DNA from: a virus
Taxonomy: Duplodnaviria > Caudoviricetes
Virus record (IMG/VR): IMGVR_UViG_3300005713_000004
Coordinates: 12,734 to 76,733 of that record
DNA length: 64,000 nt
Reading direction: 5' to 3' (one strand)
Part shown: positions 1-64,000 of the stretch, one piece after another
Position numbering within the stretch: position 1 is the first letter of the stretch
Layout of the letters: each line of letters opens with the position of its first letter
Program-made: the position numbers and the translations under genes
The notes under the pieces: generated by a model
The model's database searches: none
What the model was told of the DNA's origin: nothing
Seen by the model: only the letters and a program-made list of their open reading frames with translations

Positions 1-286
1 CCGCCTCGAAGACGACCAGCGTCTCCCCGAACTCGTCGGTCACGACGGAGGAGAACTCGCCCTCCGTGCGGGCGGCGAGGTCGAGGACCACGGCGAGCAT
101 CTCGTCCCGGCCGTTGACGTCGCCCATGGCGAGCGGCCACATGTCGTCGAGGTGGACGCCGACGCCCCACCGGTCGCCGCGCTCGTCCGGCACGACCTCC
201 GGAACGGCGTAGGTGGCGAGGGACTGGTACGCCATCAGGGCAACGGCGTGGCGGGGGGCGAGGGCGGGGCGGTCGGTGTTCGTCAT
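1..286 (-). CDS. Hypothetical leaderless protein (MTNTDRPAL...), truncated by window edge
   Basis: ATG 7 nt after TAATGT; open to position 1; absent from ORF track. Confidence 0.7.
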   Translation of the reverse strand, partial: MTNTDRPALAPRHAVALMAYQSLATYAVPEVVPDERGDRWGVGVHLDDMWPLAMGDVNGRDEMLAVVLDLAARTEGEFSSVVTDEFGETLVVFEA

Positions 287-293
287 GAGGTAG

Positions 294-321
294 ACATTAC
301 ACGACCCCCCGGGGATGTCAA
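294..321 (-). promoter_or_regulatory. Cassette promoter
   Basis: TTGACA-16-TAATGT. Confidence 0.8.
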
Positions 322-345
322 CACCCGGGGGGTCGGTGGTCTCGA

Positions 346-597
346 TCAGACGAGCGCCGAGACGAGGTCCCGCGCCATCGCGGGGGCCGCCTCGCGCGGG
401 ATCGCCGCGACGTCGCCGGTCCACAGGATGTGCCGCCCGTCGCGGCGGCTACTGCGGCTCCACACGGTCCGGCGCAGGACGAGCGTCGCCGGGTCGTCGG
501 CGACCCAGTCCATCTCGACGAGCACGTCCGGCGTGGAGACGAGCGTCGTCGCGTGGCGCTCGTCCCACCGGGGGTAGTCGGCGGCGGTGTCGGTCAT
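346..597 (-). CDS. Hypothetical protein (MTDTAADYPRW...)
   Basis: Follows upstream ORF by 4 nt, GC3-rich. Confidence 0.65.
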   Translation of the reverse strand: MTDTAADYPRWDERHATTLVSTPDVLVEMDWVADDPATLVLRRTVWSRSSRRDGRHILWTGDVAAIPREAAPAMARDLVSALV

Positions 598-601
598 GAT
601 C

Positions 602-811
602 TCAGCCCTTCGGGTGGACGGCGTCGCGGACGTCGAGGATCTTGCCGAGCACGCCCGCCCACTCCTGCGCCTCCGGGCCGCCGTAGCGGACCATGCGCTC
701 ACGGAAGGTCTCGACGCGTGCGACGAGGTCCGCGAGGTTCTCGGCGCGCTCGCGCTCCGCCTGCTGGCCTCGCAGGGCCGCGTCCAGGGCGCGGGATCCG
801 GTGCTCGCCAT
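602..811 (-). CDS. Hypothetical protein (MASTGSRAL...)
   Basis: AGGAGG SD, downstream of promoter. Confidence 0.7.
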   Translation of the reverse strand: MASTGSRALDAALRGQQAERERAENLADLVARVETFRERMVRYGGPEAQEWAGVLGKILDVRDAVHPKG

Positions 812-848
812 CGTGGGTTCCTCCTGTGGTGGTGGGGTGTTGAGATAG

Positions 849-876
849 AGACTACACGGCCCCCGTGGGATGTCAA
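849..876 (-). promoter_or_regulatory. Cassette promoter
   Basis: TTGACA-TCCCACGGGGGCCGTG-TAGTCT. Confidence 0.8.
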
Positions 877-906
877 CCCACGGGGGCCCTGTACGTGCTC
901 CCGCTA

Positions 907-1164
907 TTACGTGCCCTTGCCCCACTTCGTCCGTGGCGCCGGAGGCGCAGGCGGCGGCGTCTTCGGGCGGGGCGGGAGTGGGGCGCTCCGGGCCTCCCGC
1001 TGCTCGTACAGCAGCCGCGCCCGCGCGTTGTCCGCCTCCGCCCGCGCCATCGACCGGCGCGCCTCCGTGAGCCGGTCAGCCACCCCCACGACCGCGCAGA
1101 CGACGAGCAGCGCGAGGAAGAACGCGGACACCGGGTTCGCGGCGGCGAAGTCGAGGACGCTCAC
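907..1164 (-). CDS. Small membrane protein
   Basis: Hydrophobic FFLALLVVCAVVGVA; GTGA/stop coupling. Confidence 0.6.
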   Translation of the reverse strand: MSVLDFAAANPVSAFFLALLVVCAVVGVADRLTEARRSMARAEADNARARLLYEQREARSAPLPPRPKTPPPAPPAPRTKWGKGT

Positions 1165-1355
1165 CGTGGCCTACCCAGCAGACCCAGCAGCCCCCACCCC
1201 GCGAGCCACCACACGACCGCCGGGGTCGGGATCCCACCGGCGAGGATCTCCCACCCGGCGACCCACAGCAGCGACAGCGCGGACACCGCGAGGATCCCCG
1301 ACGAGGTCCCCCGGTTCTGCGCCCGCTGCTCGGCGGCCGGGCCCTGCGCGATCAC
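1161..1355 (-). CDS. Small membrane protein
   Basis: Two hydrophobic segments; coupled overlaps. Confidence 0.55.
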   Translation of the reverse strand: MIAQGPAAEQRAQNRGTSSGILAVSALSLLWVAGWEILAGGIPTPAVVWWLAGWGLLGLLGRPR

Positions 1356-1552
1356 ACGCCGTCCCGGCGGTCACGGGCGAGCGAGTGGAGCAGCGCCCGG
1401 AGGTCCGACTTCGTCGCCTGCGGGTTGTCCAGCCGGAGCAGGTGGAGCCGCTCCGCTCGCGTCACCCGACCCGCCTTCCGGGTCGACGCCTGCGCCCGGC
1501 GCTCCGTCGCCGCCGCCACCTGCTCCGGGGTCACCGGTCGGCCCCGGTCCAT
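1352..1552 (-). CDS. Hypothetical protein
   Basis: GC3-rich frame; stop overlaps next GTG; start uncertain. Confidence 0.5.
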   Translation of the reverse strand: MDRGRPVTPEQVAAATERRAQASTRKAGRVTRAERLHLLRLDNPQATKSDLRALLHSLARDRRDGV

Positions 1553-2072
1553 CGGAGGGAAGGGGGACGGGGCCGCTGCTGCTGCTCGGACCCGGGCCGG
1601 GGGTCGCTGTCGGAGCAGGGTCGCGAGTCGCTGGGCTCGTCGGTGGCTGCGCGGTCCGCGCGGGTGGGTCGGTGGGGTCTGCTCCCGCTCCGGGTCGAGC
1701 GCCACCGCTTCCCGGTGTCGCTGGTCCTGCTGCTGTCGTGGGGTTGGCACTGGTGGTGTCCTCCGTGATGTAGGGCAGGAGGACCGGGACCTCTCGGACC
1801 ACGGTCTCCGGGGGTGGTGGCGGGATCGTGACGACCAGCGTGGTTGCGGGCACGTCGGGCGGGAACTGCGGGACGGTGATCGGGGCGCCTTCGCCCCGGA
1901 GCAGGGCGCGGACGTCGTCGAAGGCGGAGAGCGGGCCCGCGAGGTGGGAGAGCCATCCTCCCCCGGCGAGGGCTACCGCTGCGGCGGTGAGGTAGCAGGG
2001 CCACCGGTACGCGTCGAGGTCGAGGCGCCTCCGGGGGACCTGCTCGATCTGCTGCGTGTCCACGCCCCCCAT
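1371..2072 (-). CDS. Membrane-anchored Pro/Thr-rich protein
   Basis: SD+ATG at 2072, TM segment, Pro-rich tail; 3' part overlaps next gene. Confidence 0.45.
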   Translation of the reverse strand: MGGVDTQQIEQVPRRRLDLDAYRWPCYLTAAAVALAGGGWLSHLAGPLSAFDDVRALLRGEGAPITVPQFPPDVPATTLVVTIPPPPPETVVREVPVLLPYITEDTTSANPTTAAGPATPGSGGARPGAGADPTDPPARTAQPPTSPATRDPAPTATPGPGPSSSSGPVPLPSDGPGPTGDPGAGGGGDGAPGAGVDPEGGSGDASGAAPPAPAGQPAGDEVGPPGAAPLARP

Positions 2073-2111
2073 CCTGCTCCGATCCACGGTACCCAGGTAT
2101 TGTATCGGCAG

Positions 2112-2130
2112 GCGTTCCACTTCGGAACGC
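2112..2130. promoter_or_regulatory. Inverted repeat in divergent intergenic region, putative operator of transfer module
   Basis: GCGTTCC-ACTTC-GGAACGC between divergent starts at 2072 and 2169. Confidence 0.45.
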
Positions 2131-2168
2131 GGGAGGAGTTCGGGGCATGGACCAGACGGGGAGGCCCG

Positions 2169-2384
2169 GTGGCGGAACCGGTAGTACCGCTGCTCGCGGA
2201 ACTGCGAGCGCTGCGGGAAGCGAGGGACCGGTGGCACAGCCGGGCGCCGGAGATCGTCCGGCTGCTGCGGGAACAGGGGGTGAGCCTGCCCGCGATCCGG
2301 GAGGCGACCGGGGTCGCGCAGGCGACCGCGCATCGGCTCGCGTCCTCCACGTCGCGCAACTCACGCTCGCCGGACCCCCGGTGA
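2169..2384 (+). CDS. Small HTH DNA-binding protein (putative transfer regulator)
   Basis: GGGGAGG SD + GTG; LREQGVSLPAIREATGVAQATAHRL HTH pattern. Confidence 0.65.
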   Translation: MAEPVVPLLAELRALREARDRWHSRAPEIVRLLREQGVSLPAIREATGVAQATAHRLASSTSRNSRSPDPR

Positions 2385-2494
2385 ACGTGTGCGACGAGCG
2401 GCCGTGGCAGGCGGCGGAGGCGGACGCGGAGCAGTGCCGCGCCTGCCAGACGAAGCAGTGGGTTCGGGCCGGGCGACAGGGAGAGACCCGATGA
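2381..2494 (+). CDS. Hypothetical 37-aa protein
   Basis: GTGA and ATGA coupling at both ends. Confidence 0.4.
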   Translation: MNVCDERPWQAAEADAEQCRACQTKQWVRAGRQGETR

Positions 2495-2685
2495 TCGCGG
2501 CGGCTGCGCTCGCCGTGATCCTGCTGGGCGTCCTGCTGTTCCGGGGCGACGCCGGGCGCGTCGGGATCCTCGTCGCGTTCGCCTGCGGCTCCGTGCTGTC
2601 CGGCGCGGCGATGCTGTGGGGTCTCGGATACGACCTGCTCGGCGTGGTCGTACAGGTGGCGTCGAGCGTGGCAGGGATCGGCTGA
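2491..2685 (+). CDS. Small membrane protein (Spd-like spread protein)
   Basis: Mostly hydrophobic; coupled to traA-like gene. Confidence 0.6.
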   Translation: MIAAAALAVILLGVLLFRGDAGRVGILVAFACGSVLSGAAMLWGLGYDLLGVVVQVASSVAGIG

Positions 2686-4298
2686 TGGCCACGTCCTCGA
2701 CGAGTCGCCGCGCGGACGCGACCCCGGCGGCTCCGCCCACCCCCCCGGCTTCGCGTCCGGCGCAGGGTCGGCCGCAGCGGACCGACGCCCCCGGCGCCGA
2801 CGAGGGCGTGGACACGAAGCGGCCCGGCCTGCCGGTGTGGGTCCTCGCGGTGCCCGCCGTGCTGGCCGTGGCGATGTGGATCGGGTGGGCGTTCGGGTGG
2901 GGGTGGGGTGTCGCGTTCGCGGTGGCCGCGCTGCTCGCCCTGCTCGTGTGGCGGCTGCTGGTCGCCCGGAAGGCCCGCGACGCGAAGAGCACGAAGGACG
3001 GGAAGGGCAGCCGGTCGGCCGCCCGGAGGGAGCGCAGGTGGAACAGGCGGACGACGGACGGGTCTACCCGTTCGGGACAGCCGGGGTCGGCTCGTGGTCT
3101 TCGGGGGCTGGCACAGCGGCTGCGTGCGAGGGCTGCGGGGAACCCGTTCCGTGGCGGTACCTCCGGTGGGGGCCGGTCGAGCGGGACGGGCGGGTCGTCG
3201 TCGAGCGGCTCGAACCGGCGTGGCACCCGGCGTGCGGGCGGCGGGCCGCGTGGCAAGGGCTCCGGGCTGATGTCGCGACGGCGCGGGATGCGGTCGTCCT
3301 CGTCGGGGAAGGGCTCGCCCGGCTCGTCCCGCCGATCGTCGGGGCCGTCGGGCCCGTCCTCGAAGCGGGGGTCCCGATCGTCGTCGAGCGGTTCGGGGTG
3401 GTGGTCGCGACTGCGCGGGAAGTCGGGCGCGTCCACCTCGTCCAGGCGCGGCGGGGGCTCCGGTGGGTCCGGGTCGACCGGGTCGGGCGGGCGGCCGGGC
3501 GGTGGGTCGGGGGGCTCGTCGTCCGGGTGGACGCGGCGCGGCAGGAGTGGGCGCGCGGGGTGGGCTACACCCGGGCGTGGCGGCGGGCACTCGACGGGGA
3601 CGACGAGGTGGGTCCCGTGGTGGCGGCGCCGGGGTGGCGCGGGTGGGACGTCCTCCCCGGGGGGGAGCGGTTCCGGCCGCTCGCGCCGGGGGAGTTCGAG
3701 CGGTGGGGGTTCCGGTGGGACGGGCGGCACGCCTCCGTCATCCGGCGGGACCCGGCCGCAGGGGAAGCGGGCCCGGCTTCGGGGGCGGGGGTCCTCGACG
3801 CCTTCCGGCGGTTCGACGGGATCGGGCCCAGCGGGCACGGGGACGTGGACACGCCGTCGCAGCAGCGGCGGCGCCGACAGGGCCGCAGGCCCGGACAGGA
3901 GTAGCGACATGCCGAAGAGCAGCAGCGCGCCGCGTGGGCGGCGGGGGACCGGGGCCGGGCCGTGGGGCCCGATGGTGGACGCGGCGGCGAACGTCGCCCG
4001 CGCGTTCTCCGACCCGGTGGCCATGGAGGGCGTGAACGCGCTCGACACGGCCGGGGACGCGTGGGAGCAGATGGGCCGGTCCGTCAAGGTTGTGGGCGCC
4101 ACGATCGCCGACGAGATCGATTGGGACCCGCGCGTGGCCCGGTTCTTCGAGGTGATGGGGGACGTCCTCATCCGGGCTGCGAAGCCCGCCCGCGACGGTG
4201 CCGCCGCTGTCCGGCGCGCGGAGCACGAGCGGATCAACAACGTGGAGGAGGGCGGCTCGCGCCGTCGCCGGTGGGATATCAGCGCCCACGACAACTAG
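2685..4298 (+). CDS. TraA-like transfer protein: 2 TM, long Gly/Ser/Arg linker, helical C-terminus
   Basis: Position directly before traB; architecture recalls actinomycete plasmid/AICE transfer proteins. Confidence 0.55.
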   Translation: MATSSTSRRADATPAAPPTPPASRPAQGRPQRTDAPGADEGVDTKRPGLPVWVLAVPAVLAVAMWIGWAFGWGWGVAFAVAALLALLVWRLLVARKARDAKSTKDGKGSRSAARRERRWNRRTTDGSTRSGQPGSARGLRGLAQRLRARAAGNPFRGGTSGGGRSSGTGGSSSSGSNRRGTRRAGGGPRGKGSGLMSRRRGMRSSSSGKGSPGSSRRSSGPSGPSSKRGSRSSSSGSGWWSRLRGKSGASTSSRRGGGSGGSGSTGSGGRPGGGSGGSSSGWTRRGRSGRAGWATPGRGGGHSTGTTRWVPWWRRRGGAGGTSSPGGSGSGRSRRGSSSGGGSGGTGGTPPSSGGTRPQGKRARLRGRGSSTPSGGSTGSGPAGTGTWTRRRSSGGADRAAGPDRSSDMPKSSSAPRGRRGTGAGPWGPMVDAAANVARAFSDPVAMEGVNALDTAGDAWEQMGRSVKVVGATIADEIDWDPRVARFFEVMGDVLIRAAKPARDGAAAVRRAEHERINNVEEGGSRRRRWDISAHDN

Positions 4299-4343
4299 GC
4301 CGCAGGGCCTAGGCAGTACCAACCACCACCACAGGAGGACCAC

Positions 4344-6644
4344 GTGTCGGAGACGCCTACCCGGATCACGATCCCGCCCGCGCTGGGCTACCCGGTGTTG
4401 GGCGTCCTCGTCGTGTTCATCGCCGGGTGGCTCTACACGTTCGCCGGGGCGGAGCACTTCGCGCCGTGGTGGCTCCTGCTCGCCGTGCCGGTGCTGGGCT
4501 TCCTCGGCGCCGCGCTCGCCCGGACCTTGTGGGCGGACGTCGCGTACGGGGTCGCCCAGCAGCGGGCGGCGGTGTGGTTCGCGTGGGTCGCGGCGGCCGG
4601 GGCGGGGGCGTGGCTCACGTGGGCCGGGCTCGTCACCCCGGGCGCCGCGCTCCCGCTGCTCGTGTTGGGCGCCCTGCCGTTGTGGGGGTGGTTCGCGATC
4701 CTGTGCCTGCGGGCGCCGAAGGCCCACGCCCGGCAGGTCGAGCGCCGGGAGGAAGGGCGGCAGATCGTCCAAGAACGGTCGTGGCGGACGATCCTCGACC
4801 GGTCGGGGTCGGAGGACGTGGTGATCACGGAGGTCCGAGAGCACCGGGCCGGGATGGTCCTCACGGTCGAGCCGGACCCGGACGCGGCGAAGTTCCCGAC
4901 GTACGACGAGTTCGCGGGCCGGGCGCCGTCGATGGCGACGCAGGCGGCGATGCACTACCGGCGGACCTCGAACACGCGGCTTCCGAAGAACTGCGTCCGG
5001 ACGGAGCCGGGCCGCGACGACGCAGAGTTCCTCGTCCACATCACGATGCGGGACGTGTTCGGGGCCTCGACGTGGTACCAGCCGGACGAGGTCCCGGGGG
5101 ACATCGCGGACCCGGTGGATCTGGGCGAGTACGAGGACGCGGCACGGCTGCTGCTCCCGCTGGACGCGAACACGAAGATCGTGGGGGCGACGGGGGCGGG
5201 GAAGTCCAACCTCGTGAACAACATCATCGGGCGGATCACCGGCACCATGAACGCGCTCGTGTGGGTCGCGGCCACGGACAAGTTGGTCCCGCTCGTGTGG
5301 CCGTGGCTGCGGGCGTGGCTGTCGGGGAAGACGAGCCGCCCGATCCTCGACTACGTCGCTGGGCAGGACATCGACTCCGTGTTGCGGCTGCTGCGGGCGA
5401 CGTACCGGCTCGTCTGCGAGCGCAACGCCCGACTTGAGGACGAGTCGAAGATCCGGCCGACGGCGGACCTGCCGGTGGTGTTCGTGATCCTCGAAGAGGT
5501 GTCCCACCTCACCGACTTCCCGGACACCATCCGGACCCACGACGGGATCGACTGCACGGCTTCGGACCTGCTCAAGATGATTGCGCAGGCGGACCGGTCG
5601 GCGGGGGTCCGGCTGTTCATGCTGTCGCAGTACGGGATCAACGCGGCTCTCGGCGACCGGGCGTCGGAGTTGATCCGCAACATCACGTGCAGGATCTGCC
5701 TTCGGACCATGGAATCCCACGACGGGTTCCGGACCCTGCCGGGTCTGCCGTCGACCGTGGACACGACCTCGCTCGCAAACTTCACGATGTACGTGCAGCC
5801 GAACACCGAAGAGGCGCGGGCGTTCCCGGCGAAGGCGCCGGAACTGGACGGCGCCGAGCAGGTCGAGCCGGTCGCGATCGGGAACACCCGGTGGCGCCCG
5901 GCCGGGGTCGAGCCGGAGGTGGCCGCGCTGCTCGGCCTCGACTACGAGCGGCGGTGGGCGTCCTCGCGCCTGCCGATCCTGGCGGCCCCGGTGGCGAGGC
6001 GCGGGTGGGAGTGGCCCGGCGAGCAGGTGGCGCCGGTCCCGGTCCCGGCGGCGCCGGTCGACGAGGTGGACGAGGGGTCGCCCGTGGCGGGCGGCCCGAA
6101 CGATGGGGGGGACAGCGTGGATACGACCATGAGTCCGGAGGACGAGGACGCGTTCCGGCGGCTGCTCGGCGGCGACGAGCCGGAGCAGCGGCAGGGACCG
6201 GCTGCGGCTGCGTCGGTCGCGGTCGACCGGGACGAGGACACGAGCGGGCGCGCGGCGCCGTTCGAGGTCCCCGACTTCGGCGCGGAGATGGCGGAGATGG
6301 AGGCGCTCGCGGCGGACATCGCGGCGAACCCGTTCGTCCCGGGTCGCGATCAGGACGCGACCCGGGAGGCTGGTCCGGGTCGCCCGGTCCCCGACCCGCT
6401 CGACCGGGTCGTCCGGTGGCTGGACTCCGTCCCGGTCGACGAGGACGCGTGGGTCCGGACGGAGGAACTCGTGTTCCGGATCGGGTGGGACCGGGACGCG
6501 GCGGCTCTCGGTCGGGCGCTCGCGAAGTTCCCGGGCGTCCGGTCGGACAACCTGCCCCGGCAGTTCGACCCGCAGCAGCGGAAGGGCTACCCGGTCCGGA
6601 TGCTTCGGGAGGCGGCGACCCGGTACCGGTTCGGGTCGCCGTAG
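4344..6644 (+). CDS. traB: TraB-type FtsK/SpoIIIE conjugative DNA translocase
   Basis: N-terminal TM helices, Walker A GATGAGKS, Walker B VFVILEE, C-terminal wHTH-like RTEELVFRIGW...LGRAL...RKGY; AGGAGG SD. Confidence 0.85.
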   Translation: MSETPTRITIPPALGYPVLGVLVVFIAGWLYTFAGAEHFAPWWLLLAVPVLGFLGAALARTLWADVAYGVAQQRAAVWFAWVAAAGAGAWLTWAGLVTPGAALPLLVLGALPLWGWFAILCLRAPKAHARQVERREEGRQIVQERSWRTILDRSGSEDVVITEVREHRAGMVLTVEPDPDAAKFPTYDEFAGRAPSMATQAAMHYRRTSNTRLPKNCVRTEPGRDDAEFLVHITMRDVFGASTWYQPDEVPGDIADPVDLGEYEDAARLLLPLDANTKIVGATGAGKSNLVNNIIGRITGTMNALVWVAATDKLVPLVWPWLRAWLSGKTSRPILDYVAGQDIDSVLRLLRATYRLVCERNARLEDESKIRPTADLPVVFVILEEVSHLTDFPDTIRTHDGIDCTASDLLKMIAQADRSAGVRLFMLSQYGINAALGDRASELIRNITCRICLRTMESHDGFRTLPGLPSTVDTTSLANFTMYVQPNTEEARAFPAKAPELDGAEQVEPVAIGNTRWRPAGVEPEVAALLGLDYERRWASSRLPILAAPVARRGWEWPGEQVAPVPVPAAPVDEVDEGSPVAGGPNDGGDSVDTTMSPEDEDAFRRLLGGDEPEQRQGPAAAASVAVDRDEDTSGRAAPFEVPDFGAEMAEMEALAADIAANPFVPGRDQDATREAGPGRPVPDPLDRVVRWLDSVPVDEDAWVRTEELVFRIGWDRDAAALGRALAKFPGVRSDNLPRQFDPQQRKGYPVRMLREAATRYRFGSP

Positions 6645-6761
6645 GCTGTCCGGGTCGTCCCGTCCTGCTACGCGACCCGCTACGTGGGTCGGGGCGACCC
6701 GGACAGCCACCGGCGCGCGGCGAGCCGGAGCGGGTCGCCGGACCGGGGTGGACGACCCGGG
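6644..6761. repeat. clt-like locus with GACCCG(G/C)N repeats
   Basis: 14-bp inverted repeat GGCTGTCCGGGTCG / CGACCCGGACAGCC (6644-6657, 6695-6708), each with GACCCGGA, plus further GACCCG copies. Confidence 0.55.
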
Positions 6762-6777
6762 AGAACCTGCTCCACGC

Positions 6778-6811
6778 GAGAGGCCCGGCCCCGACGGGGG
6801 CCGGGCCTCTC
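6778..6811. terminator. Bidirectional hairpin terminator
   Basis: GAGAGGCCCGGCCCC...GGGGCCGGGCCTCTC between convergent genes. Confidence 0.75.
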
Positions 6812-6823
6812 TGCTGTCCCGGG

Positions 6824-7165
6824 TTAGCGACCCGCGAGCCAATCGTTGAACCGGTCGCGAGCCTCTTCCTCGGACCCGGCGTAGTAGCCGCCGCCGGGGC
6901 CTTCCTCGAAGTAGCGTTCCGCCGCGCGCTCCGCCGCGATCTCCGCCCGGTGCTCGGCCTCCCATTCCTGCTGAATCGCCCAGCAGTGTCGGACGTGGGC
7001 AACGGTGGCGTGGCGGACGATCGCGTCCGGCCCGGTGACGCCGTAGCCCCGTTCGGTGTCGGAGCAGGATCCGCAGCGGACGCCGTCCGCTGTGCGCTCC
7101 GGGAGGCGGTAGTACTCGATCTCGTCGATCGGGCGGGCGGTGGCGGCCGTGGTGAGGGTCGACAT
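6824..7165 (-). CDS. Hypothetical protein (CxxC...HxxxC)
   Basis: GGAGG SD, own promoter. Confidence 0.7.
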   Translation of the reverse strand: MSTLTTAATARPIDEIEYYRLPERTADGVRCGSCSDTERGYGVTGPDAIVRHATVAHVRHCWAIQQEWEAEHRAEIAAERAAERYFEEGPGGGYYAGSEEEARDRFNDWLAGR

Positions 7166-7186
7166 CGTGTCCTCCGGTGAGGGTCT

Positions 7187-7257
7187 CTGTTGAGTTTTCA
7201 ACCGGACCCGGTGGGCCCGACACGAGAGACATTACACGGCGACCCACGACCACGCAA
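7187..7257 (-). promoter_or_regulatory. Cassette promoter with hairpin and boxA-like leader motif
   Basis: TTGCGT-17-TAATGT (7257-7229); TTGAAAACTCAACAG (7201-7187). Confidence 0.75.
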
Positions 7258-7418
7258 GCCCCCTGCGCGACCCGTTGCAGATCGAGACCCCACCGTGACC
7301 CGCAACGGTTGCGCAACCGTTGCGCCCAGCCGTGGACACGGCCAAAGCCCCCTCCCCACCTGCGAAAACACCGCGAGGGGGGAGAGGGCTCCGCGTGCAA
7401 CGGTTACAGCCGCAACGG

Positions 7419-7988
7419 TTACAGGACCAGCAATGCGACCCCCACCCACGACATCACCGACACCGGGAAGTACAGCCACGCGAGGCGGCTCGCTTCGACC
7501 TCGGACCCCGTCGAGAACACCCGCCCGATCCGCAGCCGCCCATCCCGAACCGCCGTGTAGTACCCCCGGTCGCGGCCGGGCCACGGGATCCCCGACATCG
7601 TCCGAGCGTCCCCCCACAGGTGGACGCAGCAGCCCACGAACACGCAGGCCCACCACCACACCGCCATGACCGGGCCGCCCAGCGGCGCCGGGACCAGCAG
7701 CGCCAGCAGCGCCACCGGGAGCCCGAACACCGCCGCTGCGGACCTCGTGTGCGTCCACCCCCTGTGCTCCACGAACAGGCACAGCAGCCACGACACGAGC
7801 CGCGTCGCCGGTCCGAGCGAGTGGGTCACCGTCGAGCCCGGGTGGTCGAGGTCCGGCAGGAGAGCGGAGTACCCGACGAGGATCCCGCCGAGCACGGCCG
7901 CCGGGAGCGGGACGCCCAGCCCGTGACCCGCCCCGGCGACCCACGACCCGGCGGCGAGCCCGGTCGTGAGGTGGCTCCGGGCCATCAT
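7419..7988 (-). CDS. Membrane metal-dependent hydrolase (YdjM/DUF457-like)
   Basis: MMARSH...ALLPDLDHPGS...HRGWTH...HLWGD motifs. Confidence 0.85.
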   Translation of the reverse strand: MMARSHLTTGLAAGSWVAGAGHGLGVPLPAAVLGGILVGYSALLPDLDHPGSTVTHSLGPATRLVSWLLCLFVEHRGWTHTRSAAAVFGLPVALLALLVPAPLGGPVMAVWWWACVFVGCCVHLWGDARTMSGIPWPGRDRGYYTAVRDGRLRIGRVFSTGSEVEASRLAWLYFPVSVMSWVGVALLVL

Positions 7989-8911
7989 GACGCGGACTCC
8001 GCGTCCTGCTCGACCGGAGCCGGGACGGGTCGCACAGCGGGTCGCGCGTCCCGGGCCTGCGCGAGCAGCCGGGTTGCCTTCGACCCGCCGCAACCCGCGT
8101 GCTCCCGGACCGCCTTCGCGGTCGGCGGGCGGCCGACCCGGTCCCACTCCGACCCGATCCACGCGACCGTCGCCGGGTCGTCCGGGTCGCCGACCCGGGT
8201 TGACCCGGCGGGTCGTGCCGGGTTGCGGGTCGCCGGGACCCGGGTCGGGGCCTTCCGGTCGGGACGGGTCGCCGGGTCGGCGACGGCCGGGACGGGTCGC
8301 GAGACGACCTGCTCGACCCGGGTCGTCGGGCGGGCGGCGAGCGCGGCGCCTACGGCGTCCCGGATCGCGTCCCGCTGCTCGACCCGGATCGCGTCCCGGA
8401 TGCGCTCCGGGTCGGCGGAGACCGGGATGCCGACGAGGTGGGTCACGGGCCACGTCGTGTCCACGTCCGCGCGCATCCGGGCGACGTAGTCGCGGACGCG
8501 GCCCAGCATGACGGCGACGAGTTCGAGGGTGACCGCGAACGAGATCGGGGCCCACACGGCGGCGGCGAGGCGGCCGACGCCCTCGCCGACGGACGGGGCG
8601 CCGAACGCGTCGGCGCTCGCGAGGTTCGCGGCGATGGTGCCGATGAACCCGACCCCGAACGCGAGCCACGGGACGAAGCCGATCGGCTGCTGCGCCCAGC
8701 GGCGGGAGTACATCACCACGAGCGCGGCGATCAACATCCCGTCGGTGGTGAGCGGGAGCCACGCGGCGCGGGACTCCGCCTCGCCGTAGGTCCGGAACAC
8801 CTCGTACGCGTGGTGGTAGGAAGCGACGGCGGCGGGCCCGCCGACGGACGCGAGGATCGCGGCGATACCGAGCAGCATCGCGGCGACCGCGAGAGCGGTT
8901 CGGGTGGTCAC
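7985..8911 (-). CDS. DUF2637/SpdA-like membrane protein with C-terminal HTH
   Basis: SYHH...WLPLTTDGMLIA...GTIAAN...AVWAPISF pattern; typical of actinomycete conjugative elements. Confidence 0.75.
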   Translation of the reverse strand: MTTRTALAVAAMLLGIAAILASVGGPAAVASYHHAYEVFRTYGEAESRAAWLPLTTDGMLIAALVVMYSRRWAQQPIGFVPWLAFGVGFIGTIAANLASADAFGAPSVGEGVGRLAAAVWAPISFAVTLELVAVMLGRVRDYVARMRADVDTTWPVTHLVGIPVSADPERIRDAIRVEQRDAIRDAVGAALAARPTTRVEQVVSRPVPAVADPATRPDRKAPTRVPATRNPARPAGSTRVGDPDDPATVAWIGSEWDRVGRPPTAKAVREHAGCGGSKATRLLAQARDARPAVRPVPAPVEQDAESAS

Positions 8912-9351
8912 GGGAGGATCTCCAGTCGGACGGAGCGGGTGATGTCGTGGCCGTTGTCGTCGAGCAGCGCGACCGGCTCCGCGCGAACCTCGATCAGGTC
9001 CGACGGCGGGCGGCGCGTGGTGGTGGCGGTGGCGCGCATGAGGGTCATGTGGTGGGCGACGGCGACCGCGTCGGCCGGGTCTTCGGCGATGTGGACCCCG
9101 ACGACCTGCTCGTCCGCGTAGTGGCCGACGAGCAAGATGTACGCCTGCGTGCGCGGCTGCTCCGGGTCGGTGGCGCCCAGCCGCTCCGCTTCGCGGGCGA
9201 CGGCTTCGCGGTAGGCGTGTCCGGTGTCGCGGACGATCAGGCAGGCGGCGCGGTGACGGAGCCCGGCGCCGGTGAGCCCGGCGCCGATCGGGCAGGTCAT
9301 CTCACAGTCGTCGCGGGCCTCGAAGTAGTTCGCGGGGGTGAGGGTGTCCAT
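8908..9351 (-). CDS. Hypothetical protein
   Basis: AGGAG SD; coupled to next gene. Confidence 0.65.
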   Translation of the reverse strand: MDTLTPANYFEARDDCEMTCPIGAGLTGAGLRHRAACLIVRDTGHAYREAVAREAERLGATDPEQPRTQAYILLVGHYADEQVVGVHIAEDPADAVAVAHHMTLMRATATTTRRPPSDLIEVRAEPVALLDDNGHDITRSVRLEILP

Positions 9352-9406
9352 CGGGGTTCTCCTGTAGTGGGGCCCCGGCCCCCGGGGTGGGGGCCGGGTC
9401 CGGCGG

Positions 9407-9535
9407 TCAGTTCTGCGCTCGCCACGCGGCGGCGTCGGCGCAGGTCTCGCAGTGCCCGTCGCACTGCGGGTCGCCGCAACCGGCGGGGGAGGTGTCGGGG
9501 CGGGGGATGTAGATCCGGTGGCCGCTGCTGCTCAT
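9407..9535 (-). CDS. Small Cys-rich protein (CGDPQCDGHCETC)
   Basis: Downstream of promoter, SD-like AAGGA. Confidence 0.5.
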   Translation of the reverse strand: MSSSGHRIYIPRPDTSPAGCGDPQCDGHCETCADAAAWRAQN

Positions 9536-9581
9536 CTGTCCGGTCCTTCCGTTGGGGCCGCTGTCCGGCCCGACACGACAG

Positions 9582-9645
9582 ACATTACACGCCCCCCGTG
9601 GGTCACGCAACCCCCTTGCGTGAACCCACGGCAGGCGTGTAACGT
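9582..9645. promoter_or_regulatory. Back-to-back divergent cassette promoters
   Basis: Minus TTGCGT-17-TAATGT (9610-9582); plus TTGCGT-18-TAACGT (9616-9645). Confidence 0.75.
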
Positions 9646-9652
9646 CTGCGGC

Positions 9653-9991
9653 ATGACGACACGGACAGCACAGCCCCCCGCCCCACCGAAGCCGGTCCAC
9701 CTCACCCCCGGCGAGACCCGGGGCACGTGGACGGCCGTTGACGGCCGGTTCACGATCACGACCTACCGTGCCGGGCGAGGCGCCACCGCCGACGAGCGGG
9801 AGCAACAGGCCGCCGGAGCGCTCGACATCGTGGACACGGCGCGGCGCAACATCCTCGGACACGTGGGTACCGACACCGCCCGCGTCTACGACCGCGAGGA
9901 CGCCGTGGGCGCCATCACCCGCGTCCTACGGATCGAGCACCGGGACGCGGTCCGCCTCGCCGAACTCCGCGTCGCCCGGCGGGTGATCTGA
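9653..9991 (+). CDS. Hypothetical leaderless protein
   Basis: ATG 7 nt after -10. Confidence 0.7.
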   Translation: MTTRTAQPPAPPKPVHLTPGETRGTWTAVDGRFTITTYRAGRGATADEREQQAAGALDIVDTARRNILGHVGTDTARVYDREDAVGAITRVLRIEHRDAVRLAELRVARRVI

Positions 9992-9993
9992 TC

Positions 9994-10221
9994 ATGTGCT
10001 CGAACACGAAGCGGCACTTCCGCGACGAGGGCCCTGCGCTCGCCGCGATGCACCGGATGATCCTCAACCCGCAGAACCGGCGCCACCACAACCCGTGCCG
10101 GGTCATCCCCTGCGACCGGCACTGCGGGGAGTACGTGCTCACCTCGTCCCCACAGCGGGCGACGAGCGGGCGAGGCAGGACGAACGGCGGGAAGGGCTCC
10201 CGCCGGAGCGGACGGAGGTAA
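9994..10221 (+). CDS. Small putative Zn-binding phage protein
   Basis: CRVIPCDRHCGEYVLTS resembles phage CxxCxxxHLTS family. Confidence 0.55.
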   Translation: MCSNTKRHFRDEGPALAAMHRMILNPQNRRHHNPCRVIPCDRHCGEYVLTSSPQRATSGRGRTNGGKGSRRSGRR

Positions 10222-10226
10222 CGACG

Positions 10227-10586
10227 ATGGGCCACACGATCGGGCAGGCCGGGACCCGCGAAGAGCAGCGGGTGTTCATGGTCGCCACGCTGGACGAGGA
10301 CGCGACAGTCCTCGTCTCCGGATACCACCGCAAGCAGGAGTGGCGCCCGACCCGGGTGGCCGCGACGTTCGAGCGGGACCGCCCGAACACCACCGGGCCG
10401 TGGAACTCGTGGACGATGATGTCCGCGCACGTGAGCGGGTTCAACCTCCGGAAGGACGGGTCCGCAGGCGCGGACCACCGCGAGCGGCTGTACAGCAACG
10501 ACCGGGGCGGCCCCGACGTGGCCGCCGCGCTCGCCGACATGGCCCGGCTCGTCGAGGCCCACGGCGTCGACCAGCCCGAAGCCTGA
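10227..10586 (+). CDS. Hypothetical protein
   Basis: GGAGG SD. Confidence 0.7.
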   Translation: MGHTIGQAGTREEQRVFMVATLDEDATVLVSGYHRKQEWRPTRVAATFERDRPNTTGPWNSWTMMSAHVSGFNLRKDGSAGADHRERLYSNDRGGPDVAAALADMARLVEAHGVDQPEA

Positions 10587-10597
10587 CCGGAACGACC

Positions 10598-10631
10598 AGC
10601 AGCCCCCGGACCACATGGTCCGGGGGCTGCT
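10598..10631. terminator. Bidirectional hairpin terminator
   Basis: AGCAGCCCCCGGACCA...TGGTCCGGGGGCTGCT. Confidence 0.75.
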
Positions 10632-10636
10632 TCGTG

Positions 10637-10747
10637 TCGCGGCGGTGGGACTCGAACCCACGACCTCCGGGGCCTCCCCCGGCGCGCTGCTCGTGATCCG
10701 CTGGTCGTACGCCCGGCGGGCGAGGCTTCCGGCTGCGCCACACCGCG
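10637..10747 (-). ncRNA. tRNA-Pro-like RNA lacking an anticodon loop, with 47-nt D-loop
   Basis: Acceptor CGCGGTG/CGCCGCG + A73, D stem GCGC/GCGC, T arm GTGGG-TTCGAGT-CCCAC, variable loop AGGTC; anticodon arm is CCGGGG-GAGG-CCCCGG. Confidence 0.7.
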
Positions 10748-10775
10748 AGCCCCCACAGTAGCCGTGGACACGGCC

Positions 10776-11633
10776 TCACGACCAGACGAGCCCCACGACG
10801 TTGACGTAGCCGCCTCCGGTCCCGAGGACGAGCGGGGCGGTCATCGTGATGGTGCAGCCGGTCGCGGTGAGCGTCCCCGACTTGAGGACCATCGTGATCG
10901 AGCCCAGCGTCCCGCCTCCGGGCTCGCGCAGGATCGCGATCGAGGTCGGGACGGCGCCTGCGCTGGTCCACGTGACCGCGACGTCGGTCGGGGTATTCAG
11001 CGCGAGCGCAGGCACCGCGACGCGGCCGTGGACGAGCCGGGGCCGGAGCGCTTCGAGCGCGGTCACGCGGGTGGTGAGCGCGGCGACCGCAGCGGCTGCG
11101 GCGTCGGCGGTGGTCTTCGCTCCGGCCGCTGTCGCGCCCGCTGCGGTCGCGGTCGACTGGGCGGCGGCTGCGTCCGTCTTCGCGGTGTTCGCCGTGGACT
11201 GGGCGGCGGAGGCTGCGGTACCGGCTGCGGTGGCGGTGGTCTGTGCTGCGGCGGCTGCGGTCGAGGCTGCGGCGGCTGCGGCGGTCGCCTCCGTGGCGCT
11301 CGTCTTCGCGCTGTCCCCGGTGGCCTTCGCGGTGTCGGCGGCCGTCTTCGCCGCAGCAGCGGCGGTCGAAGCGAGCGCGGCGGCTGCGCTCGCGGACTGG
11401 GCGGCGGTCGAGGCGGCTCCGGCTGCGGTGGTCGCGTCGGCGGCTGCGGTCCCGGCGGCGGTGGCCATGGTCCGGGCGTTGCTGGCCATGGTCCGGGCGC
11501 TGTCCCCGGTGGCCTGCGCGCTGTCGGCGGATGCCTGTGCCGCAGCAGCAGCGGCGGCGGCTTGAGCAGCGGCGTAGGACCGACGCTCAAGCTCGATCAG
11601 ACGTTCGGTGACCGGGCCGGTGATCTGGCGCAC
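10776..11633 (-). CDS. Ala-rich coiled-coil fibre-like protein with C-terminal beta domain
   Basis: GGGAGG SD + GTG; long A/T/S heptad-like run, then RVTALE and beta-rich C-terminus. Confidence 0.7.
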   Translation of the reverse strand: MRQITGPVTERLIELERRSYAAAQAAAAAAAAQASADSAQATGDSARTMASNARTMATAAGTAAADATTAAGAASTAAQSASAAAALASTAAAAAKTAADTAKATGDSAKTSATEATAAAAAASTAAAAAQTTATAAGTAASAAQSTANTAKTDAAAAQSTATAAGATAAGAKTTADAAAAAVAALTTRVTALEALRPRLVHGRVAVPALALNTPTDVAVTWTSAGAVPTSIAILREPGGGTLGSITMVLKSGTLTATGCTITMTAPLVLGTGGGYVNVVGLVWS

Positions 11634-11730
11634 GCTCGACCTCCCGTCGGCGCGGGCGGACACGAGGACAGGGTAGGGCGGGGCGCCGGGCGACGCACCT
11701 TCCCCACCGTGGATTACCTTGCCAAACCTT

Positions 11731-11822
11731 CCGTGGATTGTCAACCCGCCTGGTCCGATCGGGTGACAATCCACGGAATCCACGCAGGGGGCTTGCGCGT
11801 GTCCACGCCTTGCGGGTAATGT
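11731..11822. promoter_or_regulatory. Divergent promoter/operator region
   Basis: Minus TTGACA (11744-11739) within CCGTGGATTGTCA/TGACAATCCACGG inverted repeat; plus TTGCGC-18-TAATGT (11793-11822). Confidence 0.7.
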
Positions 11823-11862
11823 CTCTCATGTCAGGCAAGCCCCCCCCGCCACGGAGGACACG

Positions 11863-12555
11863 ATGAGCGACAACGACACCACCACCGGCCCCACCTACCG
11901 ACTCACCCGCGAGGACTGGTTGCACCGGGCGACCGACATCCTCCGCCCGATGTTCGAGCAGGTGGGCGCCACCCTCCCCGACGTGATCCACCTGTCCGTC
12001 GGCTTCGGCGGCTCCGGCGCCGGGAAGTACGAGCGGTTCGTAGAGGGCGTCACGTGGTTCCGCGCGGCCGACGCCTGCGGCCACAACCACGTGTTCATCT
12101 CCCCGACGCTGGGCGACACCGCCCACGTCCTCGAAGTCCTCGTTCACGAACTGTGCCACGTTGCCACGGACAACGTGGGTGGTCACGGGGGCGAGTTCGC
12201 GGAGTTCATGACCCGGCTAGGCATGACCGGGCGGATGACCACCGCGCAGGCGGACGTGCCGTTCATGGCGGAGCTGATGGTCATCGCGGCGGAGTTGGGC
12301 GACTACCCCCACGGGGCGCTCGACATGGCGCCCGTCAAGGTCGAGGCGCCGGTGGGCCCGGACGGGATCGAGATCCCGGTCGGGCGGCCGACCAGCGGCC
12401 CGAAGGCGCAGACAAACCGGTGGATCTCGTTCTCCTGCCCCGTCCACGACGCGCCGGTCCGGATGTCGCGGACGAAGGCGGCTCTCGGCGCCCCGTACTG
12501 CGGCCACCGGGACGAGCAGGGCGTCCCGTGCCTCACGGAGATGGTGGCGCGGTAG
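11863..12555 (+). CDS. SprT-like zinc metalloprotease
   Basis: VLVHELCH (HExxH) then GHGGEF; C-terminal CxxH/C ribbon; GGAGG SD. Confidence 0.85.
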   Translation: MSDNDTTTGPTYRLTREDWLHRATDILRPMFEQVGATLPDVIHLSVGFGGSGAGKYERFVEGVTWFRAADACGHNHVFISPTLGDTAHVLEVLVHELCHVATDNVGGHGGEFAEFMTRLGMTGRMTTAQADVPFMAELMVIAAELGDYPHGALDMAPVKVEAPVGPDGIEIPVGRPTSGPKAQTNRWISFSCPVHDAPVRMSRTKAALGAPYCGHRDEQGVPCLTEMVAR

Positions 12556-12651
12556 GCGGGTGGACACGGCCCCCCGGCTGCGGCCGGGGGGCCGTTCTGC
12601 GTCCTCGACCTGCCGCAGGTCGTGTCCACGGTCACGAGTCGGTCACGGGGC

Positions 12652-12680
12652 TTGCACTTCCCACGGTCGCCGGGTAATGT
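12652..12680 (+). promoter_or_regulatory. Cassette promoter
   Basis: TTGCAC-17-TAATGT. Confidence 0.7.
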
Positions 12681-12727
12681 CTCTCATGTCGGGGGGAACA
12701 GCCCCCCACCACCACCCGGAGGTCCCG

Positions 12728-13117
12728 ATGATCGCCACCACCGCCACCACCACCCCCTACGCCCCGGCGAAGTTCGCCCGGGTCGTTGCCGCCCTGGTCC
12801 GGCAGTTCGCCGGGCTGGTCGTCGGCGCCGAGTGGGTCTCCGGGCTCGCGCTGGGCTGGGATGTCGAGATGTGGGCGCCGAAGGCGGACCACCTCTCGCT
12901 CGCGCTGTGCCCGGTCGAGGAGGACGGGTCCACCGGCGCAGCCGTGCGCCGGGCGACGATCGTCCCGGGCCAGTACCGGGCGTGGGAGGTCGTGGCCGAC
13001 GGGATCGTGCTGGGCGAGTTCCACGGCCTCGACGCGGCGGTGAGCCACGCGCTCGACCACGTCGCGGTGCCGTGCTGGGCGCCGGTCCAGCATGACCACG
13101 ACGCGTTCGCCGTGTAG
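12728..13117 (+). CDS. Hypothetical protein
   Basis: GGAGG SD, own promoter and hairpin. Confidence 0.7.
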   Translation: MIATTATTTPYAPAKFARVVAALVRQFAGLVVGAEWVSGLALGWDVEMWAPKADHLSLALCPVEEDGSTGAAVRRATIVPGQYRAWEVVADGIVLGEFHGLDAAVSHALDHVAVPCWAPVQHDHDAFAV

Positions 13118-13146
13118 GCGAGCCGGGCCCCGGCTCCGGCCGGGGC

Positions 13147-13252
13147 CCGTGGGTTGTCACCCGATCGGACCACCTCCCCGGCTTGACTTCCCCCGGGTCG
13201 CCGTGTAATGTCTCTCTTGTCGGACACGGAGCCCGGCGGGACAACTCAACAG
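13147..13252 (+). promoter_or_regulatory. Cassette promoter with upstream inverted half-site and boxA-like leader
   Basis: TTGACT-17-TAATGT (13183-13211); GGGACAACTCAACAG (13238-13252). Confidence 0.8.
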
Positions 13253-13264
13253 AGGGAGTCAGGG

Positions 13265-13510
13265 ATGAGCGAGTTCACCCCCACCGGCCGCATGATCGTC
13301 TACGTTGAGTGGGACGTCCGGGCCGGGAAGCACGGGGCCTCCACCGGCGACGTGTGGGCGCGAGCGGACCTGATCGGCGGCGGGAAGGCGGAGTTCGCCG
13401 GGACCGACCAGCAGGTCACGGACTGGGCGCTCAACGTCATGACCGCAGCCGGAGCGCGCGGGATCGCCTGCGAGATCCGGGACGGTCGGGGGCTGGTGAC
13501 GCAGGACTGA
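13265..13510 (+). CDS. Hypothetical protein
   Basis: SD, own promoter. Confidence 0.7.
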   Translation: MSEFTPTGRMIVYVEWDVRAGKHGASTGDVWARADLIGGGKAEFAGTDQQVTDWALNVMTAAGARGIACEIRDGRGLVTQD

Positions 13511-13664
13511 CCGGGCGCGAGAGCCCCACTGCTTCGGCGGTGGGGCTCTCGCCGTGTCCGGGCCCGTGCGACCGGCTGAGCGGGCCGGTGCCGGGCGCAG
13601 CGGGCGCGGCTGGGCTCCGGGCCCACCGAAGCGGTCGCGGGCCGCAGGAGACCTCTCACGGCCT

Positions 13665-13771
13665 CCGTGGAATGTCACCCGATCGGACCATGGTCCGGGC
13701 TGGACAACCCACGGTCGACCGGGTAATGTCCCTCGTGTCGGGCCGGTCGGCCCGGCGGGACAACTCAAGAG
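13665..13771 (+). promoter_or_regulatory. Cassette promoter with upstream inverted half-site and boxA-like leader
   Basis: TGGACA-17-TAATGT (13701-13729); GGGACAACTCAAGAG. Confidence 0.75.
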
Positions 13772-13784
13772 AGATGGTGCAGAG

Positions 13785-13937
13785 ATGATCGAGGTCACCG
13801 TGGTTACCCTGCTCCGCCTGATCGCCGCTCGCGCGGACGGTCGGATCGCGGGCCCCACCGTTGACGCGAAGATCGCCGAACTCACCGCCCGGTTCACCGC
13901 CTCCGGCGAGATCGTCGCGGTCCTGAGCGCCGAGTGA
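13785..13937 (+). CDS. Hypothetical protein
   Basis: First ORF after promoter. Confidence 0.55.
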   Translation: MIEVTVVTLLRLIAARADGRIAGPTVDAKIAELTARFTASGEIVAVLSAE

Positions 13938-14002
13938 TCGAGCAGCCGCCCCGCTCCGGCGGGGCGGCTGCCCCTCTCCACCACCTCGACCAGCAGGAGG
14001 AC

Positions 14003-14431
14003 ATGATGGGCACGTTGATCGACAACCCGGACATCGGCTCGTGGCGGCAGCGGCTCGCAGGTCTGCTCGCCGGGTACGACCTCGCCGACCCGCGCGAGCG
14101 GCAGGCGGCCCACGAGGTCGTCGCGGAGGCCGCTGCCCAGACGTCCATGCGGGGTCTTCGGGACCTCACGTTCCGGTTGGGGTACCGGGGCTACTCGCCC
14201 CGGAGCCGGGGCGAGGCGGTCGCGAAGATCGTCGCCCGGTGGGCGGACCTGCCTGCCGAGCAGCGCCGGGCGCCCGACGCCACGGACGCGGATGTCGTGG
14301 ACACGCTGCGGCAGGTGGCGGACCTCGCAGCCGAAGCGGCGGCCGACTTCGAGGTCACCGCCGAGCAGGTGACCCGGCTCGCGCGGCTGGTCCGGTACCT
14401 CGTGGACGTCACGCCCGGGGCGCAGCGGTGA
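14003..14431 (+). CDS. Hypothetical protein
   Basis: AGGAGG SD (alternative GTG 13934). Confidence 0.7.
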   Translation: MMGTLIDNPDIGSWRQRLAGLLAGYDLADPRERQAAHEVVAEAAAQTSMRGLRDLTFRLGYRGYSPRSRGEAVAKIVARWADLPAEQRRAPDATDADVVDTLRQVADLAAEAAADFEVTAEQVTRLARLVRYLVDVTPGAQR

Positions 14432-14643
14432 GGGCGCAGCGGTGGGCGGACCGGCTGCTCGACGTCGCGGCCGACGAGGTGGCGGGGTCGCCGGTGTTTA
14501 GGCAGGTCCGCCGCGACATCGTGGCCGCGTACGCCCCGCAGGTCCGGGCGTCGGTGCTGCGGGAGGTGGGGACCCTGCTCCCCCGGACGAGCCTTCACCG
14601 GGCCGGGTGGGCGGGCGAGATCGCCCGGGACCTCGCCCGGTAG
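14428..14643 (+). CDS. Hypothetical protein
   Basis: GTGA coupling, followed by hairpin. Confidence 0.55.
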   Translation: MRAQRWADRLLDVAADEVAGSPVFRQVRRDIVAAYAPQVRASVLREVGTLLPRTSLHRAGWAGEIARDLAR

Positions 14644-14785
14644 CGGCTGGTCGAGCAGCGGAGCCCCCGGCGTGTCGCGCGCCGGGGGCTCCGGCGTGTC
14701 GCGGGGCGGCGAGGCTGTGACCTGCGAGAACCCGGGGAGGCGACACGCCCGGGTGCACAACACGCCGCGTCCACGCCCCCGGGTG

Positions 14786-14813
14786 TTGACATCCCACGGC
14801 GACCGTGTAGAGT
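14786..14813 (+). promoter_or_regulatory. Cassette promoter (leaderless)
   Basis: TTGACA-TCCCACGGCGACCGTG-TAGAGT. Confidence 0.85.
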
Positions 14814-14820
14814 CTCCCTC

Positions 14821-15225
14821 ATGAACAACGCAGCCGCCGCCCCCGCCCCCCTCGCCCCCACCGCCCCGGCGACCGTCGCCGGTGCTTCGACCCAGGAGGT
14901 CACCATGTCCGCTCTCACCGCCGCCCGCGCCGCCGTCGAGGCGATCGAGGCTGAGGTCCACGACCTCATGGCCTGCGACGACACCGCGTTTGACGCGGAC
15001 CTCGCCGACCGCCACGAGCGGGCCCTTGCCGCCCTCCGGGCTGCGGAAGCGCAGGTCACGGCGCCGCAGGCGGTCCGGTGGGTCGTCGAGGGTCGGCGGC
15101 TCGCGACCCGGCGGGTGCTCCGCTGGGCGGGCGAGGCGACCAGCCGGGCCGACGCGGTGGCGCAGGCACAGGCGAAGTGGGGCGCGGGCGCGCTGGTCGA
15201 CGCGGCGGGCGAGGTGATCCGCTAG
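14821..15225 (+). CDS. Hypothetical leaderless protein
   Basis: ATG 7 nt after -10. Confidence 0.75.
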   Translation: MNNAAAAPAPLAPTAPATVAGASTQEVTMSALTAARAAVEAIEAEVHDLMACDDTAFDADLADRHERALAALRAAEAQVTAPQAVRWVVEGRRLATRRVLRWAGEATSRADAVAQAQAKWGAGALVDAAGEVIR

Positions 15226-15332
15226 GGGCCCGGGGGTCCGGCTTCGGCCGGGCCCCACCCCCTCCGACCTGCGACGATGCGGCGAGCCCGGCGGCTGCGA
15301 CGCACGTCACCCGATCGGCCCACCCCCGGGGG

Positions 15333-15360
15333 TTGACTTCCCACGGCCACCGTGTAGAGT
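15333..15360 (+). promoter_or_regulatory. Cassette promoter (leaderless)
   Basis: TTGACT-TCCCACGGCCACCGTG-TAGAGT. Confidence 0.85.
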
Positions 15361-15367
15361 CATTCCC

Positions 15368-15733
15368 ATGACGAACACCACCGCCCCCGCCGCCCTCCCC
15401 GCCCGCCCGGCTCGCGCCCCCCGGGGCTTCGTTGCCGCCGACCGCTGCGGGACCTGCGACGGGCGCGGCGCCCACCTCGTCCCGGCCGTGGACGGGGACG
15501 GTGAGTTCGTCCTCGACGGGGAGGGCTTCGAGGTCGAGGTCCCCACCACCTGCGAGGACTGCGAGGGCCGGGGCTGGGCGCGGGACGAGCGGACCCCGGA
15601 GCAGGTCCGCGCGGAGGCGGAGGCGGCGAAGGCGGAGCGCATCGCCGATCACCTCGCCTTCGTGGCGGAGTTCGGGTACACCCCGGGTCGGGCCCCGTCC
15701 TGCGGGGGGAACTACTGCCGCTGCGAGCGGTGA
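15368..15733 (+). CDS. Leaderless protein with DnaJ-type CxxCxGxG zinc finger
   Basis: CGTCDGRG and CEDCEGRG. Confidence 0.75.
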   Translation: MTNTTAPAALPARPARAPRGFVAADRCGTCDGRGAHLVPAVDGDGEFVLDGEGFEVEVPTTCEDCEGRGWARDERTPEQVRAEAEAAKAERIADHLAFVAEFGYTPGRAPSCGGNYCRCER

Positions 15734-15811
15734 GGTGGGGCGGTGACCAGGGGAAACCCTGGTCACCGACACGCCCGGCCGGGCGACACGCCGGGGATCC
15801 CCCTCCGGGGG

Positions 15812-15839
15812 TTGACATCCCACGGCGACCGTGTAGAGT
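15812..15839 (+). promoter_or_regulatory. Cassette promoter (leaderless)
   Basis: TTGACA-TCCCACGGCGACCGTG-TAGAGT, identical to 14786-14813. Confidence 0.85.
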
Positions 15840-15846
15840 TACACCC

Positions 15847-16110
15847 ATGACGAACACCGGAACCCCCGCCCCCGCCGCCCCCGCCTACACCGACGCGGAG
15901 GCCCTCGACGAGTCGGTCCTGATGATGCTCCGCAAGGCCCGCCGGGTCGGCGTGCTGGACCAGGTCCGGGCCCTGCTCGGCGACGACGTGTGGGACACCC
16001 TCTGCGCCGCCGAGACCCGGGCCGACGCCCTCCGCTTCGCCGACGAGCGGCGCGGCATCCCCCTCTGCTCCCGCCCCTTCCCCGTTGCCGACGAGGACGA
16101 GGACGCCTGA
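15847..16110 (+). CDS. Hypothetical leaderless protein
   Basis: ATG 7 nt after -10; hairpin after stop. Confidence 0.75.
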   Translation: MTNTGTPAPAAPAYTDAEALDESVLMMLRKARRVGVLDQVRALLGDDVWDTLCAAETRADALRFADERRGIPLCSRPFPVADEDEDA

Positions 16111-16418
16111 CCGGGCGGGGGCTGCGGCCCCCACCTGCGGCCCCCGGTGCTCCGGCTCCGGGGGCCGCTTCGTGTCCACGGCCCGGAGGCGCTGAGCGAC
16201 CCTGTGCGGCCCGCTGCGGGGCGGGCGGGCGGGAGGGACCGGCGAGGGCTGAGAGGCCCGCAGCGGGCCTCTCACGGCTCGCGTGGGGTGTCTCCGCTGG
16301 GCGGCCGGAGCGGGCGGCAGGCGGGCCGCGCGTACGCGGTGACGGGCCCCCGGCGCGTGCCCGCTCCGGCCGCTGGCCAGGGTACCCGCCGGGCGGGATC
16401 GAGGTCGGTTACCTGTAG

Positions 16419-16513
16419 ACGATGCCACATCCGGACATCCCACGTCAACCGTGGGATGTCACCCGATCGTACGAACTTCCGGGCTTGACTTCCCACGGTC
16501 GGCCGGGTAATGT
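16419..16513. promoter_or_regulatory. Divergent promoter pair sharing operator inverted repeat
   Basis: Minus TTGACG-18-CATCGT (16448-16419); plus TTGACT-17-TAATGT (16485-16513). Confidence 0.7.
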
Positions 16514-16560
16514 CTTTCATGTCAGGGGGGAACGGCCCCCCGGGAAGATCGGAGAACATC

Positions 16561-16788
16561 ATGAACGCCGCCACCGCCGCCGCCCTCACCGCCACCCTCA
16601 CCGCCGCCGGGGCGACCGACATCCACGAGGTCTCCACCACCCGCCGCACGATCGTCGCCTTCACCGCCGCCGGTGACTCGATCTTCCCGATCATGGACGC
16701 CCTGCTCGTCGCCTCCGCCGCCGACCGGCACGCCGCGATCTTCACCCACGCCGACACCTCGACCGGCCGCTACCACGTGCAGGGCTGA
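16561..16788 (+). CDS. Hypothetical protein
   Basis: GGAG SD; hairpin after stop. Confidence 0.7.
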   Translation: MNAATAAALTATLTAAGATDIHEVSTTRRTIVAFTAAGDSIFPIMDALLVASAADRHAAIFTHADTSTGRYHVQG

Positions 16789-16846
16789 GCCCTCCGGGCT
16801 GGCCCCCGCCCTCCGGGGCGGGGGCTTCCTGCTGGTCCCGGCAGGG

Positions 16847-16975
16847 TTGACAACACCACGCCGATCGTGTATCGTCTACAGGTAACCGTGCTCGACCCCG
16901 CGACCCGGCTCCGTGGGACGTCACCCGATCGGACCATGGTTCGGGGTTGACTTCCCACGGCGTGCCGGGTAATGT
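16847..16975 (+). promoter_or_regulatory. Tandem promoters
   Basis: TTGACA-17-TATCGT (16847-16875); TTGACT-17-TAATGT (16947-16975). Confidence 0.8.
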
Positions 16976-17013
16976 CTCTCTTGTCAGCAGGGAACGAACA
17001 CCAGGAGGACACG

Positions 17014-17250
17014 ATGTCGAACACCACCGCCGCCCAGGTCACCACCACCGGCCGCATCGCCGCCGCCATCCGGGCCGCCGGGTTCACCATCTCCTACCTG
17101 CCGCTTCCCTCCGGCCGGACCGTGGTCCGGGTTGACGTCCCCACCCTCGACCCCCGGGTCTTCGACCTGATGACCGCCGTGGCGGACTTCGGGGTCACGG
17201 TCTTCCCGGCGGGCGACGGCGAGCGCTGGACGAACGTCGCGGCCATCTGA
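17014..17250 (+). CDS. Hypothetical protein
   Basis: AGGAGG SD; hairpin after stop. Confidence 0.75.
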   Translation: MSNTTAAQVTTTGRIAAAIRAAGFTISYLPLPSGRTVVRVDVPTLDPRVFDLMTAVADFGVTVFPAGDGERWTNVAAI

Positions 17251-17307
17251 GCCTGCGGGCTCCGGCCCCCGCCTCCGGGCGGGGGCTTTCCCGTGCGCCG
17301 AGTGGGC

Positions 17308-17488
17308 TTGACTTCCCAACGGCGACCGTGTATCGTCTACAGGTAACCGGGCTCGATTCCGGCAGGTCGTCGCCGGGACCTCCGTGGGATGTCACCCGAT
17401 CGGCCAACCCTTCGGGGTTGACAACCCACGGCGACCCACGTAATGTCTACATCACCGGGAGGGACACCCCGCCCGGACAACTCAACAG
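17308..17488 (+). promoter_or_regulatory. Tandem promoters, second with boxA-like leader
   Basis: TTGACT-17-TATCGT (17308-17336); TTGACA-17-TAATGT (17418-17446); CGGACAACTCAACAG. Confidence 0.8.
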
Positions 17489-17500
17489 AGGGAGGTTCCG

Positions 17501-17656
17501 ATGGGATCCGGAAACGGTGATCAGGAGGACATCACGGAGGACGGGACGTGGTCCTGTCCCATGTGCGGCGAGAGCGGCACATGCGTGACGGGTGACGAGG
17601 GCGCAGCCCTCACGGCCCACGTTGCGTTCGGGTGTCCGGCGGCGCAGGCCGACTGA
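17501..17656 (+). CDS. Small putative zinc-finger protein
   Basis: GGGAGG SD; CPMC...HVAFGC; absent from ORF track. Confidence 0.6.
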   Translation: MGSGNGDQEDITEDGTWSCPMCGESGTCVTGDEGAALTAHVAFGCPAAQAD

Positions 17657-17733
17657 TCACCACCCGCCCCCGGCTTCGGCCGGGGGCGGGACCGGGTCCC
17701 GGATCCACCCTCGCCACGAAGGGAGGGCCGGTC

Positions 17734-18306
17734 ATGGACTGGCGGCACGGCGCCCACTGCCGGGGCGCGAGCGAGCCGGAGGTGTGGTTCCCGGTCGACG
17801 AGGACCAGGGCCACGACGCGCCGGGTGTGGTTCGGGCGCGCCTCGCCTGCGCGCCGTGCCCGGTCCGGGCGGAGTGCCTGTCATGGGCCTTCGAGTCCGG
17901 GCAGACGGCCGGTGTGTGGGGCGGGATGTCGACGCCGGAGCGCCGGGCCCTGCGCGCCCCGGAGCGGCTCCGTGTGGCCGCTGCTGCGGCGTCGGACCGG
18001 CGAGCCCGGGAGGACGCACAGCGGGACGCACAGGAGGACGCAGGCGCCAGCACGGAGGGCGGGGCGGGGGACACCCTGCCTCGCCCTCGTCGGCGGCGGG
18101 GTGGCCAGCCGCCGGGGACGACGCGGGCCCACCGGTCCGGGTCGGTCGGCCGCTGCGCCACCTGCTCGAAGCGCCTCGACCTGCGCGCGGACGGGCGAGT
18201 CGTCCGGCACGACCGGGTGTTGGACGGGAAGCGTGGGCACTGCCCCGGCTCCGGCGAGGTGTCGGCGGTCGAGGCGCTTCCCGGGTCGGGGCGTGTCCAC
18301 GGGTAG
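17734..18306 (+). CDS. whiB: WhiB-family Fe-S transcription factor with C-terminal Cys/His extension
   Basis: C...WFP...CAPCPVRAEC...GVWGG. Confidence 0.9.
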   Translation: MDWRHGAHCRGASEPEVWFPVDEDQGHDAPGVVRARLACAPCPVRAECLSWAFESGQTAGVWGGMSTPERRALRAPERLRVAAAAASDRRAREDAQRDAQEDAGASTEGGAGDTLPRPRRRRGGQPPGTTRAHRSGSVGRCATCSKRLDLRADGRVVRHDRVLDGKRGHCPGSGEVSAVEALPGSGRVHG

Positions 18307-18333
18307 CCGTGACATACTCCGCATGGCGGGGGG

Positions 18334-18362
18334 TTGCGTAACCCCCGGCGAGCGTGTAGTGT
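18334..18362 (+). promoter_or_regulatory. Promoter
   Basis: TTGCGT-17-TAGTGT. Confidence 0.65.
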
Positions 18363-18418
18363 CATCTATGGTGGGAGAGGGTCTCTCGCCAGAACGAGAC
18401 GAGAGGGAGGGGACAGCA

Positions 18419-18796
18419 GTGGCAAAGCGCAAGGAACCGATGGCGCCGATCAGCTACAAGACGGCGGGCGCGGAGTGGGGCAACGCGGCTGCGGCTGCGG
18501 CCCTGTGCGTGGGCAGCGACGGCAAGGCGATCTCCGCCGACACGTTCCAGTGGTACGTGCGAACCGCCGACCCGAACGGCGACAACCCCCCGCCGAAGGC
18601 GGAGCGGGTGGACCCGCACACCCGGCAGAGCATGTACCGGCTCAAGCGGGTACGGGAGTGGCACGCGAAGCGGCCCGGCCGTGGGAATTGGGGCGGCATC
18701 GGCGCCCGCGCCCGCCTGCCGAAGGACCAGCAGGGCGAGCCCGTGGACACGCCCGCCCCGGAGGCGGGCGCGGAGCCCGCCTCGCAGGACGCGTGA
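18419..18796 (+). CDS. Actinophage HTH DNA-binding protein
   Basis: TFQWYV...PPP...VREWHAKRPGRG motif; GGAGG SD. Confidence 0.7.
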   Translation: MAKRKEPMAPISYKTAGAEWGNAAAAAALCVGSDGKAISADTFQWYVRTADPNGDNPPPKAERVDPHTRQSMYRLKRVREWHAKRPGRGNWGGIGARARLPKDQQGEPVDTPAPEAGAEPASQDA

Positions 18797-19047
18797 CCAG
18801 CATGCACGGGGCCCTCTCCTCGCCGGTGATCCTGCCGGTCGTGGGGAGGGCTCCGCTGTATCGGGATGCGGTCGCGTGGCTCGAAGCGCTGCGGGACGTC
18901 GCCGACGCGAACGGCCACGGGCAGGCGGCCCGGTACGCGGTCGCCGTGCTCGACCTCGTCGCCGCTGCGCACGACGCGGCCGACGCCGGGTACGGTCCGC
19001 CGGACCTGCTCGCCGCGCTGCTGCCCTTCCCCCGGTCCGCGCTGTGA
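18793..19047 (+). CDS. Hypothetical protein
   Basis: GTGA coupling. Confidence 0.55.
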   Translation: MTSMHGALSSPVILPVVGRAPLYRDAVAWLEALRDVADANGHGQAARYAVAVLDLVAAAHDAADAGYGPPDLLAALLPFPRSAL

Positions 19048-19457
19048 CCCGCTCGTGGTCGCACGCGGCGAGGACCATCGACGCGGTCCCGCTGTACCGG
19101 CTGCGGATCGAGGCGGCGCAGGTGGACCCGCTGCGTCACCTCGCCCTGCCGGGGCAGCGGGCCGGGTACCTCGAAGGGGTCGCCGCCGTGCACCTCGAAC
19201 CGGACGACTTCGGGTCGCCTGCCCATCGGGTCGAGTGGCGGGAGCAGCGGGGCGGCTCGTGGTTCACCATCGGGTACGCGGCCGACGAGCCGGGCGGCGA
19301 GCAGGATCCGGCGGCGGACCCGCGCGTCGAGGACGTGATGCGGCGCCTCGACCGGGGGCGGGTCGGGGTGCTGACCGGGGACCCGGTGTCGCTGCTCGCG
19401 GCGGAGGTCCGGCGTCTCCGTGGATTGTCACCCGATCGGCCCACCTCCGGGGTTTGA
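19044..19457 (+). CDS. Hypothetical protein
   Basis: GTGA coupling. Confidence 0.55.
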   Translation: MTRSWSHAARTIDAVPLYRLRIEAAQVDPLRHLALPGQRAGYLEGVAAVHLEPDDFGSPAHRVEWREQRGGSWFTIGYAADEPGGEQDPAADPRVEDVMRRLDRGRVGVLTGDPVSLLAAEVRRLRGLSPDRPTSGV

Positions 19458-19531
19458 CAACCCACGGCTAGCCGGGTAATGTCTCTCTCATCGGGCGGGG
19501 CGCTCCCCCTCCCGGGTTGATAACTCAACAG
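19418..19531 (+). promoter_or_regulatory. Cassette promoter with upstream inverted half-site and boxA-like leader
   Basis: TTGACA-17-TAATGT (19454-19482); TTGATAACTCAACAG (19517-19531). Confidence 0.8.
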
Positions 19532-19544
19532 AGATGAGGCGCAG

Positions 19545-19952
19545 ATGAGCAACACCGCGACGTACCGGATCCTCGGCACCACCGACGAGGTCACCCGCTG
19601 CGAGCACTGCGGCCGGGACGACCTCCGGTCCACCGTCGTCCTCGCCGCCCTTGACGACGAGGGCAACGACGACGGCGGCCGGGTGTACCTCGGCTCCACC
19701 TGCGGCGCGAAGGCCGCAGGCTGGACCAGCCCCCGGAAGTTCCGCGAGGACGCAGCCGCCGCCGACCGCGGGAAGGGCGCGGCGGTCCGCAAGGCCCGCG
19801 ACGCTCGGTTCGCCGAGTGGGTCCAGCGGACCTACGGCCTCACGGTCACCGGCCCCCGCGATCTCTACGGGATCCGGAACCGGGAGGTCACCGGAGCGGA
19901 GCCCACCGACGTTCTCGCCCGGTACCGGGCAGAGACCGGAGAGACCGCCTGA
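19545..19952 (+). CDS. Putative Zn-binding phage protein
   Basis: CEHCGR...TV...YLGSTCG. Confidence 0.75.
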   Translation: MSNTATYRILGTTDEVTRCEHCGRDDLRSTVVLAALDDEGNDDGGRVYLGSTCGAKAAGWTSPRKFREDAAAADRGKGAAVRKARDARFAEWVQRTYGLTVTGPRDLYGIRNREVTGAEPTDVLARYRAETGETA

Positions 19953-19954
19953 CA

Positions 19955-19992
19955 GCAAGCAACCCCCCGGCTCCGGCCGGGGGGTTGCTTGC
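19955..19992 (+). terminator. Hairpin terminator
   Basis: GCAAGCAACCCCCCGG...CCGGGGGGTTGCTTGC. Confidence 0.75.
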
Positions 19993-20030
19993 GTTACGGC
20001 GTGTCCACGGGGTACCCCTGCCGGGAGGTG

Positions 20031-20210
20031 ATGGACATGGTGTCCAGCAGGGGCGGGAAGTACGGCTTCGTCTACCGCGACGAGCAGGACCGGTATCGGG
20101 CCCTGCTCCGACAGCCGGGGATGACGAAGGCGAAGGCGGCGGCGATCTCGAACGCGGCCCACAACGGGACCCTCAAGCGGGGCGGCCGGAAGCGGCGACG
20201 CCGCCGGTGA
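20031..20210 (+). CDS. Small basic protein
   Basis: GGGAGG SD; YRALL..PGMTKAKAAAISNA, Arg-rich tail. Confidence 0.65.
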   Translation: MDMVSSRGGKYGFVYRDEQDRYRALLRQPGMTKAKAAAISNAAHNGTLKRGGRKRRRRR

Positions 20211-20673
20211 CGACCAGCGGCCGGAGCGCAGCAGCCGGGACGAACCACGCCCGGCGGTGGCCGTGCGGGTTCCGCTCCCACTCCGGCCGCTTCGCCGCCC
20301 TCCCGAGGATCGAGCCCCGGACCGTCATCGTCGGCGGCTCGCCCGTCACGAGGTAGAACCACCGGTCGTCCGCGTCGTTGTCCCGCACGATCAGGCACCC
20401 GTCCGCGCGGGCGGTGGAGCGGACCTCGACGTTCGAGCCCATGTCCGCGAGCGCGTGGAACGTGCCCACCGACGGGGACCAGAACCGGCCGACCGCCTTG
20501 CACAGGGCCATCTCACCGCAGGCGCCCACGACCTCCTGTGCCATCCGTTCGAGGTAGCCGCGCTGGTACGTGGACGCGTGGTCGTGTCCACGCTCCGACG
20601 ACTCGACGAAGCGTGCCATGCCCACCCCGGCGGCCGTCGCGAACTCGCGCGGGGTGAGCACAACCAGCGTCAC
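20173..20673 (-). CDS. Hypothetical, possible PD-(D/E)XK-fold protein
   Basis: GEMA...ADMG..VEVRS; GTGA coupling. Confidence 0.55.
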   Translation of the reverse strand: MTLVVLTPREFATAAGVGMARFVESSERGHDHASTYQRGYLERMAQEVVGACGEMALCKAVGRFWSPSVGTFHALADMGSNVEVRSTARADGCLIVRDNDADDRWFYLVTGEPPTMTVRGSILGRAAKRPEWERNPHGHRRAWFVPAAALRPLVVTGGVAASGRPA

Positions 20674-21206
20674 GCCGGGACCGGCTGCGCCTTCGGGGCG
20701 TACCGCGTCGGCCCGGTCTCCCCGGTCACGAGGTCCCGCCACTGCGGGCCGTCGAACAGCGCCCCGCCCCACAGCCCGTCGTACCCCCGGTCGAGCGCGG
20801 TCGCCCGGCACAGGTCCCGCACGGGGCACGCGGCGCACAGCCCCCGCGCGGCGCGGCTGCGCGCGTCCCGCTGCTCCGCCCGCTGCTGCTCGTCCACCTC
20901 GTCGTCGGGGTCCGGCTCCGGCTCGAACGCGGACGGCGGGAGCGGGACCAGCACGCAGCGGAGGTCCCCTCGCCGTCGCCACGCAGGCTCGTCCTCCGGG
21001 CGCTCCGCCGGGACCTGCTCGGCGACGTTGCCCCGGCGGGCGCGCGGGTCGGCGCCGCCGTTGCGGGCCCGCCACGACACGCAGGTGTCGCAGGCGCCCG
21101 GCTCGCGGTCGGCGGCGGTGGACAGGAGACCCGTCTTCCCGCCGCCGCTGGACCACGTCGCGCGGAGGCAGTACCGGCACAGACCGGCGTACGTCGGGAG
21201 GCTCAT
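20670..21206 (-). CDS. WhiB-like protein with N-terminal Cys-rich extension
   Basis: ARGLCAACPVRDLC...GLWGG. Confidence 0.7.
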   Translation of the reverse strand: MSLPTYAGLCRYCLRATWSSGGGKTGLLSTAADREPGACDTCVSWRARNGGADPRARRGNVAEQVPAERPEDEPAWRRRGDLRCVLVPLPPSAFEPEPDPDDEVDEQQRAEQRDARSRAARGLCAACPVRDLCRATALDRGYDGLWGGALFDGPQWRDLVTGETGPTRYAPKAQPVPA

Positions 21207-21613
21207 CCGGGGAACAGCCCTTCGGGTGGTGGGGGTGGTGTCGGGTCGGGGCGGCGCCGGATCCCGGTGGGCTGCGGCCGGGTCGCCTTCGGCCCGCGCT
21301 GCCACTGCTCGGCGCGTGGACACGACACGGCGTGGTGCTCGAACAGCAGCCACCCATCGGCGCGCATCCCCGCCGCGCGGCGGGCGTCACGACCTCGTGT
21401 CGGGAGGACGTCGCACACCAGCAGCCGGGGATCATCCGGCGCCGGGTAGGCGAGGACGTTCCCCCGCTCCGACGGCTCCGCGTCGAGCGGCATCCACTCC
21501 GTCCGCCCGGACGCGTTCGTCTTCGCCCACATGATGCGGCGCCCGCAGCCTGCGGGGCGGCGGCACTCCCGCTCGAATAGCTCGAAGTCGGCGAGGACCG
21601 GGCGGGCCGTCAT
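21203..21613 (-). CDS. Conserved phage Zn-binding protein
   Basis: CGRRIMWAKT...MPLDAEP..GNV...HAVSCP. Confidence 0.75.
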   Translation of the reverse strand: MTARPVLADFELFERECRRPAGCGRRIMWAKTNASGRTEWMPLDAEPSERGNVLAYPAPDDPRLLVCDVLPTRGRDARRAAGMRADGWLLFEHHAVSCPRAEQWQRGPKATRPQPTGIRRRPDPTPPPPPEGLFPG

Positions 21614-21987
21614 CGGCGGGCGGGGTCGGCGAGGTGGGACCGGAGCCGGTCGGCGAACCGGACCGCCTCCCACAGCAGCAGCGTAGGGACGTCGTCCGGT
21701 CGGGCCTGCGTGCGCTCGACCTCTGCGCCCAGGTAGGCGACCGCGTCTAGCGCTTCCTCGTAGGCGTCGGCGACGTGGTCGCGGGGCGAGTCGACTTGCA
21801 GCGTCTGCTTGTACTTGCGCAGCCCGTACGCGGCTCGCTCCCGCAGGTCCGCCGCGAGGGCGTCGAGCCCGATCGAGTCGAGTTCGACGGCGACGATCTC
21901 GTGGACGGACGCGGCGCCCGGCGTGTCCACGGGCGGGGGCTGCGCAGTCCGGGGCCGGTCGTCCCGGTCGGTGTCGAGGTGGCCCAT
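21610..21987 (-). CDS. Putative all-alpha NTP pyrophosphohydrolase-like protein
   Basis: R..YGLRKY...RDHVADAYEEALDAVAYL. Confidence 0.55.
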   Translation of the reverse strand: MGHLDTDRDDRPRTAQPPPVDTPGAASVHEIVAVELDSIGLDALAADLRERAAYGLRKYKQTLQVDSPRDHVADAYEEALDAVAYLGAEVERTQARPDDVPTLLLWEAVRFADRLRSHLADPARR

Positions 21988-22259
21988 CAGCGGGACGCGC
22001 GGGGGTAGGCGAGGGAGATTCGGTTCATCGCCCGATCGGCCGCTTCGGAGATCGCGGCGGCCACCTGCTCGGCGGTGTCCGGCTGCGGGTCCTCGACGTC
22101 GCGGGTCCGGTCGGCGGCGAAGCACATCCGGTGGTGGTCGTCTTCGGTGAGCGGCGAGCCGCGCCGGTCGGTGATGCGGACGATGACCTCGACCTCGACG
22201 TCCGGGCGGTCGTCCACGGAGCGGACGGCGCGGAGTCGTGGGTTCGTGTCGCTGTGCAT
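21987..22259 (-). CDS. Hypothetical protein
   Basis: GGAGG SD. Confidence 0.6.
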   Translation of the reverse strand: MHSDTNPRLRAVRSVDDRPDVEVEVIVRITDRRGSPLTEDDHHRMCFAADRTRDVEDPQPDTAEQVAAAISEAADRAMNRISLAYPRASR

Positions 22260-22280
22260 GATGCTGGTCCTCCGTGGTGG

Positions 22281-22517
22281 TTACGCGGGCGGCGGCCCGG
22301 CAACGGCGTCGGGTCCGAGTAGGTCCGCGACGTAGGCGCGCGGCAGGTCGTGGCGGGCGGCGGCCCGGTGGATGTCGGCGAGCGCGTCCGCGTTGCGGGC
22401 CGCGTCGGTGAGCCGGAGCCGGGCGAACTCGAAGCCGGGTCCGACGAGGTGGCGCCCGGCTGCGTCGAGGTTGCCCGCGAGGGCGTCGAACGTGCGGGCG
22501 GCGGAGGCGTGGTCCAT
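22281..22517 (-). CDS. Hypothetical protein
   Basis: GGAG SD. Confidence 0.55.
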   Translation of the reverse strand: MDHASAARTFDALAGNLDAAGRHLVGPGFEFARLRLTDAARNADALADIHRAAARHDLPRAYVADLLGPDAVAGPPPA

Positions 22518-22578
22518 GAGGTCTCCCAACGGGAAGGCCCGCCCCCGCCGTGTCCATCGGCGGGGGCGGGCGGGTCGG

Positions 22579-23199
22579 TCAGCCCCGGACGATCTCCGCG
22601 CGGAGCGGCTTGATCGTCTCGGCGAGGGCGGCGCGGGCCTGCGGTGGCAGACCGGCGGCGGCGAGGACGTCGACGAGCGTCCCGATCACGGCGTCGTACA
22701 CGTCACCGGTGATCGGCTTCCCGTCGGGGGTGGTGATGGTGCCGTGCTTGCGGCGGAGGAAGTCGATCGTCCCGGCGGTGAGGCCCTTGCTCGCGACGAG
22801 GTCGAGCGCCCGGAGGAAGTGGCCCTCTTGCCGGTTCCGGTCGGTCCGGTAGAAGTACGCGGCCACGGCCGGGACGCCGAGACCTCGCGTGTAGAACTCC
22901 CGGACGACGTCCGCCCACACGTTGTCCCGGTCGGGGTTGAGGTGGACGAGCATGTCCCGGACGTTGATGCCGTCGACCTCCGGGGCGGGGGTGACCTGAT
23001 CGGTCGGGTGGTACCAGCGGTCACCGACGCGGATCATCGGCCGCTGCTCCCGGCGGGGCGCGGCGGGCCGGGCGCGGGACGCGGCGCGGACCTGCTCGGC
23101 GAGCCGGTTCTGTCGGACGAGCAGGATCACGACCCCGATCGCGGCGGCGATAGCGGAGCCGTTCCCGATGCCGTCGAGGAACAGGAGGAACGTGGTCAC
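22579..23199 (-). CDS. Globin (truncated-hemoglobin-like), possibly with N-terminal TM anchor
   Basis: VVREFY...AYFYRTD...LRRKHG...ITGDVYDAV...L; alternative ATG about 23038. Confidence 0.75.
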   Translation of the reverse strand: MTTFLLFLDGIGNGSAIAAAIGVVILLVRQNRLAEQVRAASRARPAAPRREQRPMIRVGDRWYHPTDQVTPAPEVDGINVRDMLVHLNPDRDNVWADVVREFYTRGLGVPAVAAYFYRTDRNRQEGHFLRALDLVASKGLTAGTIDFLRRKHGTITTPDGKPITGDVYDAVIGTLVDVLAAAGLPPQARAALAETIKPLRAEIVRG

Positions 23200-23798
23200 T
23201 CGCCGCCCCCGCCGGAGGACGAGCCGCCGCCGGAGTCGGAGCCGCCGGAGTAGCCGCCGCCGCTGGACCCGCTGTCGTGGCTGCTGTGCCCGGACGAGTA
23301 GCCGCCGCCGGAGTAGCCGCCCCACGACGAGGACGAGCCGGAGTCCGTCGAGGGGTCGGGGGTCGAGTGCCGCTCCGGCGGCGTGTCCACGGCGCCGCCC
23401 ATGTAGTACGGGGACGCGGGGTTCGTCCAGCCCAGCGGCTCGACCGGCGGCGGGACGTCCGCCGCGCGGGCCGCCTGCGAGCGGGTGGTGTGGCGGCCGG
23501 TCGAGGACCCGCCGCCGAACACGCCGTCGGAGCGGATCGGCCGCCGCTCGCGCTCGTACATCCCGGGGTGGTACGGGAGGCCCTCCCGGGCGGCGCGCTC
23601 CCGGAGCGGCTGGTCCGTGTAGATCCCGGACGGCGGGTGGGGCATCGGGTCCCCGTCCTCGTAGCCGGGGCCGTCGGGGGTGGGGCCGGTCGTGTCCACG
23701 CTCTCGTCGGCCCGGCGGGACCGGACGACGAAGAACGCGACGACCGCGACGACGAGCAGTACGCCCGCCGCGAGGGTGATCGTCCATGCGGTGTTCAC
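23196..23798 (-). CDS. Single-pass membrane protein with Gly/Ser tail
   Basis: N-terminal TM; GGGYSGG tail. Confidence 0.7.
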   Translation of the reverse strand: MNTAWTITLAAGVLLVVAVVAFFVVRSRRADESVDTTGPTPDGPGYEDGDPMPHPPSGIYTDQPLRERAAREGLPYHPGMYERERRPIRSDGVFGGGSSTGRHTTRSQAARAADVPPPVEPLGWTNPASPYYMGGAVDTPPERHSTPDPSTDSGSSSSWGGYSGGGYSSGHSSHDSGSSGGGYSGGSDSGGGSSSGGGGE

Positions 23799-23855
23799 GG
23801 TGGTGATGTTCCCTTCGTGGTGATCCTCGCGCCCGCCGAAAGCGGGTGCGGGAGT

Positions 23856-24575
23856 TTAGGTGGCGACGGCCAGCGGGCGCAGTAGCTCCGCCTCGACCTC
23901 GTCGCCGACGAGCCCGTGAGCGTCGAGGTACATCCGGGCGCTTCCGCCCTGCGCGCCCCGGCGGGCCGCCTCCCGCAGCAGCAGGAACGCCCGACCGCCG
24001 GAGGTGACGTCCCCGTCCGCGCTGTGGTCTCCGACCGGGATGCCGCAGTACGTGGCGACGGCGCGGGCGGACAGGCTCGTGGTGCCCGGCTCGACCCCGA
24101 TCACCCCGGCCGCGTACGCGCCCAGATCGATCGGGTGATGGTGCCACTCCGCCGTCTTCGCGTGGGCGGGGTCGGAGAACTTGTGGCGGACGAACAGCCG
24201 CCGGAGGAACCCCTCGTCGAACGAGGGCTTGGACCCGACGAGCACGGGAAGCGGGAGCGCGTCCATCTCCGCGCGGGTCCCGACCCGGCCGCCGGACAGC
24301 ACCTCGCGGAACGCCTCGATCTGCGAGGTCGTCTCCCGGTAGGTGGGGCACGGCCCGTCGAGGGGGTACCGGTCGAGGAACCGGTTCACCCGCAGCGCCT
24401 TCGGGTCGGAGCGGGCGAGGAACGTGGACATGTCGGGGATGTCCGCGAAGAACTGGATGCGGTGCCCGGTGGTGAGGTTCCACGCGGCGACGTCCCACGC
24501 GTCATGCATCCGGTCGTCGAGCCCGTTCGTCTCCGTGTCCACGAACACGATGTCCCGGATCGGCTGGTCGTTCAC
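23856..24575 (-). CDS. DEDDh 3'-5' exonuclease (DnaQ-like)
   Basis: FVDTETNG, SFDEGFL, HSADGDV. Confidence 0.85.
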   Translation of the reverse strand: MNDQPIRDIVFVDTETNGLDDRMHDAWDVAAWNLTTGHRIQFFADIPDMSTFLARSDPKALRVNRFLDRYPLDGPCPTYRETTSQIEAFREVLSGGRVGTRAEMDALPLPVLVGSKPSFDEGFLRRLFVRHKFSDPAHAKTAEWHHHPIDLGAYAAGVIGVEPGTTSLSARAVATYCGIPVGDHSADGDVTSGGRAFLLLREAARRGAQGGSARMYLDAHGLVGDEVEAELLRPLAVAT

Positions 24576-24829
24576 TGCGGCGGCTCCGGCTTCCGGTGGC
24601 GGCAGGCGTCGAGGACGCTCACGAGGTGGGTCGTGGTGGTGGTGATCGTGAGGATGGTCCCGTTCGCGACGGCGGACACGACCTGCTCCGCCGCCTCACG
24701 GATCGCGGACTCGCGGGCGTGGCAGCCGTCGCGGCGGGCGATGCGGTCGAGCAGCCGGGCCGCGTCGGCGGGCGGGACCGGGGACCCGGTGGCGACGAGC
24801 GCGCGGACGACGTCCTCGACGTCGGTCAT
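24572..24829 (-). CDS. Hypothetical protein
   Basis: Coupled in operon. Confidence 0.55.
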   Translation of the reverse strand: MTDVEDVVRALVATGSPVPPADAARLLDRIARRDGCHARESAIREAAEQVVSAVANGTILTITTTTTHLVSVLDACRHRKPEPPQ

Positions 24830-25179
24830 CACTGCGGGCTTCCCTTCGGGCAGTGCTCGTGTTCGGCGGCGTAGGTGTAGATCGCGGCCATCGCGCCGGA
24901 CGCGGCGATCGAAGCGGGCGACCCCATCCCGGCGCGGGCGATCTCCGCGAGCGCCAGCCGGGACAGGACCGCGAGCGCGGCGTCCACCGTGGGCAGGTTC
25001 CCGCCGCCGGGGCGGAGCGAGGACGGGATGGGGTCCGGCTCCGCGTCGAGGATCTCGCGCAGGCGACGGCAGTCGTCGAGGTCGAGGAACTCCGGGCGGT
25101 GGTCGAGGTCGAGCCGGGCGGCGGCGGCGGCCACCTGCGCCCGCCACTCGCACAGCGCGGCGGAGTGGGGGGCGGTCAC
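24829..25179 (-). CDS. Hypothetical protein
   Basis: Coupled in operon. Confidence 0.55.
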   Translation of the reverse strand: MTAPHSAALCEWRAQVAAAAARLDLDHRPEFLDLDDCRRLREILDAEPDPIPSSLRPGGGNLPTVDAALAVLSRLALAEIARAGMGSPASIAASGAMAAIYTYAAEHEHCPKGSPQ

Positions 25180-25358
25180 GACGTCACGCCTTCGATGACC
25201 CATTCGATCACGCGGGGGCCCAGCCACGCGGCGAGCGCGGCGGCGATCACGGCGAGGGTGATCGCGGGTCCGTCGGCGAGTTCGAGCAGGACCGTGCAGC
25301 CGCCGTAGGTGATGCCTCCGGCGAGGACCGCGAGGAGGAAGCGAAGCGCGGCGGTCAC
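25176..25358 (-). CDS. Small 2-TM membrane protein
   Basis: Hydrophobic; GTGA coupling. Confidence 0.6.
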   Translation of the reverse strand: MTAALRFLLAVLAGGITYGGCTVLLELADGPAITLAVIAAALAAWLGPRVIEWVIEGVTS

Positions 25359-25990
25359 GCGTCCACCGCGCAGCACTCGTCGCGGGTCGCTTCGACCTGC
25401 TCGACCAGGACGAACGGGACAGTGATGGCGCCGCCGGTGACGATGCCCGCGTAGTCCCACAGGTCCGCGAGGGTGTTCGACGCGGCGAACATGTACACGA
25501 TGTCGTCGGGTGCGACACCCCCGAACGGGGGCCGGTCGAGCAGGGCGCCCACGGCCACCTCGCGGATCGTGACCCGGCGGCCGTCGAGTTCGAGCGCGGC
25601 CACCTCGCGGGACTCGACGCCGGAATCGTAGTGGATCACGAACGGGTCGTACACCGGTCGGGCGTTCGGCTGGGCGAAGTGGGCGAGCCACCCGGCGACG
25701 CAGCGGAACGTGCCGCAGTGGGCGGCGACCGCGTCGGAGTCCGAGTCGGGTAGCGGGTAGCGCACGGCCATCCATGTGCCCTGGTCGTGGCGCAGGGTTC
25801 CGATGGTGATGCCCGCGAGGACATCGAAGAGCAGCAGGACCGCGCGCTCCGTGGCGACGAGCGGGTTCCCGTGGGCCCAGCCCCGTTCGATGCGGGTCGT
25901 CACCTCCGCGCGGTGGTCGAGGATGGCGACCGCGAGCGGGGGGTCCGTCGTGGCGAGGTTGTCCAGCGCCTTGATCGTTGCGTCTCGCAT
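25355..25990 (-). CDS. Actinophage hypothetical protein
   Basis: HDQGTW...CGTFRCVAGW motif; GGAGG SD. Confidence 0.7.
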   Translation of the reverse strand: MRDATIKALDNLATTDPPLAVAILDHRAEVTTRIERGWAHGNPLVATERAVLLLFDVLAGITIGTLRHDQGTWMAVRYPLPDSDSDAVAAHCGTFRCVAGWLAHFAQPNARPVYDPFVIHYDSGVESREVAALELDGRRVTIREVAVGALLDRPPFGGVAPDDIVYMFAASNTLADLWDYAGIVTGGAITVPFVLVEQVEATRDECCAVDA

Positions 25991-26075
25991 GGTGTTGTGT
26001 TTCCTCCGTGTGGTGGACGGGGGTCCGGGGTGGGACTACGCGTTCCTCATGTCCCCGTGCCCCGGACCGAATGTG

Positions 26076-26105
26076 ATGCTACACGGTTTCCGTGGGAAGC
26101 GTCAA
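26076..26105 (-). promoter_or_regulatory. Internal promoter with operator palindrome
   Basis: TTGACG-CTTCCCACGGAAACCGTG-TAGCAT. Confidence 0.7.
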
Positions 26106-26605
26106 GCGGGGTCGAGCCCGAACAGCATCCGCTCAGACGCCAGCCTCGACGGGTGCACGAACCCCGGCACGAACCGACCACGCGGCGGACGGCACGCCAG
26201 CCCCGGCGCCATCCCGCAGCCGCCCACCGGAACCCCCGCCGGACCCGGTTCCCCATCGCACCCGACGTGCCGACCGCGCGGGTCGAACCCCCCGCCCAGC
26301 CGCTCGAACATCGACGGGAGCGGCGCGACGTGGACACGACGCGCGGCGGCGAAGTGGTCGGCCCGCTGCTGCTGCTCGTCGAGGGACAGCGGGGTCCGCC
26401 GGTACTCCTCCGGCTCCGCTGCGACGAGGTCGTCGGGGATCTCCTCCGCGCGGATCGGCTGCGGGTCCCACGGCTCCGGCTCCGGCTCGTCCTCGCCGAC
26501 CCACCCGCAGGCGGACCCGCCCCGGCAATCCTCCGCGCCGGAGCACATCGACCGCAGGCACGGCCACGACGGGTCGAGGTCCGGCGGCTGCTCGACCGCC
26601 GTCAC
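26102..26605 (-). CDS. Protein with C-terminal zinc finger
   Basis: C...C..APG..C...HPSR. Confidence 0.65.
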   Translation of the reverse strand: MTAVEQPPDLDPSWPCLRSMCSGAEDCRGGSACGWVGEDEPEPEPWDPQPIRAEEIPDDLVAAEPEEYRRTPLSLDEQQQRADHFAAARRVHVAPLPSMFERLGGGFDPRGRHVGCDGEPGPAGVPVGGCGMAPGLACRPPRGRFVPGFVHPSRLASERMLFGLDPA

Positions 26606-26811
26606 TGCTCGCCCCTGTGTCCGGCCATCCGCTCGCGCAGCCGGTCGAGGTACAGCGTGTGGCGGTGAGCGCTCCGCTTCGTCGCATCGTCCGCAGCGGC
26701 GAGAACCTCCCGCAGCACGGCGACCGCCTGCGTCACGCGAGGCGGTTCCGTGTCGCGGCCGACGAGATCGAGTTCTGCTCGGATCACGTCGAGCGCGTCC
26801 GCCGCCGTCAC
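26602..26811 (-). CDS. Hypothetical protein
   Basis: GTGA coupling. Confidence 0.55.
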   Translation of the reverse strand: MTAADALDVIRAELDLVGRDTEPPRVTQAVAVLREVLAAADDATKRSAHRHTLYLDRLRERMAGHRGEQ

Positions 26812-27251
26812 GCGAACACCGCCGGGCGGTGGGCCTCGACGAGCGCGCCGTCCGGGCCGTAGACCATCAGCCCGATCCGGGCGCGGCGAGCGCGGCGGAT
26901 GGTGTACCACGTGCCGGACCGCTGCTCCTCCACCCACGTACGCGGGCACGCGATCAGCACGGCCGACACCTCGACGATCCGGCGGTCCCGGTCGAGGTAG
27001 GGCAGCGGCGCGTCCGACTCGTCCGACGGGAACCACGCCCGGAAGCGCGGGTTCGTCGGCGGGTGCCCGATCACGCGGAGACCCAACTTGCGGGCGACCG
27101 CCGCCGCTGCTGCGTCCGCCTCGACGCAGTCGCCGTGATGGAACTCGTCGGCGCCGTGGTCGTCGCGCAGCATCCGCAGCCGGGACGCGACCACGCCGAT
27201 CTGTGCCGGGGTGATCCGGTGGCGCGAGCCGGTGAACCCGACGGCGATCAT
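26808..27251 (-). CDS. SLOG-superfamily (YspA-like) nucleotide-binding protein
   Basis: VGFTGSR, HHGDC.EAD, HPP, YLDRD, RSGTWYT. Confidence 0.8.
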   Translation of the reverse strand: MIAVGFTGSRHRITPAQIGVVASRLRMLRDDHGADEFHHGDCVEADAAAAAVARKLGLRVIGHPPTNPRFRAWFPSDESDAPLPYLDRDRRIVEVSAVLIACPRTWVEEQRSGTWYTIRRARRARIGLMVYGPDGALVEAHRPAVFA

Positions 27252-27487
27252 CGACGGGCCTCCGCCCACTCCACGAGGGCGACCCTCTCCCGACGCGTGG
27301 TGGCCGCCGCGTCCGAGTGGCCCACCTCGACGAGGAACATCCGGAAGGACGCCCACGTCTCCGCAAGCATCGCGGCCACCGGGTCGTCCGGGTGCTGCTC
27401 GCGGGCGTCGAGCAGGTCCGCCCGCGCCATCGCCCACTCCGGGTCGCTCTCGTACTCGTCCCGCGTGAGGCGGCTCGCCCCGCTCAC
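27248..27487 (-). CDS. Hypothetical protein
   Basis: Coupled in operon. Confidence 0.55.
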   Translation of the reverse strand: MSGASRLTRDEYESDPEWAMARADLLDAREQHPDDPVAAMLAETWASFRMFLVEVGHSDAAATTRRERVALVEWAEARR

Positions 27488-27975
27488 GCGCGCTTCGCCA
27501 TCGTCCGGGTCATGCTCGCTTCGAGCGCGGGGCGCACGTGCTCCGGCGCCTGCGCGAGGATCTCGCCCAGTCGGGCCGGGCCGCCCTGCTCGATCCCGGC
27601 GGGGCGCGGCTCCGCCCCGGTCTCCGCCCAGTGGTGCAGGACGCCCGCGACGTGGCGGGCCATCTGCTCGCGGTACCACTCCGGGTAGGTCATCCCGTCC
27701 GGGAGAGCGCCCGGGATGACGGGGTCCTCGAACGAGTCGGCCGCCTTCCGGCGGATCTCGCGGAGCCGGTCGGAGATCGCGGCCGGGGAGATCCGGGGGC
27801 GGGCCGCGTCGCGGGAGTAGTGCTCCACGATGACGCGGGTCACGGCGGCGCCGTCGTCCCACCGCTCCGCCTGCGCGACCATCTGCCACGCCTTGACGTC
27901 AATCTCCGAAACCTTGCGCTGGTCGAACGTGGCGGCGAGCGCCACGAGATCGACCATGTCGTCCCACTCGATCAC
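27484..27975 (-). CDS. Putative helicase loader/inhibitor (G39P-like)
   Basis: Directly after rep; DQR...VKAW...VEHY...ISPAAI. Confidence 0.6.
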   Translation of the reverse strand: MIEWDDMVDLVALAATFDQRKVSEIDVKAWQMVAQAERWDDGAAVTRVIVEHYSRDAARPRISPAAISDRLREIRRKAADSFEDPVIPGALPDGMTYPEWYREQMARHVAGVLHHWAETGAEPRPAGIEQGGPARLGEILAQAPEHVRPALEASMTRTMAKRA

Positions 27976-28907
27976 TATCCGGTCCTGCCTTCCGTGGTGG
28001 ATCCCCCGCGCTTGAGCGCGAGGACAGCGGAGACGCGCTCCGCCGTGGTGCCTTCGCCGAGACCACCGTTGACCGTGCGGTCCGGGCCTCGACGGGCCGG
28101 GGCGAGGGAGGGGGGCGGGTCGGAGTACCGGCCCTCGTTTAGCCACCGCGACGGGTGGACGATGAACCGCTCTTCCGTCCGGGCCGCCTGCCAGTACCGG
28201 GCGTACACCTCCATGCGTCGGGTCATCGTCGCGGCGTCGAGGTCACTCCGCTTGAGCGCCTTCGTGAACGCCTTCGCTGCGGCTTCCTTGCCCACCTTGC
28301 GGGGGCACGCTTCCCAGAACGCGGCGAACTCCGGGGAGTAGCGCACGTGCGGCGTCGAGCGCGGAGCGCTTGACGAAGTGTTTTCCGTAGTTGTTGGGAT
28401 GGGGAGGGGAGGGGAGGGGAGGGGTCGGTGTGACTCCCCTGTGACTCCGGCGTCCGTCACATCGTCGTCACGTGTGACATTCTCGTCGGTCACGCGTGAC
28501 CCGAACGTGACACCTCCGCCGGGTCCATCGTCGTCCGGGGGGCCGAACGTCCCGTTCGCCTGCCGCGCCCGCTCCCGGCTGCGCCGCTTGCGCTCCGCTC
28601 CGTCGGCCCGCGCCGCCTCGACCTGCTCGCGGGTCTTGTTCGACCCGGCCCAGTCGTGGAACCGGTACCCCTCGTCCTCGTCCGTCTTGTCCTCGACCCA
28701 CAGCCCCACGCGGACCAGCGCCCGCGCCATGTCGAGCGTCGGGTCCCACGACATCACGATGTAGTCGGGGACGAACCCGTCGGTGAGGTGGGCGCTCGCC
28801 CACGACCCGGCCGTGACCCACAGCCCGGAGGCGGCGAGGCGGTCGGCGCCCAACTTCGCGAACTTCCGGTGGCTGTGCATCTGATCATCTACCGCCATCC
28901 ATGGCAC
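27975..28907 (-). CDS. Phage replication initiator (lambda O-like)
   Basis: W..VDD..H.H.K...GLW...GFVP...GYRFHDW; C-terminal FAAFW..CPRKVGK..A..A. Confidence 0.85.
   Translation of the reverse strand: MPWMAVDDQMHSHRKFAKLGADRLAASGLWVTAGSWASAHLTDGFVPDYIVMSWDPTLDMARALVRVGLWVEDKTDEDEGYRFHDWAGSNKTREQVEAARADGAERKRRSRERARQANGTFGPPDDDGPGGGVTFGSRVTDENVTRDDDVTDAGVTGESHRPLPSPPLPIPTTTENTSSSAPRSTPHVRYSPEFAAFWEACPRKVGKEAAAKAFTKALKRSDLDAATMTRRMEVYARYWQAARTEERFIVHPSRWLNEGRYSDPPPSLAPARRGPDRTVNGGLGEGTTAERVSAVLALKRGGSTTEGRTG
28428..28512. repeat. GTGAC/GTCAC iteron cluster inside rep, putative origin
   Basis: About 8 GTGAC/GTCAC copies in 85 bp, next to a purine run and A/T-richer stretch. Confidence 0.6.
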
Positions 28908-28910
28908 GGG

Positions 28911-29153
28911 TCATGCTCCGATCGCGGTCGAGGTGGGACGTCCGCCGACGCCGCGCCCCTCGTGGGCCTCGCCCGTGAACTGCGCTTCGACCCACGCGAT
29001 GACGTCGGAGGTCTGGTACATCACGCGGCGTCCGACGTTCGTCCACTTCGGTCCGGGGCGCCCCGGCTGTCGGCGCCAGTACTTGAGCGTCTCGATCGGA
29101 ACGCCGGACAGCCGGGACGCCTCCCGGGCGTCGATCATCAGGGGGGTGGTCAC
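28911..29153 (-). CDS. Excisionase/AlpA-like HTH protein
   Basis: REASRLSGVPIETLKYWR..GPKW..VGRRVMY. Confidence 0.85.
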   Translation of the reverse strand: MTTPLMIDAREASRLSGVPIETLKYWRRQPGRPGPKWTNVGRRVMYQTSDVIAWVEAQFTGEAHEGRGVGGRPTSTAIGA

Positions 29154-29207
29154 GGCGGGGAACCTACCTCATGGGTGGTCGGGTGTCTACGGGTGGGGGA
29201 GGGGGTG

Positions 29208-29456
29208 TCAGGCGGCGAGGATGCGGCGGACCGTGTATTCCGTCGTGCGTGTCCACGCCCCGATCTCTGCGGGGGTGAGACCGTGCGCACGCAGGCTACG
29301 GAAGAGGGCCGCACGGTGGACGCTGGGCAGGCTTTCGGCCGGTTCCTGCCCGGCCCACACCCGCGCCCACAGGACGAGCGTGGGACCGCGCCAACGGGGC
29401 GGCTCCGGGATCCGGATCGTGAACTCGCGGACGAGCGGTTCGGGCGTGGTCGTCAT
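29208..29456 (-). CDS. HTH-containing protein
   Basis: GLTPAEIGAWTRTTEYTVRRI. Confidence 0.65.
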   Translation of the reverse strand: MTTTPEPLVREFTIRIPEPPRWRGPTLVLWARVWAGQEPAESLPSVHRAALFRSLRAHGLTPAEIGAWTRTTEYTVRRILAA

Positions 29457-29525
29457 CGGGCCTCCGAACGGGACGAGCCCCCGCGCCGGGGAAGGGCGCG
29501 GGGGCTCGTCGGTGGTGGTGGTCGA

Positions 29526-30416
29526 TCAGCGGCGGTGGCGGCTGTACGGCTCCGGCGCCGGACCGGAGAACACCGGCGCCTCACCGGTCCCGGCGTCGAT
29601 CTGCTCGACCACCGACCGGAACGCGGTGTCGATGGCCTCCGCCTTGCGGATGATCCGGAAGCCCAGCCGTACCCCGTCCTGCGCGGGCTTGACCCGCAGG
29701 CGCGCGGTGAACACCACGGGCTCCGTGCCCTCCCACACGGGGACGCGGAACGCGAACTCCTGCGGGATGTCGATCGAGGACTTCCCGCGCCCGGCCCGCT
29801 GCACGGTCTCCTGCTCCACGGAGAACGACATGTCGCCGTTGTCCAGTCGGGTCCGCGACGAGTAGTCGAGGGTCGTCTTCGCGGTGAGCGTGGTCGCGAT
29901 CTCCAGCATGGTTGCCCCGTCGGGGGTCTCCATGGTGTGGGCGAGCGCCTCGACGAGTTCGCCGAACCCCTGTTGCGTGAACGTCTCCCGGTCGGCCCGC
30001 GCCCACTCCGCCCAGTCGTCGGCGAGGACGAGGTCCAGCACGGCGCGGTGGTCCGCGTACCCGGCCGTCTGGTTCTCGGACGGGAGGTCGGTCTCCGCGA
30101 TGGGGTCGCCGTTGAACACCGCGACGAAGCGGCCGTTTCGCTTCGACCCAAAGATCACCGTCTCCGGAGTGGTGTTGCGCTGGACGAACCGGACGAACGA
30201 CTCCGGGTCGTCGAGGTTCGTCGTGCCCAGCGTGCGGGCCGGGCGGTCGAGCGCGTCGGACCAGTCGACCCGGTGGCCGCCGGGGTAGACCGCGAGTCCG
30301 CGCCGCTCGTCGAGGTGGATCGGGGTCGCGGACAGCGCGGCCACGGCTTCGGTGAGTTCGGCGGCGAGCGCGGCTCCGGCGCCGGGGGTGTCGCGGTAGT
30401 TGCTGATGATGTCCAT
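29526..30416 (-). CDS. DUF2303 (YfdQ-like) protein
   Basis: DDPESFVRFV, HRAVL, FTQQGFGELVE, IPQEF..RVPVWEG. Confidence 0.85.
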   Translation of the reverse strand: MDIISNYRDTPGAGAALAAELTEAVAALSATPIHLDERRGLAVYPGGHRVDWSDALDRPARTLGTTNLDDPESFVRFVQRNTTPETVIFGSKRNGRFVAVFNGDPIAETDLPSENQTAGYADHRAVLDLVLADDWAEWARADRETFTQQGFGELVEALAHTMETPDGATMLEIATTLTAKTTLDYSSRTRLDNGDMSFSVEQETVQRAGRGKSSIDIPQEFAFRVPVWEGTEPVVFTARLRVKPAQDGVRLGFRIIRKAEAIDTAFRSVVEQIDAGTGEAPVFSGPAPEPYSRHRR

Positions 30417-30448
30417 GGGTGTGAGTGGTTCTCCTGTCGGGTGGGTGA

Positions 30449-30817
30449 TCAGTCGCGGTCGCGGAACGCGTCGTCGCGGTGGGGGTCGTCGCGGGTGATG
30501 CCGCGCAGCCCGTCCGCGTAGAAGATCGACGCGGCCCGCTCGAAGCGGGGGCACTTCGCCTCGACCTTCCCGGAGATGAGGAGGACGCCGGTGTCCGCGT
30601 GGGTCTTCGGGTCCTGCGGCTCGACCTCGACCGTGAGGATCACCTTGCCCTTGCCGCTGGTCCGGCCGACCCATTCGATCACGTCCGCGAGCGCGGTCGT
30701 GGCGTCGTCGTGGACCTTGCCCCGGTCGAGGTCGAGCAGCGCGGCGGAGAACTCCCGCTCGTCCTGCTTCGCCTTCGGGGGGGTCTGCTGCGGGGTGTTG
30801 TCGGGCACGGGGCCCAC
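30449..30817 (-). CDS. Conserved DUF2303-partner protein
   Basis: GKGKVILTVEV...KCP...IFY...RDDP. Confidence 0.75.
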   Translation of the reverse strand: MGPVPDNTPQQTPPKAKQDEREFSAALLDLDRGKVHDDATTALADVIEWVGRTSGKGKVILTVEVEPQDPKTHADTGVLLISGKVEAKCPRFERAASIFYADGLRGITRDDPHRDDAFRDRD

Positions 30818-30905
30818 TCCCTTTCCGGTCTGCCGTCGCCGGGGTGGCGAGCGGTCACCCGCCCCCCGCCGGGCGGTCCCGGCGAGGGGCGGGGCGGATC
30901 ACCGT

Positions 30906-30935
30906 ATCATACACGGTTTCCGTAGATCATGTACA
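30906..30935 (-). promoter_or_regulatory. Internal promoter
   Basis: TGTACA-18-TATGAT, spacer has CGGAAACCGTG as at 26082. Confidence 0.55.
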
Positions 30936-30984
30936 TCTGCTGTGCACTTGCCCTGCTCCGCGAGCCCACGGCTCGCGTGGAACA

Positions 30985-31869
30985 TCAGAGCTTACGGGCG
31001 TGCTTGTCCACCGCCGACCGGAACCCGACCAGCGGGACCAGCACCCCCCACAACTCCCGGGACCAGTCCGCCGCCACCTCCGGCGGGACCTCGCCCAGCG
31101 ACGCGGCCCCGTGCTCCACCTGCTTGCCCAGCGCGGCGAGCGCCTCGATCAGCGGCGGCACGACCTCCGCGAGATCCACCGCCACCGGCGGCACGTCCGG
31201 CTGCGGCAGGACCACCCCGCCGCGCTCCGCGAGATCCACGACGTACCGCTCCGTCACGCCCAGCGTCGCCGCCGACTCCGCCACCGACATGCCCTGCGCG
31301 ATCAGCCGGGCCAGCGTCTGCCACTGCTGCCGCACAGCGGTCGGAGTGTCGTTCGCCCGCAGGGCCGTGTAGACCGTGACGACGTCCATCGCCCCGGCCG
31401 CCCGCGCCGCCAGCAGCGCAGCCGCGAACTCCTCGTCGTTCGCGTCGGCCATCGCGGCGCAGCGGCGTCGGACCTGCGTGTCGAGGCCCAGCGCCTCCGT
31501 CGCCGCCACCTCATCGAGGCGGGCGACGAGCCCGGTCACTCGCTCCGCCACCCGGACCGCCTGTTCCGCCGACGCGGCCGGGAGCCCCCGCGCGCTGAGC
31601 AGGTCCGCGACCGTGGCGACCCCGCGCCGGAGCGCGGCCACGTCCTCGAACGCGGACGCCGGGACCTGTCCCGCCTCGACGCACGGGCGGACCTGCTCGC
31701 GGTACGCCTCGACGTCCGCGAGCAGCGCGGCGCCCAGCGCAGCCGCCCCGGCCGCGCCCTCCCGGGGAACCGCCGTCCCGGCCGGGACCGTGGACAGCGG
31801 ACCGGGCCACACCGCAGCCGTGGACACGGCCTCCGGGGTTTTCTGCTCCGGGGTCTCCTGCTCGTTCAC
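30985..31869 (-). CDS. Helical protein with HTH
   Basis: QGMSVAESAATLGVTERYV. Confidence 0.6.
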   Translation of the reverse strand: MNEQETPEQKTPEAVSTAAVWPGPLSTVPAGTAVPREGAAGAAALGAALLADVEAYREQVRPCVEAGQVPASAFEDVAALRRGVATVADLLSARGLPAASAEQAVRVAERVTGLVARLDEVAATEALGLDTQVRRRCAAMADANDEEFAAALLAARAAGAMDVVTVYTALRANDTPTAVRQQWQTLARLIAQGMSVAESAATLGVTERYVVDLAERGGVVLPQPDVPPVAVDLAEVVPPLIEALAALGKQVEHGAASLGEVPPEVAADWSRELWGVLVPLVGFRSAVDKHARKL

Positions 31870-32675
31870 GCCTTCGCTCCGCTCTTCCTCGCCGGGGGCT
31901 CGTACCAGTAGAGGCCCTTCCGGGCCGCCGGGGTGTCGCGGGTCGCGCCACCCTTGATCTTGCCTGCCTTGACGAGGTCTCGGCAGGCGCCGCCGATCTC
32001 CGACGGCTGCCAGTCCTCCGGCAGGTCGTCGCCGATGTTCCCCGCGAGCCCGGCCGGGTTCATCCGCGTACCGGGGTGGGCGGTGAACCACGCGAGGGCG
32101 GCCCGCCGGATCACCTCCGCCCGGGACAGCGGCTTCGCCTTCGGCTTCGCGACCGGGCCCGCGCTGCGCAGGTGGCGGACCTCCGCGCGAACCTCGTCCA
32201 GCGCGGCGCCCTGATCGGCGATCGTCTCCGCCTGCGCGATGACCCGGCGGTCCGCTTCGGCCAGCATCCCGGCGAGCGCGTCGCAGGTCTCGGACACCTT
32301 GCGGACCATCTCCCGGAGTTCGGCGCCCTCGCGCCGGGTCATCGCGGGGGAGATGTCGGGGACTCTCTCGGCCGTCATGGTGGTGGGGTCCTCCTGCTGC
32401 TTCGGGGGGCCGGGCTTCGGGGTCGGCTTCGTGCGCTCCGCGAGGATCGCCCGGACGTCGATCCCGGCGCGGCGAAGATCGGATATCTTGTTCGCCATCC
32501 CGGACGAGGTCCGGAGTCTGATCGACGAGAAGAACACCGGGGACGTTCCACGGTTGGGCGGGTACACCCGGTACGTGGTGCCGTCGAGTTCGACGCGGCA
32601 CCCCTCGACGGAGCGGCAGATGTCCGCGAGTTCGTCCGGGGACAGGACCGGGACCGCGGCCACAGCGGCACTCAC
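31866..32675 (-). CDS. HicA-like N-domain, coiled coil, wHTH-like C-domain
   Basis: YRVYPP...V...N.ISDLRRAG. Confidence 0.55.
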   Translation of the reverse strand: MSAAVAAVPVLSPDELADICRSVEGCRVELDGTTYRVYPPNRGTSPVFFSSIRLRTSSGMANKISDLRRAGIDVRAILAERTKPTPKPGPPKQQEDPTTMTAERVPDISPAMTRREGAELREMVRKVSETCDALAGMLAEADRRVIAQAETIADQGAALDEVRAEVRHLRSAGPVAKPKAKPLSRAEVIRRAALAWFTAHPGTRMNPAGLAGNIGDDLPEDWQPSEIGGACRDLVKAGKIKGGATRDTPAARKGLYWYEPPARKSGAKA

Positions 32676-33787
32676 TCCCCACCGTCCGACGGCTCGACCA
32701 GCGCGGCGAGCGTCTCCGCCGTGGCGGCGGCGAGGTACTCCCGGACGATCTCCGCCTCCGTGGTGGTGATGTCGTTCGTCGACCCGATGACCGGCTCGTC
32801 CGGGTTGCGGTCCACGATCGCCCGGAGGATCGCGAGCCTGCGGTCCCGGACGTCCGCGCCCCGGCCGGACACGCCCAACTCGCCCAGTCGCGCGAGGATC
32901 CCGTTGACCGCCTGCCGCGACGCGGGCGGCTCGCCCGTGGACACGGCCTCGCCCTCGACCGTGTCGGGCCGCTGGTCCGCGTTGAGCGTGTTCATGATGT
33001 CCGTCGTCGAGCGCGGCTGCGGCTTCCGCTCGAACTCGTCTTCGAGGGAGGACTCACCGATCCGGATGGACTGCCCGATCACGGTCAGCGTCGCGAGATC
33101 GACTTCCGTCCACGAGTCGACCGGCGCCCCGATCCGGCGGATGAGTTCCTCCCGCCGCGCCCCGATCGCCTCGAACGTCTCGACCATCTGCCGCCGCCGG
33201 TCCTCGATCGGCTTCCCGCCGCCCTGCTTCGCGATGGTCTCGGCACACCACCCCTTGCCCATCTCCACGAACCACGGCGGGAGCGCGGCTAGGATCTGCT
33301 GCCGCTCGACCCGCGACCCGGCGGACTGGTTGTTCTCCCGGACGTCGCGGACCGCGACCAGCGTCCGCGCCGGACGGGGTCGTCCGTCCTCGCCCTGCTC
33401 CGGCGTGTCGGTGTATCCGGAGTGGGGGGACACGAACGTCGTCCGCCGTGTGAAGTTCGTTTCGAGGTCCCACGCGAACGCGACCACCGTCGACTGTCCA
33501 GGCCGCCGCTCGATCTCCGCGCTCCCGGAGGTCATGTTCCCCCAGCAGCGGGCCGCCTCGATCGCGAAGCGGATCGTCACGTCGGTGAGTCGCTTCCCGC
33601 CGCGCGGGTAGTTGTAGAACGCCCGCTGCGCGAACTCCATCCGGACGCACGACCGCTTGAATCGGGCGATGGCGAGGTCTTCGTCCCGGGGTCGCTCCGC
33701 AGCAGCGAAGACGGACGCGGCCACCTCCGCGACCGCGCGGGCCTGTTCGACCTGCGTCGCCTGCGTCGCGTTCTCGGTCATGTTCAT
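32672..33787 (-). CDS. Putative single-strand annealing/recombination protein
   Basis: EQARAVAEV...RPRD...AFYNYPRGG...ARCWGN; next to RecE-like gene. Confidence 0.65.
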   Translation of the reverse strand: MNMTENATQATQVEQARAVAEVAASVFAAAERPRDEDLAIARFKRSCVRMEFAQRAFYNYPRGGKRLTDVTIRFAIEAARCWGNMTSGSAEIERRPGQSTVVAFAWDLETNFTRRTTFVSPHSGYTDTPEQGEDGRPRPARTLVAVRDVRENNQSAGSRVERQQILAALPPWFVEMGKGWCAETIAKQGGGKPIEDRRRQMVETFEAIGARREELIRRIGAPVDSWTEVDLATLTVIGQSIRIGESSLEDEFERKPQPRSTTDIMNTLNADQRPDTVEGEAVSTGEPPASRQAVNGILARLGELGVSGRGADVRDRRLAILRAIVDRNPDEPVIGSTNDITTTEAEIVREYLAAATAETLAALVEPSDGGE

Positions 33788-33789
33788 GG

Positions 33790-34083
33790 TCACTGCTCGA
33801 TCTCCTCGTATGTGGCGCGGTACCGCTCGTCGGACAGGATCCGGACGGTGGACGCGCGGGGGTCGAACACGACCCACGATCCGGGCTCGACCCACAGGTC
33901 CCGGCCCAGTGCTTCGATGACGAGGACGGAGCGGCTACCGGTGCCCTCGCCCAGGTGGGATCCGAACCGGACGCGGATCTCCAGCCACGCGAGCATCCGG
34001 CCCACGTTCGCCATGTCGGTGTCCGGCGTCCACCGCATGGCCTCGAACTCCGGCCGCCGCTCGACCACGATCCGGGCGGTCAC
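33790..34083 (-). CDS. Hypothetical protein
   Basis: EAMRWT motif; GTGA coupling. Confidence 0.55.
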   Translation of the reverse strand: MTARIVVERRPEFEAMRWTPDTDMANVGRMLAWLEIRVRFGSHLGEGTGSRSVLVIEALGRDLWVEPGSWVVFDPRASTVRILSDERYRATYEEIEQ

Positions 34084-35123
34084 CGGATGTCCAGCGCGCC
34101 GGATGCCCACTGGTCCTCCAGCGCTCGCGTCGACCAGCGCGGCAGACCTACCCGCATCGGCTCCCCGACGGCGAGCCCTTCGAGGCCCATGTGGTCGGGC
34201 CACTCCCCGGTGCCGACGCAGCGGGCGTAGCGGTCGAGCGCCTCGCGGACCTTGAGTCGTCCCCACTGCTGCGCTTCGTCGTCCATCTCCACGACGGTGA
34301 CGAGGTAGGGGTACCGGGTCTCTTGGAACACGAACAGGAACACGGGGTCCTGCTCGTCGTCGAGCAGCGCCCGAACACCATCCCGATAATACGCGTCCTG
34401 CGTGTAGTACCAGAAATCCCACAGCGCCTTCGCGATCCCCTCGCGATTGACCTGCGACCCCCGGGACTTCACGTCCACGATGGCGAGGCGGCCGTCCGCG
34501 AGTCGGCACGTCCAATCCAACTTCGCCCGGCGCCAGACCCCGAACTCCTCGTCGTACCAGAACATCGCGCGCTCCGGGGTCCCGCGCTCCCGCTCGAACA
34601 GGTGGCCCGTCCGGGGGTTCGAGCGGATCGCCTTCGCCATCCCCCGCGCCTTCGCGTCCTCGCGTTCGAGGATCGGCACGCGACCCGCCTCACGGGCGGC
34701 GGCCCGCTGCTGCTGCGCCGCCTTCCCCCGCCAGTCCTTCGCGTGAACGACCTCGATCTCCGCGCCGACGCCCAGCACGTAGAAGTGCACGGCGTGACCC
34801 AGGTCGAACGCGTCTTTCGGCTCGCGCGGGTGGGTCCCGTCCAGCGACGCCCGGTAGAACGCGGGCGAGTCGGTCATGAGGGTCTTCATCCCGGAGTGGG
34901 ACAGGCTCCCCGCCTTGACGGGGTCCCGGTGGTACACCTCGTCGGACATGCCGTCCACGACGCAGGGCTCCGTGATGATGTTCGAGCCGATGCCCTGAAT
35001 CGCGGCGATCACCACGTCCGGCGCGTCGGCTACAGTGGGCCCCGGTGTCGCTTCGGCGCGCTCCATCGTGGTGGATGGTTGGACGGAGCCCTCGTCGCCT
35101 TCGGGTGTCGGGGGCTTCGTCAT
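34080..35123 (-). CDS. RecE/exonuclease VIII-like PD-(D/E)XK nuclease
   Basis: YH..SLSHSGMK, LGHAVH, RAKLDW, IVDVKS, YYTQDAYY. Confidence 0.9.
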   Translation of the reverse strand: MTKPPTPEGDEGSVQPSTTMERAEATPGPTVADAPDVVIAAIQGIGSNIITEPCVVDGMSDEVYHRDPVKAGSLSHSGMKTLMTDSPAFYRASLDGTHPREPKDAFDLGHAVHFYVLGVGAEIEVVHAKDWRGKAAQQQRAAAREAGRVPILEREDAKARGMAKAIRSNPRTGHLFERERGTPERAMFWYDEEFGVWRRAKLDWTCRLADGRLAIVDVKSRGSQVNREGIAKALWDFWYYTQDAYYRDGVRALLDDEQDPVFLFVFQETRYPYLVTVVEMDDEAQQWGRLKVREALDRYARCVGTGEWPDHMGLEGLAVGEPMRVGLPRWSTRALEDQWASGALDIR

Positions 35124-35479
35124 GCCGGAGGCGGGAAGTCGGAGCCGTGGACGAGGTCCACCCGGGACGGGTGCTCGGCGGCCGGGACGGGCGGGAGCGC
35201 GTCGGGGTTGAGCGCCCCGGGCGGCGGCGCCTTCGAGATCCCGGGGAGCCACACGATCTCCTCGATCGCGAGCCCGGGGATCTGCTCGTGGATGCGCCGG
35301 GCGACGGCGGCCGTGGTGGGCGCCCCGGCGAGCATCCGGCCGACGGTCGACTCGTGGACGCCGACGCGTCGCCCGAACTCTGCCTTCGACCAGCCGAGCA
35401 CGCGGCGGGCGAAGTTGAGGACGGGGCCGTTCACGAGGTACGACGCGCCGTCGGGGGCGGACTCGAATGCCGCCGTCAT
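35120..35479 (-). CDS. Cro/XRE-like HTH regulator
   Basis: LGWSKAEFGRRVGVHESTVGRML; first gene of leftward operon. Confidence 0.8.
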   Translation of the reverse strand: MTAAFESAPDGASYLVNGPVLNFARRVLGWSKAEFGRRVGVHESTVGRMLAGAPTTAAVARRIHEQIPGLAIEEIVWLPGISKAPPPGALNPDALPPVPAAEHPSRVDLVHGSDFPPPA

Positions 35480-35522
35480 GGGGCACCTCCGGGGGTCGGG
35501 GTAAGTCTCGATCACGGCACCG

Positions 35523-35586
35523 ACAATACCCGGCGCAAGCGGGTTGCGCAAGCCGCTTGCGCGACACCACGGCGGCCGGGTATCGT
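35523..35586. promoter_or_regulatory. Divergent switch promoters with operator inverted repeat
   Basis: Minus TTGCGC-17-TATTGT; plus TTGCGC-18-TATCGT; GCGCAAGCGG-N10-CCGCTTGCGC. Confidence 0.75.
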
Positions 35587-35593
35587 CTCCGCC

Positions 35594-36016
35594 ATGCCCC
35601 ACACCACGATGCGCCGGGACGCCGCGCGGACGCTGGTCGTCGCCGCGCTCGCGCTGCTCGTCCTCATCTCCGCGTGCTCCGGCGGCGAGCGCCCGCGCCT
35701 GTCCACCTGCGGATCCGCCGACACCCCGCCGATCGCCCTCGACCGCGCCGCCTGCGACGGCCACCCCGCCACCGGCCGGTGGTACAGCGGATGGGCCGAC
35801 GACCTCGACGAGCCGGACGAGCGACCCGTCACCGGCGAGCCGCTGGACGAGGACTGGTGGGACCCCATCGCGCAAGCGGACCTCGACGATCCCGGCCACC
35901 GCGTGTCCACGCCCCGCGCCACCGCGCCACCCCGGGTGACCACCGCCCCGAAGCCGACGCCCGCGCCGCGCGCCACCGCAACCCGGGCGCCCCGCACGAC
36001 GAGCAGCAGCCGATGA
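35594..36016 (+). CDS. Leaderless lipoprotein
   Basis: Signal peptide with lipobox ISAC; ATG 7 nt after -10. Confidence 0.75.
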   Translation: MPHTTMRRDAARTLVVAALALLVLISACSGGERPRLSTCGSADTPPIALDRAACDGHPATGRWYSGWADDLDEPDERPVTGEPLDEDWWDPIAQADLDDPGHRVSTPRATAPPRVTTAPKPTPAPRATATRAPRTTSSSR

Positions 36017-36198
36017 CCGGCCGCGAGGACGAGGACCGACCCCGCCGCGTCCGGCTGTCCCTGCGCGTCCGCGTCGGGATCACCATCGCCGCCCTGCTGC
36101 TCGGCGGCCTCGCCTTCGCCGCCGTCGTCCCCGACGACGATGACGACGACGACCGCGAGCAGCAGACGGAGCAGGTCGTCTACGAGGACGAGGACTAA
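36013..36198 (+). CDS. Small membrane protein with acidic tail
   Basis: TM then poly-Asp. Confidence 0.65.
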   Translation: MTGREDEDRPRRVRLSLRVRVGITIAALLLGGLAFAAVVPDDDDDDDREQQTEQVVYEDED

Positions 36199-36202
36199 CG
36201 CC

Positions 36203-36472
36203 GTGGCCGAGACCCTCACCGACATATACGACCGGCTGCGGAAGATCCGGCGCCCGAAGCGCCCGGTCCGCATCGCCGCCGTGGTCGCCCTCGTCGTCGC
36301 GCTCGCCGGATGCTCGACCGGGCAGGCGGAGTCCGTCGGCCGCGCGCCCGACGGGTGGCAGTGGACGAACGTCTCCTACCTCATGGAATCGTGCACATCC
36401 CACGGCGACCGTGTGTACGCCTACTACTCGACCGGCGCGCTCGCGGTCGTCGCCGGGGGGTGCAAGTCGTGA
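36203..36472 (+). CDS. Small lipoprotein
   Basis: Lipobox LAGC. Confidence 0.7.
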   Translation: MAETLTDIYDRLRKIRRPKRPVRIAAVVALVVALAGCSTGQAESVGRAPDGWQWTNVSYLMESCTSHGDRVYAYYSTGALAVVAGGCKS

Positions 36473-36921
36473 CCGTCGAGATCACCCCCGTCCTGCGCCA
36501 CGCGTGGCAGGGGCAGGCGCCCGGCATCACCGACGACGAGATCCGGCTACTCCTCCCGATCGTCCAGTCCGGCGGCTCGTGGGTCCTGCGGCTGCTCCGC
36601 GCCTACCGGGCCGGGGTCGCCGTCCACGACCCGGCGCAGCAGCCGGACACCGTGAGCGGCGACGGCTGCCCGGTGTGCGGCTCGACCTCCGCGCGGTCCC
36701 TGCTGTGGCAGGTCGTCCAGCGGGACGAGCGGGTGGCGCTGCTCGCCGGGGTCGCCCCGTACGCGGTGATGTGGACCCGCTGCGCCGCCTGTGACGCCGT
36801 GTACCGCGCCGCGACCGGCGAGGTCTGGCCCCGACCGGTGGACGGCCTGCTCGAAACGGAGCCGACCGCCCAGCCCACCACCGACGAGATCGTCCGACCC
36901 CTCCCGGAGGGCCCAGTATGA
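36469..36921 (+). CDS. Zn-ribbon hypothetical protein
   Basis: CPVCG...CAACD. Confidence 0.6.
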   Translation: MTVEITPVLRHAWQGQAPGITDDEIRLLLPIVQSGGSWVLRLLRAYRAGVAVHDPAQQPDTVSGDGCPVCGSTSARSLLWQVVQRDERVALLAGVAPYAVMWTRCAACDAVYRAATGEVWPRPVDGLLETEPTAQPTTDEIVRPLPEGPV

Positions 36922-37040
36922 GCGACACCACCACCGCCGCAGACGCGGCCCTTGACCGCCTCGACCAGATCGACCGGCCGTGGACCACCGAAGAGGCGGA
37001 GTTGGCAGCCGCCGCCCGCCGCGCCGGTGGGGGCCGGTGA
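36918..37040 (+). CDS. Hypothetical 40-aa protein
   Basis: GGAGG SD, coupled both ends. Confidence 0.5.
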   Translation: MSDTTTAADAALDRLDQIDRPWTTEEAELAAAARRAGGGR

Positions 37041-37438
37041 CCCTGCTCCGCCGACCCGTCGAAGGGCTGACCGTGTCCACGACCTGCGTCACCGACACCC
37101 GTACCCGGATCATCAGCAGCGACAGCCTCCCGTGGGCGGACATCCCCACCCCGGCCGCCGCGTTCGCGCCGGAGCGGGTCGCCGCCACCTACCACGGGGC
37201 CGTGGCCCCGGACGGCCGGATCGCGTGGATCGTCAACGCCCACGTCACCGGCCGCCGCCGGGGGAAGACGGGCCGCAAGGTGGGCGAGGTGCAGACCGTC
37301 TGGTACCTCGCCACCCCCGACAACCACGACGAGCGCGCGACGTGGCCCGTGTGGCTCGTCGCGTGGTTGGAGAAGTACCACCCCGACCGGCCCGGCGGAT
37401 GGCTCGCCGACGAGGACCCGCACGGGGGCTACCTGTGA
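37037..37438 (+). CDS. Hypothetical protein
   Basis: Coupled in operon. Confidence 0.6.
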   Translation: MTLLRRPVEGLTVSTTCVTDTRTRIISSDSLPWADIPTPAAAFAPERVAATYHGAVAPDGRIAWIVNAHVTGRRRGKTGRKVGEVQTVWYLATPDNHDERATWPVWLVAWLEKYHPDRPGGWLADEDPHGGYL

Positions 37439-37656
37439 TCGACCACCACGACGAGGACGAGGAACACACCGCCATGCGCAAGTTCGGACTGTCCCTGCCC
37501 ACCGACGACGAGCCGGACGCCCGGGGCACCGTGCACGGCTCCCGCTCCGACGCGCTCGCCGCCGCCCGCGCGCTGGACGAGCGGACCGGACGCCACCACC
37601 TCGTCCAGCCGGACGGCGCCGTCGTCGCGCCCGCCCCCGGCACCCACAGCCGATGA
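37435..37656 (+). CDS. Hypothetical protein
   Basis: Coupled in operon. Confidence 0.55.
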   Translation: MIDHHDEDEEHTAMRKFGLSLPTDDEPDARGTVHGSRSDALAAARALDERTGRHHLVQPDGAVVAPAPGTHSR

Positions 37657-37832
37657 CCCCGCAGGGCTACCCGCTCACCTGCCGCACAGCGGACGGGTGG
37701 TTCTTCGTCATCGGGTGGGAGGCGACCCCGAACGGGAAGTACACGCCCGTCGGGGTCCCGATGAACGGCGGCGGCGAGCCGGTCGCGCTGCCCCGGAGCG
37801 AGATCACCGAATGGGACGAGGTCATGCCGTGA
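37653..37832 (+). CDS. Hypothetical protein
   Basis: ATGA/GTGA coupling; absent from ORF track. Confidence 0.55.
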   Translation: MTPQGYPLTCRTADGWFFVIGWEATPNGKYTPVGVPMNGGGEPVALPRSEITEWDEVMP

Positions 37833-38341
37833 CCCCGGACGAAGCGCTCGCGGAGATCGTGCGGATCTTCGACCTCGAACCGATGGGGACCCAGCCGGAC
37901 GGGAAGGCGACGTGGGACGACGCGGTCGCCTACGTCGCGAAGCGGGCCGGGACCGCGCGGTCCGCGCTCGACACCATCGCCCGCCGGAACGAGTGGCTCG
38001 CCGAAGCGCTGGGCGTCCCCGCCGACACGCCGTACCGGACGATGGTCGAGCGGGTCCGGCTGTACCGGACGAACGTCACGCTCGGCGGTCCGCCCCCGGC
38101 GATCGACTCGACGTGGGGGAACCGGGCCGACCCCGGCCCGCCGCCCAGCGCCGGGGACGCGGCACCCGAAGCGCTCCGCCAGGTGATGCGCTGCCCGGCG
38201 CCGCCGCAGGGCTGCGGCCACATGTTCAACCGCCACGACCCGGACGGGCAGGGGTGTCACGTCCGGATCGAGGTCAACCACGTGGACGGGGTCGCGCAGG
38301 GCTTCGACCTGTGCGGCTGCACGGAGAGGCGGCCGAGATGA
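37829..38341 (+). CDS. Protein with C-terminal Cys/His cluster
   Basis: C..CGH...H...C...CGC. Confidence 0.6.
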   Translation: MTPDEALAEIVRIFDLEPMGTQPDGKATWDDAVAYVAKRAGTARSALDTIARRNEWLAEALGVPADTPYRTMVERVRLYRTNVTLGGPPPAIDSTWGNRADPGPPPSAGDAAPEALRQVMRCPAPPQGCGHMFNRHDPDGQGCHVRIEVNHVDGVAQGFDLCGCTERRPR

Positions 38342-39213
38342 TGTGGGACGAGCCCCCGGACTACCACACGGTTCCCGGGTTCCGGACGACGACGTTCCAC
38401 GCGGAGATCATGGCGGGCCGGATGCCGATCTCCCGTGACCTGCTGGACGATCCCCGGACGTCGCGGTTCCGCCACGAGATCATGGCTCGCGGCCGGGAAC
38501 AGGCCATGATGGTCGTCGAGCGGGAGGTGTGGAAAGCGCGCCTCCCCACCGGGACGCAGACGATCCCCGTCGAGGTCGAGGTCCCGTACTCCGTGGCCGT
38601 GCCGATGACGTGGCCCCGGACATGGTGGCAGCGGATGCTCGGACGCCCCCGCCGCGTCGAGGTCGTCGAGGTGGGCGGGACGGTGACCGCGCGAGCCACG
38701 GTCCGCGTGGATCTCGAGGCGGAGTTCCGGTACCCGGACGCGAACGAGCGTCTCGGACCCGCGATCCCCACGGGGCAGGCGAGCGCCCGGCCGGGACGGG
38801 CGCTCGTCGAGGTGGTGTCCACCTATCCCGGGTTCGGCCCGCACGCGGCCGTGTCCACGGCCCGGCTCCGCTGCCCGGACGACGGGACCGGCTGCGGTCA
38901 TCACGTCCTGTCTCACATCCGGCCCGACGTGTTCGAGCACGGCGGGTGCACCATCGACGGCTGCGACTGCCGCCGCTACTTCGAGGACCACGGCGCCCCG
39001 GTCGTCCGCGCGTCGTGGGCGGCCGACCCGGAGCCTGTCCCCGGACACTGCACGGCCCGGCTCGACCACAACCACGGGGTCACCCGCTGCGGCGAGGTGG
39101 GCCCCCACGACGAGCATCGCGGGCTCTGCGCCGCGTGCCTCGAAGACGACCCCGCCGACGCGTGGCTTACCTGGCGCGGCGCCGGACTCACCAGGATGGA
39201 CGAGGTGGACTGA
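38338..39213 (+). CDS. Protein with multiple Cys/His clusters
   Basis: CGHHVLSH...CDC; HC...CGEVGPHDEH. Confidence 0.6.
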   Translation: MMWDEPPDYHTVPGFRTTTFHAEIMAGRMPISRDLLDDPRTSRFRHEIMARGREQAMMVVEREVWKARLPTGTQTIPVEVEVPYSVAVPMTWPRTWWQRMLGRPRRVEVVEVGGTVTARATVRVDLEAEFRYPDANERLGPAIPTGQASARPGRALVEVVSTYPGFGPHAAVSTARLRCPDDGTGCGHHVLSHIRPDVFEHGGCTIDGCDCRRYFEDHGAPVVRASWAADPEPVPGHCTARLDHNHGVTRCGEVGPHDEHRGLCAACLEDDPADAWLTWRGAGLTRMDEVD

Positions 39214-39215
39214 TC

Positions 39216-39902
39216 ATGCCGACCATGCACCCGCACACGAAGTGGCGCGCCATCGCGCGGGACGCCGGGATCCCTCGCCACCTGTCCGACCCGCCGTCCG
39301 ACTCCCCGATCGGCCAGTGGCTCGCCGCCCTGTCCCTCTTCATCGGGGCCCCGGACTCGACCCTCGACGTCCTCGCCGGGTACATCATCGAGCGCTTCGA
39401 GCAGGACCGGCAGGGTCCCCACCCGAAGGGCGTCGGGCAGCGCGAGGACCCCTGCGTCCTGTGCCCGCATGTGCGGTGGGACCACGGCTCGCACACCGGC
39501 TGCTCCCGCTGCGACTGCCGGGGCGGGACCCGGGACCAGCCGTTCGGGCAGATGCAGATCCGGCGGCCGGAGGCGGCCGACAACCCGGGCGACGCGCTCG
39601 TGATGATGCAGCAGATGTACGACCGGCTCGCGCCGCTGCTCGACTTCGTCGGCGGGTCGGTCGATCGGGACGACCTGCTCGCCGCGCTGGGCGTCGTCGC
39701 GCACGGCGGGAGCATGGTGTACCTCGCGAGCGCGCAGGACCGGGAGTCCGGGGATCGCGTGATCCTGGGCGTGTCCACGACCGGCGAGGGCGCGACCGCG
39801 TACATCGGGGCTGCGTGGCTCCGCGACCGGGGAGAGCTGATCAACCCGGAGGTTCTCGCCCTCGAACTCGACGACCCCACGGGGAAGGTGGTCAAGCAGT
39901 GA
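39216..39902 (+). CDS. Hypothetical protein with Cys/His cluster
   Basis: CVLCPH...H..CSRCDC. Confidence 0.6.
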   Translation: MPTMHPHTKWRAIARDAGIPRHLSDPPSDSPIGQWLAALSLFIGAPDSTLDVLAGYIIERFEQDRQGPHPKGVGQREDPCVLCPHVRWDHGSHTGCSRCDCRGGTRDQPFGQMQIRRPEAADNPGDALVMMQQMYDRLAPLLDFVGGSVDRDDLLAALGVVAHGGSMVYLASAQDRESGDRVILGVSTTGEGATAYIGAAWLRDRGELINPEVLALELDDPTGKVVKQ

Positions 39903-40267
39903 GGTACGACCAGACGAGCGAGGCTCTCGACGACCTCGACGAGCCGCCGCCGATCGAGCGCCGGGACTGGCGCGAGCCGGACCCGGACCGGCTGCGGGAG
40001 CTACAGGACAAGCAGCGCCGCACGGTCCGGATGGCCTCGATCGAGGCGGGCGAACTCGCGGACCTGCTCGCCGGGGCGACCGTCCGCCGGGACCTGCTCG
40101 CGCTCCGCCGCCGCGTCGAGGGGTGGGCGATCGACTGGATCGCGAACCACGGCGAGGACCCGGGCCGGGGCGAGGACGGGGACGCGATCATCATCATGCG
40201 CGACATCGTGACCGCGCTGGACGAGCGGCTCTCCGACCGGGGCGCGATCGAGCGGGGGACCCGATGA
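39899..40267 (+). CDS. Hypothetical protein
   Basis: GTGA coupling. Confidence 0.55.
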   Translation: MRYDQTSEALDDLDEPPPIERRDWREPDPDRLRELQDKQRRTVRMASIEAGELADLLAGATVRRDLLALRRRVEGWAIDWIANHGEDPGRGEDGDAIIIMRDIVTALDERLSDRGAIERGTR

Positions 40268-40650
40268 GCGCCGGGCGCTCGTTCGACGAGCAGGTCCGCC
40301 AGCAGCGCGACGACCTCCGGGATCGGCTCGCCGCGCTCGACTACGTCGCGGAGCAGAACGCGCAGGCGGAGAAGGATCCGGGGAACGCGAAGGCCCGCGA
40401 GCGCGGCGGGATGGTCCTCGACCCGGTGGACCCGACCCGCGCGATCGTGCCGCTCGTGTGGCTGCGGACGCTGCTCGTGTCCGCGCGGATGGGCGGGTAC
40501 GGGGCGCTCGCGAACGACGCGACCACGGTCGCGCTGGTCGCCGAGTGGAACGCGAACTACGGCGGCAAGACGGGCGACGAGTTCGAGCCGCTCCACCGGG
40601 AACACCCCGAACTCGCCGACGCCCTCCGCGCGTTCATGGGGATTCTGTGA
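40264..40650 (+). CDS. Hypothetical protein
   Basis: ATGA coupling. Confidence 0.6.
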   Translation: MSAGRSFDEQVRQQRDDLRDRLAALDYVAEQNAQAEKDPGNAKARERGGMVLDPVDPTRAIVPLVWLRTLLVSARMGGYGALANDATTVALVAEWNANYGGKTGDEFEPLHREHPELADALRAFMGIL

Positions 40651-40859
40651 CCGGCGGCGAGGTGGACGAGGTCACGGCGGGGGAACTCGCGACGCTCACG
40701 TTCTGGCCTGCCGCGATGATGTTCTACCTCCTGCCTCCGTCGGCGGGGATGGTTCCGACGATGCTGACCGGGGTGGTCATGATGGGCTGCGCGTCGCGGC
40801 TCGCTCCGGCTGTGCTCGATCGGATCTTCCGGAAGGCGCCGAGTCTGCCGCCCCGGTGA
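40647..40859 (+). CDS. Small membrane protein
   Basis: Hydrophobic; GTGA coupling. Confidence 0.5.
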   Translation: MTGGEVDEVTAGELATLTFWPAAMMFYLLPPSAGMVPTMLTGVVMMGCASRLAPAVLDRIFRKAPSLPPR

Positions 40860-40863
40860 ACGA

Positions 40864-40901
40864 CGAAGCGGCCCCCACCTCGTGAGGTGGGGGCCGCTTC
40901 A
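40864..40901. terminator. Bidirectional terminator between convergent operons
   Basis: GAAGCGGCCCCCACCTC...GAGGTGGGGGCCGCTTC. Confidence 0.85.
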
Positions 40902-40967
40902 CGCGTCGACCGGCTATGCCGCTCAGCGGGTGCCGGGTGGTCGCCCGGCAGACGATCATCCGCTCAG

Positions 40968-41795
40968 CTATGCTACCACACGGTATCCGTGGGTCTCCAA
41001 CTTCGCCCACGTCGCCGGGCCCACCACGGCGTCCGCGTCCAGCCCGGTCCGCCGCTGGAACTCGCGGACCGCCGCAGCGGTCGCCGGACCGAAGTCGCCA
41101 TCGACGACCAGCCCGCCCGCGTACGACGGGAACACCCGGCGCATGAACGACTGGAGAGCCGACACCGCCGCGCCGGTCGAGCCCTCCCGCAGCAGCGGGC
41201 GCCCGCCCGTCGAGGTCCCCGGCGTGGACACGCCCAGCGCTGCGACCCGGGCCCGGCGCCACCCCATGTCGTACCGGGGATCCGACTTCCGACCGGGCGC
41301 CCACTCCCGATGCCCGACCACGTTCGCCGACCCCACCCGACACACGTCCAGCACGGCCCGGAACAGCACATCGTGCGCCCGGTGAGCCGCGTCCGTGTAG
41401 GGCTCCGACACGCCGTCGTTCGCGGCCTCCGCCCCGTAGAGCCACGAGTTCCCGGAGTCCTTCGGGGCGCCCAGCAGCGGCCCGCCCTTCCCGGCGTGGT
41501 TCGCCCGCCCGGCCGCGACGACCGCGACCCGTGGGCGGCCGTCGAGGCAGCGGCCGATCTGGAACTGCGCGAGCGGTCCCGACACGTCCGGGCGCCCGTC
41601 GCGGATGATGCCCAGCGCGCCCCACTCCCCCGACTTCCGGGTGGACGCGTCGTGGTGGTCGACGATCCCCCGGGGGACCCTCGTCCAGTCCGCGCCGCGC
41701 GTCGCCCAGCCGGGGACTTCGAGCACCTCGACCCCACCCGCGCGCAGGCGGGCGATGATGTCGCGCATCCGCGCGACGTCCGCGCTACTCGCCAT
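40968..41795 (-). CDS. Endolysin: N-acetylmuramoyl-L-alanine amidase + peptidoglycan-binding domain
   Basis: IVDHHDAS, GAEAAN, VVGHREWAPGRKSDP; LREGSTG...LQ...DGDFGP...FQ. Confidence 0.92.
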   Translation of the reverse strand: MASSADVARMRDIIARLRAGGVEVLEVPGWATRGADWTRVPRGIVDHHDASTRKSGEWGALGIIRDGRPDVSGPLAQFQIGRCLDGRPRVAVVAAGRANHAGKGGPLLGAPKDSGNSWLYGAEAANDGVSEPYTDAAHRAHDVLFRAVLDVCRVGSANVVGHREWAPGRKSDPRYDMGWRRARVAALGVSTPGTSTGGRPLLREGSTGAAVSALQSFMRRVFPSYAGGLVVDGDFGPATAAAVREFQRRTGLDADAVVGPATWAKLETHGYRVVA

Positions 41796-42042
41796 CGGGG
41801 AGGGTCCCGTCCCACTGCCCGGCGAGCGGCGCCACGTCGTGGGCGTCGCCGCCCGTGCGGGCCGGAGCGCCCGGCGACCAGACGTAGGTCATCTGCCGGG
41901 CGATCTCGTCCACCTGCTCCGGGTCGCCGCAGTCCCCGACGAGGTCGAGCGTGAGCCGCTCGTGGGCGTCGCGCCATTCCTCGTCGGTCACGGTCGCGAG
42001 GTCACCCGCGAGGTAGTCGGCTCCGATGGGGGTCGCCATCAC
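41785..42042 (-). CDS. Hypothetical protein
   Basis: Coupled in lysis region. Confidence 0.55.
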   Translation of the reverse strand: MMATPIGADYLAGDLATVTDEEWRDAHERLTLDLVGDCGDPEQVDEIARQMTYVWSPGAPARTGGDAHDVAPLAGQWDGTLPDGE

Positions 42043-42455
42043 GTCTCCTGTTCAAGTCCGGGCGGGGGCGGCGGGTACGGGATCTCGTGGTCGGCGAGGA
42101 TCCGCAGCAACTGCCGCGCGTACGACGTGAGTTCCCGGATCCGGGCCCGGTCGCGCTCCCGGCCGTCTTCGAGTTCGTCCACGCGAGCCCTCAACTCCTG
42201 CGCTGTCCGCCGCTGCCTCTCAGCGTCCTCACGCAGGTCTGCCAACTGCTCGCGCAGCGAATCGACGTGCTCGTCCCACGTCTGCCGCGCGCTCTCGTAC
42301 GCCTGCGCGTCCACCTTCGTGCGTTCGAGCGCGGCCGTCCGCTCCGCTGCGGCGCGGGTCGCGCGCTGCGTGAACCGTACCCCCATGAGGGTAAACAGCG
42401 CGGCGAGGACAACCCCGCCCGCCGTGATCAGTGCCGTGATGATCGTCGGATCCAC
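42039..42455 (-). CDS. Membrane-anchored coiled-coil protein (lysis accessory)
   Basis: N-terminal TM then coiled coil. Confidence 0.7.
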   Translation of the reverse strand: MDPTIITALITAGGVVLAALFTLMGVRFTQRATRAAAERTAALERTKVDAQAYESARQTWDEHVDSLREQLADLREDAERQRRTAQELRARVDELEDGRERDRARIRELTSYARQLLRILADHEIPYPPPPPGLEQET

Positions 42456-42461
42456 GGGGCC

Positions 42462-42914
42462 TCACTTCCTCGTGGCGACGTCCGGGTCTGCGTCCGGCCA
42501 TCCACTGATCAGGGTGACGACGAGCCACACGAGCGCCCACACGGCCGCGCCGGAGATCGAGTTGATCCGGCCCGTGTCCCCGGCCGTCGCGACGTAGGAC
42601 ACCACGGACGTAGCGTAGAAGATCGACCACACCCCGGGGGGGATGAGCAGGGCCACGAACCCCGGTGCATCGGCACGGGACCGGATCCGAAGCGCGCCGT
42701 TCACCGTGGCGACCAGCCCACCCACGATCCACATCAGCCCCCACGCCGGATCGTCGAGGATCGGGCCGATGACCGGGATCGCCGTGAACCGCTGCGAGCG
42801 CAGCGACAGGTACGAGACCCCGATGGCCACGTACACCAGCCCGAACATCATCAGGAACACGCCCCGGCGCCCGAACATCCGGATAAGCGGGCCCGGTGTC
42901 CCGTCGAGGCGCAT
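42462..42914 (-). CDS. 4-TM membrane protein (holin-like candidate)
   Basis: Four hydrophobic helices upstream of lysin. Confidence 0.65.
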   Translation of the reverse strand: MRLDGTPGPLIRMFGRRGVFLMMFGLVYVAIGVSYLSLRSQRFTAIPVIGPILDDPAWGLMWIVGGLVATVNGALRIRSRADAPGFVALLIPPGVWSIFYATSVVSYVATAGDTGRINSISGAAVWALVWLVVTLISGWPDADPDVATRK

Positions 42915-43084
42915 CACGCCACCGGCGGCGGAGCGAAGCGGACGCCCAGCGTCTCCAGTTCCGCGTCTACCTCCGCGAGCCGCTCGACCTCGTCGGGCAT
43001 GACCCCGCCGTCGCTGTCGATGATCCGGGTCCGCTCGTGGGTGAGCGCGCGGATCCGTGCTCGGACCTCGCCCTCGTCGTCCAT
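42914..43084 (-). CDS. Hypothetical protein
   Basis: AAGGGCAGG SD-like; coupled. Confidence 0.55.
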   Translation of the reverse strand: MDDEGEVRARIRALTHERTRIIDSDGGVMPDEVERLAEVDAELETLGVRFAPPPVA

Positions 43085-43141
43085 GCGCCCTGCCCTTCGT
43101 AGTGGTCCGCCGTGGACACGATGTCACCTCCGGCGGAGGTT

Positions 43142-44323
43142 TCAGGCGGGTACGCCTGCGCGCCACCCCGGAGACGTGGACACGTCCCCGGCGGACCAGC
43201 CTGCCGACACGACCGGGGTACCCGCCCGCAGCGGGCGCACGAACTCCGGCGGCGGCGGCTCCGACTGCGTCGCCACGAGCGTGCCCACTGCGGACGGCGC
43301 TGTCCCGGACAGCGCGCCGGGGAACCCCGCCGTTGCGACGAGCGTCCCGACCGCCCGGGGCGCGGACCCGGCGAACTCCGCGAGGTTGTCGTCCGTCTCC
43401 TCGACGTCGCCCGTGAGCGCGCCGACCGCGCGGGGCGCCGACCCGGCGAGAGCGGCCGGGGTCGTCTGCGTCGCGGCGAGCGAGCCGGTCGCGCGAGGGC
43501 TCGAACCGGCGAGCGCGCCCGGGTCGGTCTGCGTCGCCGCGAGCGAGCCGGTCGCGCGGGGCGCCGCTCCGGCGACCGCGCCGGTCGTGGTCTGCGTGGC
43601 CGCGAGCGCGCCCGTCGCCCGGGGCGCCTGCCCAGCCACGACCCCATCGTTCGACGGGATCGTCCGCGCGAACACCGTCATGACGCCGGTGTGCTGGTCC
43701 GCCGTGCCGCCCGCCCGGTCGAACGTCACGGACACCGTGTCGCCCTTCGTGACCGGCGCCGTCGCGATCCACAGACCCGCCTGTCCACCGCCGGATGCGG
43801 TGGCCCGGCGGGCGGTGAACGTGTGCCCGGTCGACGAGGTCCACGACACGGTTCCCTGCGTGTTCACGGAGTCCGCCGCGACGGCCGCGATCGCGAGCCC
43901 GGTCTCCGTGGCGACCAGCCCGGTGAGCGCCACGGAGGTCACGTCGGAGCCGGTGGTCTCGTTCGTGACGGAGCCCCACCGGGCCCACGCCCCGGTCCCG
44001 ACGTCGTCGGTGAGTTCGGCGACCCAGACCTGACACCCGGCGGTGTTCGAGGTGATCGACCCGGAGATCACGGTCTCCCCGCCGTCCGCTGTCCCGTAGG
44101 CGAGCGCGAACGTGACTTGATCGGCGGGGGAGCCGGTGCCCTTGAGCAGGTAGGGGAGGTTCGGGGTGTCGGTGGGCTGCGTGACCGTCCCGGAGTTCTT
44201 GTCGCCGCCCAGGATCCACAGCAGCGCGTTCGGGGACGTCGCCCCGGCCGACAGCGTCGCGGCCATGGTGAGGTTCGCCGCCCCCGGCGAAGCGGTCGCC
44301 GTCTGGACGATCGACACGGTCAC
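43142..44323 (-). CDS. Minor tail/virion protein with tandem repeats
   Basis: Beta-rich N-domain; repeats GxAPRA(T/V)GxLxATQT. Confidence 0.75.
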   Translation of the reverse strand: MTVSIVQTATASPGAANLTMAATLSAGATSPNALLWILGGDKNSGTVTQPTDTPNLPYLLKGTGSPADQVTFALAYGTADGGETVISGSITSNTAGCQVWVAELTDDVGTGAWARWGSVTNETTGSDVTSVALTGLVATETGLAIAAVAADSVNTQGTVSWTSSTGHTFTARRATASGGGQAGLWIATAPVTKGDTVSVTFDRAGGTADQHTGVMTVFARTIPSNDGVVAGQAPRATGALAATQTTTGAVAGAAPRATGSLAATQTDPGALAGSSPRATGSLAATQTTPAALAGSAPRAVGALTGDVEETDDNLAEFAGSAPRAVGTLVATAGFPGALSGTAPSAVGTLVATQSEPPPPEFVRPLRAGTPVVSAGWSAGDVSTSPGWRAGVPA

Positions 44324-44379
44324 GTTAAATCACCTCCCCCGATGTAAAGCCCTGCCCGGTCAGACGTTAAAAGCCCAGG

Positions 44380-44793
44380 TCAGGGGGTGCCCTGCGGGAC
44401 GGTGATCGTGCCGCCGGTGATGTCGACCGTGGTCCCCGACACGACGGACGTCGAGGCGAGGGTGAGGTCCCCACCGCCGCCGGTCGCGGTGACGCTCCCG
44501 TCGAAGCACGCGGCGCCGTTCGAGTCGAGCGCCCGGAACCACGACGCGGTCCCGGTCGCAGCAGCGGTCACCCCGGCCGGGTCGGAGATCGTCGCGGCCC
44601 CGGACGACGCGGCCCCGAACGCCGGGTCGGCGCACGTGACCGTGGCGAGCAGGGTCCCGGTCGCGGTGGTCGCCGGGTCGGCGGGCCGCGTGCCGCTGCG
44701 GATCTGGATCGTCCCGGCGCCGGACCCGGCGTCGAGGCTGTCGACGATGATGTCCGTCATCGCGTTGCGGATGGCGGTCGTGAGCGTGAGCAT
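44380..44793 (-). CDS. Virion structural protein
   Basis: GTIQIRSGTRPA...ATGTASWFR...DGSV. Confidence 0.75.
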   Translation of the reverse strand: MLTLTTAIRNAMTDIIVDSLDAGSGAGTIQIRSGTRPADPATTATGTLLATVTCADPAFGAASSGAATISDPAGVTAAATGTASWFRALDSNGAACFDGSVTATGGGGDLTLASTSVVSGTTVDITGGTITVPQGTP

Positions 44794-44806
44794 GTCCGGT
44801 CTCCTC

Positions 44807-45217
44807 CTACCTCGTGACCTCGTGAATGAGGGTGATCGTCCCCGGCCGGGTGATCTGGTGGGGCTCGCCGGTCGTGTCCACGACCTCGACGTCCCACCAG
44901 ACCACGCCCTCCCCGAACGAGCCGGGCCAGGTGACCCGCCAGTCGGAGGTCTCCGCGCTGGTCGCCCAGATCCGGAGCGCCCCGGTCGCGCCGCCTTCGA
45001 GCGCAGCGTTTGGGGGGTCCGCCTCCGTGTCGAAGACGAACAGGATGTCCGGGGAGTCCACCGACGGCCGGACGTGGACACGCCCACGGAGCAGGTCGTC
45101 CACGTCCACCGCCGCCCCGGTCCCGTCGAGGATCGGGACCGTGACCTCGAACGGCTGCCCCGCCAGGTGGGTGATGTTCCACCGGTCGGGGACGGATCCG
45201 ATCTCGCGGGTCGCCAT
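44807..45217 (-). CDS. Putative virion/tail-associated protein
   Basis: In tail operon. Confidence 0.6.
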   Translation of the reverse strand: MATREIGSVPDRWNITHLAGQPFEVTVPILDGTGAAVDVDDLLRGRVHVRPSVDSPDILFVFDTEADPPNAALEGGATGALRIWATSAETSDWRVTWPGSFGEGVVWWDVEVVDTTGEPHQITRPGTITLIHEVTR

Positions 45218-45220
45218 CGC

Positions 45221-45916
45221 TCACCCCACCATGAACAGGTCGAGGTTCGCCCACTCGCCGGAGTTCGGCTCCACGACCCGCTGTCCGCCGGTGCCGTTGA
45301 AGATGAACACCGCGAGCGTCGTGTTCGCCGGGAGGTAGCGGGTCCGGTTCGGCTGCAACGTCCGGGGCAGCCCCTCGCGCCTGCCGCCGTCGACCGCCAC
45401 GACCGTCTCGAAGTTCGTCCCCCCGGCGAGGTCCGCCCGGATCGAGCAGGACACCTCGCCGCCGGTCGAGGTCGAGGCGATCCGGCACGACGAGCCGCAC
45501 GCCCAGATCCCGCCCGCGAGCAACTGGAACTTGTGGCCTGCGCCCTGCGTGCTGCGGGTGATCAGGTCCCCGTCGTCACCGTCGGGCAGGGACAGGATGG
45601 TTCCCGGCCCGCTGGTCGTGTTTGGGATGTTCTGCGCGGACGACTGCTCGAAGTGGGCGCCGCCCGACGTCCCCCCGCCGCCTCCGCCGAAGGGCTGCCA
45701 GACGGAGCCGTTCCAGTAGTACGGGGCGTCGAGGTCGGAGTCATAGATCAGGAAGCCTTCGGGCACGCCGACGGGGCGCCCGGCGGTCGGGTAGGACTTG
45801 AGCCGCGACAGCAGCGCGTCGACCGCCTCCGCGAGATCCTTCACGGCGTCGGGGCCGTCCGGCTGGTCGTCGAGTCCGGGGTAGGGCAGCGAATGCCGCG
45901 TGGTGAGGCCCGCCAT
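45221..45916 (-). CDS. Minor tail protein
   Basis: LPYP...DLAEAVD...EGFLIYDSD...YWNGSVW. Confidence 0.75.
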   Translation of the reverse strand: MAGLTTRHSLPYPGLDDQPDGPDAVKDLAEAVDALLSRLKSYPTAGRPVGVPEGFLIYDSDLDAPYYWNGSVWQPFGGGGGGTSGGAHFEQSSAQNIPNTTSGPGTILSLPDGDDGDLITRSTQGAGHKFQLLAGGIWACGSSCRIASTSTGGEVSCSIRADLAGGTNFETVVAVDGGRREGLPRTLQPNRTRYLPANTTLAVFIFNGTGGQRVVEPNSGEWANLDLFMVG

Positions 45917-46293
45917 CACGAAGCCAACGGGTAGCGGATGATGTACGCCCCGGCCGGGAGTTCCCAGTCGTCGCCGGAGATGACCGGGCTCGCGGTGATG
46001 AGCCCGGAGATCCGGAACGTCCCGCCGCTCGACAGCGTCCAGAACGATGCGTGGGTGTAGTCCTCGGACCCGGCGACACCGGGCCACGAGAGGTCGTTCG
46101 TGTGGGTCATCTCGACCGCGACCCCGACGAGGGCCGGGGTGTCCCACGTGACGGACTTCCGGTCCGTCTCGGCCGCGATGTTCGCGGTTCCGTTGGGGCC
46201 GGGTGCCCCGATGTGCAGTTGCATGTAGAGCGCGCGGGTCGCGAGGTCTTCGAGCAGGTCGATGGCCTCCGCCTGCGACAGTCCTTCCGCCAT
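45916..46293 (-). CDS. Virion structural protein
   Basis: YMQLHIGAPG...ETDRK...THASFW...GG. Confidence 0.75.
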   Translation of the reverse strand: MAEGLSQAEAIDLLEDLATRALYMQLHIGAPGPNGTANIAAETDRKSVTWDTPALVGVAVEMTHTNDLSWPGVAGSEDYTHASFWTLSSGGTFRISGLITASPVISGDDWELPAGAYIIRYPLAS

Positions 46294-46310
46294 GCGGTCC
46301 CCCTCCCTTC

Positions 46311-46556
46311 CTATCCGGGCTTCGTGATGCGTCCGAGGATGATCGGAGCGCCGGGTGTGATCAAGAGCAGGACGCGGCCGACCGCGAGCGCGGCGGGGTC
46401 GCCGACGAACGCGAGGTTCACGAACTCCTGCGTCCCGGAGAACAGGACGCGGTTCGCGCCGGTGAGCGGGTCCCACTCGGACATGTAGCCGGGCATGATC
46501 TGCTGCTCCCCGCCGCCCGGCTGTCCGGCGAGGTACTGGCCCAGTCGCTGCCCCAT
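46311..46556 (-). CDS. Small tail-associated protein
   Basis: In tail operon, coupled. Confidence 0.6.
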   Translation of the reverse strand: MGQRLGQYLAGQPGGGEQQIMPGYMSEWDPLTGANRVLFSGTQEFVNLAFVGDPAALAVGRVLLLITPGAPIILGRITKPG

Positions 46557-48472
46557 CAGGCGTTCGGCTTCGTGTAGACGCGAACCCACGCCATGTCGAA
46601 CTTGCAGCGGCGCGGCTTCCCGCCGAAGTGGTCGAGTTGGAACGTGAGGTGCATCGACCCGGGGGCCTCCGCGACCCGGCCGCGTCCGTCGTAAACCAAC
46701 TTCCCGTCACACCACGTCTTGAGCGTGCGAGCCTTCGGGTTCCACTCGCACGCCATGTTGAACCACTTCGTGATATCCACAGGGAACGTGTAGTGATCCT
46801 GTCGATATGGCGTGTGGTTCGGGAGGTGCATAAAGCCACCACCCTTGTTGTCACCCTCGTCGCACTCCAGGAAATCGTATTCCGCGCCTTCGGGCCACTC
46901 GTCGGAGTCGGGCCACAGGATGAGCACGGGGTGATAGTTGTCCGTCCGACCAGGGGATTCACCGTCGCGGTACACCCGGACCCGGCACTCTACACGGTAG
47001 CCGTAGGACTTGTACCGGAACGCGGCGCCGCCGGACTGGTTGTTATTGTCCCCCGTGATCGTGAGCATTCCATCGTGCTGCGAGAACGCAGCCGGACGCC
47101 GCGTCCCGTTCCCGGAGTGACCCGGACCGTTATAGAGACCCCACTTCGAGGTGTCGATCGTGTTGCCCACGAACTCGTCGGAGGCGGACAACTTCGTCCC
47201 CCACCCGTTGAGAATCGCCGCTTGGATCCCGTCCTCCGCCGCGCCGCCGCCCGTCCCCGGACCAGGGCCCGGATCGGGGTCCGGGCCGGGGCCCGGCTCC
47301 GGCTCCGGCTGCGGGTCCGTGGTGATGTCGTCGACCGGGTTCAACGTCCGCGTCTTGAGCGCGAGTTCCCCGCCGCCGACGAGCGGGACCGCCACCTCGT
47401 CGAGGACCCACGTCCCGAACCCGTTCGAGGTCGGGGCGCTCACCACGTCCAGCGGCTGCAACGCCGGGTTCGGCACGACCCACAACCCGGTCTCCTCCGG
47501 GAGCCCGGTCGAGCGCGCGAGGATCGTCTCCGCCGCCGCGTCCGCCTGTTCGCTCGTCTCCAGCAGCGGCGAGGCGTAGTAGCGGACCCGGGGCCCGATC
47601 GGGCCGTTCCATCGCAGCGGCGAGGACGGGGCTTCGTTGTACGCCAGCCGGTAGCCCGTCTGGAACGCCGGGTCTGACCCGGTCGCCCGCACGATGTTGT
47701 AGACGCCCTTCCGGCTGACCTTCCGGGAGCGGCGGACCAGCGTCCCCGTCTTCCCGGCCCGGAGCGCGTAGACCGCCGGGGCGTCGAGCGGCGGGTCCCT
47801 GCGCACGACCGCGAGTTCCCCGGTCGGCAGGAACCGCAGTTGCGCGCCCTGCGCGTCGACCAACTTCGCGAGGAAGTCGTACGCGGACCCGTCGACCACC
47901 TGCTGTCCGCCGACGAGCGTGGTGTCCGGGTTGTACCCGGCGTTCGTCCAGATGATCGGGACCTGCGGGCCGCCCTGCGCCGCGTACATCCCGTACGTGC
48001 CGGAGCCCGTGGACACGCCGTTGACGAGAGCGTTCACCACCGTGCGATGGCTGGTCCCGTCCGGGATCTGCCACGGGTAGACGACCCTCGTGTCCACGAG
48101 CCGGAGCGTCCGGTCGTCGGAGGTGATCGTGATCGGGCCGTACGGGGCGTCCGGCTGCTCCGGCTCGTCGATGGGGAAGTAACCCAGCGGGACGAGTTCG
48201 GTCCGGCCGTCCCCGAAGGCAACGCCCCGGGCGGCGAAGAACTCGTACCCGTAGGGCTGGACCTCGTCCCACCAGTCCCCGGGGATCGATGCGCTGAGCT
48301 GCGCCTTGACGTCCGCCGTCCCGTAGAGGGTCACGGCCGACCCTTCGAGCATCGGGACCTCGTCGCCCTCCGGGTTGGGCCCGAACTGGACGGACTTGCA
48401 CAGGACCAGCCGGGCCACCGCCCGGTGGCTTCCGGTCACGACGTCGAGGAACTCGTCCGACACGTCCCACAT
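46556..48472 (-). CDS. Minor tail (hub-like) protein fused to GH16 glycoside hydrolase
   Basis: N-terminal tail domain, EP/GP linker, DEF.G...KW..Y and catalytic EYDFLE. Confidence 0.85.
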   Translation of the reverse strand: MWDVSDEFLDVVTGSHRAVARLVLCKSVQFGPNPEGDEVPMLEGSAVTLYGTADVKAQLSASIPGDWWDEVQPYGYEFFAARGVAFGDGRTELVPLGYFPIDEPEQPDAPYGPITITSDDRTLRLVDTRVVYPWQIPDGTSHRTVVNALVNGVSTGSGTYGMYAAQGGPQVPIIWTNAGYNPDTTLVGGQQVVDGSAYDFLAKLVDAQGAQLRFLPTGELAVVRRDPPLDAPAVYALRAGKTGTLVRRSRKVSRKGVYNIVRATGSDPAFQTGYRLAYNEAPSSPLRWNGPIGPRVRYYASPLLETSEQADAAAETILARSTGLPEETGLWVVPNPALQPLDVVSAPTSNGFGTWVLDEVAVPLVGGGELALKTRTLNPVDDITTDPQPEPEPGPGPDPDPGPGPGTGGGAAEDGIQAAILNGWGTKLSASDEFVGNTIDTSKWGLYNGPGHSGNGTRRPAAFSQHDGMLTITGDNNNQSGGAAFRYKSYGYRVECRVRVYRDGESPGRTDNYHPVLILWPDSDEWPEGAEYDFLECDEGDNKGGGFMHLPNHTPYRQDHYTFPVDITKWFNMACEWNPKARTLKTWCDGKLVYDGRGRVAEAPGSMHLTFQLDHFGGKPRRCKFDMAWVRVYTKPNA

Positions 48473-49947
48473 CAGCCGATCACCTCCCCCCACGTCTCGA
48501 ACGCTTCGAGCACCTCGCCCCACGTCTCGTACTGTTCGAGCAGGATCGCCCACGTCATCCCGGACCCCACGACCGACGGCGGCGGCGGCGCAACCTCCGT
48601 GACCTGGACCTCCGTGATGTAGGTCCGGCCGTTGCGCGCCTTCCCGATCCGCCGCGCCCGGATCGAGCCGATCGCGACGTACATCGACGGGAACGGCACG
48701 GACTCCGGGACTTGCAGGAACGCCGGGGCGCCCTGCGTGAGCGCCCGCTTGAGCGCGAGCCGGTCCGCCTCCGTGTGGGTGGCGAACCGGACGGTCGTGG
48801 ACACGCTGTCGTGCACGTCGGTCACCACGATGGGGTCCGACCGGCCCGCGACCCGGTGGACCACGTTGCGGCTCTCCTGCGCGAGTTCGTGGAGATCGGC
48901 GATGATCTCCACCTTGAGGTTCGTGTGCGGCGCCGGGATGAACTTGAGCCACGACTGGTCGAGCGTGTCTTCGAGGTCCGCGAACGCCGTTTGCACGACC
49001 GCCTGCGGCTGCACGTTCTCCGGGCTCGACAGCGCGTCGATCCGGTATTCCACGCCTCGCCCGGCTTGCCACTCGTAGTCGTCGACCCGGCGGACCGTGG
49101 TCCCGGCGGCGACGGCCACCTTCCCGCCCCGCACGGGCCGCCACCGGGACGTCCCCTTCGCGCGGCTGTAGACGATGACCCGGATCACCTCCTGCGCGAG
49201 CCCCTGGATATCGAGCCGGATCCGGCCGCGCCGGTCGTCGTACGTCGCGGTCGCGAACAGGCCCGTCGAGGCGAACGGCGGGAGCAGGTCCGCCGCGCCG
49301 GTACCCCGGGAGGTCCGGACACCCAGCCCGAACGCTGCGGGCGTGTCCACGACCGTGAGCCCGGTCGTGGGCGGGTCGGTGTCCCACGTCGAGGTCCCCT
49401 GCCCCGGAGTCCCGTCGTCCCAGACGGCGCCCGGCGTGTCGCCGTCGAAGTAGTTCGCGCCGAGCACGGAGTACGCGAGCGCGGCTTCCGCCTCCGGCAG
49501 GGTGTCGAACTCCTCGACCATGTAGGCGGTGACCTGCGCCTCGCCCGTGATGTCGTTGAGGGTGCCGGTCAGCCGGACCGCGTTCACCGGGGCCTGTCCG
49601 AGCACGGCGAACCGGTTCGTGGTGTTCGCCGCCTGCGAGAACGTGGGGCCCTGCGTCGAGGGGGACAGGAACACGTTCCCGCCGGTGTACCAGTCGATGT
49701 TCATCTGTCCCGACGCGCACGGGGCGATGAACCGGACGGACACGGAGACGACGTAGTACTTCCCGGCGGTCACGGCCGCGCGGGTCATGGCGATCTGCCC
49801 GCTGCTGGGCGCTGCTGCGCCCCGGAACGCGGTCGAGCGCGGCAGGCTCGCGTGAGCGCCGGTGATGCGGTCCCACGCGGACGGGAACCACGTCGTGTCA
49901 TCGACGCCGAGAGCGGGGTTGATCGCGAGGTTGCGGCGGATCGTCAC
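48472..49947 (-). CDS. Distal-tail-like minor tail protein with carbohydrate-binding-type N-domain
   Basis: Directly after tape measure; RNLAINP...YFDGDT. Confidence 0.75.
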   Translation of the reverse strand: MTIRRNLAINPALGVDDTTWFPSAWDRITGAHASLPRSTAFRGAAAPSSGQIAMTRAAVTAGKYYVVSVSVRFIAPCASGQMNIDWYTGGNVFLSPSTQGPTFSQAANTTNRFAVLGQAPVNAVRLTGTLNDITGEAQVTAYMVEEFDTLPEAEAALAYSVLGANYFDGDTPGAVWDDGTPGQGTSTWDTDPPTTGLTVVDTPAAFGLGVRTSRGTGAADLLPPFASTGLFATATYDDRRGRIRLDIQGLAQEVIRVIVYSRAKGTSRWRPVRGGKVAVAAGTTVRRVDDYEWQAGRGVEYRIDALSSPENVQPQAVVQTAFADLEDTLDQSWLKFIPAPHTNLKVEIIADLHELAQESRNVVHRVAGRSDPIVVTDVHDSVSTTVRFATHTEADRLALKRALTQGAPAFLQVPESVPFPSMYVAIGSIRARRIGKARNGRTYITEVQVTEVAPPPPSVVGSGMTWAILLEQYETWGEVLEAFETWGEVIG

Positions 49948-52622
49948 TAGTAGCTCACCCCCGGCCCGGCTCCGGCGCGCTGGATCGTTTCCCGTTCGGA
50001 GTCGTCCACCTCGATCCGGACGATGCCCCGGAGTTCGGTGTCCCCGATGTAGACCCGGACGTCGGGCGGGGGCGTGTCCACGCTGCGGCCCATGATGTCG
50101 GCGAGCGCGGCGGACCCGGCTCCGGCGGCCTGCGCCGCCTGCGCGGTGAGCGAGGCGGTCACCGGAGCGAGGTCGAGCGAGAGCCCGGTCACGGGCGCGG
50201 CCATGTTGTCGACCGCTGCCTGTCCGAGAGCGCGGGCGCTCGCGATCACGTCGCCGGTCATGTCAGTGATGCCGAGCGAGAACCCGGAGCCCACGTTCCG
50301 TCCGACCGTGAACCGCATGAGCTTGGACGGGGAGGCGATCCCGAAGAACTCTTGCATGGACTGCCACGCCGAATTGGCGAGATCCTGGGCGGCCTGCCCG
50401 ACGGCACCGATTCCGTCCTTAATTCCCTGGACGAATCCGTCGATGATTTCCTTAGCGATATCAGCGACCTTGCCGGGCAGTTCCTTAATCCACTTAATGA
50501 ACTCGTCGACGAGTTCCTGTGCTTTTTCTCCCGCCTGCCGGACGAGGTCCTGGAATCCGTTTACGGCCTGCGTGATCATGTCGTTGATCCACGTCATGAC
50601 CTGTCCGGGCAGCCCGGAAATAAAGCCGATCACGCCGGTGACGAGTTCGCCCGCCTTCGCGACCGCCTGTGTCACCATGTCGGTGAACCCGGTCACCACG
50701 TCCGTGACCAGCGTCGTTACCCACTCGATCGCGCCGGTCACGAGATCGGCGAAGAACTGGATCACCTGCGGGACCCAGCCTGCCAGGCCCGTAAGAACGT
50801 TGTTGATCAAGTCGAGGAAGAACTGAATAACGGTCGTCACGAATCCCACGACCGACTCGATAACCGCCGCCGCCATTTCGACGAACACGGCGATGATCTG
50901 CGCCGCGAACTCGATTATCGGAGTGATAATTGTGATGATCGCGGTCGCAATGGAAATGATCGCCTCGACCATAGGAATGATCGCGGGGACCACAGAAATG
51001 AACGCATCGACCAGCGGAGGAATGACGGTGGTCGCCAGATTGGAAATAATCGGAAGCAGTGGAATAAGCGCCTGGACGAGTTGCGAGAACCCATCGACGA
51101 TCACCGGGACCAGCGGAGCCACCGCGTCCAGCGCCCGCGACAACTGCTCCGCCACCACCGCGGCGATCTGCTCGATCACCGGCCGCAGCGCCACGAACAG
51201 CGGTTGCAGCGCTTCGAGCGCCCCGACGAGCAGTTGCGAGATGATCCCGGCCGCTTGCTCGATCACCGGCGCCAGCACGGCGAACGCCTGCGCCAGGGTC
51301 TGCCCGACCATGTTCACGATCGGCGCGAGCGCGCCGAGCACCGGGGCGATCGCCGACACCAGCGACGAGAACAGCCCCACCGCCGTCCCGAGGATCGACG
51401 CGAACGGCCCGGCGAGGGCGGAGATGAGCGGCCCGATCCCCTGCTCGATCAGGTCCACGAACGCGCCCGCCAGCAGCGGCAGCACAGGCGCGAGCGCGCC
51501 GGACAGGACGTTCGCTAGCTGAGTGAGCACCGGTCCGAGCGTGGACACGAGCGACCCGGCGATCAGTCCGAACGCGGACGCGAGCGCCATCACCAGCGGG
51601 GCGACCGCCTGAATCACCGGCCCGATGGCTTGCAGCGTCGCGAGGAAGAGTTGCCCCATGATCGCGGAGACCGTGCGGAGCACCTCGCCCAGCGCCTGTA
51701 GTGGGCCCTGCGCAGCGGCCGACTCGAAGAACGCCCGCATCTGCGTCGTGAGCGCGGCGAGGTTCGCCAGTGGCGAACCGGTGTCGCCCGCGAGCCCGGA
51801 GAAGATCGCGCCCAGCGTCGCCCCGACGTTGCCGAGGATCGTGCCCAGGTCCCGGAACCCCTGGATCCCGCCCGCGATGAAATCGCGGACCGCCTGCGGG
51901 TTCGTCTCCACGAACTCGCGGAAGCGGGCCGCCGCCCCGGCGATCCCGCCGGTCAGCCCCGGGAGGAAGTCGGACCCGATGTTCGCGACCCGCAGCAGCG
52001 CGGCGGCCATGTCGCCCAGCGCCGGGCCCGTCCCCTGGATCGTCTTCGAGGTGTTCCCGAGGATCTCATTCAGATCCTCCGACGCGCCGTCCGCGTCGCG
52101 CAGCAGCGCAGCGACCGACTGCTGTCGGACGCTGGCCATCGCGGTAGCGACCCCGGTCATGCCGCGCTGCACGTTGGGCAGGAACTCGCCCGCGAGCGCC
52201 TGGAGATCGTCGTTGAACCCGGTGAAGAACGCCTGTTGGACGGACTGCCGGAGATCCTTGATCGGCCCGTCGTTCAACGCCTTGACGCCGAGAGCCGCCT
52301 CCCGCGCGGCCGGAGCCAACTTCGCGAGCGCCTCGACGTCGCCGCCCACGGCGTCGGTGAACCCAGCCGTCGCGATAGCGAACGTCGCCTTCGCTGCTGC
52401 GAACACCGCGAGCGCGCCGACCGCGAGCGGCGCGACCCCGGCGAGTTGCGAGAGGGCGGCGGTCAGCCCGCCGATCGCGGCCACACCGGCGCCGACCCCG
52501 GCGATCCCGGCGAGCCCCTTCCCGACGCCCGCGATCGCCTTCGAGGCGATCCGGGCGGCGGCGACGAGACCCTTCGTGGTCCCATCAAAAATGATGTTGA
52601 TCGTGGACCGGGTGTCCGCCAT
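49947..52622 (-). CDS. Tape measure protein
   Basis: 891 aa Ala/Leu/Ile-rich helical repeats in tail operon. Confidence 0.9.
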   Translation of the reverse strand: MADTRSTINIIFDGTTKGLVAAARIASKAIAGVGKGLAGIAGVGAGVAAIGGLTAALSQLAGVAPLAVGALAVFAAAKATFAIATAGFTDAVGGDVEALAKLAPAAREAALGVKALNDGPIKDLRQSVQQAFFTGFNDDLQALAGEFLPNVQRGMTGVATAMASVRQQSVAALLRDADGASEDLNEILGNTSKTIQGTGPALGDMAAALLRVANIGSDFLPGLTGGIAGAAARFREFVETNPQAVRDFIAGGIQGFRDLGTILGNVGATLGAIFSGLAGDTGSPLANLAALTTQMRAFFESAAAQGPLQALGEVLRTVSAIMGQLFLATLQAIGPVIQAVAPLVMALASAFGLIAGSLVSTLGPVLTQLANVLSGALAPVLPLLAGAFVDLIEQGIGPLISALAGPFASILGTAVGLFSSLVSAIAPVLGALAPIVNMVGQTLAQAFAVLAPVIEQAAGIISQLLVGALEALQPLFVALRPVIEQIAAVVAEQLSRALDAVAPLVPVIVDGFSQLVQALIPLLPIISNLATTVIPPLVDAFISVVPAIIPMVEAIISIATAIITIITPIIEFAAQIIAVFVEMAAAVIESVVGFVTTVIQFFLDLINNVLTGLAGWVPQVIQFFADLVTGAIEWVTTLVTDVVTGFTDMVTQAVAKAGELVTGVIGFISGLPGQVMTWINDMITQAVNGFQDLVRQAGEKAQELVDEFIKWIKELPGKVADIAKEIIDGFVQGIKDGIGAVGQAAQDLANSAWQSMQEFFGIASPSKLMRFTVGRNVGSGFSLGITDMTGDVIASARALGQAAVDNMAAPVTGLSLDLAPVTASLTAQAAQAAGAGSAALADIMGRSVDTPPPDVRVYIGDTELRGIVRIEVDDSERETIQRAGAGPGVSY

Positions 52623-52625
52623 GGC

Positions 52626-53072
52626 CTACGCCCCGAAGTCCCGGACGATCGCCGCCGCCATCTCCTGATGGGCGACCCGGATCTCCGGCTGGTACGCCCG
52701 GTACGTGGGCCAGAACCACCGGCCGGGGTTCCCCGCCTGCCGGGCCGGGAACTGCCCGAAGCCGCCCCGGTAGCGGGGGTGAGCGAACCACCCGAACCGC
52801 CGCCGCGCGCCGAACTCCGACCCCATGAGTCGGATCTCCGGCCCGGCGACGACGGTCGGGGTACGACCTCGCGCGACCCGCACGGTCCGAGCAGCCGCAG
52901 CAGCCTGCCGGGAGAACCCGCGACCAGCCGCGCGGATCCCGTTCGCCATCCGCCGGGCGAGTCGCTCGGACCCGTCCTTCAACTCGCGGTTCGCCTGCCG
53001 GGGGAGCCGGTCGAAGGCCCGCGCCACCTCGCGATCGTTCCGGACCGTCACCCGGAATCCGTCACCCGCCAC
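52626..53072 (-). CDS. HK97 gp10-like protein
   Basis: Basic; EFG...G.WFWP. Confidence 0.6.
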   Translation of the reverse strand: MAGDGFRVTVRNDREVARAFDRLPRQANRELKDGSERLARRMANGIRAAGRGFSRQAAAAARTVRVARGRTPTVVAGPEIRLMGSEFGARRRFGWFAHPRYRGGFGQFPARQAGNPGRWFWPTYRAYQPEIRVAHQEMAAAIVRDFGA

Positions 53073-53516
53073 GCCTTCGCCCCCTCTCCGCCTTCCGCGC
53101 CGCTTCCGCGAGGATGGCGAGCGCTGTGTCCAGCACGCGCCCGTGATCGCTCGCCATGCCAGGGGCCCACTCGCGGACCGGGATCCCCGTCTGCATGGCG
53201 AGGTGCACGACAGCCCTCGTTAGGCTGTCCGGAGGGTAGGGTCCAGCAGCCCGGCGTCTCCGTCCTCGTCGTCGTCCTCGTCCTCGACGGGACGGATCGC
53301 GACCCCGACCCGGAAGTCGGCGAGGTCCCCGGTCCACCGCTTCGTGCGGGAGCACGCGAGCCACGCGAGTTCCGCGAGGTCCGTCATCCGGGGCGTGTTC
53401 TGGATCATGCCCAGGTGGCGCCCGGCCTTGCGGACCTCCCACGCGATCACGTCGCGGGAGTCGGCCTCGATCTCGAACGGGTCACCCTCGTCCGGCTTGC
53501 ACTCGAACTTGATCAC
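53062..53516 (-). CDS. Tail assembly chaperone pair (G 53220-53516; GT by putative -1 frameshift to 53062)
   Basis: ORF ending ...LLDPTLRTA overlaps a -1-frame ORF (PYPPDSLTRAVVHLAMQTGIP...W). Confidence 0.65.
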
Positions 53517-54025
53517 GCACTAGCCCCGATCACTACCACGTCGTACGACACCGACGTTCCCGACCCGGAGTTCGTGACCGTGAGCAGGTCACCCGTCCCG
53601 GCTGTGACGGCATACCCGGTCGTGTCCTCGTCGCCAGCAGCGACGGCGAGGAACGCGCCGGGACGCAAGATGATCTGATCGCCCGCAGCGGAGAACAGCG
53701 ACGCGAGCCCGTTCGACGCGGGCCGGGACACCAGGACGTTGTTCGTGTTCCCGGCCGCCGCGACGACGACGAGCGCCTTCACGCGGGCGAGGATGAACGA
53801 CCCGCCCAGAGCGTCCAGCAGCGACCCGGCGAGGTCGAGGTCTTCGGTCGCGGACGCGGCGAGCGTCCGCGTGTCCGCGAAGATCCGGTTCGCCTGTCCG
53901 GCGCCCGTCCCGTCCGTGAGGTTGATCGACTCGTTGAGGCTCGTCGGAGCCACGGCAGTGCCCAGGTCGAGGGCGTTCCGCAGGCTCGCCGCGACGGCGA
54001 GCCGGATCGAGGACGTGAGGGGCAC
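53513..54025 (-). CDS. Virion structural protein
   Basis: Beta-rich, DLDL...LLDA.G. Confidence 0.7.
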   Translation of the reverse strand: MPLTSSIRLAVAASLRNALDLGTAVAPTSLNESINLTDGTGAGQANRIFADTRTLAASATEDLDLAGSLLDALGGSFILARVKALVVVAAAGNTNNVLVSRPASNGLASLFSAAGDQIILRPGAFLAVAAGDEDTTGYAVTAGTGDLLTVTNSGSGTSVSYDVVVIGASA

Positions 54026-54063
54026 CGGTGGCTCCGATCAGGGGGTGGGGACGTGTCCACGCC

Positions 54064-54477
54064 CTACGGGCGCGACTTGACGGGCTTGCCGTTGCACGTG
54101 AGCGTGGTCGCGGTGATCTCCGTCGTCCGGATCTCGCCGCCCACGTTCGGGGCCTTGATCAGAACCTCGCCGTTGAAAATCACGTGCTCGGCGGGGATGT
54201 CCGGGTGGTGGTCGATCTGAAACGGGACGGTCTCCCCGTCGTTGTCCCAGAGCCAGTCGGACACCCCGGCGACCCGCCAGTCCGCGTAGAACTCCAGATC
54301 GAGCGCGTACGCGTCGTCGGCCGCCTCGACGAACCCCCCGTTCACCGGGTCGAACGTCGCGAAGGCTTCCGCGTCGTCGGTGTTGTTGACGACCTCCGCC
54401 TTCCGGCACTGGATCTGGAACTCGTTCCCCCCGATGTCGAGGGTGAGGATGCGGAGCTTCCGGTTGTGGGCGGTCAT
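54064..54477 (-). CDS. Major tail (tube) protein
   Basis: Position; FQIQC...LDLEFYADW...LW...G.TVPF. Confidence 0.7.
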   Translation of the reverse strand: MTAHNRKLRILTLDIGGNEFQIQCRKAEVVNNTDDAEAFATFDPVNGGFVEAADDAYALDLEFYADWRVAGVSDWLWDNDGETVPFQIDHHPDIPAEHVIFNGEVLIKAPNVGGEIRTTEITATTLTCNGKPVKSRP

Positions 54478-54863
54478 GACGTCGCGATCTCCGTCCGGAC
54501 GAAGTAGCAGGGGAGGTCAACGTTCCCGGAGCGCCAGACGCCGGGAGTCGCGGACAGGACGGACGCGTCGAGGTTCTCCGCGTCGTCGATGGCGGTCGTG
54601 ACGATCGGTAGCAGCGCGAACAGCCGCTCGATCGCGAACTCGTCGGCCGCGACCGCCACGACGACCTCGAACACGGCTTCCGTGGGCGCGCGCATCACGG
54701 CGTCCCACGTGAGTTCCGGCGGGGGGATGTAGACCGTGGGCGGGTTGCCCAGCGGTCCGGGCTTGCGCTCGACCCGAAACCGCTGCTTCGCCGGGGCAGC
54801 AGCGGACGCGGCTTCGAGGACCACGGCGAGCCGCTCGTGGGCGGCCTGGTACGAGCCGCTCAT
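54474..54863 (-). CDS. Tail terminator-like protein
   Basis: Position before tail tube gene. Confidence 0.6.
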   Translation of the reverse strand: MSGSYQAAHERLAVVLEAASAAAPAKQRFRVERKPGPLGNPPTVYIPPPELTWDAVMRAPTEAVFEVVVAVAADEFAIERLFALLPIVTTAIDDAENLDASVLSATPGVWRSGNVDLPCYFVRTEIATS

Positions 54864-55243
54864 ACGATCATCGACCCGCCGTACCGGCCCATCTCCAACA
54901 TCCGCTCAAGATCGGAGTCAAAGCCGGGGATCGTCTGCGTCCCGACGTCGCCCATGGCGATCACGCCGTCCGGGGACCGGCGCCGCGACACCCACCGGTT
55001 CGCGAGCCGGACGGTCCCGAGGACCATCTCCGGGCCGGGGGGTTCGAGCGCGGACAGCGCAGCGAACGCGTCCGTCCCGAACTCGTACCGGCCCCGGTGA
55101 ATGCGCATGACGAAGCCCTTCGCTGCGGCGAGTTGCCGCGTGAGCATGTCGTCTTGCCGGGTGTCGTCGCGGTCGATGTCGAGATCGTTCTTGAGGTCGT
55201 CGAGGGTCGGCGGCCACGTCAAGATCGTGTCATCGGACAGCAC
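54860..55243 (-). CDS. Head-tail adaptor
   Basis: TLDDLK..L...D..L...A; RR.SP.G...D.D. Confidence 0.75.
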   Translation of the reverse strand: MLSDDTILTWPPTLDDLKNDLDIDRDDTRQDDMLTRQLAAAKGFVMRIHRGRYEFGTDAFAALSALEPPGPEMVLGTVRLANRWVSRRRSPDGVIAMGDVGTQTIPGFDSDLERMLEMGRYGGSMIV

Positions 55244-55309
55244 GGGCCACCTCCCTTCGATCGCCGACCGGCCCGGCGGTAGGGAGCGCCGCCGGGACGG
55301 CCGGGCTGG

Positions 55310-55726
55310 TCACGGACGAACGACCGGGTAGCTACTCGGCGAGCCGAACAGCCACAGAGCCTGAACCGCGCCTCCGGTGGTGACGCCGGTCGAGGTGATC
55401 CGGACGCGGAGGAACGGGGCGGTCCCGGGGTCCGGGATGACGCCCATCTCACCGACGGCGTTCGCCGCGTTGAGCGCGATCGAGCCGATCCGCCGGTCGG
55501 CCGGGACGTCGGTCCACGAGCCGGAGCCGGTGGGGCTCTCCTGCGGGACCGCCGTGTACGTGCCGTCGGTGACCGCCCCCGCCGCGACGACCAGCATCGC
55601 GGTACGGAAGTCGGCGCCGGACTGGTCGAGGCCCACCGACGAGCCGTCGGTGTTCGTGTTCGTCGTGATCGACGAGTGGTTCAGCGCCCGGACGGCACGG
55701 ACCCGGTTGACGAGGGTCTCCTTCAC
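55310..55726 (-). CDS. Putative capsid accessory/decoration protein
   Basis: After capsid; QES...WTDV...RVRI. Confidence 0.65.
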   Translation of the reverse strand: MKETLVNRVRAVRALNHSSITTNTNTDGSSVGLDQSGADFRTAMLVVAAGAVTDGTYTAVPQESPTGSGSWTDVPADRRIGSIALNAANAVGEMGVIPDPGTAPFLRVRITSTGVTTGGAVQALWLFGSPSSYPVVRP

Positions 55727-56064
55727 GAGGTCCCCGCCTTCGAGTCCTTCGAGGGCGTGGACACGCTCCCGGTGCCCTTCGGCGCCGGGGGCTCGTCCGC
55801 CCCCTTCCCGGGGGTGGTCGTGGACACGCGCGACGAGGTCGCCTTCCGGCGGGTCCCCGGCGCCGCGTCCGCCGTCTCGTCCCCGGCGGGCGAACCCTCC
55901 CGCTGCGGGACCAGCGTCCGCCGGACGGTGACCGCGCCGAACAGCGACTCCCGGCCCTTCACGACCGGGTCGTCCGCGTAGTAGAGGTCACCGACCCCGA
56001 CGGACACGGGCACGCCCTGAACGTCCGCCGAGAACGGCTCCCGCGCGGAGACGATGTCGGCCAT
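55723..56064 (-). CDS. Hypothetical protein
   Basis: In head operon. Confidence 0.6.
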   Translation of the reverse strand: MADIVSAREPFSADVQGVPVSVGVGDLYYADDPVVKGRESLFGAVTVRRTLVPQREGSPAGDETADAAPGTRRKATSSRVSTTTPGKGADEPPAPKGTGSVSTPSKDSKAGTS

Positions 56065-56070
56065 GATCGA

Positions 56071-56367
56071 TCAGTCCTCCGACGACGGCCCGGCCTGCGG
56101 GCCCCGACCGTGCGGGCCCTCCGACCGGTAGACCGTGGTTCGCGGACCCGACGGCGGGTCCTCGTGGTCGGAGTCGTCGCCCGGCTCGCCGCCGTGGATC
56201 TGCTGCGGCTTGAGCGGGACGTCGTCGAACTTCGGGGCGTGCCGCCCGGTCCGGTTGTCGAGCCGGGGGTCCACCTCCGGCTCGTTCTTCCGGCTGCTGC
56301 TCTCGTTCTCGGCCACGGTGACGGGCCCCTTCCCTGGATCGGCTGCTCTGTCCGTACGAGGTGCCAC
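56071..56367 (-). CDS. Hypothetical protein
   Basis: In head operon; start uncertain. Confidence 0.5.
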   Translation of the reverse strand: MAPRTDRAADPGKGPVTVAENESSSRKNEPEVDPRLDNRTGRHAPKFDDVPLKPQQIHGGEPGDDSDHEDPPSGPRTTVYRSEGPHGRGPQAGPSSED

Positions 56368-56401
56368 GCGGCGACCCCCGGTCGGGGGCGGGGGTCGCCG
56401 C
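56368..56401 (-). terminator. Hairpin after capsid gene
   Basis: GCGGCGACCCCC...GGGGGTCGCCGC. Confidence 0.7.
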
Positions 56402-56419
56402 GTGACGGTCAGGGCTCGA

Positions 56420-57973
56420 TCAGGTGACGTCGAGCATCCGGAACGCGGAGTCGTTCACGGAGTCCGCGCCGTGGCGGACGTACGCGTACCAGCCGCGCTG
56501 CCCCGTCGGCCGGTTGTTCGCCCCGAAAAGATGCGGAATGAACTCGACCGTCATGCCGACCCGGTCGGCGATGACGTAGTTCTCCCAGTCGCCGAAGATG
56601 AGCGCCAGGTTCGCCTGCGACGCCGTGATCACGCCGTCCATGTCTTCGGACTCCATGACCGGCTTGCCGAGCAGACCCTCCGGCCGCCCGTCGCCCAGCG
56701 TGGCCCACAGGCCCGCGCCTCCGGCGGTGTCGAACTGCCGGATCCGGTTGTAGATGAGCCCGTTCGCGAGCCACCCGGTCGTGGGCATGTTGCGGTACCG
56801 GGCCGGGAGGGCGCCGTGCAGCGCGTAGACGTCCGCGAGCGCGAACGTGTCCGTGGTCGCGGAGTTCACGACCGACGAGCCGCCGGTGAGGGCGGTCACG
56901 ATCCCGGTGGGCTGCCCGGAGCCGGAGCCCAGCGCGAAGGCGTTCGCCTCCAGCACGTCCTTGCCGAACGCGAGCAGCCGCCCGACCTCGCTCGTGACGT
57001 TCTGGGCGTCGCCCATGGCCTCGATCGAGATCGGGACGAACCCGGCCGCCTTGTAGATCGGCACGGTGGGCTGCGCCAGGGTCGGGGCATCGTCGGAGAC
57101 CTGCGACGCCTCCGCGTCGTACGACCACGACACCGCGCCGGACGAGACGCCGTTCCACACGTCGCCGGTGGCGACGACCTGCCGGGCGAGCCGCCGGATC
57201 TGGTTGACCGACCCGTTCGCGGTGATGATGACCGTCGGGTCCAGCTGGAACGGGACGAGGTAGCCACCGGCGGTGTCGGTGAGGGACATCGCGCGGGCCG
57301 CCTGCTGGACGCGCTCCACCGCGATGTTCTCGTCCGCCGACAGGTTCGGCAGGTGGGGGGAGCGGGCCATCTTCGACCACGCCCGGAGGTACGTGGGCTC
57401 CGACAGGGTGAGCGCCAGCCGGGAGAGGCGGCCGTCCTCGTCGTCCCACTGCTCGATCAGGTCCGTTGCCGCCGACCGGATCCGGTCGGTCGCGCCCTGC
57501 ATCCGCTCCACGGCGGACAGGGCGCGGGCCCGGATCTCGCGGGTCACCTGCTCCTGCGGGCGGTCGAACGTCCGCATCTCCGACAGGTTCCACGGGTTGC
57601 GGAACCGGCGCAGCTCCACGGAGTCCGGCTCCGTGATCGAGTCCACGTCCATGGTGTCCATCGACCCGCGCCCGGCGGCCGACCCCGGCTCCGCGCGCCC
57701 GACGCGGCCGAAGCGGGTCGAGGCGGTCCGGAGGTCCCCGTCCGTGACCTGCGCGACGCGCGCCCGCGCGGCCTGCCGTTCGAGGTGCTTCCGCCAGTCG
57801 TTCACCTCGTTGAACTCGGCGGTGGCCTGGTCGAACCGGGCCTCTTCCTCCGTGGTGGGGGAGTCCAGTTCGGCGAGGCGGCCGATCTCCGCGTCGAGGT
57901 CCCGCAGCCGGTTCACGGCCTGCGGGTGGGTGAGGGCCGGACCCGTGCGGGTGCCCTTGTCGTCCTCGTCCAT
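56420..57973 (-). CDS. Major capsid protein, HK97 fold with delta domain
   Basis: GGYLVP, YDAEA, FVPISIE, E..AF..G.G.GQP.GI, FGDW, R.G. Confidence 0.95.
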   Translation of the reverse strand: MDEDDKGTRTGPALTHPQAVNRLRDLDAEIGRLAELDSPTTEEEARFDQATAEFNEVNDWRKHLERQAARARVAQVTDGDLRTASTRFGRVGRAEPGSAAGRGSMDTMDVDSITEPDSVELRRFRNPWNLSEMRTFDRPQEQVTREIRARALSAVERMQGATDRIRSAATDLIEQWDDEDGRLSRLALTLSEPTYLRAWSKMARSPHLPNLSADENIAVERVQQAARAMSLTDTAGGYLVPFQLDPTVIITANGSVNQIRRLARQVVATGDVWNGVSSGAVSWSYDAEASQVSDDAPTLAQPTVPIYKAAGFVPISIEAMGDAQNVTSEVGRLLAFGKDVLEANAFALGSGSGQPTGIVTALTGGSSVVNSATTDTFALADVYALHGALPARYRNMPTTGWLANGLIYNRIRQFDTAGGAGLWATLGDGRPEGLLGKPVMESEDMDGVITASQANLALIFGDWENYVIADRVGMTVEFIPHLFGANNRPTGQRGWYAYVRHGADSVNDSAFRMLDVT

Positions 57974-57974
57974 C

Positions 57975-58967
57975 TCAGTCCTTCGAGGGGAGGGAAGCGA
58001 GGACGGAGTCCAACGTGTCGCGGACGGCCGCTCGCTTCGATGCCCAGTCACGCGGACGCGTGATACCGGTGGGGGACGAGTGCTCACCGGCTGCATCGGC
58101 TCCGGTGGATCGCGGCTCCGTCGAGTGCGCTCCGGCCGGGCTCGCAGTGGTCTGCGGCTCTGTGCTGTCCGTGATCGTAGACGACGTGTCCACGCCCTCG
58201 CCAGCCACGGACGGGGGGACCACCTGCTCGCGCTCCGGGACGGGGCGTGGACACGCCCGGTCGGCGAGCGCGACGGCGCGGGCGAGGCTCGACCGGCCGC
58301 GCTCCGTGCGCAGGTCGAGACTGCCCAGATCGATCACGAACGGGGACTCCGACGAGCGGACCCCGACGGAGGTCTGCTCGTACGCGGGCCACGCAACCGG
58401 GCCCACCTCCGACACCTTGACCTCGTTCAGCGTCCGCAGCAGCGGGCCCCGGTCCCCGGCGCCGTACCACAGCAGTTCGAGCAACTCGTCATCCTTGACG
58501 CGCTTGCCCTCGACGTCGGTCCACGTGTCCTTCACGACCGCGAACCGGAAGCTCATCCCGGTGATCCCGCCGCCGTTGCCCTCCGGCCCGGCGATGGCCT
58601 GCCGGACCGGCTCGATCAACCAGTTGTCCGACAGCCGCCCGACCACGTGGAGCCCGTGGTCGTCCTCCTCCGTGATGTCCCACCGGCCCAGCGGGATCGA
58701 GCCGATCAGCGGGTGGCGCCCGTGGTCGTACTGCATGACCGGCGTCCGCTCGCGGAGCGACTTCCGGAACGCGCCCTTCGCGATCTGCTCGTCGAAGATC
58801 CCTTCCCACGACTCGATCCGGGTCGTCTGCCCGAACACCGCGCCGTACCCGTCGATCGTCCGACCGTCGGGGTCCGCCTCCCCGGTGTCGGCCCGCAGGG
58901 TGAACCCCACCTCGCGGATGAGGTCGGTACGCGCGATCTCGCGCGGTCGATCGAGCGTCCTAGACAC
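57975..58967 (-). CDS. HK97-type prohead protease
   Basis: GYGAVF...E.I.KGAF...YDH...GMSFRF...EV..V.WPAY. Confidence 0.92.
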   Translation of the reverse strand: MSRTLDRPREIARTDLIREVGFTLRADTGEADPDGRTIDGYGAVFGQTTRIESWEGIFDEQIAKGAFRKSLRERTPVMQYDHGRHPLIGSIPLGRWDITEEDDHGLHVVGRLSDNWLIEPVRQAIAGPEGNGGGITGMSFRFAVVKDTWTDVEGKRVKDDELLELLWYGAGDRGPLLRTLNEVKVSEVGPVAWPAYEQTSVGVRSSESPFVIDLGSLDLRTERGRSSLARAVALADRACPRPVPEREQVVPPSVAGEGVDTSSTITDSTEPQTTASPAGAHSTEPRSTGADAAGEHSSPTGITRPRDWASKRAAVRDTLDSVLASLPSKD

Positions 58968-60375
58968 GGGCGATCTCCAATCGAGCAGCCGCACGGCCGC
59001 TGTCGTCTTCGGGGTCCGGCTCGTCGAGGGACGCGCCGTCGGGGGAGGTCCCCGGCTGCTGTAGCTGAACGGACAGGCGGCCGGTGTGGACGAGGAGAGA
59101 CATGTCCTGCGCCACCACGGCCTCGACGACGGAGTCCGGCTCGAACCCGCCGTCGACGAGCGTCCGGATCGTCTGCGCCTGCGTGAACGCAATCGACGCC
59201 GCGTCCTTCGAGTCCTCGCGCAGGAACGGGACGTCCCGGACGTCGTACCAGAGCCGCGACCCCGGGGGGGTCGGCATGATCTGGGCGAGGCTCCCGGCCG
59301 CGTTCGTCCACAGCGGGTGGAGCGTGCCGTCCGCGAAGCGGCGCCGCGCCTGCCCGTAGTTGGAGTACGTCGCGGACTGGAGACCTTCCGACAGGCCCAC
59401 GATGATCGGCGGGGTCCCGGCCGCAGCAGCGATCCGCGTCTCTCCGGCGCCCTGAACCGCGCGCAAGTCGATCTGCTGCATGTCGCGGCCCACGACGGTG
59501 AGGTCCGCGCCGCCGCCGATGTGCATGGTCTTGCCTGCGTTGTCGGGTCCGGCGTACTCCTCGTCGAGGGCCGCCTTGAAGAGTTTCGCCTGCGCGGGGG
59601 TTACCTGCGGGGCGTGCTTGATCACGATGTTGGGGGTGGCCGCGTTCCGCATGAACCGGGTCTTGTGCTCGGTCATCGCGGAGTCGGCGAGTTGCTCGCG
59701 GATCACGGGGGTGAGCCACGACATGCCCCGGTAGGTGGCGGTGGGGTCGGGGATGGGCGCGAAGTGGGCCACCTCCGACGGGAGGAGGATCGTGGGGTCC
59801 TCGTGGCGGGCGCCGTCCTCGTAGTAGGCGTATCCGATCTTGCGCCAGCCCAGCGTGAACAGGTCTTCGGAGAACTCGTCGCGGACTACACGCGGTTCCA
59901 GGATGATGTCAACCCAGTCGGGCCGCAGCCGGGTCAACTCCCCCGGGAACCGGTTCGTCACGTACGCGTTCCCGGCGAGGTCTGCGTCCGTGATCATCTT
60001 CGCGAGCAGGTCCGCCGTCGTCCCGCCCTCCCACGGCCGCTCCATGATCGCGAGCGACGCGTCCCCCCACAACGTCGTCGGGCGCCCCGCCCGCAGCCGC
60101 TGGTACTGGATCCGCGCCTGCGAGAACACCGACAGCCGCGCCAGCAGACACGCGAACACCACCGACGACGAGCCGAACATCCGTCGCGACATCCCGGCGA
60201 AGTCGGCCGGAGCCTGTTCCGCCGCCTGCGGGTGCAGCGTCTGCGTCACCCCCGGGATCGGCTGCCCGAAGAACTGCGCCTCCGCGATCGCGGCGATGTA
60301 GTCCTCAATCGAGGTGATCTCCCGGACGTCCACCTCCGCCACGCGCGGCCGGGCCTTCCGGTACAAGGTCGTCAC
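58960..60375 (-). CDS. Portal protein (HK97 family)
   Basis: VFAC, LAGNAY, LRPDWV, RGMSWL, FMRNAATP, TYSN. Confidence 0.95.
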   Translation of the reverse strand: MTTLYRKARPRVAEVDVREITSIEDYIAAIAEAQFFGQPIPGVTQTLHPQAAEQAPADFAGMSRRMFGSSSVVFACLLARLSVFSQARIQYQRLRAGRPTTLWGDASLAIMERPWEGGTTADLLAKMITDADLAGNAYVTNRFPGELTRLRPDWVDIILEPRVVRDEFSEDLFTLGWRKIGYAYYEDGARHEDPTILLPSEVAHFAPIPDPTATYRGMSWLTPVIREQLADSAMTEHKTRFMRNAATPNIVIKHAPQVTPAQAKLFKAALDEEYAGPDNAGKTMHIGGGADLTVVGRDMQQIDLRAVQGAGETRIAAAAGTPPIIVGLSEGLQSATYSNYGQARRRFADGTLHPLWTNAAGSLAQIMPTPPGSRLWYDVRDVPFLREDSKDAASIAFTQAQTIRTLVDGGFEPDSVVEAVVAQDMSLLVHTGRLSVQLQQPGTSPDGASLDEPDPEDDSGRAAARLEIARV

Positions 60376-60584
60376 AGGCCCGGCACCCTACGGCCCGCGC
60401 GAGGGTCCTCCGGCTCGACCGACTCCGGCGCCGGGTCCGTGTCCACGCCGAAGAACAGGACCGCCGCCGACGCAGCAGCGCCCAGGACCAGCGCCGGACC
60501 GACCAGCCCGAACCACATCCACACGCCCAGCGCGGCGACCAGCCCGCAGGCCCACAGTCCGAGCAGGACCAGCAGCGCCCTCAC
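60372..60584 (-). CDS. Small membrane protein between TerL and portal
   Basis: 2 TM; GTGA coupling. Confidence 0.7.
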   Translation of the reverse strand: MRALLVLLGLWACGLVAALGVWMWFGLVGPALVLGAAASAAVLFFGVDTDPAPESVEPEDPRAGRRVPGL

Positions 60585-62275
60585 GAGGTGAACACCCACT
60601 GCTCAACGACTTCCTCAACCACTAGCGCCCCTTCCTCGACGGCTCGTTTCCGGCCCCACGTGCCCAGGACCCCGGCGATGAACGCGTCGATGTACCAGCC
60701 CGCGCGCTTCTTCACGATCTTGACGTACCGGCGCTCGACCGCCCCGTCCTCGCCCTCCCGGGGCGGCTTGAGCCCCCCGAACGCGAGCGAGGCGTTCCCC
60801 GCGTGCTTGCGGACGTCCGGGTCCCCGTCGTGGGTGAACTCGCCCGGCCCCACCTTGTACGCGTCCTCGAAGTTGATCCACGCCTCATCCATCCGGCGTT
60901 CGGTGTTCGTCGGGAACTCGACGACGACCGGCTTCCCCTTCGGGTTCGCCCCCCACTCACCCGCCTTCCGGCTGAGCACGGTTTGCCAGCGGTACGGGTC
61001 GGCGATCATGTGCCAGACCTCGTATGCCTCCCACGCGTCGTCCATGGCCTGTTCCACGAGGTGTTCCGGGACGCGGCCGGGGAGACCGTGCTCCCGCTCG
61101 AAGTCGGTCCGGTAGTCCTGCGGAGCCCAGACGCCCAGCCGGAACCACCGGCCGTCCCGGATCCGGACCGCGATCAACGCCGTCCGGTCCAATACACGGC
61201 TTCCGTCGAAACCCAGAACGACGCGCTCGCCGGGGAGGAGTTGCGTGTCCACGTCGTCCGGGTTCGGCTTCCGCGCGAGCGCGGCCCACCGCGTCCCGTC
61301 GATCGCGTCCCGCTCGCCCACCGTGATCTCGTCGAGGTAGAACCGCCGCGACTCCGCCTCACCCGTCGCGCCGTCCCGGACCTGCGCGAGCTGGCTCTCC
61401 AGATCGACCCAGCCGCCCGCCTCCCGCAGGCTGTCCCCGTACTTCACGACGATCCGCTCCCGGACGAGGTCGTCGTTCGCGAACTCCTCCTTTGTGAGGT
61501 TCGCCAGCCCCGTGCCCCGATGGTCGAGGTACACGCCCGGCGCCTTCGCCTCCGCCGTGGTCTGCGCCGCGCTGTCCTCCGTCGGGTCCCACGCGTTCGT
61601 CACCTCCGACCACGAGCCGCCGATGCCCGCGAGGTTCCGCTTCATCGCCCGGATCATGGGGCGGCCCTTGTTCCGGTCCGTCATGAGGTGGGTCTCCGTG
61701 AACGACGCGTACGTGATCGGGTTGCCCAGCCGCGAGTCCGCCGACATCGTGACCGTCTCGATCCACCCGTCCCCACCCGGGAGCTTGATCGTCGTCAACC
61801 CCGGGTCGAGGCCCGGCGTGTCCGCGAGCGGGCCTTCGGTGACCATCCGGTAGGTGGGCCGGAACGTGTTGTCCGTCTGGTCCTCGGACGTCGCCGCTAT
61901 CTGGATCCACGGCGTGGACACGGGCTTCCCGACCGGCTCTCCGGCCGCGTTCCACCCGTCGAACTGGACCGGCCCGAACGCGTGCGCGCAGACCTTAGCC
62001 GCGTTGAACGGGTCCTTCCCCCACTTCTGCGGGCGCCGCAACTGCGTGCCGTAGTGGACGAGCCCATCCACCGGACGCGGTCGTCGTGGGTGAACGACCG
62101 CGTCCGGGTGGAGCCGGTAGACGTGGACGAGGTGGGACCACATCTCGTCCGTGAGCAAGTACGGCTCTCCCCGCTGCGACTGATCGGGGACGATGCAGTA
62201 CTCCTCGATCCACTCGCCCACGACGTAGCCCAGCGTCGGGAACTCGCCCCGCTCGCGCGGACCCCGCCACGGCAT
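60581..62275 (-). CDS. Terminase large subunit
   Basis: RRPQKWGKDP, IAATSEDQT, FTETH, LGFDGS, IDAFIA. Confidence 0.95.
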   Translation of the reverse strand: MPWRGPRERGEFPTLGYVVGEWIEEYCIVPDQSQRGEPYLLTDEMWSHLVHVYRLHPDAVVHPRRPRPVDGLVHYGTQLRRPQKWGKDPFNAAKVCAHAFGPVQFDGWNAAGEPVGKPVSTPWIQIAATSEDQTDNTFRPTYRMVTEGPLADTPGLDPGLTTIKLPGGDGWIETVTMSADSRLGNPITYASFTETHLMTDRNKGRPMIRAMKRNLAGIGGSWSEVTNAWDPTEDSAAQTTAEAKAPGVYLDHRGTGLANLTKEEFANDDLVRERIVVKYGDSLREAGGWVDLESQLAQVRDGATGEAESRRFYLDEITVGERDAIDGTRWAALARKPNPDDVDTQLLPGERVVLGFDGSRVLDRTALIAVRIRDGRWFRLGVWAPQDYRTDFEREHGLPGRVPEHLVEQAMDDAWEAYEVWHMIADPYRWQTVLSRKAGEWGANPKGKPVVVEFPTNTERRMDEAWINFEDAYKVGPGEFTHDGDPDVRKHAGNASLAFGGLKPPREGEDGAVERRYVKIVKKRAGWYIDAFIAGVLGTWGRKRAVEEGALVVEEVVEQWVFTS

Positions 62276-62278
62276 CGA

Positions 62279-62737
62279 CTACGCCGTGTCCACGCCGTCG
62301 ACCGCGCGGATCCGCCGCGACCGGGTCGTCCCCTTCGCCGCCGTGCCGCCCTGCTCCCGCGAGTTGCGCTGCTCCGCCACCTCGTCGCCCGGGATGTTCC
62401 ACATCAGCGTGCGGAGCGCCTTCGGGTTCAGACCCAGCCGATCGGCGAGTTGCCGGGCCTCCGACGCCGCGTCCCGGTCGAGGCTCTCCGCCTTGATCGA
62501 CCATCGGACGTACATCGCCACCTCGCGTTCGGAGCGCATCCGCTCCCACGCGACCGCCTGCGGGGTGGCCCACAGCGCGGCCCACAGCGCCGTCTCACGG
62601 AGCCCGGTCGCTTCGTCCTTCGCCTCCGACAGCGGCCACGCCGGAGCCTTCCCACGGCGACCGTGGGCCGGGAGGTCCACCGGGCCGATGCGGGCGTTGC
62701 GCCTGCGGGCGTTCGGGTTCGCAGCAGCAGGCATCAC
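62279..62737 (-). CDS. Terminase small subunit (putative)
   Basis: Directly before TerL; LW.TPQAVAW...LGLNP..LR.L.W. Confidence 0.75.
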   Translation of the reverse strand: MMPAAANPNARRRNARIGPVDLPAHGRRGKAPAWPLSEAKDEATGLRETALWAALWATPQAVAWERMRSEREVAMYVRWSIKAESLDRDAASEARQLADRLGLNPKALRTLMWNIPGDEVAEQRNSREQGGTAAKGTTRSRRIRAVDGVDTA

Positions 62738-62955
62738 GAACCCCCGTCGGCGAGTGGATCCGTGGCGACCTGCCGGACGAAGCGGAGGACATCACCAGTG
62801 AGGTCCGCCATCACGGCGCCCGTGCGCTCCGCGAGCGACTCGCCCGCGGCGTGCACCCGGGCCGTCCGGGTCGAGGCGCAGGTCTTCGCCCCGCCGCCGA
62901 CGGGGCACGTCACGGTGACCGTGATCTCCGCTACCTCCGGCAGGATCTGTGCCAC
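62734..62955 (-). CDS. Hypothetical protein
   Basis: Coupled in operon. Confidence 0.5.
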   Translation of the reverse strand: MAQILPEVAEITVTVTCPVGGGAKTCASTRTARVHAAGESLAERTGAVMADLTGDVLRFVRQVATDPLADGGS

Positions 62956-62957
62956 GG

Positions 62958-63206
62958 CTACCGCCCCCCTCGTCCGGCGATGCTCGCCCGGACCGCGTCG
63001 TCCTTCGCGGACACCAGCGACCGGAGCGCGACGACGAGGTCCGGCGTGTCCACGCCCACCGCGCCGAGCAGGTCCATGGCCGCGACCGCGAACACCTGCG
63101 CGACCGCCCGCTCCGGCCCGGTGAGCGCCGGGTTCACGTCCAGCCACCGGGCCACGCCCACGACCTCCGGCCGCCGGTCGGCGGCGGTCGCCTCGACGGG
63201 CCCCAT
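62958..63206 (-). CDS. Conserved small phage protein
   Basis: VALRSLVSAKDDAVRA motif. Confidence 0.7.
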   Translation of the reverse strand: MGPVEATAADRRPEVVGVARWLDVNPALTGPERAVAQVFAVAAMDLLGAVGVDTPDLVVALRSLVSAKDDAVRASIAGRGGR

Positions 63207-63424
63207 CACTCGTCCAGCCACGCGAGGGAGCAGCCGTCGTGCATGAACAGGACGTCGGTCGCGCTCGCGAACACCACCGGCATCGGCTGCTCCGCCTCGA
63301 CGTCCAGCACGGCCGCCGACCCCGGCCCGGTCGCGGTCACGAACTCGACGCCCAGCGCGACGACCTCGCCGTCCGCGTCGGCGCCGCGCCGGACCTCGAA
63401 GCGGCGCAGACGGTTCGGACTCAT
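63206..63424 (-). CDS. Hypothetical protein
   Basis: RRFEVRR..D...GVEF; coupled. Confidence 0.6.
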   Translation of the reverse strand: MSPNRLRRFEVRRGADADGEVVALGVEFVTATGPGSAAVLDVEAEQPMPVVFASATDVLFMHDGCSLAWLDE

Positions 63425-63690
63425 CCGAGACCCCGGGGCCGGACCGGGTCCACCTCGACGAGCGAGGGGGACCCGGACGGGCCGACCGGCGAGGACGCGA
63501 CCGACGTCACGACCGACAGCAGCGCGGCGGCCCCGGCGACGCCCAGCGACCCGGCCCAGTCGATGCCGACGAGGTCGAGGACGTCCCCGCTCGCCAGCCA
63601 CGCGGCGCCCAGCGCCTGCGCGAACGTCTTCGCCGCGCGCTCCGCCGCCTGCCGCCAGAACCCGCCCGTCACCAGCGGTGATGTGCCCAT
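63421..63690 (-). CDS. r1t-type holin
   Basis: FWRQAAERAAKTFAQ...IDW...LLSVVTSVAS. Confidence 0.85.
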   Translation of the reverse strand: MGTSPLVTGGFWRQAAERAAKTFAQALGAAWLASGDVLDLVGIDWAGSLGVAGAAALLSVVTSVASSPVGPSGSPSLVEVDPVRPRGLG

Positions 63691-63719
63691 GATGATCAGC
63701 CTCCCCGATCCGTCACTCT

Positions 63720-63799
63720 CCGTGGAATGTCACCCTGCGTGACACCCGCGCTTGATCCACTTCGCCCCTCACGCTCCGTGGCATGTCACCCTGCGTGAC
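63720..63799. repeat. Two 24-bp direct repeats upstream of late operon
   Basis: CCGTGG(A/C)ATGTCACCCTGCGTGAC at 63720 and 63776. Confidence 0.8.
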
Positions 63800-64000
63800 C
63801 TGTGGAGCGTTCGGATGCATCCGAGACCCCGCCGAAGGGGTCCGGAGGCGCCCCACGGGCCCGACCGTTCGGCGATCCACGGTCCGGAGGGGTTGCCAGC
63901 CCGGCTGACAAGCCCCTGACCTGCGGAAACGTCCCACGGAAGCCGTTGGTCCGATCGGGGCAACTTGCGGCTGGGGGTTGCGTACGCCCGGCCGCCGACG

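Follow-up and report, generated by a model that had tools for sequence, protein, structure and literature searches.

The host-takeover module of SPO1 and the early clusters of T5 and T7 are made up of many short operons, whose genes are small and mostly of unknown function; every operon has its own strong early promoter for host RNA polymerase and a terminator; we know of no embedded dyad or hairpin shared by these promoters and of no documented role for them in cassette exchange. In phiC31, an integrating temperate phage, many highly conserved inverted repeats reportedly sit between genes of the early region, beside repeated early promoters and terminators, and bring early transcription under joint control; these repeats (CIRs) are said to be bound by the products of repressor gene c, and the early promoters reportedly are not of the TTGACA/TAnnnT type. 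Both the CIR operators and the repeated early promoters are said to go back to Ingham et al. 1993/1994 and Wilson et al. 1995. The stoperators of the Cluster A phages L5 and Bxb1 and of Streptomyces phage R4 are asymmetric sites that stand singly; most share one orientation, most are not promoters, and they are bound by a monomeric repressor of the gp71 type, the phages being temperate and carrying an integrase or parABS (PMC6550527, PMC5559632, PMC10276819, PMC9283540). In T4-type phages, promoter-early stem-loops (PeSLs) are composites of a sigma-70-type promoter and a stem-loop upstream of ORFans (PMC2839356).

The stretch of DNA analysed here (the window, 64 kb) is the right part of a 76.7-kb IMG/VR phage genome of 73% GC. 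The phage, uncultivated and called an actinophage here, carries about 55 small genes with no assigned function behind about 30 near-identical host-type promoters. A sequence-only reading had listed 19 positions of a recurring promoter-operator unit, and all 19 proved to be promoter-like units, four on the minus strand (294-9610) and 15 on the plus strand (9616-19482). The array of small, unrelated cassettes with their own promoters is real and larger than that reading had it: at least 27 units, almost all intergenic, lie across genome positions 3.5-32.2 kb, and the array reaches 9.3 kb leftward past the window edge with at least seven further units on the minus strand (genome 3491-12692). Outlying units stand beyond the array at window positions 26105 (minus), 35551 (minus) and 35557 (plus), and a degenerate copy at 36392 carries the dyad. 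Units precede one to five genes, where one to three had been claimed for most. The cassette genes are indeed unrelated, no paralog pair being found among them at E < 1e-3; nearly all of their products lack a Pfam, PHROG or phage-genome match, and nearly all of the genes are ORFans. The anti-host role that the sequence-only reading gave them is unsupported.

By their motifs the units are promoter-like and of the sigma-70/HrdB type: the -35 reads TTGACA or TTGCGT, the spacer has 16-18 nt and ends in CG(T/G)G, and the -10 reads TA(A/G)(T/A)GT. The pattern TTGACW-N12-13-CGKG-TARWGT gave eight exact matches (0.00 expected from 100 shuffles), the dyad CCACGG-N3-CCGTG occurs 12 times (0.28 expected) and the 13-bp half-site 27 times with at most one mismatch (7.4 expected). 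A relaxed promoter regex returned 29 sites in the 76.7-kb genome, about 22 of them between called genes and three more at the extreme ends of called genes; a looser one found a single site in about 185 kb of related DNA of similar GC richness and none in most of 28 additional loci. The T fraction over the -10 and the next 10 nt is 0.38, against 0.139 genome-wide. At least four sub-classes can be told apart: leaderless units (class A), units that have a leader (class B), units whose -10 reads TATCGT (class C) and a type marked by a TTGCGT -35. In class A the ATG lies 7 nt past the -10, and the predicted mRNA is therefore leaderless; in class B the 5' leader contains a conserved hairpin, in many cases with GACAACTCAACAGAG after it. 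Copies of the 100-160-nt repeats are only 60-76% identical to one another, and the longest exact identity among units is the 28 bp already noticed between 14786-14813 and 15812-15839. The units are listed below in window coordinates, those of promoters running from the start of the -35 to the end of the -10.

294-321, minus: class A promoter unit, TTGACA-16-TAATGT; ATG 7 nt past the -10, leaderless; 12-bp GC hairpin whose loop holds the -35
849-876, minus: promoter unit, TTGACA-16-TAGTCT; leader with AGGAGG ribosome-binding site; -35 enclosed by the 12-bp hairpin GGCCCCCGTGGG/CCCACGGGGGCC
7229-7257, minus: TTGCGT-type promoter unit, -10 TAATGT; 5' leader hairpin, then AAACTCAACAGAG, downstream of the promoter; serves 6824-7165 (minus)
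9582-9610, minus, and 9616-9645, plus: two divergent TTGCGT-type promoters, together spanning 9582-9645, each forming one arm of a single long palindrome, ACGCAA-GGGGG-TTGCGT with flanks CCCACGG/CCGTGGG; leaderless ATG of the plus-strand promoter at 9653
11731-11822, plus: four-half-site cluster ATCCACGG/ATCCACGC and promoter 11793-11822, TTGCGC-18-TAATGT; serves SprT-like gene 11863-12555
12652-12680, plus: class B promoter, TTGCAC-17-TAATGT; 5' leader hairpin; serves 12728-13117
13147-13211, plus: class B unit; reverse half-site CCGTGGGTTGTCA, CCGATCGG, 24-bp gap, promoter 13183-13211, TTGACT-17-TAATGT; serves 13265-13510
13665-13729, plus: class B unit; reverse half-site, CCGATCGG, promoter 13701-13729, TGGACA-17-TAATGT; serves three genes, 13785-14643
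14701-14859, plus: class A 159-nt repeat unit; promoter 14786-14813, TTGACA-TCCCACGGCGACCGTG-TAGAGT; leaderless ATG 14821
15248-15406, plus: class A 159-nt repeat unit; promoter 15333-15360; leaderless ATG 15368
15727-15885, plus: class A 159-nt repeat unit; promoter 15812-15839; leaderless ATG 15847
16440-16540, plus: class B 101-nt repeat unit; half-site 16449-16461; promoter 16485-16513; serves 16561-16788
16847-16875, plus: class C promoter, TTGACA-17-TATCGT, then conserved transcribed CTACAGGTAACCG..CTCGA; next class B promoter 100 bp further downstream
16902-17002, plus: class B 101-nt repeat unit; half-site 16911-16923; promoter 16947-16975; serves 17014-17250
17308-17336, plus: class C promoter, TTGACT-17-TATCGT; downstream sequence shared with the 16847 unit
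17373-17473, plus: class B 101-nt repeat unit; half-site 17382-17394; promoter 17418-17446; serves a 51-aa ORF, then a WhiB1-like gene
18334-18362, plus: promoter, TTGCGT-17-TAGTGT inside a GGGGGTT..AACCCCC hairpin; serves three genes, 18419-19457
19409-19509, plus: class B 101-nt repeat unit; half-site 19418-19430; promoter 19454-19482; serves 19545-20210
26076-26105, minus: outlying promoter unit, TTGACG-CTTCCCACGGAAACCGTG-TAGCAT
35523-35593, both strands: divergent leaderless promoter pair with GCGCAA-N5-TTGCGC palindromes; 35551 (minus) serves an XRE-type HTH gene; 35557 (plus), spacer GACACCACGGCGGCCGGG, -10 TATCGT, serves a lipoprotein-like ORF
63720-63800, minus: two direct half-site copies 56 bp apart, GGGTGACAT(T/G)CCACGGAG, upstream of the first late gene; an extended half-site matching that of class B units

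We consider it probable that the units are composite regulatory cassettes in which a strong principal-sigma-type promoter is fused to a GC-rich hairpin. GC hairpins, claimed earlier for many units, were found at almost every one, and in nine compact units the hairpin around the -35 has an MFE of -23 to -34 kcal/mol, with z-scores to -6.6. The -35 is part of the loop or of the 3' arm, which is made up of the spacer, and the T-rich stretch from -10 to +1 trails as a tail; in the compact units the 5' arm begins 18-32 nt past the upstream stop codon and the -35 hexamer is the loop. An upstream arm pairs better with the spacer of its own unit than with the spacers of other units (mean -18.9 against -15.1 kcal/mol; observed value reached in 0 of 5000 permutations), ranking first or second of 27 in eight units, and the arms co-vary, as in CCGCAGG..CCTGCGG, CCGTGGG..CCCACGG and CCGGGG..CCCCGG. 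This covariation in compact units argues that pairing itself, rather than a fixed sequence, has been selected. In most units the 'operator' palindrome of the proposed promoter-operator unit is the stem of the -35-enclosing hairpin, which would act first as a terminator or insulator and possibly also as an operator. When transcription arrives from the upstream gene, the hairpin in the RNA would serve as terminator or insulator, and as DNA the same sequence would start transcription anew as a promoter; each cassette of one to five ORFan genes would therefore be expressed separately, presumably early. No canonical terminator of hairpin plus T-run was called by the terminator scan; in high-GC actinobacteria, terminators without a T-tract are usual. 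The plus-strand class A units at 14786, 15333 and 15812 have merely a short 5-bp spacer hairpin, and class B units often carry a separate terminator-like hairpin further upstream.

Tentatively, and compatibly with the hairpin, the conserved dyad or half-site could instead be mainly an operator. A phage-encoded protein would sit on CCACGG-N3-CCG(T/G)G in the spacer and on TGAC(A/T)(A/T)CCCACGG half-sites around the -35, switching all cassettes off or on jointly in the manner of phiC31 CIR operators or L5/R4 stoperators. Two gene products are candidates:

35120-35515, minus: XRE-family HTH protein of 131 aa, which may be a sequence-specific regulator
17734-18306, plus: WhiB1-like protein (residues 1-76) with an Arg-rich, Cys-rich C-terminal extension; alternative candidate that, tethered to sigma region 4, would read the DNA beside the -35

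In seven class B units the distance between the two 13-bp half-sites is always 24 bp and mismatches are uncompensated, and these fixed-spacing arms look more like protein-binding sites than RNA-pairing partners. Some of the dyads lie away from promoters: late genes contain two of them (54672, 62652), and another is at a convergent junction (40979); the dyad in the degenerate promoter, the direct half-site copies before the late operon and CCACGG-CGG-CCGGG in the spacer of the promoter divergent from the HTH gene point the same way. The same or an analogous array is present in two relatives. In G006 (TerL 60%), of the same architecture, a different dyad, the near-palindrome TAACA-N4-TGTTA, takes the equivalent place in the promoters, in some cases as direct repeats incapable of pairing; in L044 (TerL 72%) the motif is kept at a unit in which the upstream stop codon falls inside the -35 and no long hairpin forms. 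Against an operator speak the strong arm covariation in compact units and the occurrence of sites in both orientations, unlike stoperators; neither a tyrosine or serine integrase nor ParB nor an L5-type (gp71-like) repressor was found in the phage, and the proposal in the sequence-only reading that the cassettes are silenced together is unsupported. The conservation could equally come from common descent of the 100-160-nt repeat units.

It is unlikely, in our estimate, that the repeats are chiefly recombination substrates, that is, mobile regulatory cassettes in which homologous exchange between units deletes, duplicates and swaps cassettes, with possible release of mini-circles as shown for T4-type PeSLs. 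Help was proposed to come from a RecE-like/SSAP pair, of which the first member is encoded and the second is a candidate neighbour only (32672-33793, phrog_3657, a family of unknown function, which may be an SSAP):

34080-35123, minus: RecE-like gene (exonuclease VIII, PDDEXK; phrog_412, E 1.8e-77)

The relatives bear on the claim that cassettes are exchangeable. L044 has the same motif and leaderless start but a different cassette at the matching promoter position: the block from the promoter to the stop codon that follows the HNH-like gene is swapped for an unrelated leaderless 40-aa ORF, homology picks up again at the downstream hairpin, and a second breakpoint adjoins the unit at genome 3491. 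In G006, homologues of two adjacent cassettes appear in reversed order and are separated by another cassette; one of the two sits behind a promoter/leader of a different type. These differences hint at cassette exchange, and the 28-bp identity points the same way; but at least three L044 breakpoints in the same stretch lie away from units, mosaic joints in phages occur at gene boundaries in any event, the comparison covers two distant relatives, and the 60-76% identity of unit copies over 100-160 nt speaks against it. Shuffling may follow from the repeats without being what they are for. That the repeats are a compositional accident or the leftover of one gene's tandem duplication has next to no probability and is already refuted, for although high GC generally favours GC palindromes, shuffle controls expect just 0.00 to 0.28 matches, the pattern hardly occurs in over 400 kb of comparable DNA, the copies are nearly all intergenic with correct spacing to start codons, and the flanking genes have no mutual similarity.

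The preferred reading, promoter plus hairpin, can be set against the known systems. Like those of SPO1, T5 and T7, the array is a block of many short operons of small genes, mostly without known function, each with a predicted host-type promoter and terminator of its own; unlike theirs, its promoters carry a common embedded dyad/hairpin. With phiC31 the phage shares being an actinophage with many conserved inverted repeats in intergenic DNA next to repeated, presumably early promoters and predicted terminators, but its promoters are of the TTGACA/TAnnnT type. Like stoperators, the array comprises at least 20 copies of a short conserved site spread intergenically in an actinophage, and both overlap a TTGACA -35-like core (stoperator GGTGGTTGTCAAG; array site, reverse complement, CCGTGGGATGTCAA); unlike stoperators, its sites are promoter and hairpin parts in both orientations, and no gp71 homologue, integrase or ParB was found in the phage. 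PeSLs (Arbiol et al. 2010, PMC2839356; Comeau et al. 2014, PMC4122927) are the closest published match, as the sequence-only reading had suggested, and the units would be composite terminator/promoters akin to them. Both combine a small, repeated, strong sigma-70-type early promoter (for the array, a predicted one) with a stable stem-loop, in many cases of polyG/polyC, that covers the -35 and -10 or lies between the two; both are concentrated upstream of ORFans in plastic regions, form several sub-classes per genome and coincide with cassette differences among relatives. The array differs in its setting, a 73% GC actinophage with a different host rather than a T4-like myovirus, in lacking an AT-rich UP region, in its many predicted leaderless transcripts, and in class B, with its long-range inverted repeat, fixed 24-bp gap and CCGATCGG core. 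The array resembles the mobile promoter-terminator cassettes of T4-like phages and is therefore a new example of a known design, not a novel type of system.

Every position at which the sequence-only reading had listed a recurring element carries a promoter-like unit, with the consensus GGG-TTGAC(A/T)-(T/A)CCCACGG-N4-5-C(C/G)G(T/G)G-TA(A/G)(T/A)GT-CT. The whole genome holds at least 27 such units, seven of them left of the window, in an array spanning genome 3.5-32.2 kb; at least two more, recognised by eye only, lie near genome 7240 and 7620. The 27 units fit T[TG]G[AC][CG]N-16..18-TAnnnT, the consensus of host sigma-70-type promoters, with near-invariant T1, T2 and G3 in the -35 and T1, A2 and T6 in the -10, while the G-rich positions -4 to -1 read GGG in 23-24 of the 27 and the upstream flank is GC-rich. 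A second unit type has TTGCG(T/C) as its -35 (7257(-), 9610(-), 9616(+), 11793(+), 18334(+)) and a third has TATCGT as its -10 (16847(+), 17308(+)). A pattern of 16 specified bases found eight exact matches against 0.00 expected, the dyad CCACGG-N3-CCGTG is present in 12 copies against 0.28 expected, and a looser promoter pattern matched once in about 185 kb of related DNA of similar GC richness. About 22 of 29 regular-expression matches fall between called genes and three more at the extreme ends of called genes. Searching IMG/VR for the motif returned, besides the studied phage, only L044 (UViG_3300049001_000017), a 12.5-kb relative with 72% identity in the large terminase (TerL); JGI metagenomes and GTDB genomes gave single chance matches only, and five Pseudonocardiaceae genomes with a related terminase showed no enrichment. 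This is a real, unusually regular regulatory array. Finds made with a shorter pattern (L076-L078) were discarded as chance matches, being low in GC or without homology. Also rejected, as a cassette signal, was GACCTGCG, which lies upstream of leaderless (class A) units here and in a second relative, G006: it is over-represented genome-wide, also within genes, and its abundance probably reflects codon usage.

The position of the start codon in class A units implies leaderless mRNAs, and their first codons are alike (M-T/N-N/T-T).

Window 321(-), 14786(+), 15333(+), 15812(+); genome 11441(-), 12692(-): class A units, ATG exactly 7 nt past the -10

Class B units are repeats of about 101 nt in which a reverse half-site, CCGTGGGA(T/A)GTCA, is followed by C-CCGATCGG and then by TTGAC(A/T)(A/T)CCCACGG, the gap from the half-site to the latter being exactly 24 bp in seven of seven copies; downstream come TAATGT and a 5' leader hairpin, with GACAACTCAACAGAG in seven leaders. 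Eight leaders (after window 7229(-), 13211, 13729, 17446 and 19482 and genome 8284(-), 9983(-) and 7237(-)) carry a conserved 5' hairpin and then (G/T)(A/T)(C/A/T)AACTCAA(C/T)AGAG just before the ribosome-binding site. Three promoters with a (T/C)ATCGT -10 (window 16847-16900, 17308-17361 and about 16420-16448(-)) have the transcribed sequence CTACAGGTAACCG-N2-CTCGA(Y)(Y)CCG in common; two of the three lead on into the following class B unit. Transcription from the minus-strand copy would enter a highly structured 370-bp stretch with no coding signal (window 16110-16480), which could be a non-coding RNA.

Folding of each unit revealed that the dyad, read from sequence as an operator, is mostly one side of a hairpin; the GC stems measure 11-17 bp and the -35 lies in the loop or 3' arm (RNAfold). 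Nine compact units have a stem that begins 18-32 nt past the upstream stop codon.

Genome 8949(-), 9458(-), 11441(-), 12692(-); window 321(-), 876(-), 9610(-), 9616(+), 18334(+): compact units, 11-17-bp GC stem

Their loop is the -35 hexamer, the 3' arm comprises the entire spacer, and the stem ends in CGTG abutting the -10, as in CACGACCCCCGGGG / TTGACATC / CCCCGGGGGTCGTG / TAGTGT; the 9610(-) and 9616(+) promoters are the two arms of one palindrome. The arms vary among copies yet stay complementary (CCGCAGG..CCTGCGG, CCGTGGG..CCCACGG, CCGGGG..CCCCGG), and each spacer pairs far better with the upstream arm of the same unit than with arms taken from other units; none of 5000 permutations reached the observed mean. 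This covariation argues that pairing is under selection in compact units. The -10 and the next 10 nt contain 38% T against 13.9% genome-wide, so that read-through RNA has the most U-rich stretch available behind the hairpin. A terminator scan called no canonical T-tailed terminators, ARAGORN found no tRNA, and Rfam gave nothing at or near gathering scores in window 1-22000. We rank first the reading that the units are putative composite terminator/promoters. A serious second reading, compatible with the hairpin, is that they would also be operators for a sequence-specific protein; it is placed second because covariation favours pairing, while several facts favour a protein too.

In class B units the arms have a fixed spacing and their one to three mismatches are uncompensated. 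Further copies of the dyad stand at a convergent gene junction (40979), in a degenerate promoter (36392) and within the coding sequence of late genes at 54672 and 62652, and the extended half-site is repeated directly, in two copies, ahead of the late operon. These 30-bp repeats, GTCACGCAGGGTGACAT(T/G)CCACGGAG(A/C)GTGA (window 63720-63800 (-)), are 56 bp apart, precede the first late gene by 60 and 116 nt and may be the site of a regulator common to the early units. An L044 unit keeps the motif though the upstream stop codon lies within its -35 and no long stem forms. G006 (IMG/VR UViG_3300035684_000002; loci L046, L072-L074), a complete 73.8-kb genome with 60% TerL identity, has an array of at least 11 units (record coordinates 32943-54677) of identical layout with another near-palindrome, TAACA-N4-TGTTA, which abuts the -10 and recurs just upstream of the TTGCGC -35, sometimes as direct repeats unable to pair. 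Its units read CTAACAGGGGGG-TTGCGC-N7-CT(A/G)ACAGGGGTGT-TAGAGT; translation starts without a leader in some, while others have a leader with a conserved hairpin at the 5' end (ATGCCCGGACGGACCGGGCGG).

Candidates for a protein reading these sites are encoded by the phage itself.

Window 35120-35515 (-): XRE-type HTH protein, candidate site reader, predicted leaderless expression from a divergent promoter pair
Window 17734-18306: WhiB1-like protein, candidate site reader, E 1e-20 to PDB 6ONO/5OAY

The partner of the XRE-type gene's promoter has CCACGG-CGG-CCGGG in its spacer. The plus side of this divergent leaderless pair (window 35523-36472) gives two ORFs, at about 35594-36016 and 36140-36472, whose products carry lipoprotein-type signal peptides, and GCGCAA-N5-TTGCGC palindromes overlap both -35 boxes; the automatic minus-strand gene call at 35512-36273 is probably wrong. 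The WhiB1-like protein has an extension rich in Arg and Cys, contains the stretch RPRRRRGG, has a tail rich in Cys and His, and is one of two WhiB-domain proteins with extra domains, the other being encoded at window 20670-21206. Besides the XRE-type protein, the only other HTH candidate seen is a small HTH in a TraB-like module. The 295-aa product encoded beside a half-site cluster (11731-11776) was rejected as a regulator, being Ala-rich, fibre-like and not DNA-binding in appearance. This Ala/Thr-rich, repetitive protein (window 10776-11663 (-)), whose gene contains 21-nt periodic DNA repeats (families D3, D5), looks like a fibre or coiled coil, and the promoter region of the gene has four ATCCACGG copies. 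The L5 gp71 repressor had no match at E <= 10 in six frames of the whole 76.7-kb genome, a search that a very remote homologue may escape, and integrases (PF00589, PF00239) and ParB (PF02195) had none in this record, which CheckV rates 100% complete. With no integrase, ParB or gp71-type repressor detectable, a role in immunity (lysogeny) is doubtful.

Gene duplication as the origin of the repeats is ruled out, since all-against-all blastp among the 140 called proteins gave no paralog pair at E < 1e-3; the same result bears out the claim that the cassette genes are unrelated to one another. Almost none of the genes behind units match Pfam, PHROGs or 50,697 phage genomes (tblastn), the exceptions being a SprT-like protein, a few PHROGs of unknown function and the pair of proteins with WhiB domains. 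Directly behind the 9610(-) promoter lies a Cys-rich ORF of 43 aa that had escaped gene calling (MSSSGHRIYIPRPDTSPAGCGDPQCDGHCETC...; window 9407-9535 (-)); it precedes a hairpin and the gene at window 8908-9351. That the cassettes are directed against the host, silenced together and shuffled by RecE are hypotheses.

The record (76,733 bp, 72.6% GC, the window being bases 12734-76733) has structural genes running leftward from the right end, and its left 32 kb consist of small minus-strand genes (genome 0.4-14.3 kb), a plasmid-like module with a DUF2637 protein, a YdjM-like protein and a 766-aa protein (window 2.1-11.7 kb), and small plus-strand genes (window 11.8-20.2 kb). The L044 contig joins both ends of the record (genome 61-1, then 76548-76442), which is therefore the whole genome, opened near a terminus. 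The large terminase is at most 38% identical to those of cultured phages, the best being Streptomyces phage Kromp, and 56-78% identical to relatives in metagenomes and in prophages of Pseudonocardia, Prauserella, Actinophytocola and Labedaea, with the nearest in sequence at 78% and 73%. As the prophage relatives suggest Pseudonocardia and related genera, the host probably belongs to the Pseudonocardiaceae. Neither megablast nor blastn found a close DNA-level relative among 50,697 phage records, and the prophage and MAG relatives (L001-L005, L031-L034) could not be used for cassette comparison because they have only the terminase and a few other genes in common with the studied phage.

Comparison with L044 and G006, both distant, agrees weakly with the proposal of exchangeable cassettes, in that gene order differs and so do individual cassettes. 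In L044:1-3480 units lie at 366, 2848 and 3041, and a further, truncated unit is cut off at the contig's first base. The DNA of the two phages matches at 78% identity through an HNH-like gene as far as the stop codon. Past this gene L044 continues with a class A unit whose leaderless ORF encodes a hydrophobic product of 40 aa; the studied phage has, in its place, a unit with a leader and an unrelated ORF for an acidic product of 51 aa. Homology (75%) is back directly after the cassette's stop codon. A second breakpoint abuts the unit at genome 3491, and at least three other joints in this stretch are without units. Homologues in G006 of the adjacent cassettes at window 15368-15733 (E 1e-5) and 15847-16110 (E 1e-9) are arranged the other way round and separated by a further cassette, and one of the two sits behind a different promoter/leader type. 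We consider this a weak indication of exchange via the units, because phage mosaic joints fall at gene boundaries in any case, at least three joints are unit-free, and the unit copies have diverged, being only 60-76% identical outside a core of at most 28 bp. The phage encodes a RecE-like exonuclease, whose involvement in exchange is conjecture. Downstream of the swapped small cassette lies a structured non-coding element of about 130 nt, 75% identical between the studied phage (genome 7013-6886, minus strand; labelled L043) and L044:531-658, which ends in promoter-like TAGAAT/TAGAGT.

It is possible, if rather unlikely, that the units are phage-specific 'promoter codes' read by a co-evolving factor and doubling as terminators and crossover points. 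In a phage lineage probably infecting Pseudonocardiaceae, the promoters of all early cassettes would bear a dyad peculiar to the phage (CCACGG-N3-CCGTG here and in L044, TAACA-N4-TGTTA in G006) at fixed positions, beside the -35 and abutting the -10, to be read by a co-evolving phage factor, for which an XRE-type HTH protein or a WhiB1-like protein anchored to sigma region 4 would be examples; crossover at the units would let promoter-plus-ORF cassettes move between phages. If true, the array would be an actinobacterial counterpart, of independent origin, to the mobile regulatory cassettes known as promoter-early stem-loops (PeSLs). 

Among published systems the array indeed comes closest to the PeSLs of T4-type phages. 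These combine a strong early promoter of the sigma-70 type with a polyG/polyC stem-loop between or over its hexamers, lie upstream of ORFans, fall into several sub-classes and mediate modular shuffling (PMC2839356). The analogy holds for four sequence-level features, including a host sigma-70-type promoter sequence with a 16-18 nt spacer, a stable stem-loop within or overlapping the promoter, and concentration in a plastic region (genome 3.5-32.2 kb) immediately upstream of ORFans. PeSLs have an AT-rich UP region, whereas the upstream flank here is GC-rich. PeSL units bound indels and replacements between related phages; the corresponding observations here come from distant relatives, a single cassette replacement and a single breakpoint at units (L044) and an altered cassette order (G006). 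PeSLs have demonstrated promoter and terminator activity and form mini-circles, activities that are putative for the present units. The stoperators of Cluster A mycobacteriophages and Streptomyces phage R4 are 13-bp asymmetric repressor sites with an invariant GTCAAG end, present in 20-30 copies. Both they and the array comprise many intergenic TTGACA-containing sites, and the half-site TGAC(A/T)(A/T)CCCACGG has the TTGACA core and a GTGG block in common with the stoperator but otherwise differs in sequence. Stoperators lie mostly in one orientation relative to transcription (PMC6550527), whereas class B half-sites occur in both orientations as an inverted pair. The gp71-type repressor and temperate life style (integrase/parABS) of stoperator systems are not seen here. 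Similar in idea is the CIR array of phiC31, which likewise has highly conserved intergenic inverted repeats beside early promoters; its repressor, encoded by gene c, binds them, and the only HTH candidates seen here are the XRE-type protein and the small HTH. Documented cases of PeSL-type mobile regulatory cassettes are confined to T4-like myoviruses, and conserved operator arrays are known in a few temperate actinophages; the present array unites both designs in an unrelated, uncultivated high-GC phage without detectable integrase, in a very compact form in which the hairpin loop is the -35, the stem the spacer and the tail the -10 region. If the activities are confirmed, the array would provide about 30 natural strong promoters, some leaderless and each with a built-in insulator, for actinomycete synthetic biology, and a handle on the gain and loss of orphan early genes in actinophages. 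Phages at opposite ends of the base-composition range would then have come independently to the same solution, strongly promoted ORFan cassettes insulated from one another yet exchangeable.

Follow-up and report, generated by a model that had tools for sequence, protein, structure and literature searches.

A predicted TraB/FtsK-like DNA pump with candidate clt-like repeat arrays on a complete tailed-phage genome

FtsK-like genes have been widely noted in actinomycete phages and, to our knowledge, no role has been assigned to them. In actinomycete plasmids, the clt sites of the TraB protein are clusters of short repeats, usually placed at the 3' end of traB or beyond it. The clt repeats to which TraB binds are 8 bp long (PMC4447253), and the TraB proteins of pSVH1, pIJ101 and pJV1 combine a membrane anchor and an FtsK-type motor with a winged helix at the C-terminus. 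Among elements with a tailed-phage genome, pZL12 (GQ919031) has an FtsK-like transfer gene with adjoining membrane-protein genes (locus 71c-73c), and its transfer is reported to need the tra gene together with two neighbours (PMC3583192). A phage with an FtsK-like transfer gene is already known, with pZL12 as the precedent. Homologues of SpdB2 on the actinophages phiC31 and VWB have been proposed to aid the spread of phage DNA (Thoma et al. 2015, PMC4447253), an earlier instance of phages carrying membrane proteins of plasmid spreading; a motor or clt was not reported there.

The locus described here (Table 1) lies in a window of 64,000 nucleotides, the whole stretch of DNA analysed, from IMG/VR record IMGVR_UViG_3300005713_000004. 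The record is a metagenomic contig of 76.7 kb that was rated 100% complete by CheckV. TerL, portal, protease, major head protein, major tail protein, tape measure and endolysin genes were all found, confirming the preliminary description of the element as a tailed phage. That description had also seen no integrase in the window, and this now extends to the complete genome: searches of the whole record for ParA, ParB, tyrosine integrase and serine recombinase (PF01656, PF02195, PF00589 and PF00239) found none, although a divergent system could escape these models. The suggestion of a plasmid-like prophage was therefore dropped, and membership of the pZL12-like phage-plasmids, for which ParA/ParB or an integrase is expected, was rejected. 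The promoter-like motif AGACATTACACG, claimed to be common to the module and the phage genes, occurs 19 times against 1.08 expected, with copies inside the module at 7227 and 9580.

Table 1. Features of the module, in positions of the window
Feature	Position	Strand	Basis or remark
Three small ORFs (907-1164, 1161-1355, 1352-1534)	907-1534	-	GC3 frame calls
71-aa HTH protein, opens the + strand operon	2169-2384	+	Weak HTH matches
64-aa membrane protein, 2-3 TM-like segments	2491-2685	+	Hydropathy
288-aa Arg-rich protein with CxxC...WHPxC motif	3038-3904 (alternative start 2837)	+	Alignment with relatives
108-aa protein immediately 5' of the pump gene	3972-4298	+	Frame call; gene in equivalent place in relatives
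Predicted TraB/FtsK-like dsDNA translocase (pump), 766 aa	4344-6644	+	Motifs, profiles, structure model
Array 1, 13 copies of GACCCG, consensus CGACCCGG	6340-6760	both orientations	k-mer scan
113-aa protein between arrays 1 and 2	6824-7165	-	Frame call; phage-type promoter motif of its own at 7227
Operator-like stretch with GCAACGGTT(G/A)C as palindromes and direct repeats	7302-7422		Motif count; conserved in place in relatives
YdjM-family membrane metal-dependent hydrolase	7419-7988	-	PF04307, 73.7 bits (cutoff 29)
DUF2637 membrane protein	7985-8878	-	PF10935, 31.1 bits (cutoff 22.8)
Array 2, 20 copies of GACCCG (9 +, 11 -)	8026-8413		In DNA encoding the DUF2637 linker
147-aa protein	8908-9351	-	Frame call; promoter motifs at 9580 and 9636

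The pump gene is a real gene (GC3 0.95), and the features first attributed to its product were all recovered. Four long hydrophobic helices occupy residues 12-125, where the structure model has a pLDDT above 90 (86 over the full length), the Walker A motif GATGAGKS lies at residues 281-288 with a Walker B-like VFVILEE also present, and a C-terminal winged helix of the order H-beta-H-H-wing spans residues 686-762 (pLDDT 94.5 when modelled as a separate domain). The motor matched FtsK structures in Foldseek (E 1e-13 over about 430 columns), and a profile search of the PDB matched FtsK and EccC. The leading fold matches of the C-terminal domain were winged-helix DNA binders only (Rex with Z 6.9, MarR and Z-alpha), with modest E-values and Z-scores. 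With a disordered linker (residues 568-676) after the motor, the modelled protein has the predicted TraB/FtsK architecture of transmembrane (TM) helices, FtsK motor, linker and winged helix.

In sequence, the pump is far removed from every curated model. The NCBIfam model plasmid_TraB (NF041214), not FtsK, scored best for the pump and its distant homologues; its match to the pump reached 33.1 bits against a cutoff of 800 and was limited to residues 210-314. Pfam FtsK_SpoIIIE (PF01580) did not match the pump at E<=0.01 and gave 20-21 bits (cutoff 24) for the proteins of PIS 136, Mwe-JY05 and a S. anulatus plasmid. The comparison of TraB with FtsK favours TraB by top-ranked NCBIfam model, below that model's cutoff; the best PDB matches of the motor are to FtsK. 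Of the label Streptomyces-type TraB, the TraB architecture stands and the qualifier does not, as the score is low and it is phages and phage-like plasmids of Pseudonocardiaceae (PIS 136, Actinoalloteichus and Amycolatopsis) that carry the nearest relatives. Chromosomal FtsK was rejected as an identity because the FtsK equivalog NF007615 did not match and the linker follows the motor instead of separating it from the membrane domain. The motor fold, membrane anchor and winged-helix reader of short motifs are otherwise like those of chromosomal FtsK/SpoIIIE, which are guided by KOPS/SRS, whereas the phage motifs are clustered rather than dispersed and the context is that of phages and plasmids.

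An unbiased scan of the complete genome returned CGACCCG(G) as its most clustered k-mer (Poisson p about 1e-17 to 1e-19). Array 1 runs from the 3' end of the pump gene into non-coding DNA beyond it, and includes inverted repeats. Its motif is found 7 times in the final 300 nt of the gene, compared with 2.5±1.2 under synonymous resampling, and five further copies lie within about 110 nt of non-coding DNA. Array 2, 1.3 kb away, is the strongest k-mer cluster of the genome; its 20 copies compare with 6.0±1.9 (maximum 12) under synonymous resampling and 2.9 under codon shuffling. As in the TraB plasmids, the pump gene has clustered short repeats at its 3' end and beyond, and the arrays are candidate clt-like sites. 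The clt repeat of pSVH1, which we take to be GACCCGGA, is nearly identical to the phage motif CGACCCGG. Unlike those plasmids, the phage is a 77-kb tailed phage with two large arrays, one of them within the DUF2637 gene, and it has YdjM and the CxxC protein as conserved partners.

Membrane proteins are predicted on both sides of the pump gene. Hydropathy gave one TM-like segment in each of the first two of the three small ORFs and further segments in the 64-aa protein, in agreement with the small membrane ORFs described earlier; the three ORFs had no family match and are uncertain members of the module. The 71-aa protein, previously called an HTH regulator, does appear to be a small HTH protein with a PHROG transcriptional regulator match (6e-5), but its IclR-HTH and Raf1_HTH matches are weak and all below cutoffs. 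Relatives have a gene of equal size in the matching place. A GntR-type TraR (kil/kor) identity, as in the TraB plasmids, was rejected for it on account of its size and weak IclR-type matches; the small plasmids pSQ10 and pAGRA3207_2 carry GntR genes. The lack of a GntR TraR-type regulator, together with pump scores below the TraB equivalog and Pfam FtsK thresholds, was counted against reading the module as a TraB/clt-like system. The name TraA-like could not be kept for the 288-aa protein: it aligns with a gene of about 250-330 aa preceding the pump gene in relatives (25-51% identity, CxxC...WHPxC kept), and had no match in Pfam, NCBIfam, PHROG, PADLOC or Atlas. Neither the 108-aa nor the 113-aa protein had a family match.

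On the minus strand, the first description is confirmed for the DUF2637 assignment and for the membrane hydrolase, here placed in the YdjM family. The DUF2637 protein combines four TM helices with a disordered, variable linker and an HTH-like segment that is conserved at the C-terminus (hydropathy, alignment); it is not equated here with SpdB2, because phiC31 gave no DUF2637 match. Its pairing with the pump resembles the FtsK-like/DUF2637 loci of Streptomyces plasmids. YdjM adjoins DUF2637 in relatives and lies close to the pump gene of the phage-like plasmid from Actinoalloteichus. We know of no peptidoglycan hydrolase activity of YdjM, which also counts against a TraB/clt-like system. The 147-aa gene is probably the first of an operon with DUF2637 and YdjM. 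Six of the seven matches to GCAACGGTT(G/A)C (1.3 expected) fall in the operator-like stretch, and this motif class is the top or near-top cluster at the corresponding site of the related phages L004, L016 and L017.

The module is syntenic across a clade of related metagenomic phages, whose pumps are 40-62% identical. Arrays occupy matching places in L004, L007, L017, L016, L006, PIS 136 and Mwe-JY05, with motifs such as CGGACCG, GACCGCTCC and GGAACC; the motifs differ by lineage and the positions are conserved. L007 and L017 have the same motif as L004. Similarity of the pump C-terminal domain does not follow motif class, since L004 is closer to the window than to L007 or L017, and the array reader could therefore be the pump winged helix or another protein. 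The array is weak in L005, and L018 has the pump without array, DUF2637 or YdjM; all three observations count against a TraB/clt-like system. In the Nocardiopsis conjugative plasmid pSQ10, used as positive control, the same scan found a CGTAACG array immediately 3' of the traB-like gene; it also found an array inside the DUF2637 gene of a Streptomyces plasmid with a terminase gene near its DUF2637/FtsK-like locus. There was none in the 16 kb scanned of the T4SS-type plasmid pPaSha3, which has DUF2637 and no FtsK-like pump.

The closest annotated pump homologues are in Saccharomonospora phage PIS 136 and 'Microcystis' phage Mwe-JY05 (32% identity, E 9e-51 and 1e-44). The pump alone is detectably common to these phages and the window; in PIS 136 a DUF2637 gene adjoins the FtsK-like gene, and the arrays consist of GGAACC in PIS 136 and GGACCG in Mwe-JY05. 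Their records annotate the pump as FtsK/SpoIIIE or hypothetical and attach neither a role nor a cis site to it. Gene order is similar in pZL12, but its pump is 24% identical over 340 aa (pairwise E 8e-6), a middle gene of 766 aa is absent from the present phage, and ParA/ParB and an integrase are present. pZL12 has no YdjM, no Pfam DUF2637 match and no strong array in our scan.

The reading we prefer, at roughly even chances, is that the module serves the phage as a TraB/clt-like system which translocates dsDNA, directed by sequence, and acts on the phage's own genome. It is favoured by the predicted fold, by plasmid TraB as nearest curated family and by top-ranked arrays that exceed the codon controls, are in both orientations and in non-coding DNA, and recur in place in relatives, as well as by the synteny of the module, by the presence of an array in pSQ10 and in the Streptomyces plasmid and its absence from the 16 kb scanned of pump-less pPaSha3, and by the published clt binding of TraB and the proposal made for SpdB2 homologues. 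The pump would assemble as a hexamer in the membrane, with the arrays bound by its winged helix or perhaps by the HTH tail of the DUF2637 protein. The motor could then push phage dsDNA across septal cross-walls or hyphal contacts, with the DUF2637 protein and YdjM as envelope partners. As pump, membrane partners and arrays have been kept, the phage may move its DNA from one hyphal compartment or cell to another with no need of virions; we infer that such transfer would be by hyphal conjugation. The likely gain would be virion-independent spread of the phage genome within a mycelial host or to neighbouring hyphae. Conjugation-like spread profits a host-lysing phage less than a plasmid, and this was counted against the preferred reading.

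The same molecular parts could instead serve segregation. During carriage or pseudolysogeny, the pump with centromere-like arrays could replace ParAB and move or keep phage genomes across sporulation or vegetative septa, so that the phage is inherited by compartments and spores. The absence of ParA, ParB and integrase from the complete genome fits this, as do orientation blocks in the arrays of PIS 136, L004 and Mwe-JY05 that resemble KOPS-type guidance; however, the genome yielded no repressor or other function of lysogeny, and the nearest curated family and gene neighbourhoods are conjugative rather than those of chromosomal FtsK. We regard segregation as unlikely, though clearly ahead of the explanations that follow. 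A helper in replication, recombination or packaging, with an FtsK-like ATPase resolving or moving concatemers in lytic growth, is improbable: a possible replication use has been proposed for the FtsK-like genes common in Streptomyces phages (PMC11536984; bioRxiv 10.1101/2024.02.16.580700), but a cytoplasmic replication factor would not be expected to have four TM helices or to come with two membrane partner genes, the replication initiator is 20 kb from the pump gene and the terminase genes are at the opposite end of the genome.

Equally improbable, in our view, is host takeover or superinfection exclusion, with the membrane ATPase disturbing host FtsK or septation, or expelling incoming DNA. 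PHROGs places the pump under 'moron, auxiliary metabolic gene and host takeover', and some metagenomic contigs with such genes are fragments of which the origin is not established. Candidate cognate arrays, conserved in position on the phage's own genome, nevertheless point to action on self-DNA, and the sole match of the module proteins to PADLOC defence models was a 28-residue P-loop to mad8. Lastly, actinomycete plasmids typically carry DUF2637 and FtsK-like genes, a feature that could suggest a separate AICE or plasmid fragment, recently inserted and without function for the phage. This is close to refuted: no int, rep or att was found beside the module, its GC content agrees with that of the remaining genome, phage-type promoter motifs lie inside it, and it is syntenic across phages whose proteins are only 40-62% identical.

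What is new here is a set of candidate cis sites for a phage pump, conserved in position and lineage-specific in motif, with conserved membrane partners; the arrays and partners together turn a vague FtsK-like annotation into a testable mechanism. More tentatively, and with the balance leaning against it, a lineage of tailed actinomycete phages without lysogeny or plasmid-maintenance genes may spread by a second route that needs no capsid and leads through septa or hyphal contacts, in which a TraB-like pump reads clt-like arrays and infection advances without adsorption. The arrays could also act as a computational marker for the clt sites of actinomycete plasmids and AICEs. If the mechanism holds, a virus would cross the internal walls of a multicellular bacterium by conjugation machinery, which would blur the boundary between phage and conjugative element and bear on phage infection, cell-surface resistance and gene flow in mycelial antibiotic producers.

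The putative DNA pump of this phage, a TraB/FtsK-like ATPase, has the sequence GATGAGKS together with a Walker B-like motif. It had no Pfam match at E<=0.01, was matched by PHROGs as 'FtsK/SpoIIIE-like' (2e-15), and its top NCBIfam model was plasmid_TraB, yet with a score of 33 bits, the cutoff being 800. The same model was again the top one for distant homologues (28-62 bits), with FtsK scoring much lower. As only 339 matches were found at E<=0.001 among 1.84 billion representative proteins, the pump family is a small, divergent branch. In an AlphaFold model (alignment of 36 homologues, pLDDT 86), the protein was predicted to consist of four N-terminal membrane helices, a motor, a disordered region (568-676) and a compact C-terminal domain. 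FtsK motors ranked first in the fold search with the motor (E 1e-13, TM-score about 0.6 on target), followed by the conjugation coupling protein TcpA, EccC/EssC and HerA. When the C-terminal domain was modelled alone (pLDDT 94.5), winged-helix DNA binders, with modest scores, occupied the top of both fold searches throughout. The membrane helices, FtsK motor and winged-helix C-terminal domain therefore give the predicted protein the TraB/FtsK architecture, in line with the TraB call of the preliminary description, although by sequence it is a member of neither curated family, TraB or FtsK. Evolution is faster in the C-terminal domain than in the motor, a pattern compatible with a specificity domain but no proof of one. 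Two homologues, P0019 (940 aa) and P0039 (1286 aa), were longer than the others, and an intein splicing domain (PF14890) was found in P0019.

The window covers bases 12734-76733 of one 76,733-bp IMG/VR virus record, which is classed as 'linear', with 72.6% G+C and a CheckV completeness of 100%. Given this high G+C, gene calling relied on the GC content of third codon positions. Terminase, portal, protease, head, tail, tape measure and endolysin genes were all present, confirming a tailed phage; the top match of the large terminase was Streptomyces phage Kromp (38%), and there was no near DNA match among deposited phages. In profile searches covering all six frames of the whole record, neither a tyrosine integrase nor a serine recombinase was detected, and ParA and ParB were likewise absent. 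The idea of a plasmid-like prophage is therefore unsupported, although a divergent integration or partition system could have escaped. A recombination-type block stands apart from the replication initiator gene.

Features of the phage, with window coordinates where available
Feature	Size	Position	Strand	Remarks
HTH protein	71 aa		+	First in + strand order; weak matches only
Membrane protein	64 aa		+	Second in + strand order
Arg-rich protein	288 aa		+	Third in + strand order; conserved CxxC...WHPxC motif
108-aa protein	108 aa		+	Between 288-aa protein and ATPase
ATPase (pump)	766 aa	4344-6644	+	Last in + strand order
147-aa protein	147 aa		-	First of - strand genes, facing pump operon
DUF2637 protein			-	Second in - strand order; 31 bits (cutoff 22.8)
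YdjM membrane hydrolase			-	Third in - strand order; 74 bits
113-aa protein	113 aa		-	Last in - strand order
Repeat region		7302-7422		GCAACGGTTGC palindromes and GCAACGGTTAC direct repeats, between ydjM stop and promoter of 113-aa gene
Replication initiator		27975-28898		
Recombination-type block		29526-35015		DUF2303, 373-aa phrog_3657 protein, DUF3799 PD-(D/E)XK nuclease
Tape measure	891 aa			
Other virion/lysis genes				Portal, protease, major head protein, major tail protein, tail proteins, amidase endolysin
Further genes				PD-(D/E)XK nuclease, WhiB, SprT-like

Among the genes surrounding the pump, the DUF2637 gene and the membrane hydrolase were both matched as described earlier, while the proposed HTH regulator does head the + strand order but with weak HTH matches. 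The 'TraA-like' label was backed by no library searched, and the ESM Atlas gave nothing informative for the 288-aa protein. DUF2637 proteins have a conserved HTH-like tail of their own; they cannot be equated with SpdB2 here, because no DUF2637 match was found in phiC31. PADLOC gave no match, leaving a defence system unsupported. The promoter-like motif AGACATTACACG (with TAATGT within its reverse complement) had 19 matches, compared with 1.08 expected, spanning window positions 292-19484 plus 63721 and lying mostly upstream of small early genes. Two of these are inside the module, at 7227 and 9580, so the module does share this motif with the phage. The repeat region behind ydjM suggests a conserved operator, since the same motif class ranks among the top k-mer clusters at the corresponding site of three relatives' loci (L004, L016 and L017).

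About two dozen metagenomic proteins were 38-62% identical to the pump over its full length. Pattern-based searches of viral and genome contigs for related loci gave no match, and the relatives' loci were obtained via protein look-ups. On contigs of 69-76 kb and on shorter ones, the same order was found: HTH, small genes, a protein of ~250-330 aa, one of ~140 aa and the pump, with YdjM and DUF2637 on the opposite strand in most. On one of these contigs, the pump is preceded at about 10 kb by a terminase fragment. The gene order shared among relatives therefore indicates that the module is long established and conserved in these phages; a recent AICE insertion was rejected on this basis and on the lack of integrase, serine recombinase, ParA and ParB genes in the whole record.

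At 32% identity, the closest annotated pump homologues were those of Saccharomonospora phage PIS 136 and of 'Microcystis' phage Mwe-JY05. In PIS 136 the DUF2637 gene adjoins the pump; directly downstream of the full-length pump gene there is a second copy with the ATPase domain alone (PIS_039, locus L002 9240-10274; 34% identity to residues 254-562 of the window protein). The cyanobacterial host stated for Mwe-JY05 (PP395638.1) looks doubtful because of the 74% G+C in the stretch studied and its actinophage-like genes; an annotated CDS in this locus (4900-5979) has an Arg/Pro-rich translation and looks like a wrong frame. The top 'plasmid' matches to the pump were themselves phage-like. Actinoalloteichus 'plasmid' pGBA129-24a (NZ_CP016078.1; circular, 59.4 kb), encoding terminase, portal, capsid, tape measure, holin and serine recombinase, is in fact the complete genome of a siphovirus-type phage. 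Besides the pump, YdjM and a 293-aa protein, it has a weak match to DUF2637 that stays below the Pfam cutoff. In S. anulatus plasmids of about 90 kb, DUF2637, a 690-aa gene and the pump lie near a terminase gene, and the same three-gene order was found in a linear S. longwoodensis plasmid. The label 'Streptomyces-type' is thus not supported, as the nearest relatives suggest Pseudonocardiaceae no less than Streptomyces.

The whole genome was scanned for the most extreme locally clustered k-mer, with no motif chosen beforehand, and CGACCCG/GACCCG was the most clustered. In the 3' half of the DUF2637 gene there were 20 copies in about 380 bp, compared with 1.3 expected (Poisson p about 1e-17 to 1e-19), and a second group of 13 copies extended across the 3' end of the pump gene and the adjoining non-coding DNA downstream. 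The flanks extend the motif to CGACCCGG, with C at -1 in 94% of array copies and 48% elsewhere. Synonymous codon resampling with the phage codon usage (2000 trials) gave 6.0+-1.9 copies with a maximum of 12, and codon-order shuffling gave 2.9, compared with the 20 observed; the N-terminal half of the DUF2637 gene and the pump gene linker had zero copies. The enrichment thus lies in the DNA itself rather than in a repetitive peptide. Coding low complexity was excluded by the synonymous resampling, by the presence of copies in both orientations and by the five copies that are non-coding. The replication initiator gene is 20 kb from the arrays, which makes origin iterons an unlikely explanation. 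Outside the array bin, CGACCCG was oriented 13+/36- in the left 42 kb and 36+/17- at 42-72 kb of the whole genome, small numbers without a control, and this bias was unrelated to gene strand. A KOPS-like polarity is a possible reading, a hint on which we do not rely given the small numbers.

The same two places held the top or nearly top cluster in L004, L007, L016, L017 and Mwe-JY05, with the motif CGGACCG(G). In locus L006, a GACCGCTCC array was located between the pump and YdjM. The DUF2637 gene of PIS 136 contained 26 GGAACC copies, compared with 3.5 expected, with more downstream; within L002 3800-5200 these formed two blocks of opposite orientation, mostly - at 4354-4859 and mostly + at 4929-5198. 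A separate TGGAACCA cluster was seen in PIS 136 in a 1.3-kb stretch without annotated genes. An S. anulatus plasmid had 32 CGAAGC copies (14.6 expected), the signal in L005 was weak, and in L018, where the pump is present and DUF2637 and YdjM are absent, no array was found. As a positive control, the same scan of the small conjugative Nocardiopsis plasmid pSQ10 placed the top cluster, CGTAACG, immediately 3' of the traB-like gene; no array was found within the 16 kb scanned of pPaSha3, a T4SS-type plasmid that has DUF2637 and lacks a pump of this kind. Similarity of the C-terminal domain did not track motif class among ten sequences, nor did covariation between the two give a clear signal. A literature search on the array motif returned unrelated papers alone. 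On Streptomyces conjugative plasmids the transfer locus clt carries short repeats; that of pSVH1 is GACCCGGA, which is nearly equal to the window motif. Streptomyces plasmid clt regions contain 8-bp repeats that are bound by the cognate TraB (PMC4447253). By analogy, the winged helix of the pump is a candidate reader of the arrays.

FtsK-like genes on Streptomyces phages are known, with a use in replication raised as a possibility (PMC11536984; bioRxiv 10.1101/2024.02.16.580700), and SpdB2 homologues on phiC31 and VWB have been suggested to aid the spread of phage DNA (PMC4447253). An earlier case of a phage that has a transfer locus is pZL12. Its matching locus is 73c-72c-71c, with a pump 24% identical to that of the window; this tra gene and two neighbours are reportedly required for pZL12 transfer (PMC3583192). 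In the literature found, there was no description of a conserved module of pump, CxxC protein, YdjM and DUF2637 in phages without lysogeny or plasmid functions, nor of paired arrays with fixed position and lineage-specific motif, one of them inside the DUF2637 gene.

A membrane anchor, an FtsK-type motor, a winged helix, partner membrane genes and arrays in cis are all present in this phage. In less likely readings, such a set could serve inheritance into compartments or spores, or the pump could be a replication or packaging helper; alternatively, it could act in host takeover or exclusion or, least likely of all, the module could be inert cargo. In the DNA transfer mechanism that we propose, the pump would be a hexameric, pore-forming motor loaded on the arrays, with DUF2637 and YdjM as its putative envelope partners, and would drive the dsDNA of the phage through cross-walls at septa or through contacts between hyphae. 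The outcome would be a virion-independent spread of phage DNA.

Follow-up and report, generated by a model that had tools for sequence, protein, structure and literature searches.

In this study we describe a 10-bp word, CGTGTCCACG (complement CGTGGACACG), that occurs as 50 exact copies in the window, the 64,000-nucleotide stretch of phage DNA analysed here. Selection on this word acts at the DNA level, its copies are evenly spaced without regard to orientation, and its carriers, soil phages of high-GC actinobacteria, form a small group in which one copy keeps an operator-like position in a promoter. As the best, still tentative, explanation we propose that the word is the site of a sequence-specific double-stranded DNA-binding protein encoded in the early-gene module of these phages, likely for genome-wide silencing, with a 125-aa protein as candidate reader.

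Abundance, coding and placement of the motif

The first-pass annotation had counted about 50 exact copies, and this number holds, as do all its listed positions except 29249, which is off by one base and should read 29248. The two orientations are about equally frequent, as it had said (27 on the plus and 23 on the minus strand), and its estimate of less than one copy expected from base composition agrees with the 0.63 copies (at most 3) found in dinucleotide-preserving shuffles. The phage contig to which the window belongs (G000, 76.7 kb) has 61 exact copies versus 0.6 expected, a density of about 1 per 1.3 kb or about 800 per Mb, and the runner-up, an unrelated 10-mer, occurs 25 times. The motif is sharply defined: all 30 one-mismatch variants pooled amount to 18 copies, which places near-misses at background, and the centre is TC or GA in 61 of 65 CGTGNNCACG sites.

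About 75% of the copies are intragenic, in either orientation, and no intergenic enrichment is seen once copies supplying a GTG start are scored as genic. A codon-aware null, named beforehand by the first-pass annotation as a possible refutation, left the excess in place: with the proteins fixed, synonymous-codon shuffling yields 4.1 +/- 2.0 copies (maximum 10) versus 46 seen in coding sequences, and codon-order shuffling yields 0.86. The synonymous shuffle gives the same picture in relatives (22 versus 2.3 in G313, 13 versus 0.8 in G304, 10 versus 1.25 in G309). Most coding copies had been described as Val-Asp-Thr (VDT) or Val-Ser-Thr (VST), and indeed 37 of the 46 are read in these frames (20 and 17, respectively). 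Both tripeptides are over-represented, VDT 2.5-fold and VST 3.6-fold, and the exact 10-mer encodes 20 of 22 VDT and 17 of 23 VST; thus the proteins have been shaped by the DNA word, and amino-acid changes are the price of maintaining its copies.

Copies read as VDT lie on the plus strand at 8456-8465, 21922-21931, 24534-24543, 44873-44882, in tail genes (48089-48098, 49342-49351), the tape-measure gene (50073-50082), the prohead protease/scaffold gene (58185-58194), at 60438-60447, in the terminase gene (61244-61253), and at 62285-62294 and 63045-63054, and on the minus strand at 3844-3853, in the TraB-like gene (5756-5765), at 9829-9838 and 14296-14305, and within the gene of the 125-aa protein (18742-18751). 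Those read as VST are at 20000-20009, 23691-23700, 37072-37081, 38850-38859 and 39770-39779 on the plus strand, and at 31819-31828, 32936-32945, 41223-41232 (endolysin), 43175-43184, 48008-48017 and 48796-48805 (tail), 51540-51549 (tape measure), 55756-55765, 55819-55828 and 61913-61922 (terminase) on the minus strand. Other frames are used at 20583-20592 (+), 21315-21324 (-), 26329-26338 (-), 29248-29257 (+), 45073-45082 (-) and 58246-58255 (-, prohead protease/scaffold). Intergenic copies are found at 2055-2064 (+, 35 bp upstream of an HTH gene at 2100), 2807-2816 (-), 7331-7340 (-), 10763-10772 (-), 16171-16180 (+), 23382-23391 (+), 43111-43120 (-) and 54052-54061 (+), and a further copy at 35902-35911 (+) is near a divergent early junction. 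Some copies are paired, 64 bp (43111 and 43175), 63 bp (55756 and 55819) or 61 bp (58185 and 58246) apart.

Spacing is more even than random in G000 (CV 0.67 versus 0.97, P=0.0002) and likewise in G313 (P=0.004), with the largest intervals genome-wide at 3.5 kb or less. The copies show no preferred orientation, either relative to genes (24:22) or along the genome. Sites turn over fast, and flips between TC and GA at the same position are frequent: the copy at 48008 is flipped in L135, that at 54052 in L135, L136 and G304, that at 55819 in L136 and G304, and that at 61913 in G305, and the copies at 48089 (in L135), 58185 and 58246 (in G304) and 60438 (in L135 and G305) are kept. DNA-level selection and even spacing, together with the occurrence of the word in related phages, bear out the earlier proposal of a genome-wide tag.

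The metalloprotease promoter and the early-gene module

The copy at 11798-11807 (+) lies in the promoter spacer of a gene for an SprT-like zinc metalloprotease (11863-12555, +; Pfam SprT-like, with HExxH...H and a C-terminal zinc ribbon), in the order -35 TTGCG, motif, 9 nt, -10 TAATGT. In each of the 8 lineages compared, the motif is found between a -35 TTGCG and a -10 TAATGT or TATTGT, at 5-9 nt from the -10 element and in constant orientation; given this fixed place and orientation, the copy behaves as an operator there. A second copy is present 62 bp upstream in two lineages, and in G000 the motif is absent from other promoters of the same class; an intergenic copy at 12621-12630 (+) is upstream of the next promoter after the SprT-like gene. 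The SprT-like protein is the best-conserved early protein, with invariant H95, E96, H99, H108 and Cys, and its AF2 model (pLDDT 85) shows weak matches to SPRTN and IrrE. The promoter sequences suggest that this SprT/IrrE-like metalloprotease gene is operator-controlled. This operator position, the link to the early module and the orientation flips are observations beyond those of the first-pass annotation.

Counting the word in related phages had been suggested as a check, and no 10-mer is more frequent than this one in at least 13 other phage sequences from metagenomes. The option of a HIP1-like host motif finds no support in the genomes sampled: among 702 actinobacterial genomes, a sample of species, there were 3-17 copies per Mb in 301 Streptomyces genomes and at most 21 per Mb in 401 genomes across the phylum. 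Moreover, no chromosomal contig with dispersed copies is present among the metagenome matches listed. Within the sampled genomes, the motif is not a host trait.

Among phages, the motif tracks the common early-gene module and not the virion genes. G704, a complete genome with a 77% identical capsid, has only structural genes in common with G000 and a different early module, and contains 0 copies; G313, which has only early genes in common with G000, contains 29. All contigs with an SprT-like homologue of at least 45% identity are tagged, as are all contigs with an accessible main-branch homologue of the 125-aa protein, both at 0.5-1.6 per kb. G309 is tagged, yet it is a 36-kb fragment without any early-module gene. 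The linkage to the early module is inseparable from linkage to a common host; all tagged sequences are metagenomic. The common module includes a TraB/FtsK-like translocase gene (4344-6644, +), present in G000, G313, L430 and probably L435, and WhiB-like proteins are encoded in all tagged lineages.

Proposed reader and alternative explanations

In the explanation we favour, the reader would be a product of the early-gene module common to all tagged phages. The site would be built from a CGTGK half-site and its inverted counterpart around a centre that is preferentially mixed, an architecture that would be read equally in both orientations. At the operator copy, the bound protein should block RNA polymerase at the metalloprotease promoter, and the remaining ~60 copies, kept by selection, would let the same protein occupy the whole genome. 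The most likely purpose would be to silence or roadblock transcription across the genome while the phage is quiescent and plasmid-like, comparable to the Cluster A stoperators, with the repressed protease as a putative release switch. No ParB was found, nor an integrase or an annotated immunity repressor, so that the quiescent state itself is putative. The roles in partition or condensation and in transfer or packaging that the first-pass annotation had suggested received no specific backing. Against this explanation, ordinary operators allow degeneracy, whereas the 10-bp word allows none.

The best reader candidate is the 125-aa protein (18419-18796, +). It is predicted to form a MerR/Xis-type winged helix with a Gly/Arg tail, and the putative recognition helix is invariant in its family. 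Its predicted fold gives whole-domain matches to the DNA-binding domains of Xis, BldC, RacA and MerR at Z about 5, which are weak (Z<=5.2, Foldseek E>=3). A WhiB-like gene (17734-18306, +; Pfam Whib) is its conserved upstream neighbour, and the 3' end of that gene holds a motif copy (18292-18301, +) 118 bp upstream of the 125-aa gene. A 136-aa Cys/His-rich protein (21203-21613, -), well conserved in tagged lineages, is an alternative candidate.

It is unlikely that a host protein reads the sites and that the phage copies recruit or titrate it, although the 10-mer does contain GACAC (the WhiA element), TGGACA (-35-hexamer-like) and TGTCCAC (central to the actinobacterial DnaA box). GACAC is bound by monomeric WhiA whichever way it points, and WhiA acts together with WhiB (PMC3781837, PMC10243135). 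The WhiB-like proteins of every tagged lineage could cooperate with host WhiA and sigma factor at the sites. A host reader would also suit a tag common to phages of little gene overlap, such as G309, and the 10-mer is about 2.5 times commoner in Streptomyces chromosomes than its reversed control. However, one Streptomyces chromosome contains GACAC 15,116 times, and for WhiA no preference for flanking bases was found, which makes the 5-bp overlap weak evidence. The two mismatches to the DnaA box noted earlier were recovered by string match (7 of 9 bases identical) and fall at both end positions, and neither WhiA, sigma nor DnaA explains the palindromic arms with their exact outer C and G. A sponge would require copy number and not even spacing, and G704, with similar virion genes, lacks the word.

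We regard as quite unlikely a self-tag for moving DNA, at which a translocase (the TraB/FtsK-like pump, or the machinery of packaging or uptake) would load or recognise the genome; the tag would have spread by selection or by a drive as proposed for uptake sequences, and would let any part of the genome be picked up. In its density, sharp definition, regular spacing, constant coding frame and rapid turnover the word resembles uptake sequences, and the TraB-like gene belongs to the common early module. Near traB, however, G000 has a separate cluster of CGACCCG (7944-8544, 19 copies in 600 bp), clt-like and similar to the GACCCGGA repeats read by plasmid TraB, which is a likelier target of the translocase than the 10-mer. 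Furthermore, translocase guides such as KOPS and SRS are strand-skewed while the 10-mer is not, and such a tag does not predict the fixed position in the promoter spacer.

A mark of self, either a Chi-like signal that stops nucleases or protects from them, or a target of protective modification, appears highly doubtful. Even spacing without long gaps would suit a signal needed within a few kb, nucleases are encoded (in G000 HNH enzymes and an exonuclease resembling RecE, in G313 and G309 an SNase-like enzyme), and strong restriction-site avoidance in G000 indicates that defence pressure is real. But no nuclease is common to all lineages, neither a methyltransferase nor any other DNA-modifying enzyme was found, and Chi-like signals are strand-specific and host-enriched, which the 10-mer is not. 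Very improbable, finally, is the reading that the phages mirror their host, either a trait of hosts outside the sample or a repair bias of the kind proposed for HIP1: the species scanned are only a sample, but the low counts in all 702 genomes and the lack of tagged chromosomal contigs among the listed matches argue against it, and repair bias would not fix one promoter position in 8 lineages.

Comparison with known systems

DUS of Neisseria, USS of Haemophilus and HIP1 of cyanobacteria are exact 8-12-bp words that occur about once per kb at even spacing and are read within coding frames as particular tripeptides, and they are traits of the cellular chromosome. The present word, in contrast, is restricted to phages of one group, and the bacterial genomes sampled have it only at background level. 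The RacA ram sites, the RK2 KorB operators and the BldC repeats belong to small MerR-like or ParB-like binders, in which a small winged-helix or HTH protein reads a palindrome scattered over tens of sites, in promoters as well as far from them; these systems have 12-25 sites, which mostly occupy a limited region and may vary. Here no ParA/ParB partner was found, and the RacA and BldC folds are among the matches of the 125-aa protein.

The stoperators of Cluster A phages (L5, TipsytheTRex) and of Streptomyces phages R4 and phiJoe are likewise short words repeated 20-35 times at similar density (PMC9283540, PMC10276819), and L5-type repressors bind more than 20 sites at promoters and genome-wide (PMC9283540). 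Both systems combine promoter operators with promoter-distant sites, and the stoperator reader is phage-encoded; no homologue of L5-type repressors was recognised here. Against the analogy, stoperators are asymmetric 13-bp sites to which a monomer binds, and they lie in short gaps between genes and function only in a single orientation with respect to transcription, whereas the present motif is a quasi-palindrome, mostly intragenic and randomly oriented.

The 17-bp repeats TGTTCGGNNNCCGAACA of Cluster O mycobacteriophages, with 34 copies in Corndog, have no known function, and some copies are intragenic (PMC4351075, PMC6439249). As here, more than 30 copies with invariant inverted arms are distributed throughout an actinophage genome of about 70 kb, and the asymmetric centre occurs in both orientations, unlinked to transcription. 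The present word differs in sequence and is shorter (10 bp, with 4-bp arms and a 2-bp centre), more often intragenic (about 75% versus about one third), denser (0.7-0.8 versus about 0.5 per kb) and evenly spaced, whereas the Cluster O repeats are crowded at one end. Cluster O phages are unrelated to those described here, and only in the latter is a conserved operator copy found at a protease promoter.

Abundance and selection of the word

The first-pass annotation had described the quasi-palindrome CGTG-(TC/GA)-CACG as highly iterated, and the count bears this out: the window has 50 copies of CGTGTCCACG or its complement where 0.63 would be expected. The whole 76.7-kb contig (G000) carries 61 copies, which makes the word by far its commonest 10-mer, while all 30 one-mismatch variants together amount to 18 copies. 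The arms CGTG and CACG are invariant, and 61 of the 65 occurrences of CGTGNNCACG have TC or GA as centre. Restriction avoidance was rejected as the cause of the absent GC and TA centres, TGGCCA being at expectation in G000; the same hexamer is avoided in G313, another phage carrying the word (0 vs 8.7 expected).

Genes were called by codon statistics (140-143, covering 87% of the contig). Forty-six of the 61 copies lie wholly within coding sequences and, as had been noticed from the sequence, are mostly read as Val-Asp-Thr or Val-Ser-Thr, 37 of the 46 being in the frame in which third codon positions stay G or C. Codon usage accounts for this reading frame and does not account for the abundance: under the codon-aware null proposed earlier the excess persists, a synonymous shuffle with proteins fixed giving 4.1 +/- 2.0 copies against 46 and a codon-order shuffle 0.86. 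The excess is strong, and an artefact of composition or codon usage is ruled out. At the protein level, VDT is over-represented 2.5-fold and VST 3.6-fold, and the exact word encodes 37 of 45 of these tripeptides; the phage proteins themselves are bent by a DNA word.

Several copies first scored as intergenic furnish a GTG start codon (GTG-TCC-ACG), so that there is little real intergenic excess. Such starts, read fMet-Ser-Thr, are found at contig positions 1207, 10819 and 11127 (outside the window), at 3124, 33136 and 50394 in G313 and at 14796 in G304 (a further carrier), often one or two bases past the stop codon of the preceding gene. The flank logo displays only a weak GG...CC preference, for which codon phase may be responsible. 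It shows nothing resembling a -10 element near the copies, so they are not promoters. A literature search for the 10-mer matched only primers.

Distribution among phages and bacteria

Relatives carrying the word genome-wide were located by pattern scans of a viral collection and by walks from protein homologues. Besides G000 they comprise G313 (29 copies in 62 kb, 90% complete), G304 (15 in 22 kb), G309 (13 in 36 kb) and L135 (17 in 21.7 kb), together with G305, G308, L136, L348, L430, L431, L432, L435 and L436. In all of them the word is the top 10-mer, or among the top ones in short fragments, and the 14 sequences hold 216 copies in 308 kb (orientation 115:101). The synonymous-shuffle null also fails for G313, G304 and G309. 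The word is at background in the other capsid relatives (about 80, 1.1 Mb), and portal relatives at 43-57% identity have neither the motif nor an analogous word. The word is a phage-group-specific, genome-wide DNA tag. Contigs L239, L261 and L266 were rejected as genome-wide cases, a second spacing range applied to the viral collection re-found known contigs, and G306 and G307 proved to be 12-bp tandem repeats at 55% GC.

Two relatives locate the tag within the phage. G704 (IMGVR_UViG_3300035684_000002), a complete 73.8-kb genome with a capsid 77% identical to that of G000, shares only the structural module (about 28 kb of virion genes, 41-80% protein identity) and has zero copies. With G313 (IMGVR_UViG_3300014497_000010) the genes in common are limited to about 20, of early, replication and recombination function (31-55%), and G313 is tagged. 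Therefore the tag follows the early module, or possibly a common host, and is then imposed on the entire genome. At the positions of the structural copies of G000, the G704 sequence is no closer to the word than background. A pre-site model was rejected on this ground, and the copies thus arose de novo, by several substitutions each. No alternative tag was found in the motif-free relative L132/G704. The modular mosaicism of G000 with respect to G704 and G313 is clean.

The first-pass annotation had also offered a HIP1-like host motif. This does not hold for the bacteria sampled, where at most 21 copies per Mb are found in 702 actinobacterial genomes, compared with about 800 per Mb in the phage: 301 Streptomyces genomes have 13-136 copies each (3-17 per Mb), and 401 genomes across the same phylum at most about 21 per Mb. 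The negative applies to these genomes only and rests partly on unpublished ones, namely G133 in the Streptomyces scan and G430, G314, G484, G695, G534, G359, G547, G331, G640, G458, G392, G576, G622, G647 and G398 in the phylum scan. The sole outlier, the Streptomyces genome G285 (124 copies), was rejected as the carrier of a resident element, its copies being dispersed. Among the matches listed in a metagenome scan, no chromosomal contig had dispersed copies; tandem repeats dominated, and L348 was the only yield.

The window spans bases 12734-76733 of one virus record of 76,733 bp, which originates from a soil metagenome. A search of sequencing runs found DNA of the phage in that metagenome only and listed no RNA run, and megablast gave no nucleotide match in isolated-phage and plasmid collections. 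In the window (72.6% GC) there are genes for a terminase, a portal, an HK97-type capsid, a tape measure and an Amidase_2/PG_binding_1 endolysin, and further genes for a replication initiator, a RecE-like exonuclease, a TraB/FtsK-like translocase and two WhiB-like proteins. In the set of non-structural proteins (window 1-40859 and contig 1-12733) we recognised no integrase, ParA/ParB or DNA methyltransferase; the TraB-type conjugation module and replication initiator are present despite the lack of a recognised integrase or ParA/ParB. Some six-base palindromes are avoided to an extreme degree contig-wide (GCCGGC 0 vs 124 expected, CTCGAG 1 vs 91, CCGCGG 4 vs 138, AGATCT 0 vs 11, TTCGAA 0 vs 12 and AGGCCT 0 vs 5.7), a depletion that is classic restriction-site avoidance. 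The WhiB-like genes, the GC content, a portal relative at 57% inside a Streptomyces genome and the avoidance of GCCGGC, CTCGAG and CCGCGG together point to a Streptomyces-like actinobacterial host.

Spacing, protease promoter and candidate reader

Copies are spaced more evenly than random in G000 (CV 0.67 vs 0.97, P=0.0002), with a largest gap of 3.5 kb against 5.8 kb expected (P=0.002), and also in G313 (P=0.004); the evenness appears only when both orientations are pooled. Relative to the gene strand, TC and GA centres number 24:22 among the coding copies of G000. The strand split is 29+/32- in G000 and 14+/15- in G313, and the order along the genome is random (runs test not significant). 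Compared with relatives at about 74% nucleotide identity, most copies have no positional conservation; where a copy persists, four positions have flipped and six are kept (each counted once), the chance expectation of an exact flip being about 0.07% of cases. Perfect-palindrome intermediates are missing from most tagged genomes. Palindromic centres are present in G304 (TA three times, GC once), L436 (GC twice) and G309 (GC seven times). The G309 record (IMGVR_UViG_3300027821_000015) has the palindrome CGTGGCCACG seven times beside 13 TC/GA copies, and G304 has CGTGTACACG three times, which may mark a relaxed or shifted centre preference. We read the site as two inverted half-sites (CGTGK) that would be orientation-blind, with selection acting on presence and density, not on exact location.

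Some copies form pairs 60-64 bp apart, about six helical turns (window 43111/43175, 55756/55819 and 58185/58246), and similar pairs occur in the compared sequences G304, G313, G308, G310, G312 and L348. Their excess is only suggestive, as spacings of 55-85 bp were pre-selected by the scan pattern, and some pairs are related by homology or fall within a 21-aa repeat.

Upstream of the gene for a SprT-like metalloprotease (window 11863-12555, +), a -35 TTGCG and a -10 TAATGT (or TATTGT/TAGTGT) enclose the word, which stands 5-9 nt from the -10 and has an identical orientation in G000, G313, L348, L430, L431, L432, L435 and L436. This is the sole position at which both place and orientation are fixed, and in G313 and L348 a second copy stands exactly 62 bp upstream. 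Judged by this placement, the promoter-spacer copy is a putative operator. The promoter 14-mer GGGTAATGTCTCTC (-10 element and leader), with a -35 of GGGGCTTGC ahead of it, occurs five times, before several early genes (window 11814, 12672, 16967 and 19474, +; contig 8279, -); only the protease promoter has the word in its spacer, the others of this class in G000 being without it.

The SprT-like protein is the best-conserved early protein (45-77% identity) and belongs to a rare family (34 members in 5.8 billion proteins). It combines an invariant HExxH...H with a Cys/His zinc ribbon at the C-terminus, and its confident model (pLDDT 85) weakly resembles minimal zinc proteases, SPRTN and IrrE coming first (E about 0.02-0.03). 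Distant homologues (39% and 27%) in lower-GC phages have no word alongside.

Pfam and PHROG surveys, in which many proteins stay unannotated, found no methyltransferase, ParB, integrase or annotated immunity repressor. An XRE-type HTH protein (window 35120-35551) was rejected as reader because its recognition helices differ between G000 and G313. A SNase-like endonuclease common to G313 and G309 was also set aside, G000 lacking it. Searching five conserved early proteins by sequence in the set of solved structures gave no match.

The candidate, which stands out among the well-conserved small early proteins, is a 125-aa protein (window 18419-18796, +). In the seven lineages whose DNA could be read, its gene directly follows a WhiB-like gene; on an eighth contig, for which there is a gene table only, it stands one gene farther off. 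The family has 18 database members, with invariant blocks that include a putative recognition helix. Its model (pLDDT 80-95 for residues 1-90) gives whole-length matches to Xis, RdfS, BldC, RacA and MerR-family DNA-binding domains at Z 4-5, modest scores that make the protein no more than a candidate. Every main-branch member that was accessible sits on a tagged contig; a divergent homologue on L437, a 2.9-kb contig, has no copy alongside, about 2 being expected, too few to inform.

Two other repeats were observed. The TraB-like pump has its own CGACCCG cluster in G000, with 19 copies in 600 bp (window ~7944-8544) against an average of about 1.1; situated some 1.3 kb downstream from the TraB-like gene, within the region of a DUF2637-like gene, the cluster looks like a clt-type transfer locus and has no comparable counterpart in G313. 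A second frequent word occurs as GAGCAGGTCCGC 11 times and CGAGCAGGTC 23 times contig-wide (for example at window 15599, 23086, 27410 and 31597), the matching tripeptide EQV being found 20 times where 2.9 would be expected. G313, G304 and G309 have few copies of this word or none (0-2).

The word is most likely the binding site of an early-module protein: an operator at the protease gene, and elsewhere a site through which the genome as a whole is occupied. What we infer is the reader, the purpose of the word and the mechanism of the flips. The linkage to early genes and the fixed operator copy narrow the reader to a few small proteins. We put forward as a long shot that these elements form a new genome-wide phage control circuit, with a MerR/Xis-like coat, release by a SprT/IrrE-like protease and either an orientation-neutral reader or concerted flipping. 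The coat would consist of a small MerR/Xis-like protein, perhaps partnered by a phage WhiB-like one, that covers the whole genome through the exact 10-bp word, and selection would write the word into coding sequences, forcing Val-Asp/Ser-Thr into many proteins. The same word would repress the DNA-associated protease which, once induced, would strip the coat. The frequent exchanges between TC and GA at fixed positions could reflect a symmetric reader neutral to orientation, or a concerted flipping process. If the link to the protease is true, phages of antibiotic-producing actinobacteria would have a new switch for lysis/latency or for genome silencing.

Comparison with known systems

Of the systems described so far, the closest is the 17-bp dyad repeat of Cluster O mycobacteriophages, which has invariant arms, an asymmetric centre found both ways and more than 30 copies, of which about a third are in genes, and whose function is unknown (PMC4351075). 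The word likewise has invariant inverted arms and an asymmetric centre in both orientations, but the Cluster O sequence, TGTTCGGNNNCCGAACA, is not the 10-mer (PMC4351075).

Cluster A and R4-type stoperators resemble the word in having more than 20 copies of one short sequence, a similar density and both promoter and non-promoter use. Stoperators are, however, asymmetric, intergenic and orientation-dependent (PMC9283540, PMC10276819), whereas the orientation of the word is unrelated to transcription (24 TC vs 22 GA) and most copies are inside coding sequences (46 of 61), with one in a promoter spacer. Two defining features of the class were thus tested on the word and neither was found. No annotated L5 gp71-type immunity repressor came up in the Pfam and PHROG surveys, which leave many proteins unannotated.

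Uptake sequences and HIP1 share the density, sharpness, frame embedding and even spacing of the word, but are host traits, whereas the word is at background in the sampled actinobacteria. Chi and KOPS have a polar strand skew that the word lacks in G000 and G313. The resemblance to the DnaA box noted at first reading is real, with 7 of 9 bases matching TTGTCCACA and differences at both end positions, but the word is evenly dispersed without clustering at an origin. CGTGGACACG contains the WhiA element GACAC, which is present 15,116 times per chromosome (PMC3781837), so its occurrence says little on WhiA; with GACAC, with the -35 hexamer and with the DnaA box the overlap is short, and we take it as a lead only. 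Unlike parS sites the word is dispersed, and no ParB or ParA family was found in the proteome surveys; it is likewise dispersed where TraB clt loci consist of 8-bp repeats clustered near traB.

Genome-wide repeated words have been described in a few actinophage groups, with a function settled for stoperators only. The present example is uncommonly clear-cut: an exact word is imposed on structural genes, the orthologues of which have none in an untagged relative, and is tied to a few rare conserved early genes, with one copy in a fixed operator position. It illustrates the extent to which a signal at the DNA level can reshape the protein sequences of a phage, and provides a simple metagenome marker for this phage group.
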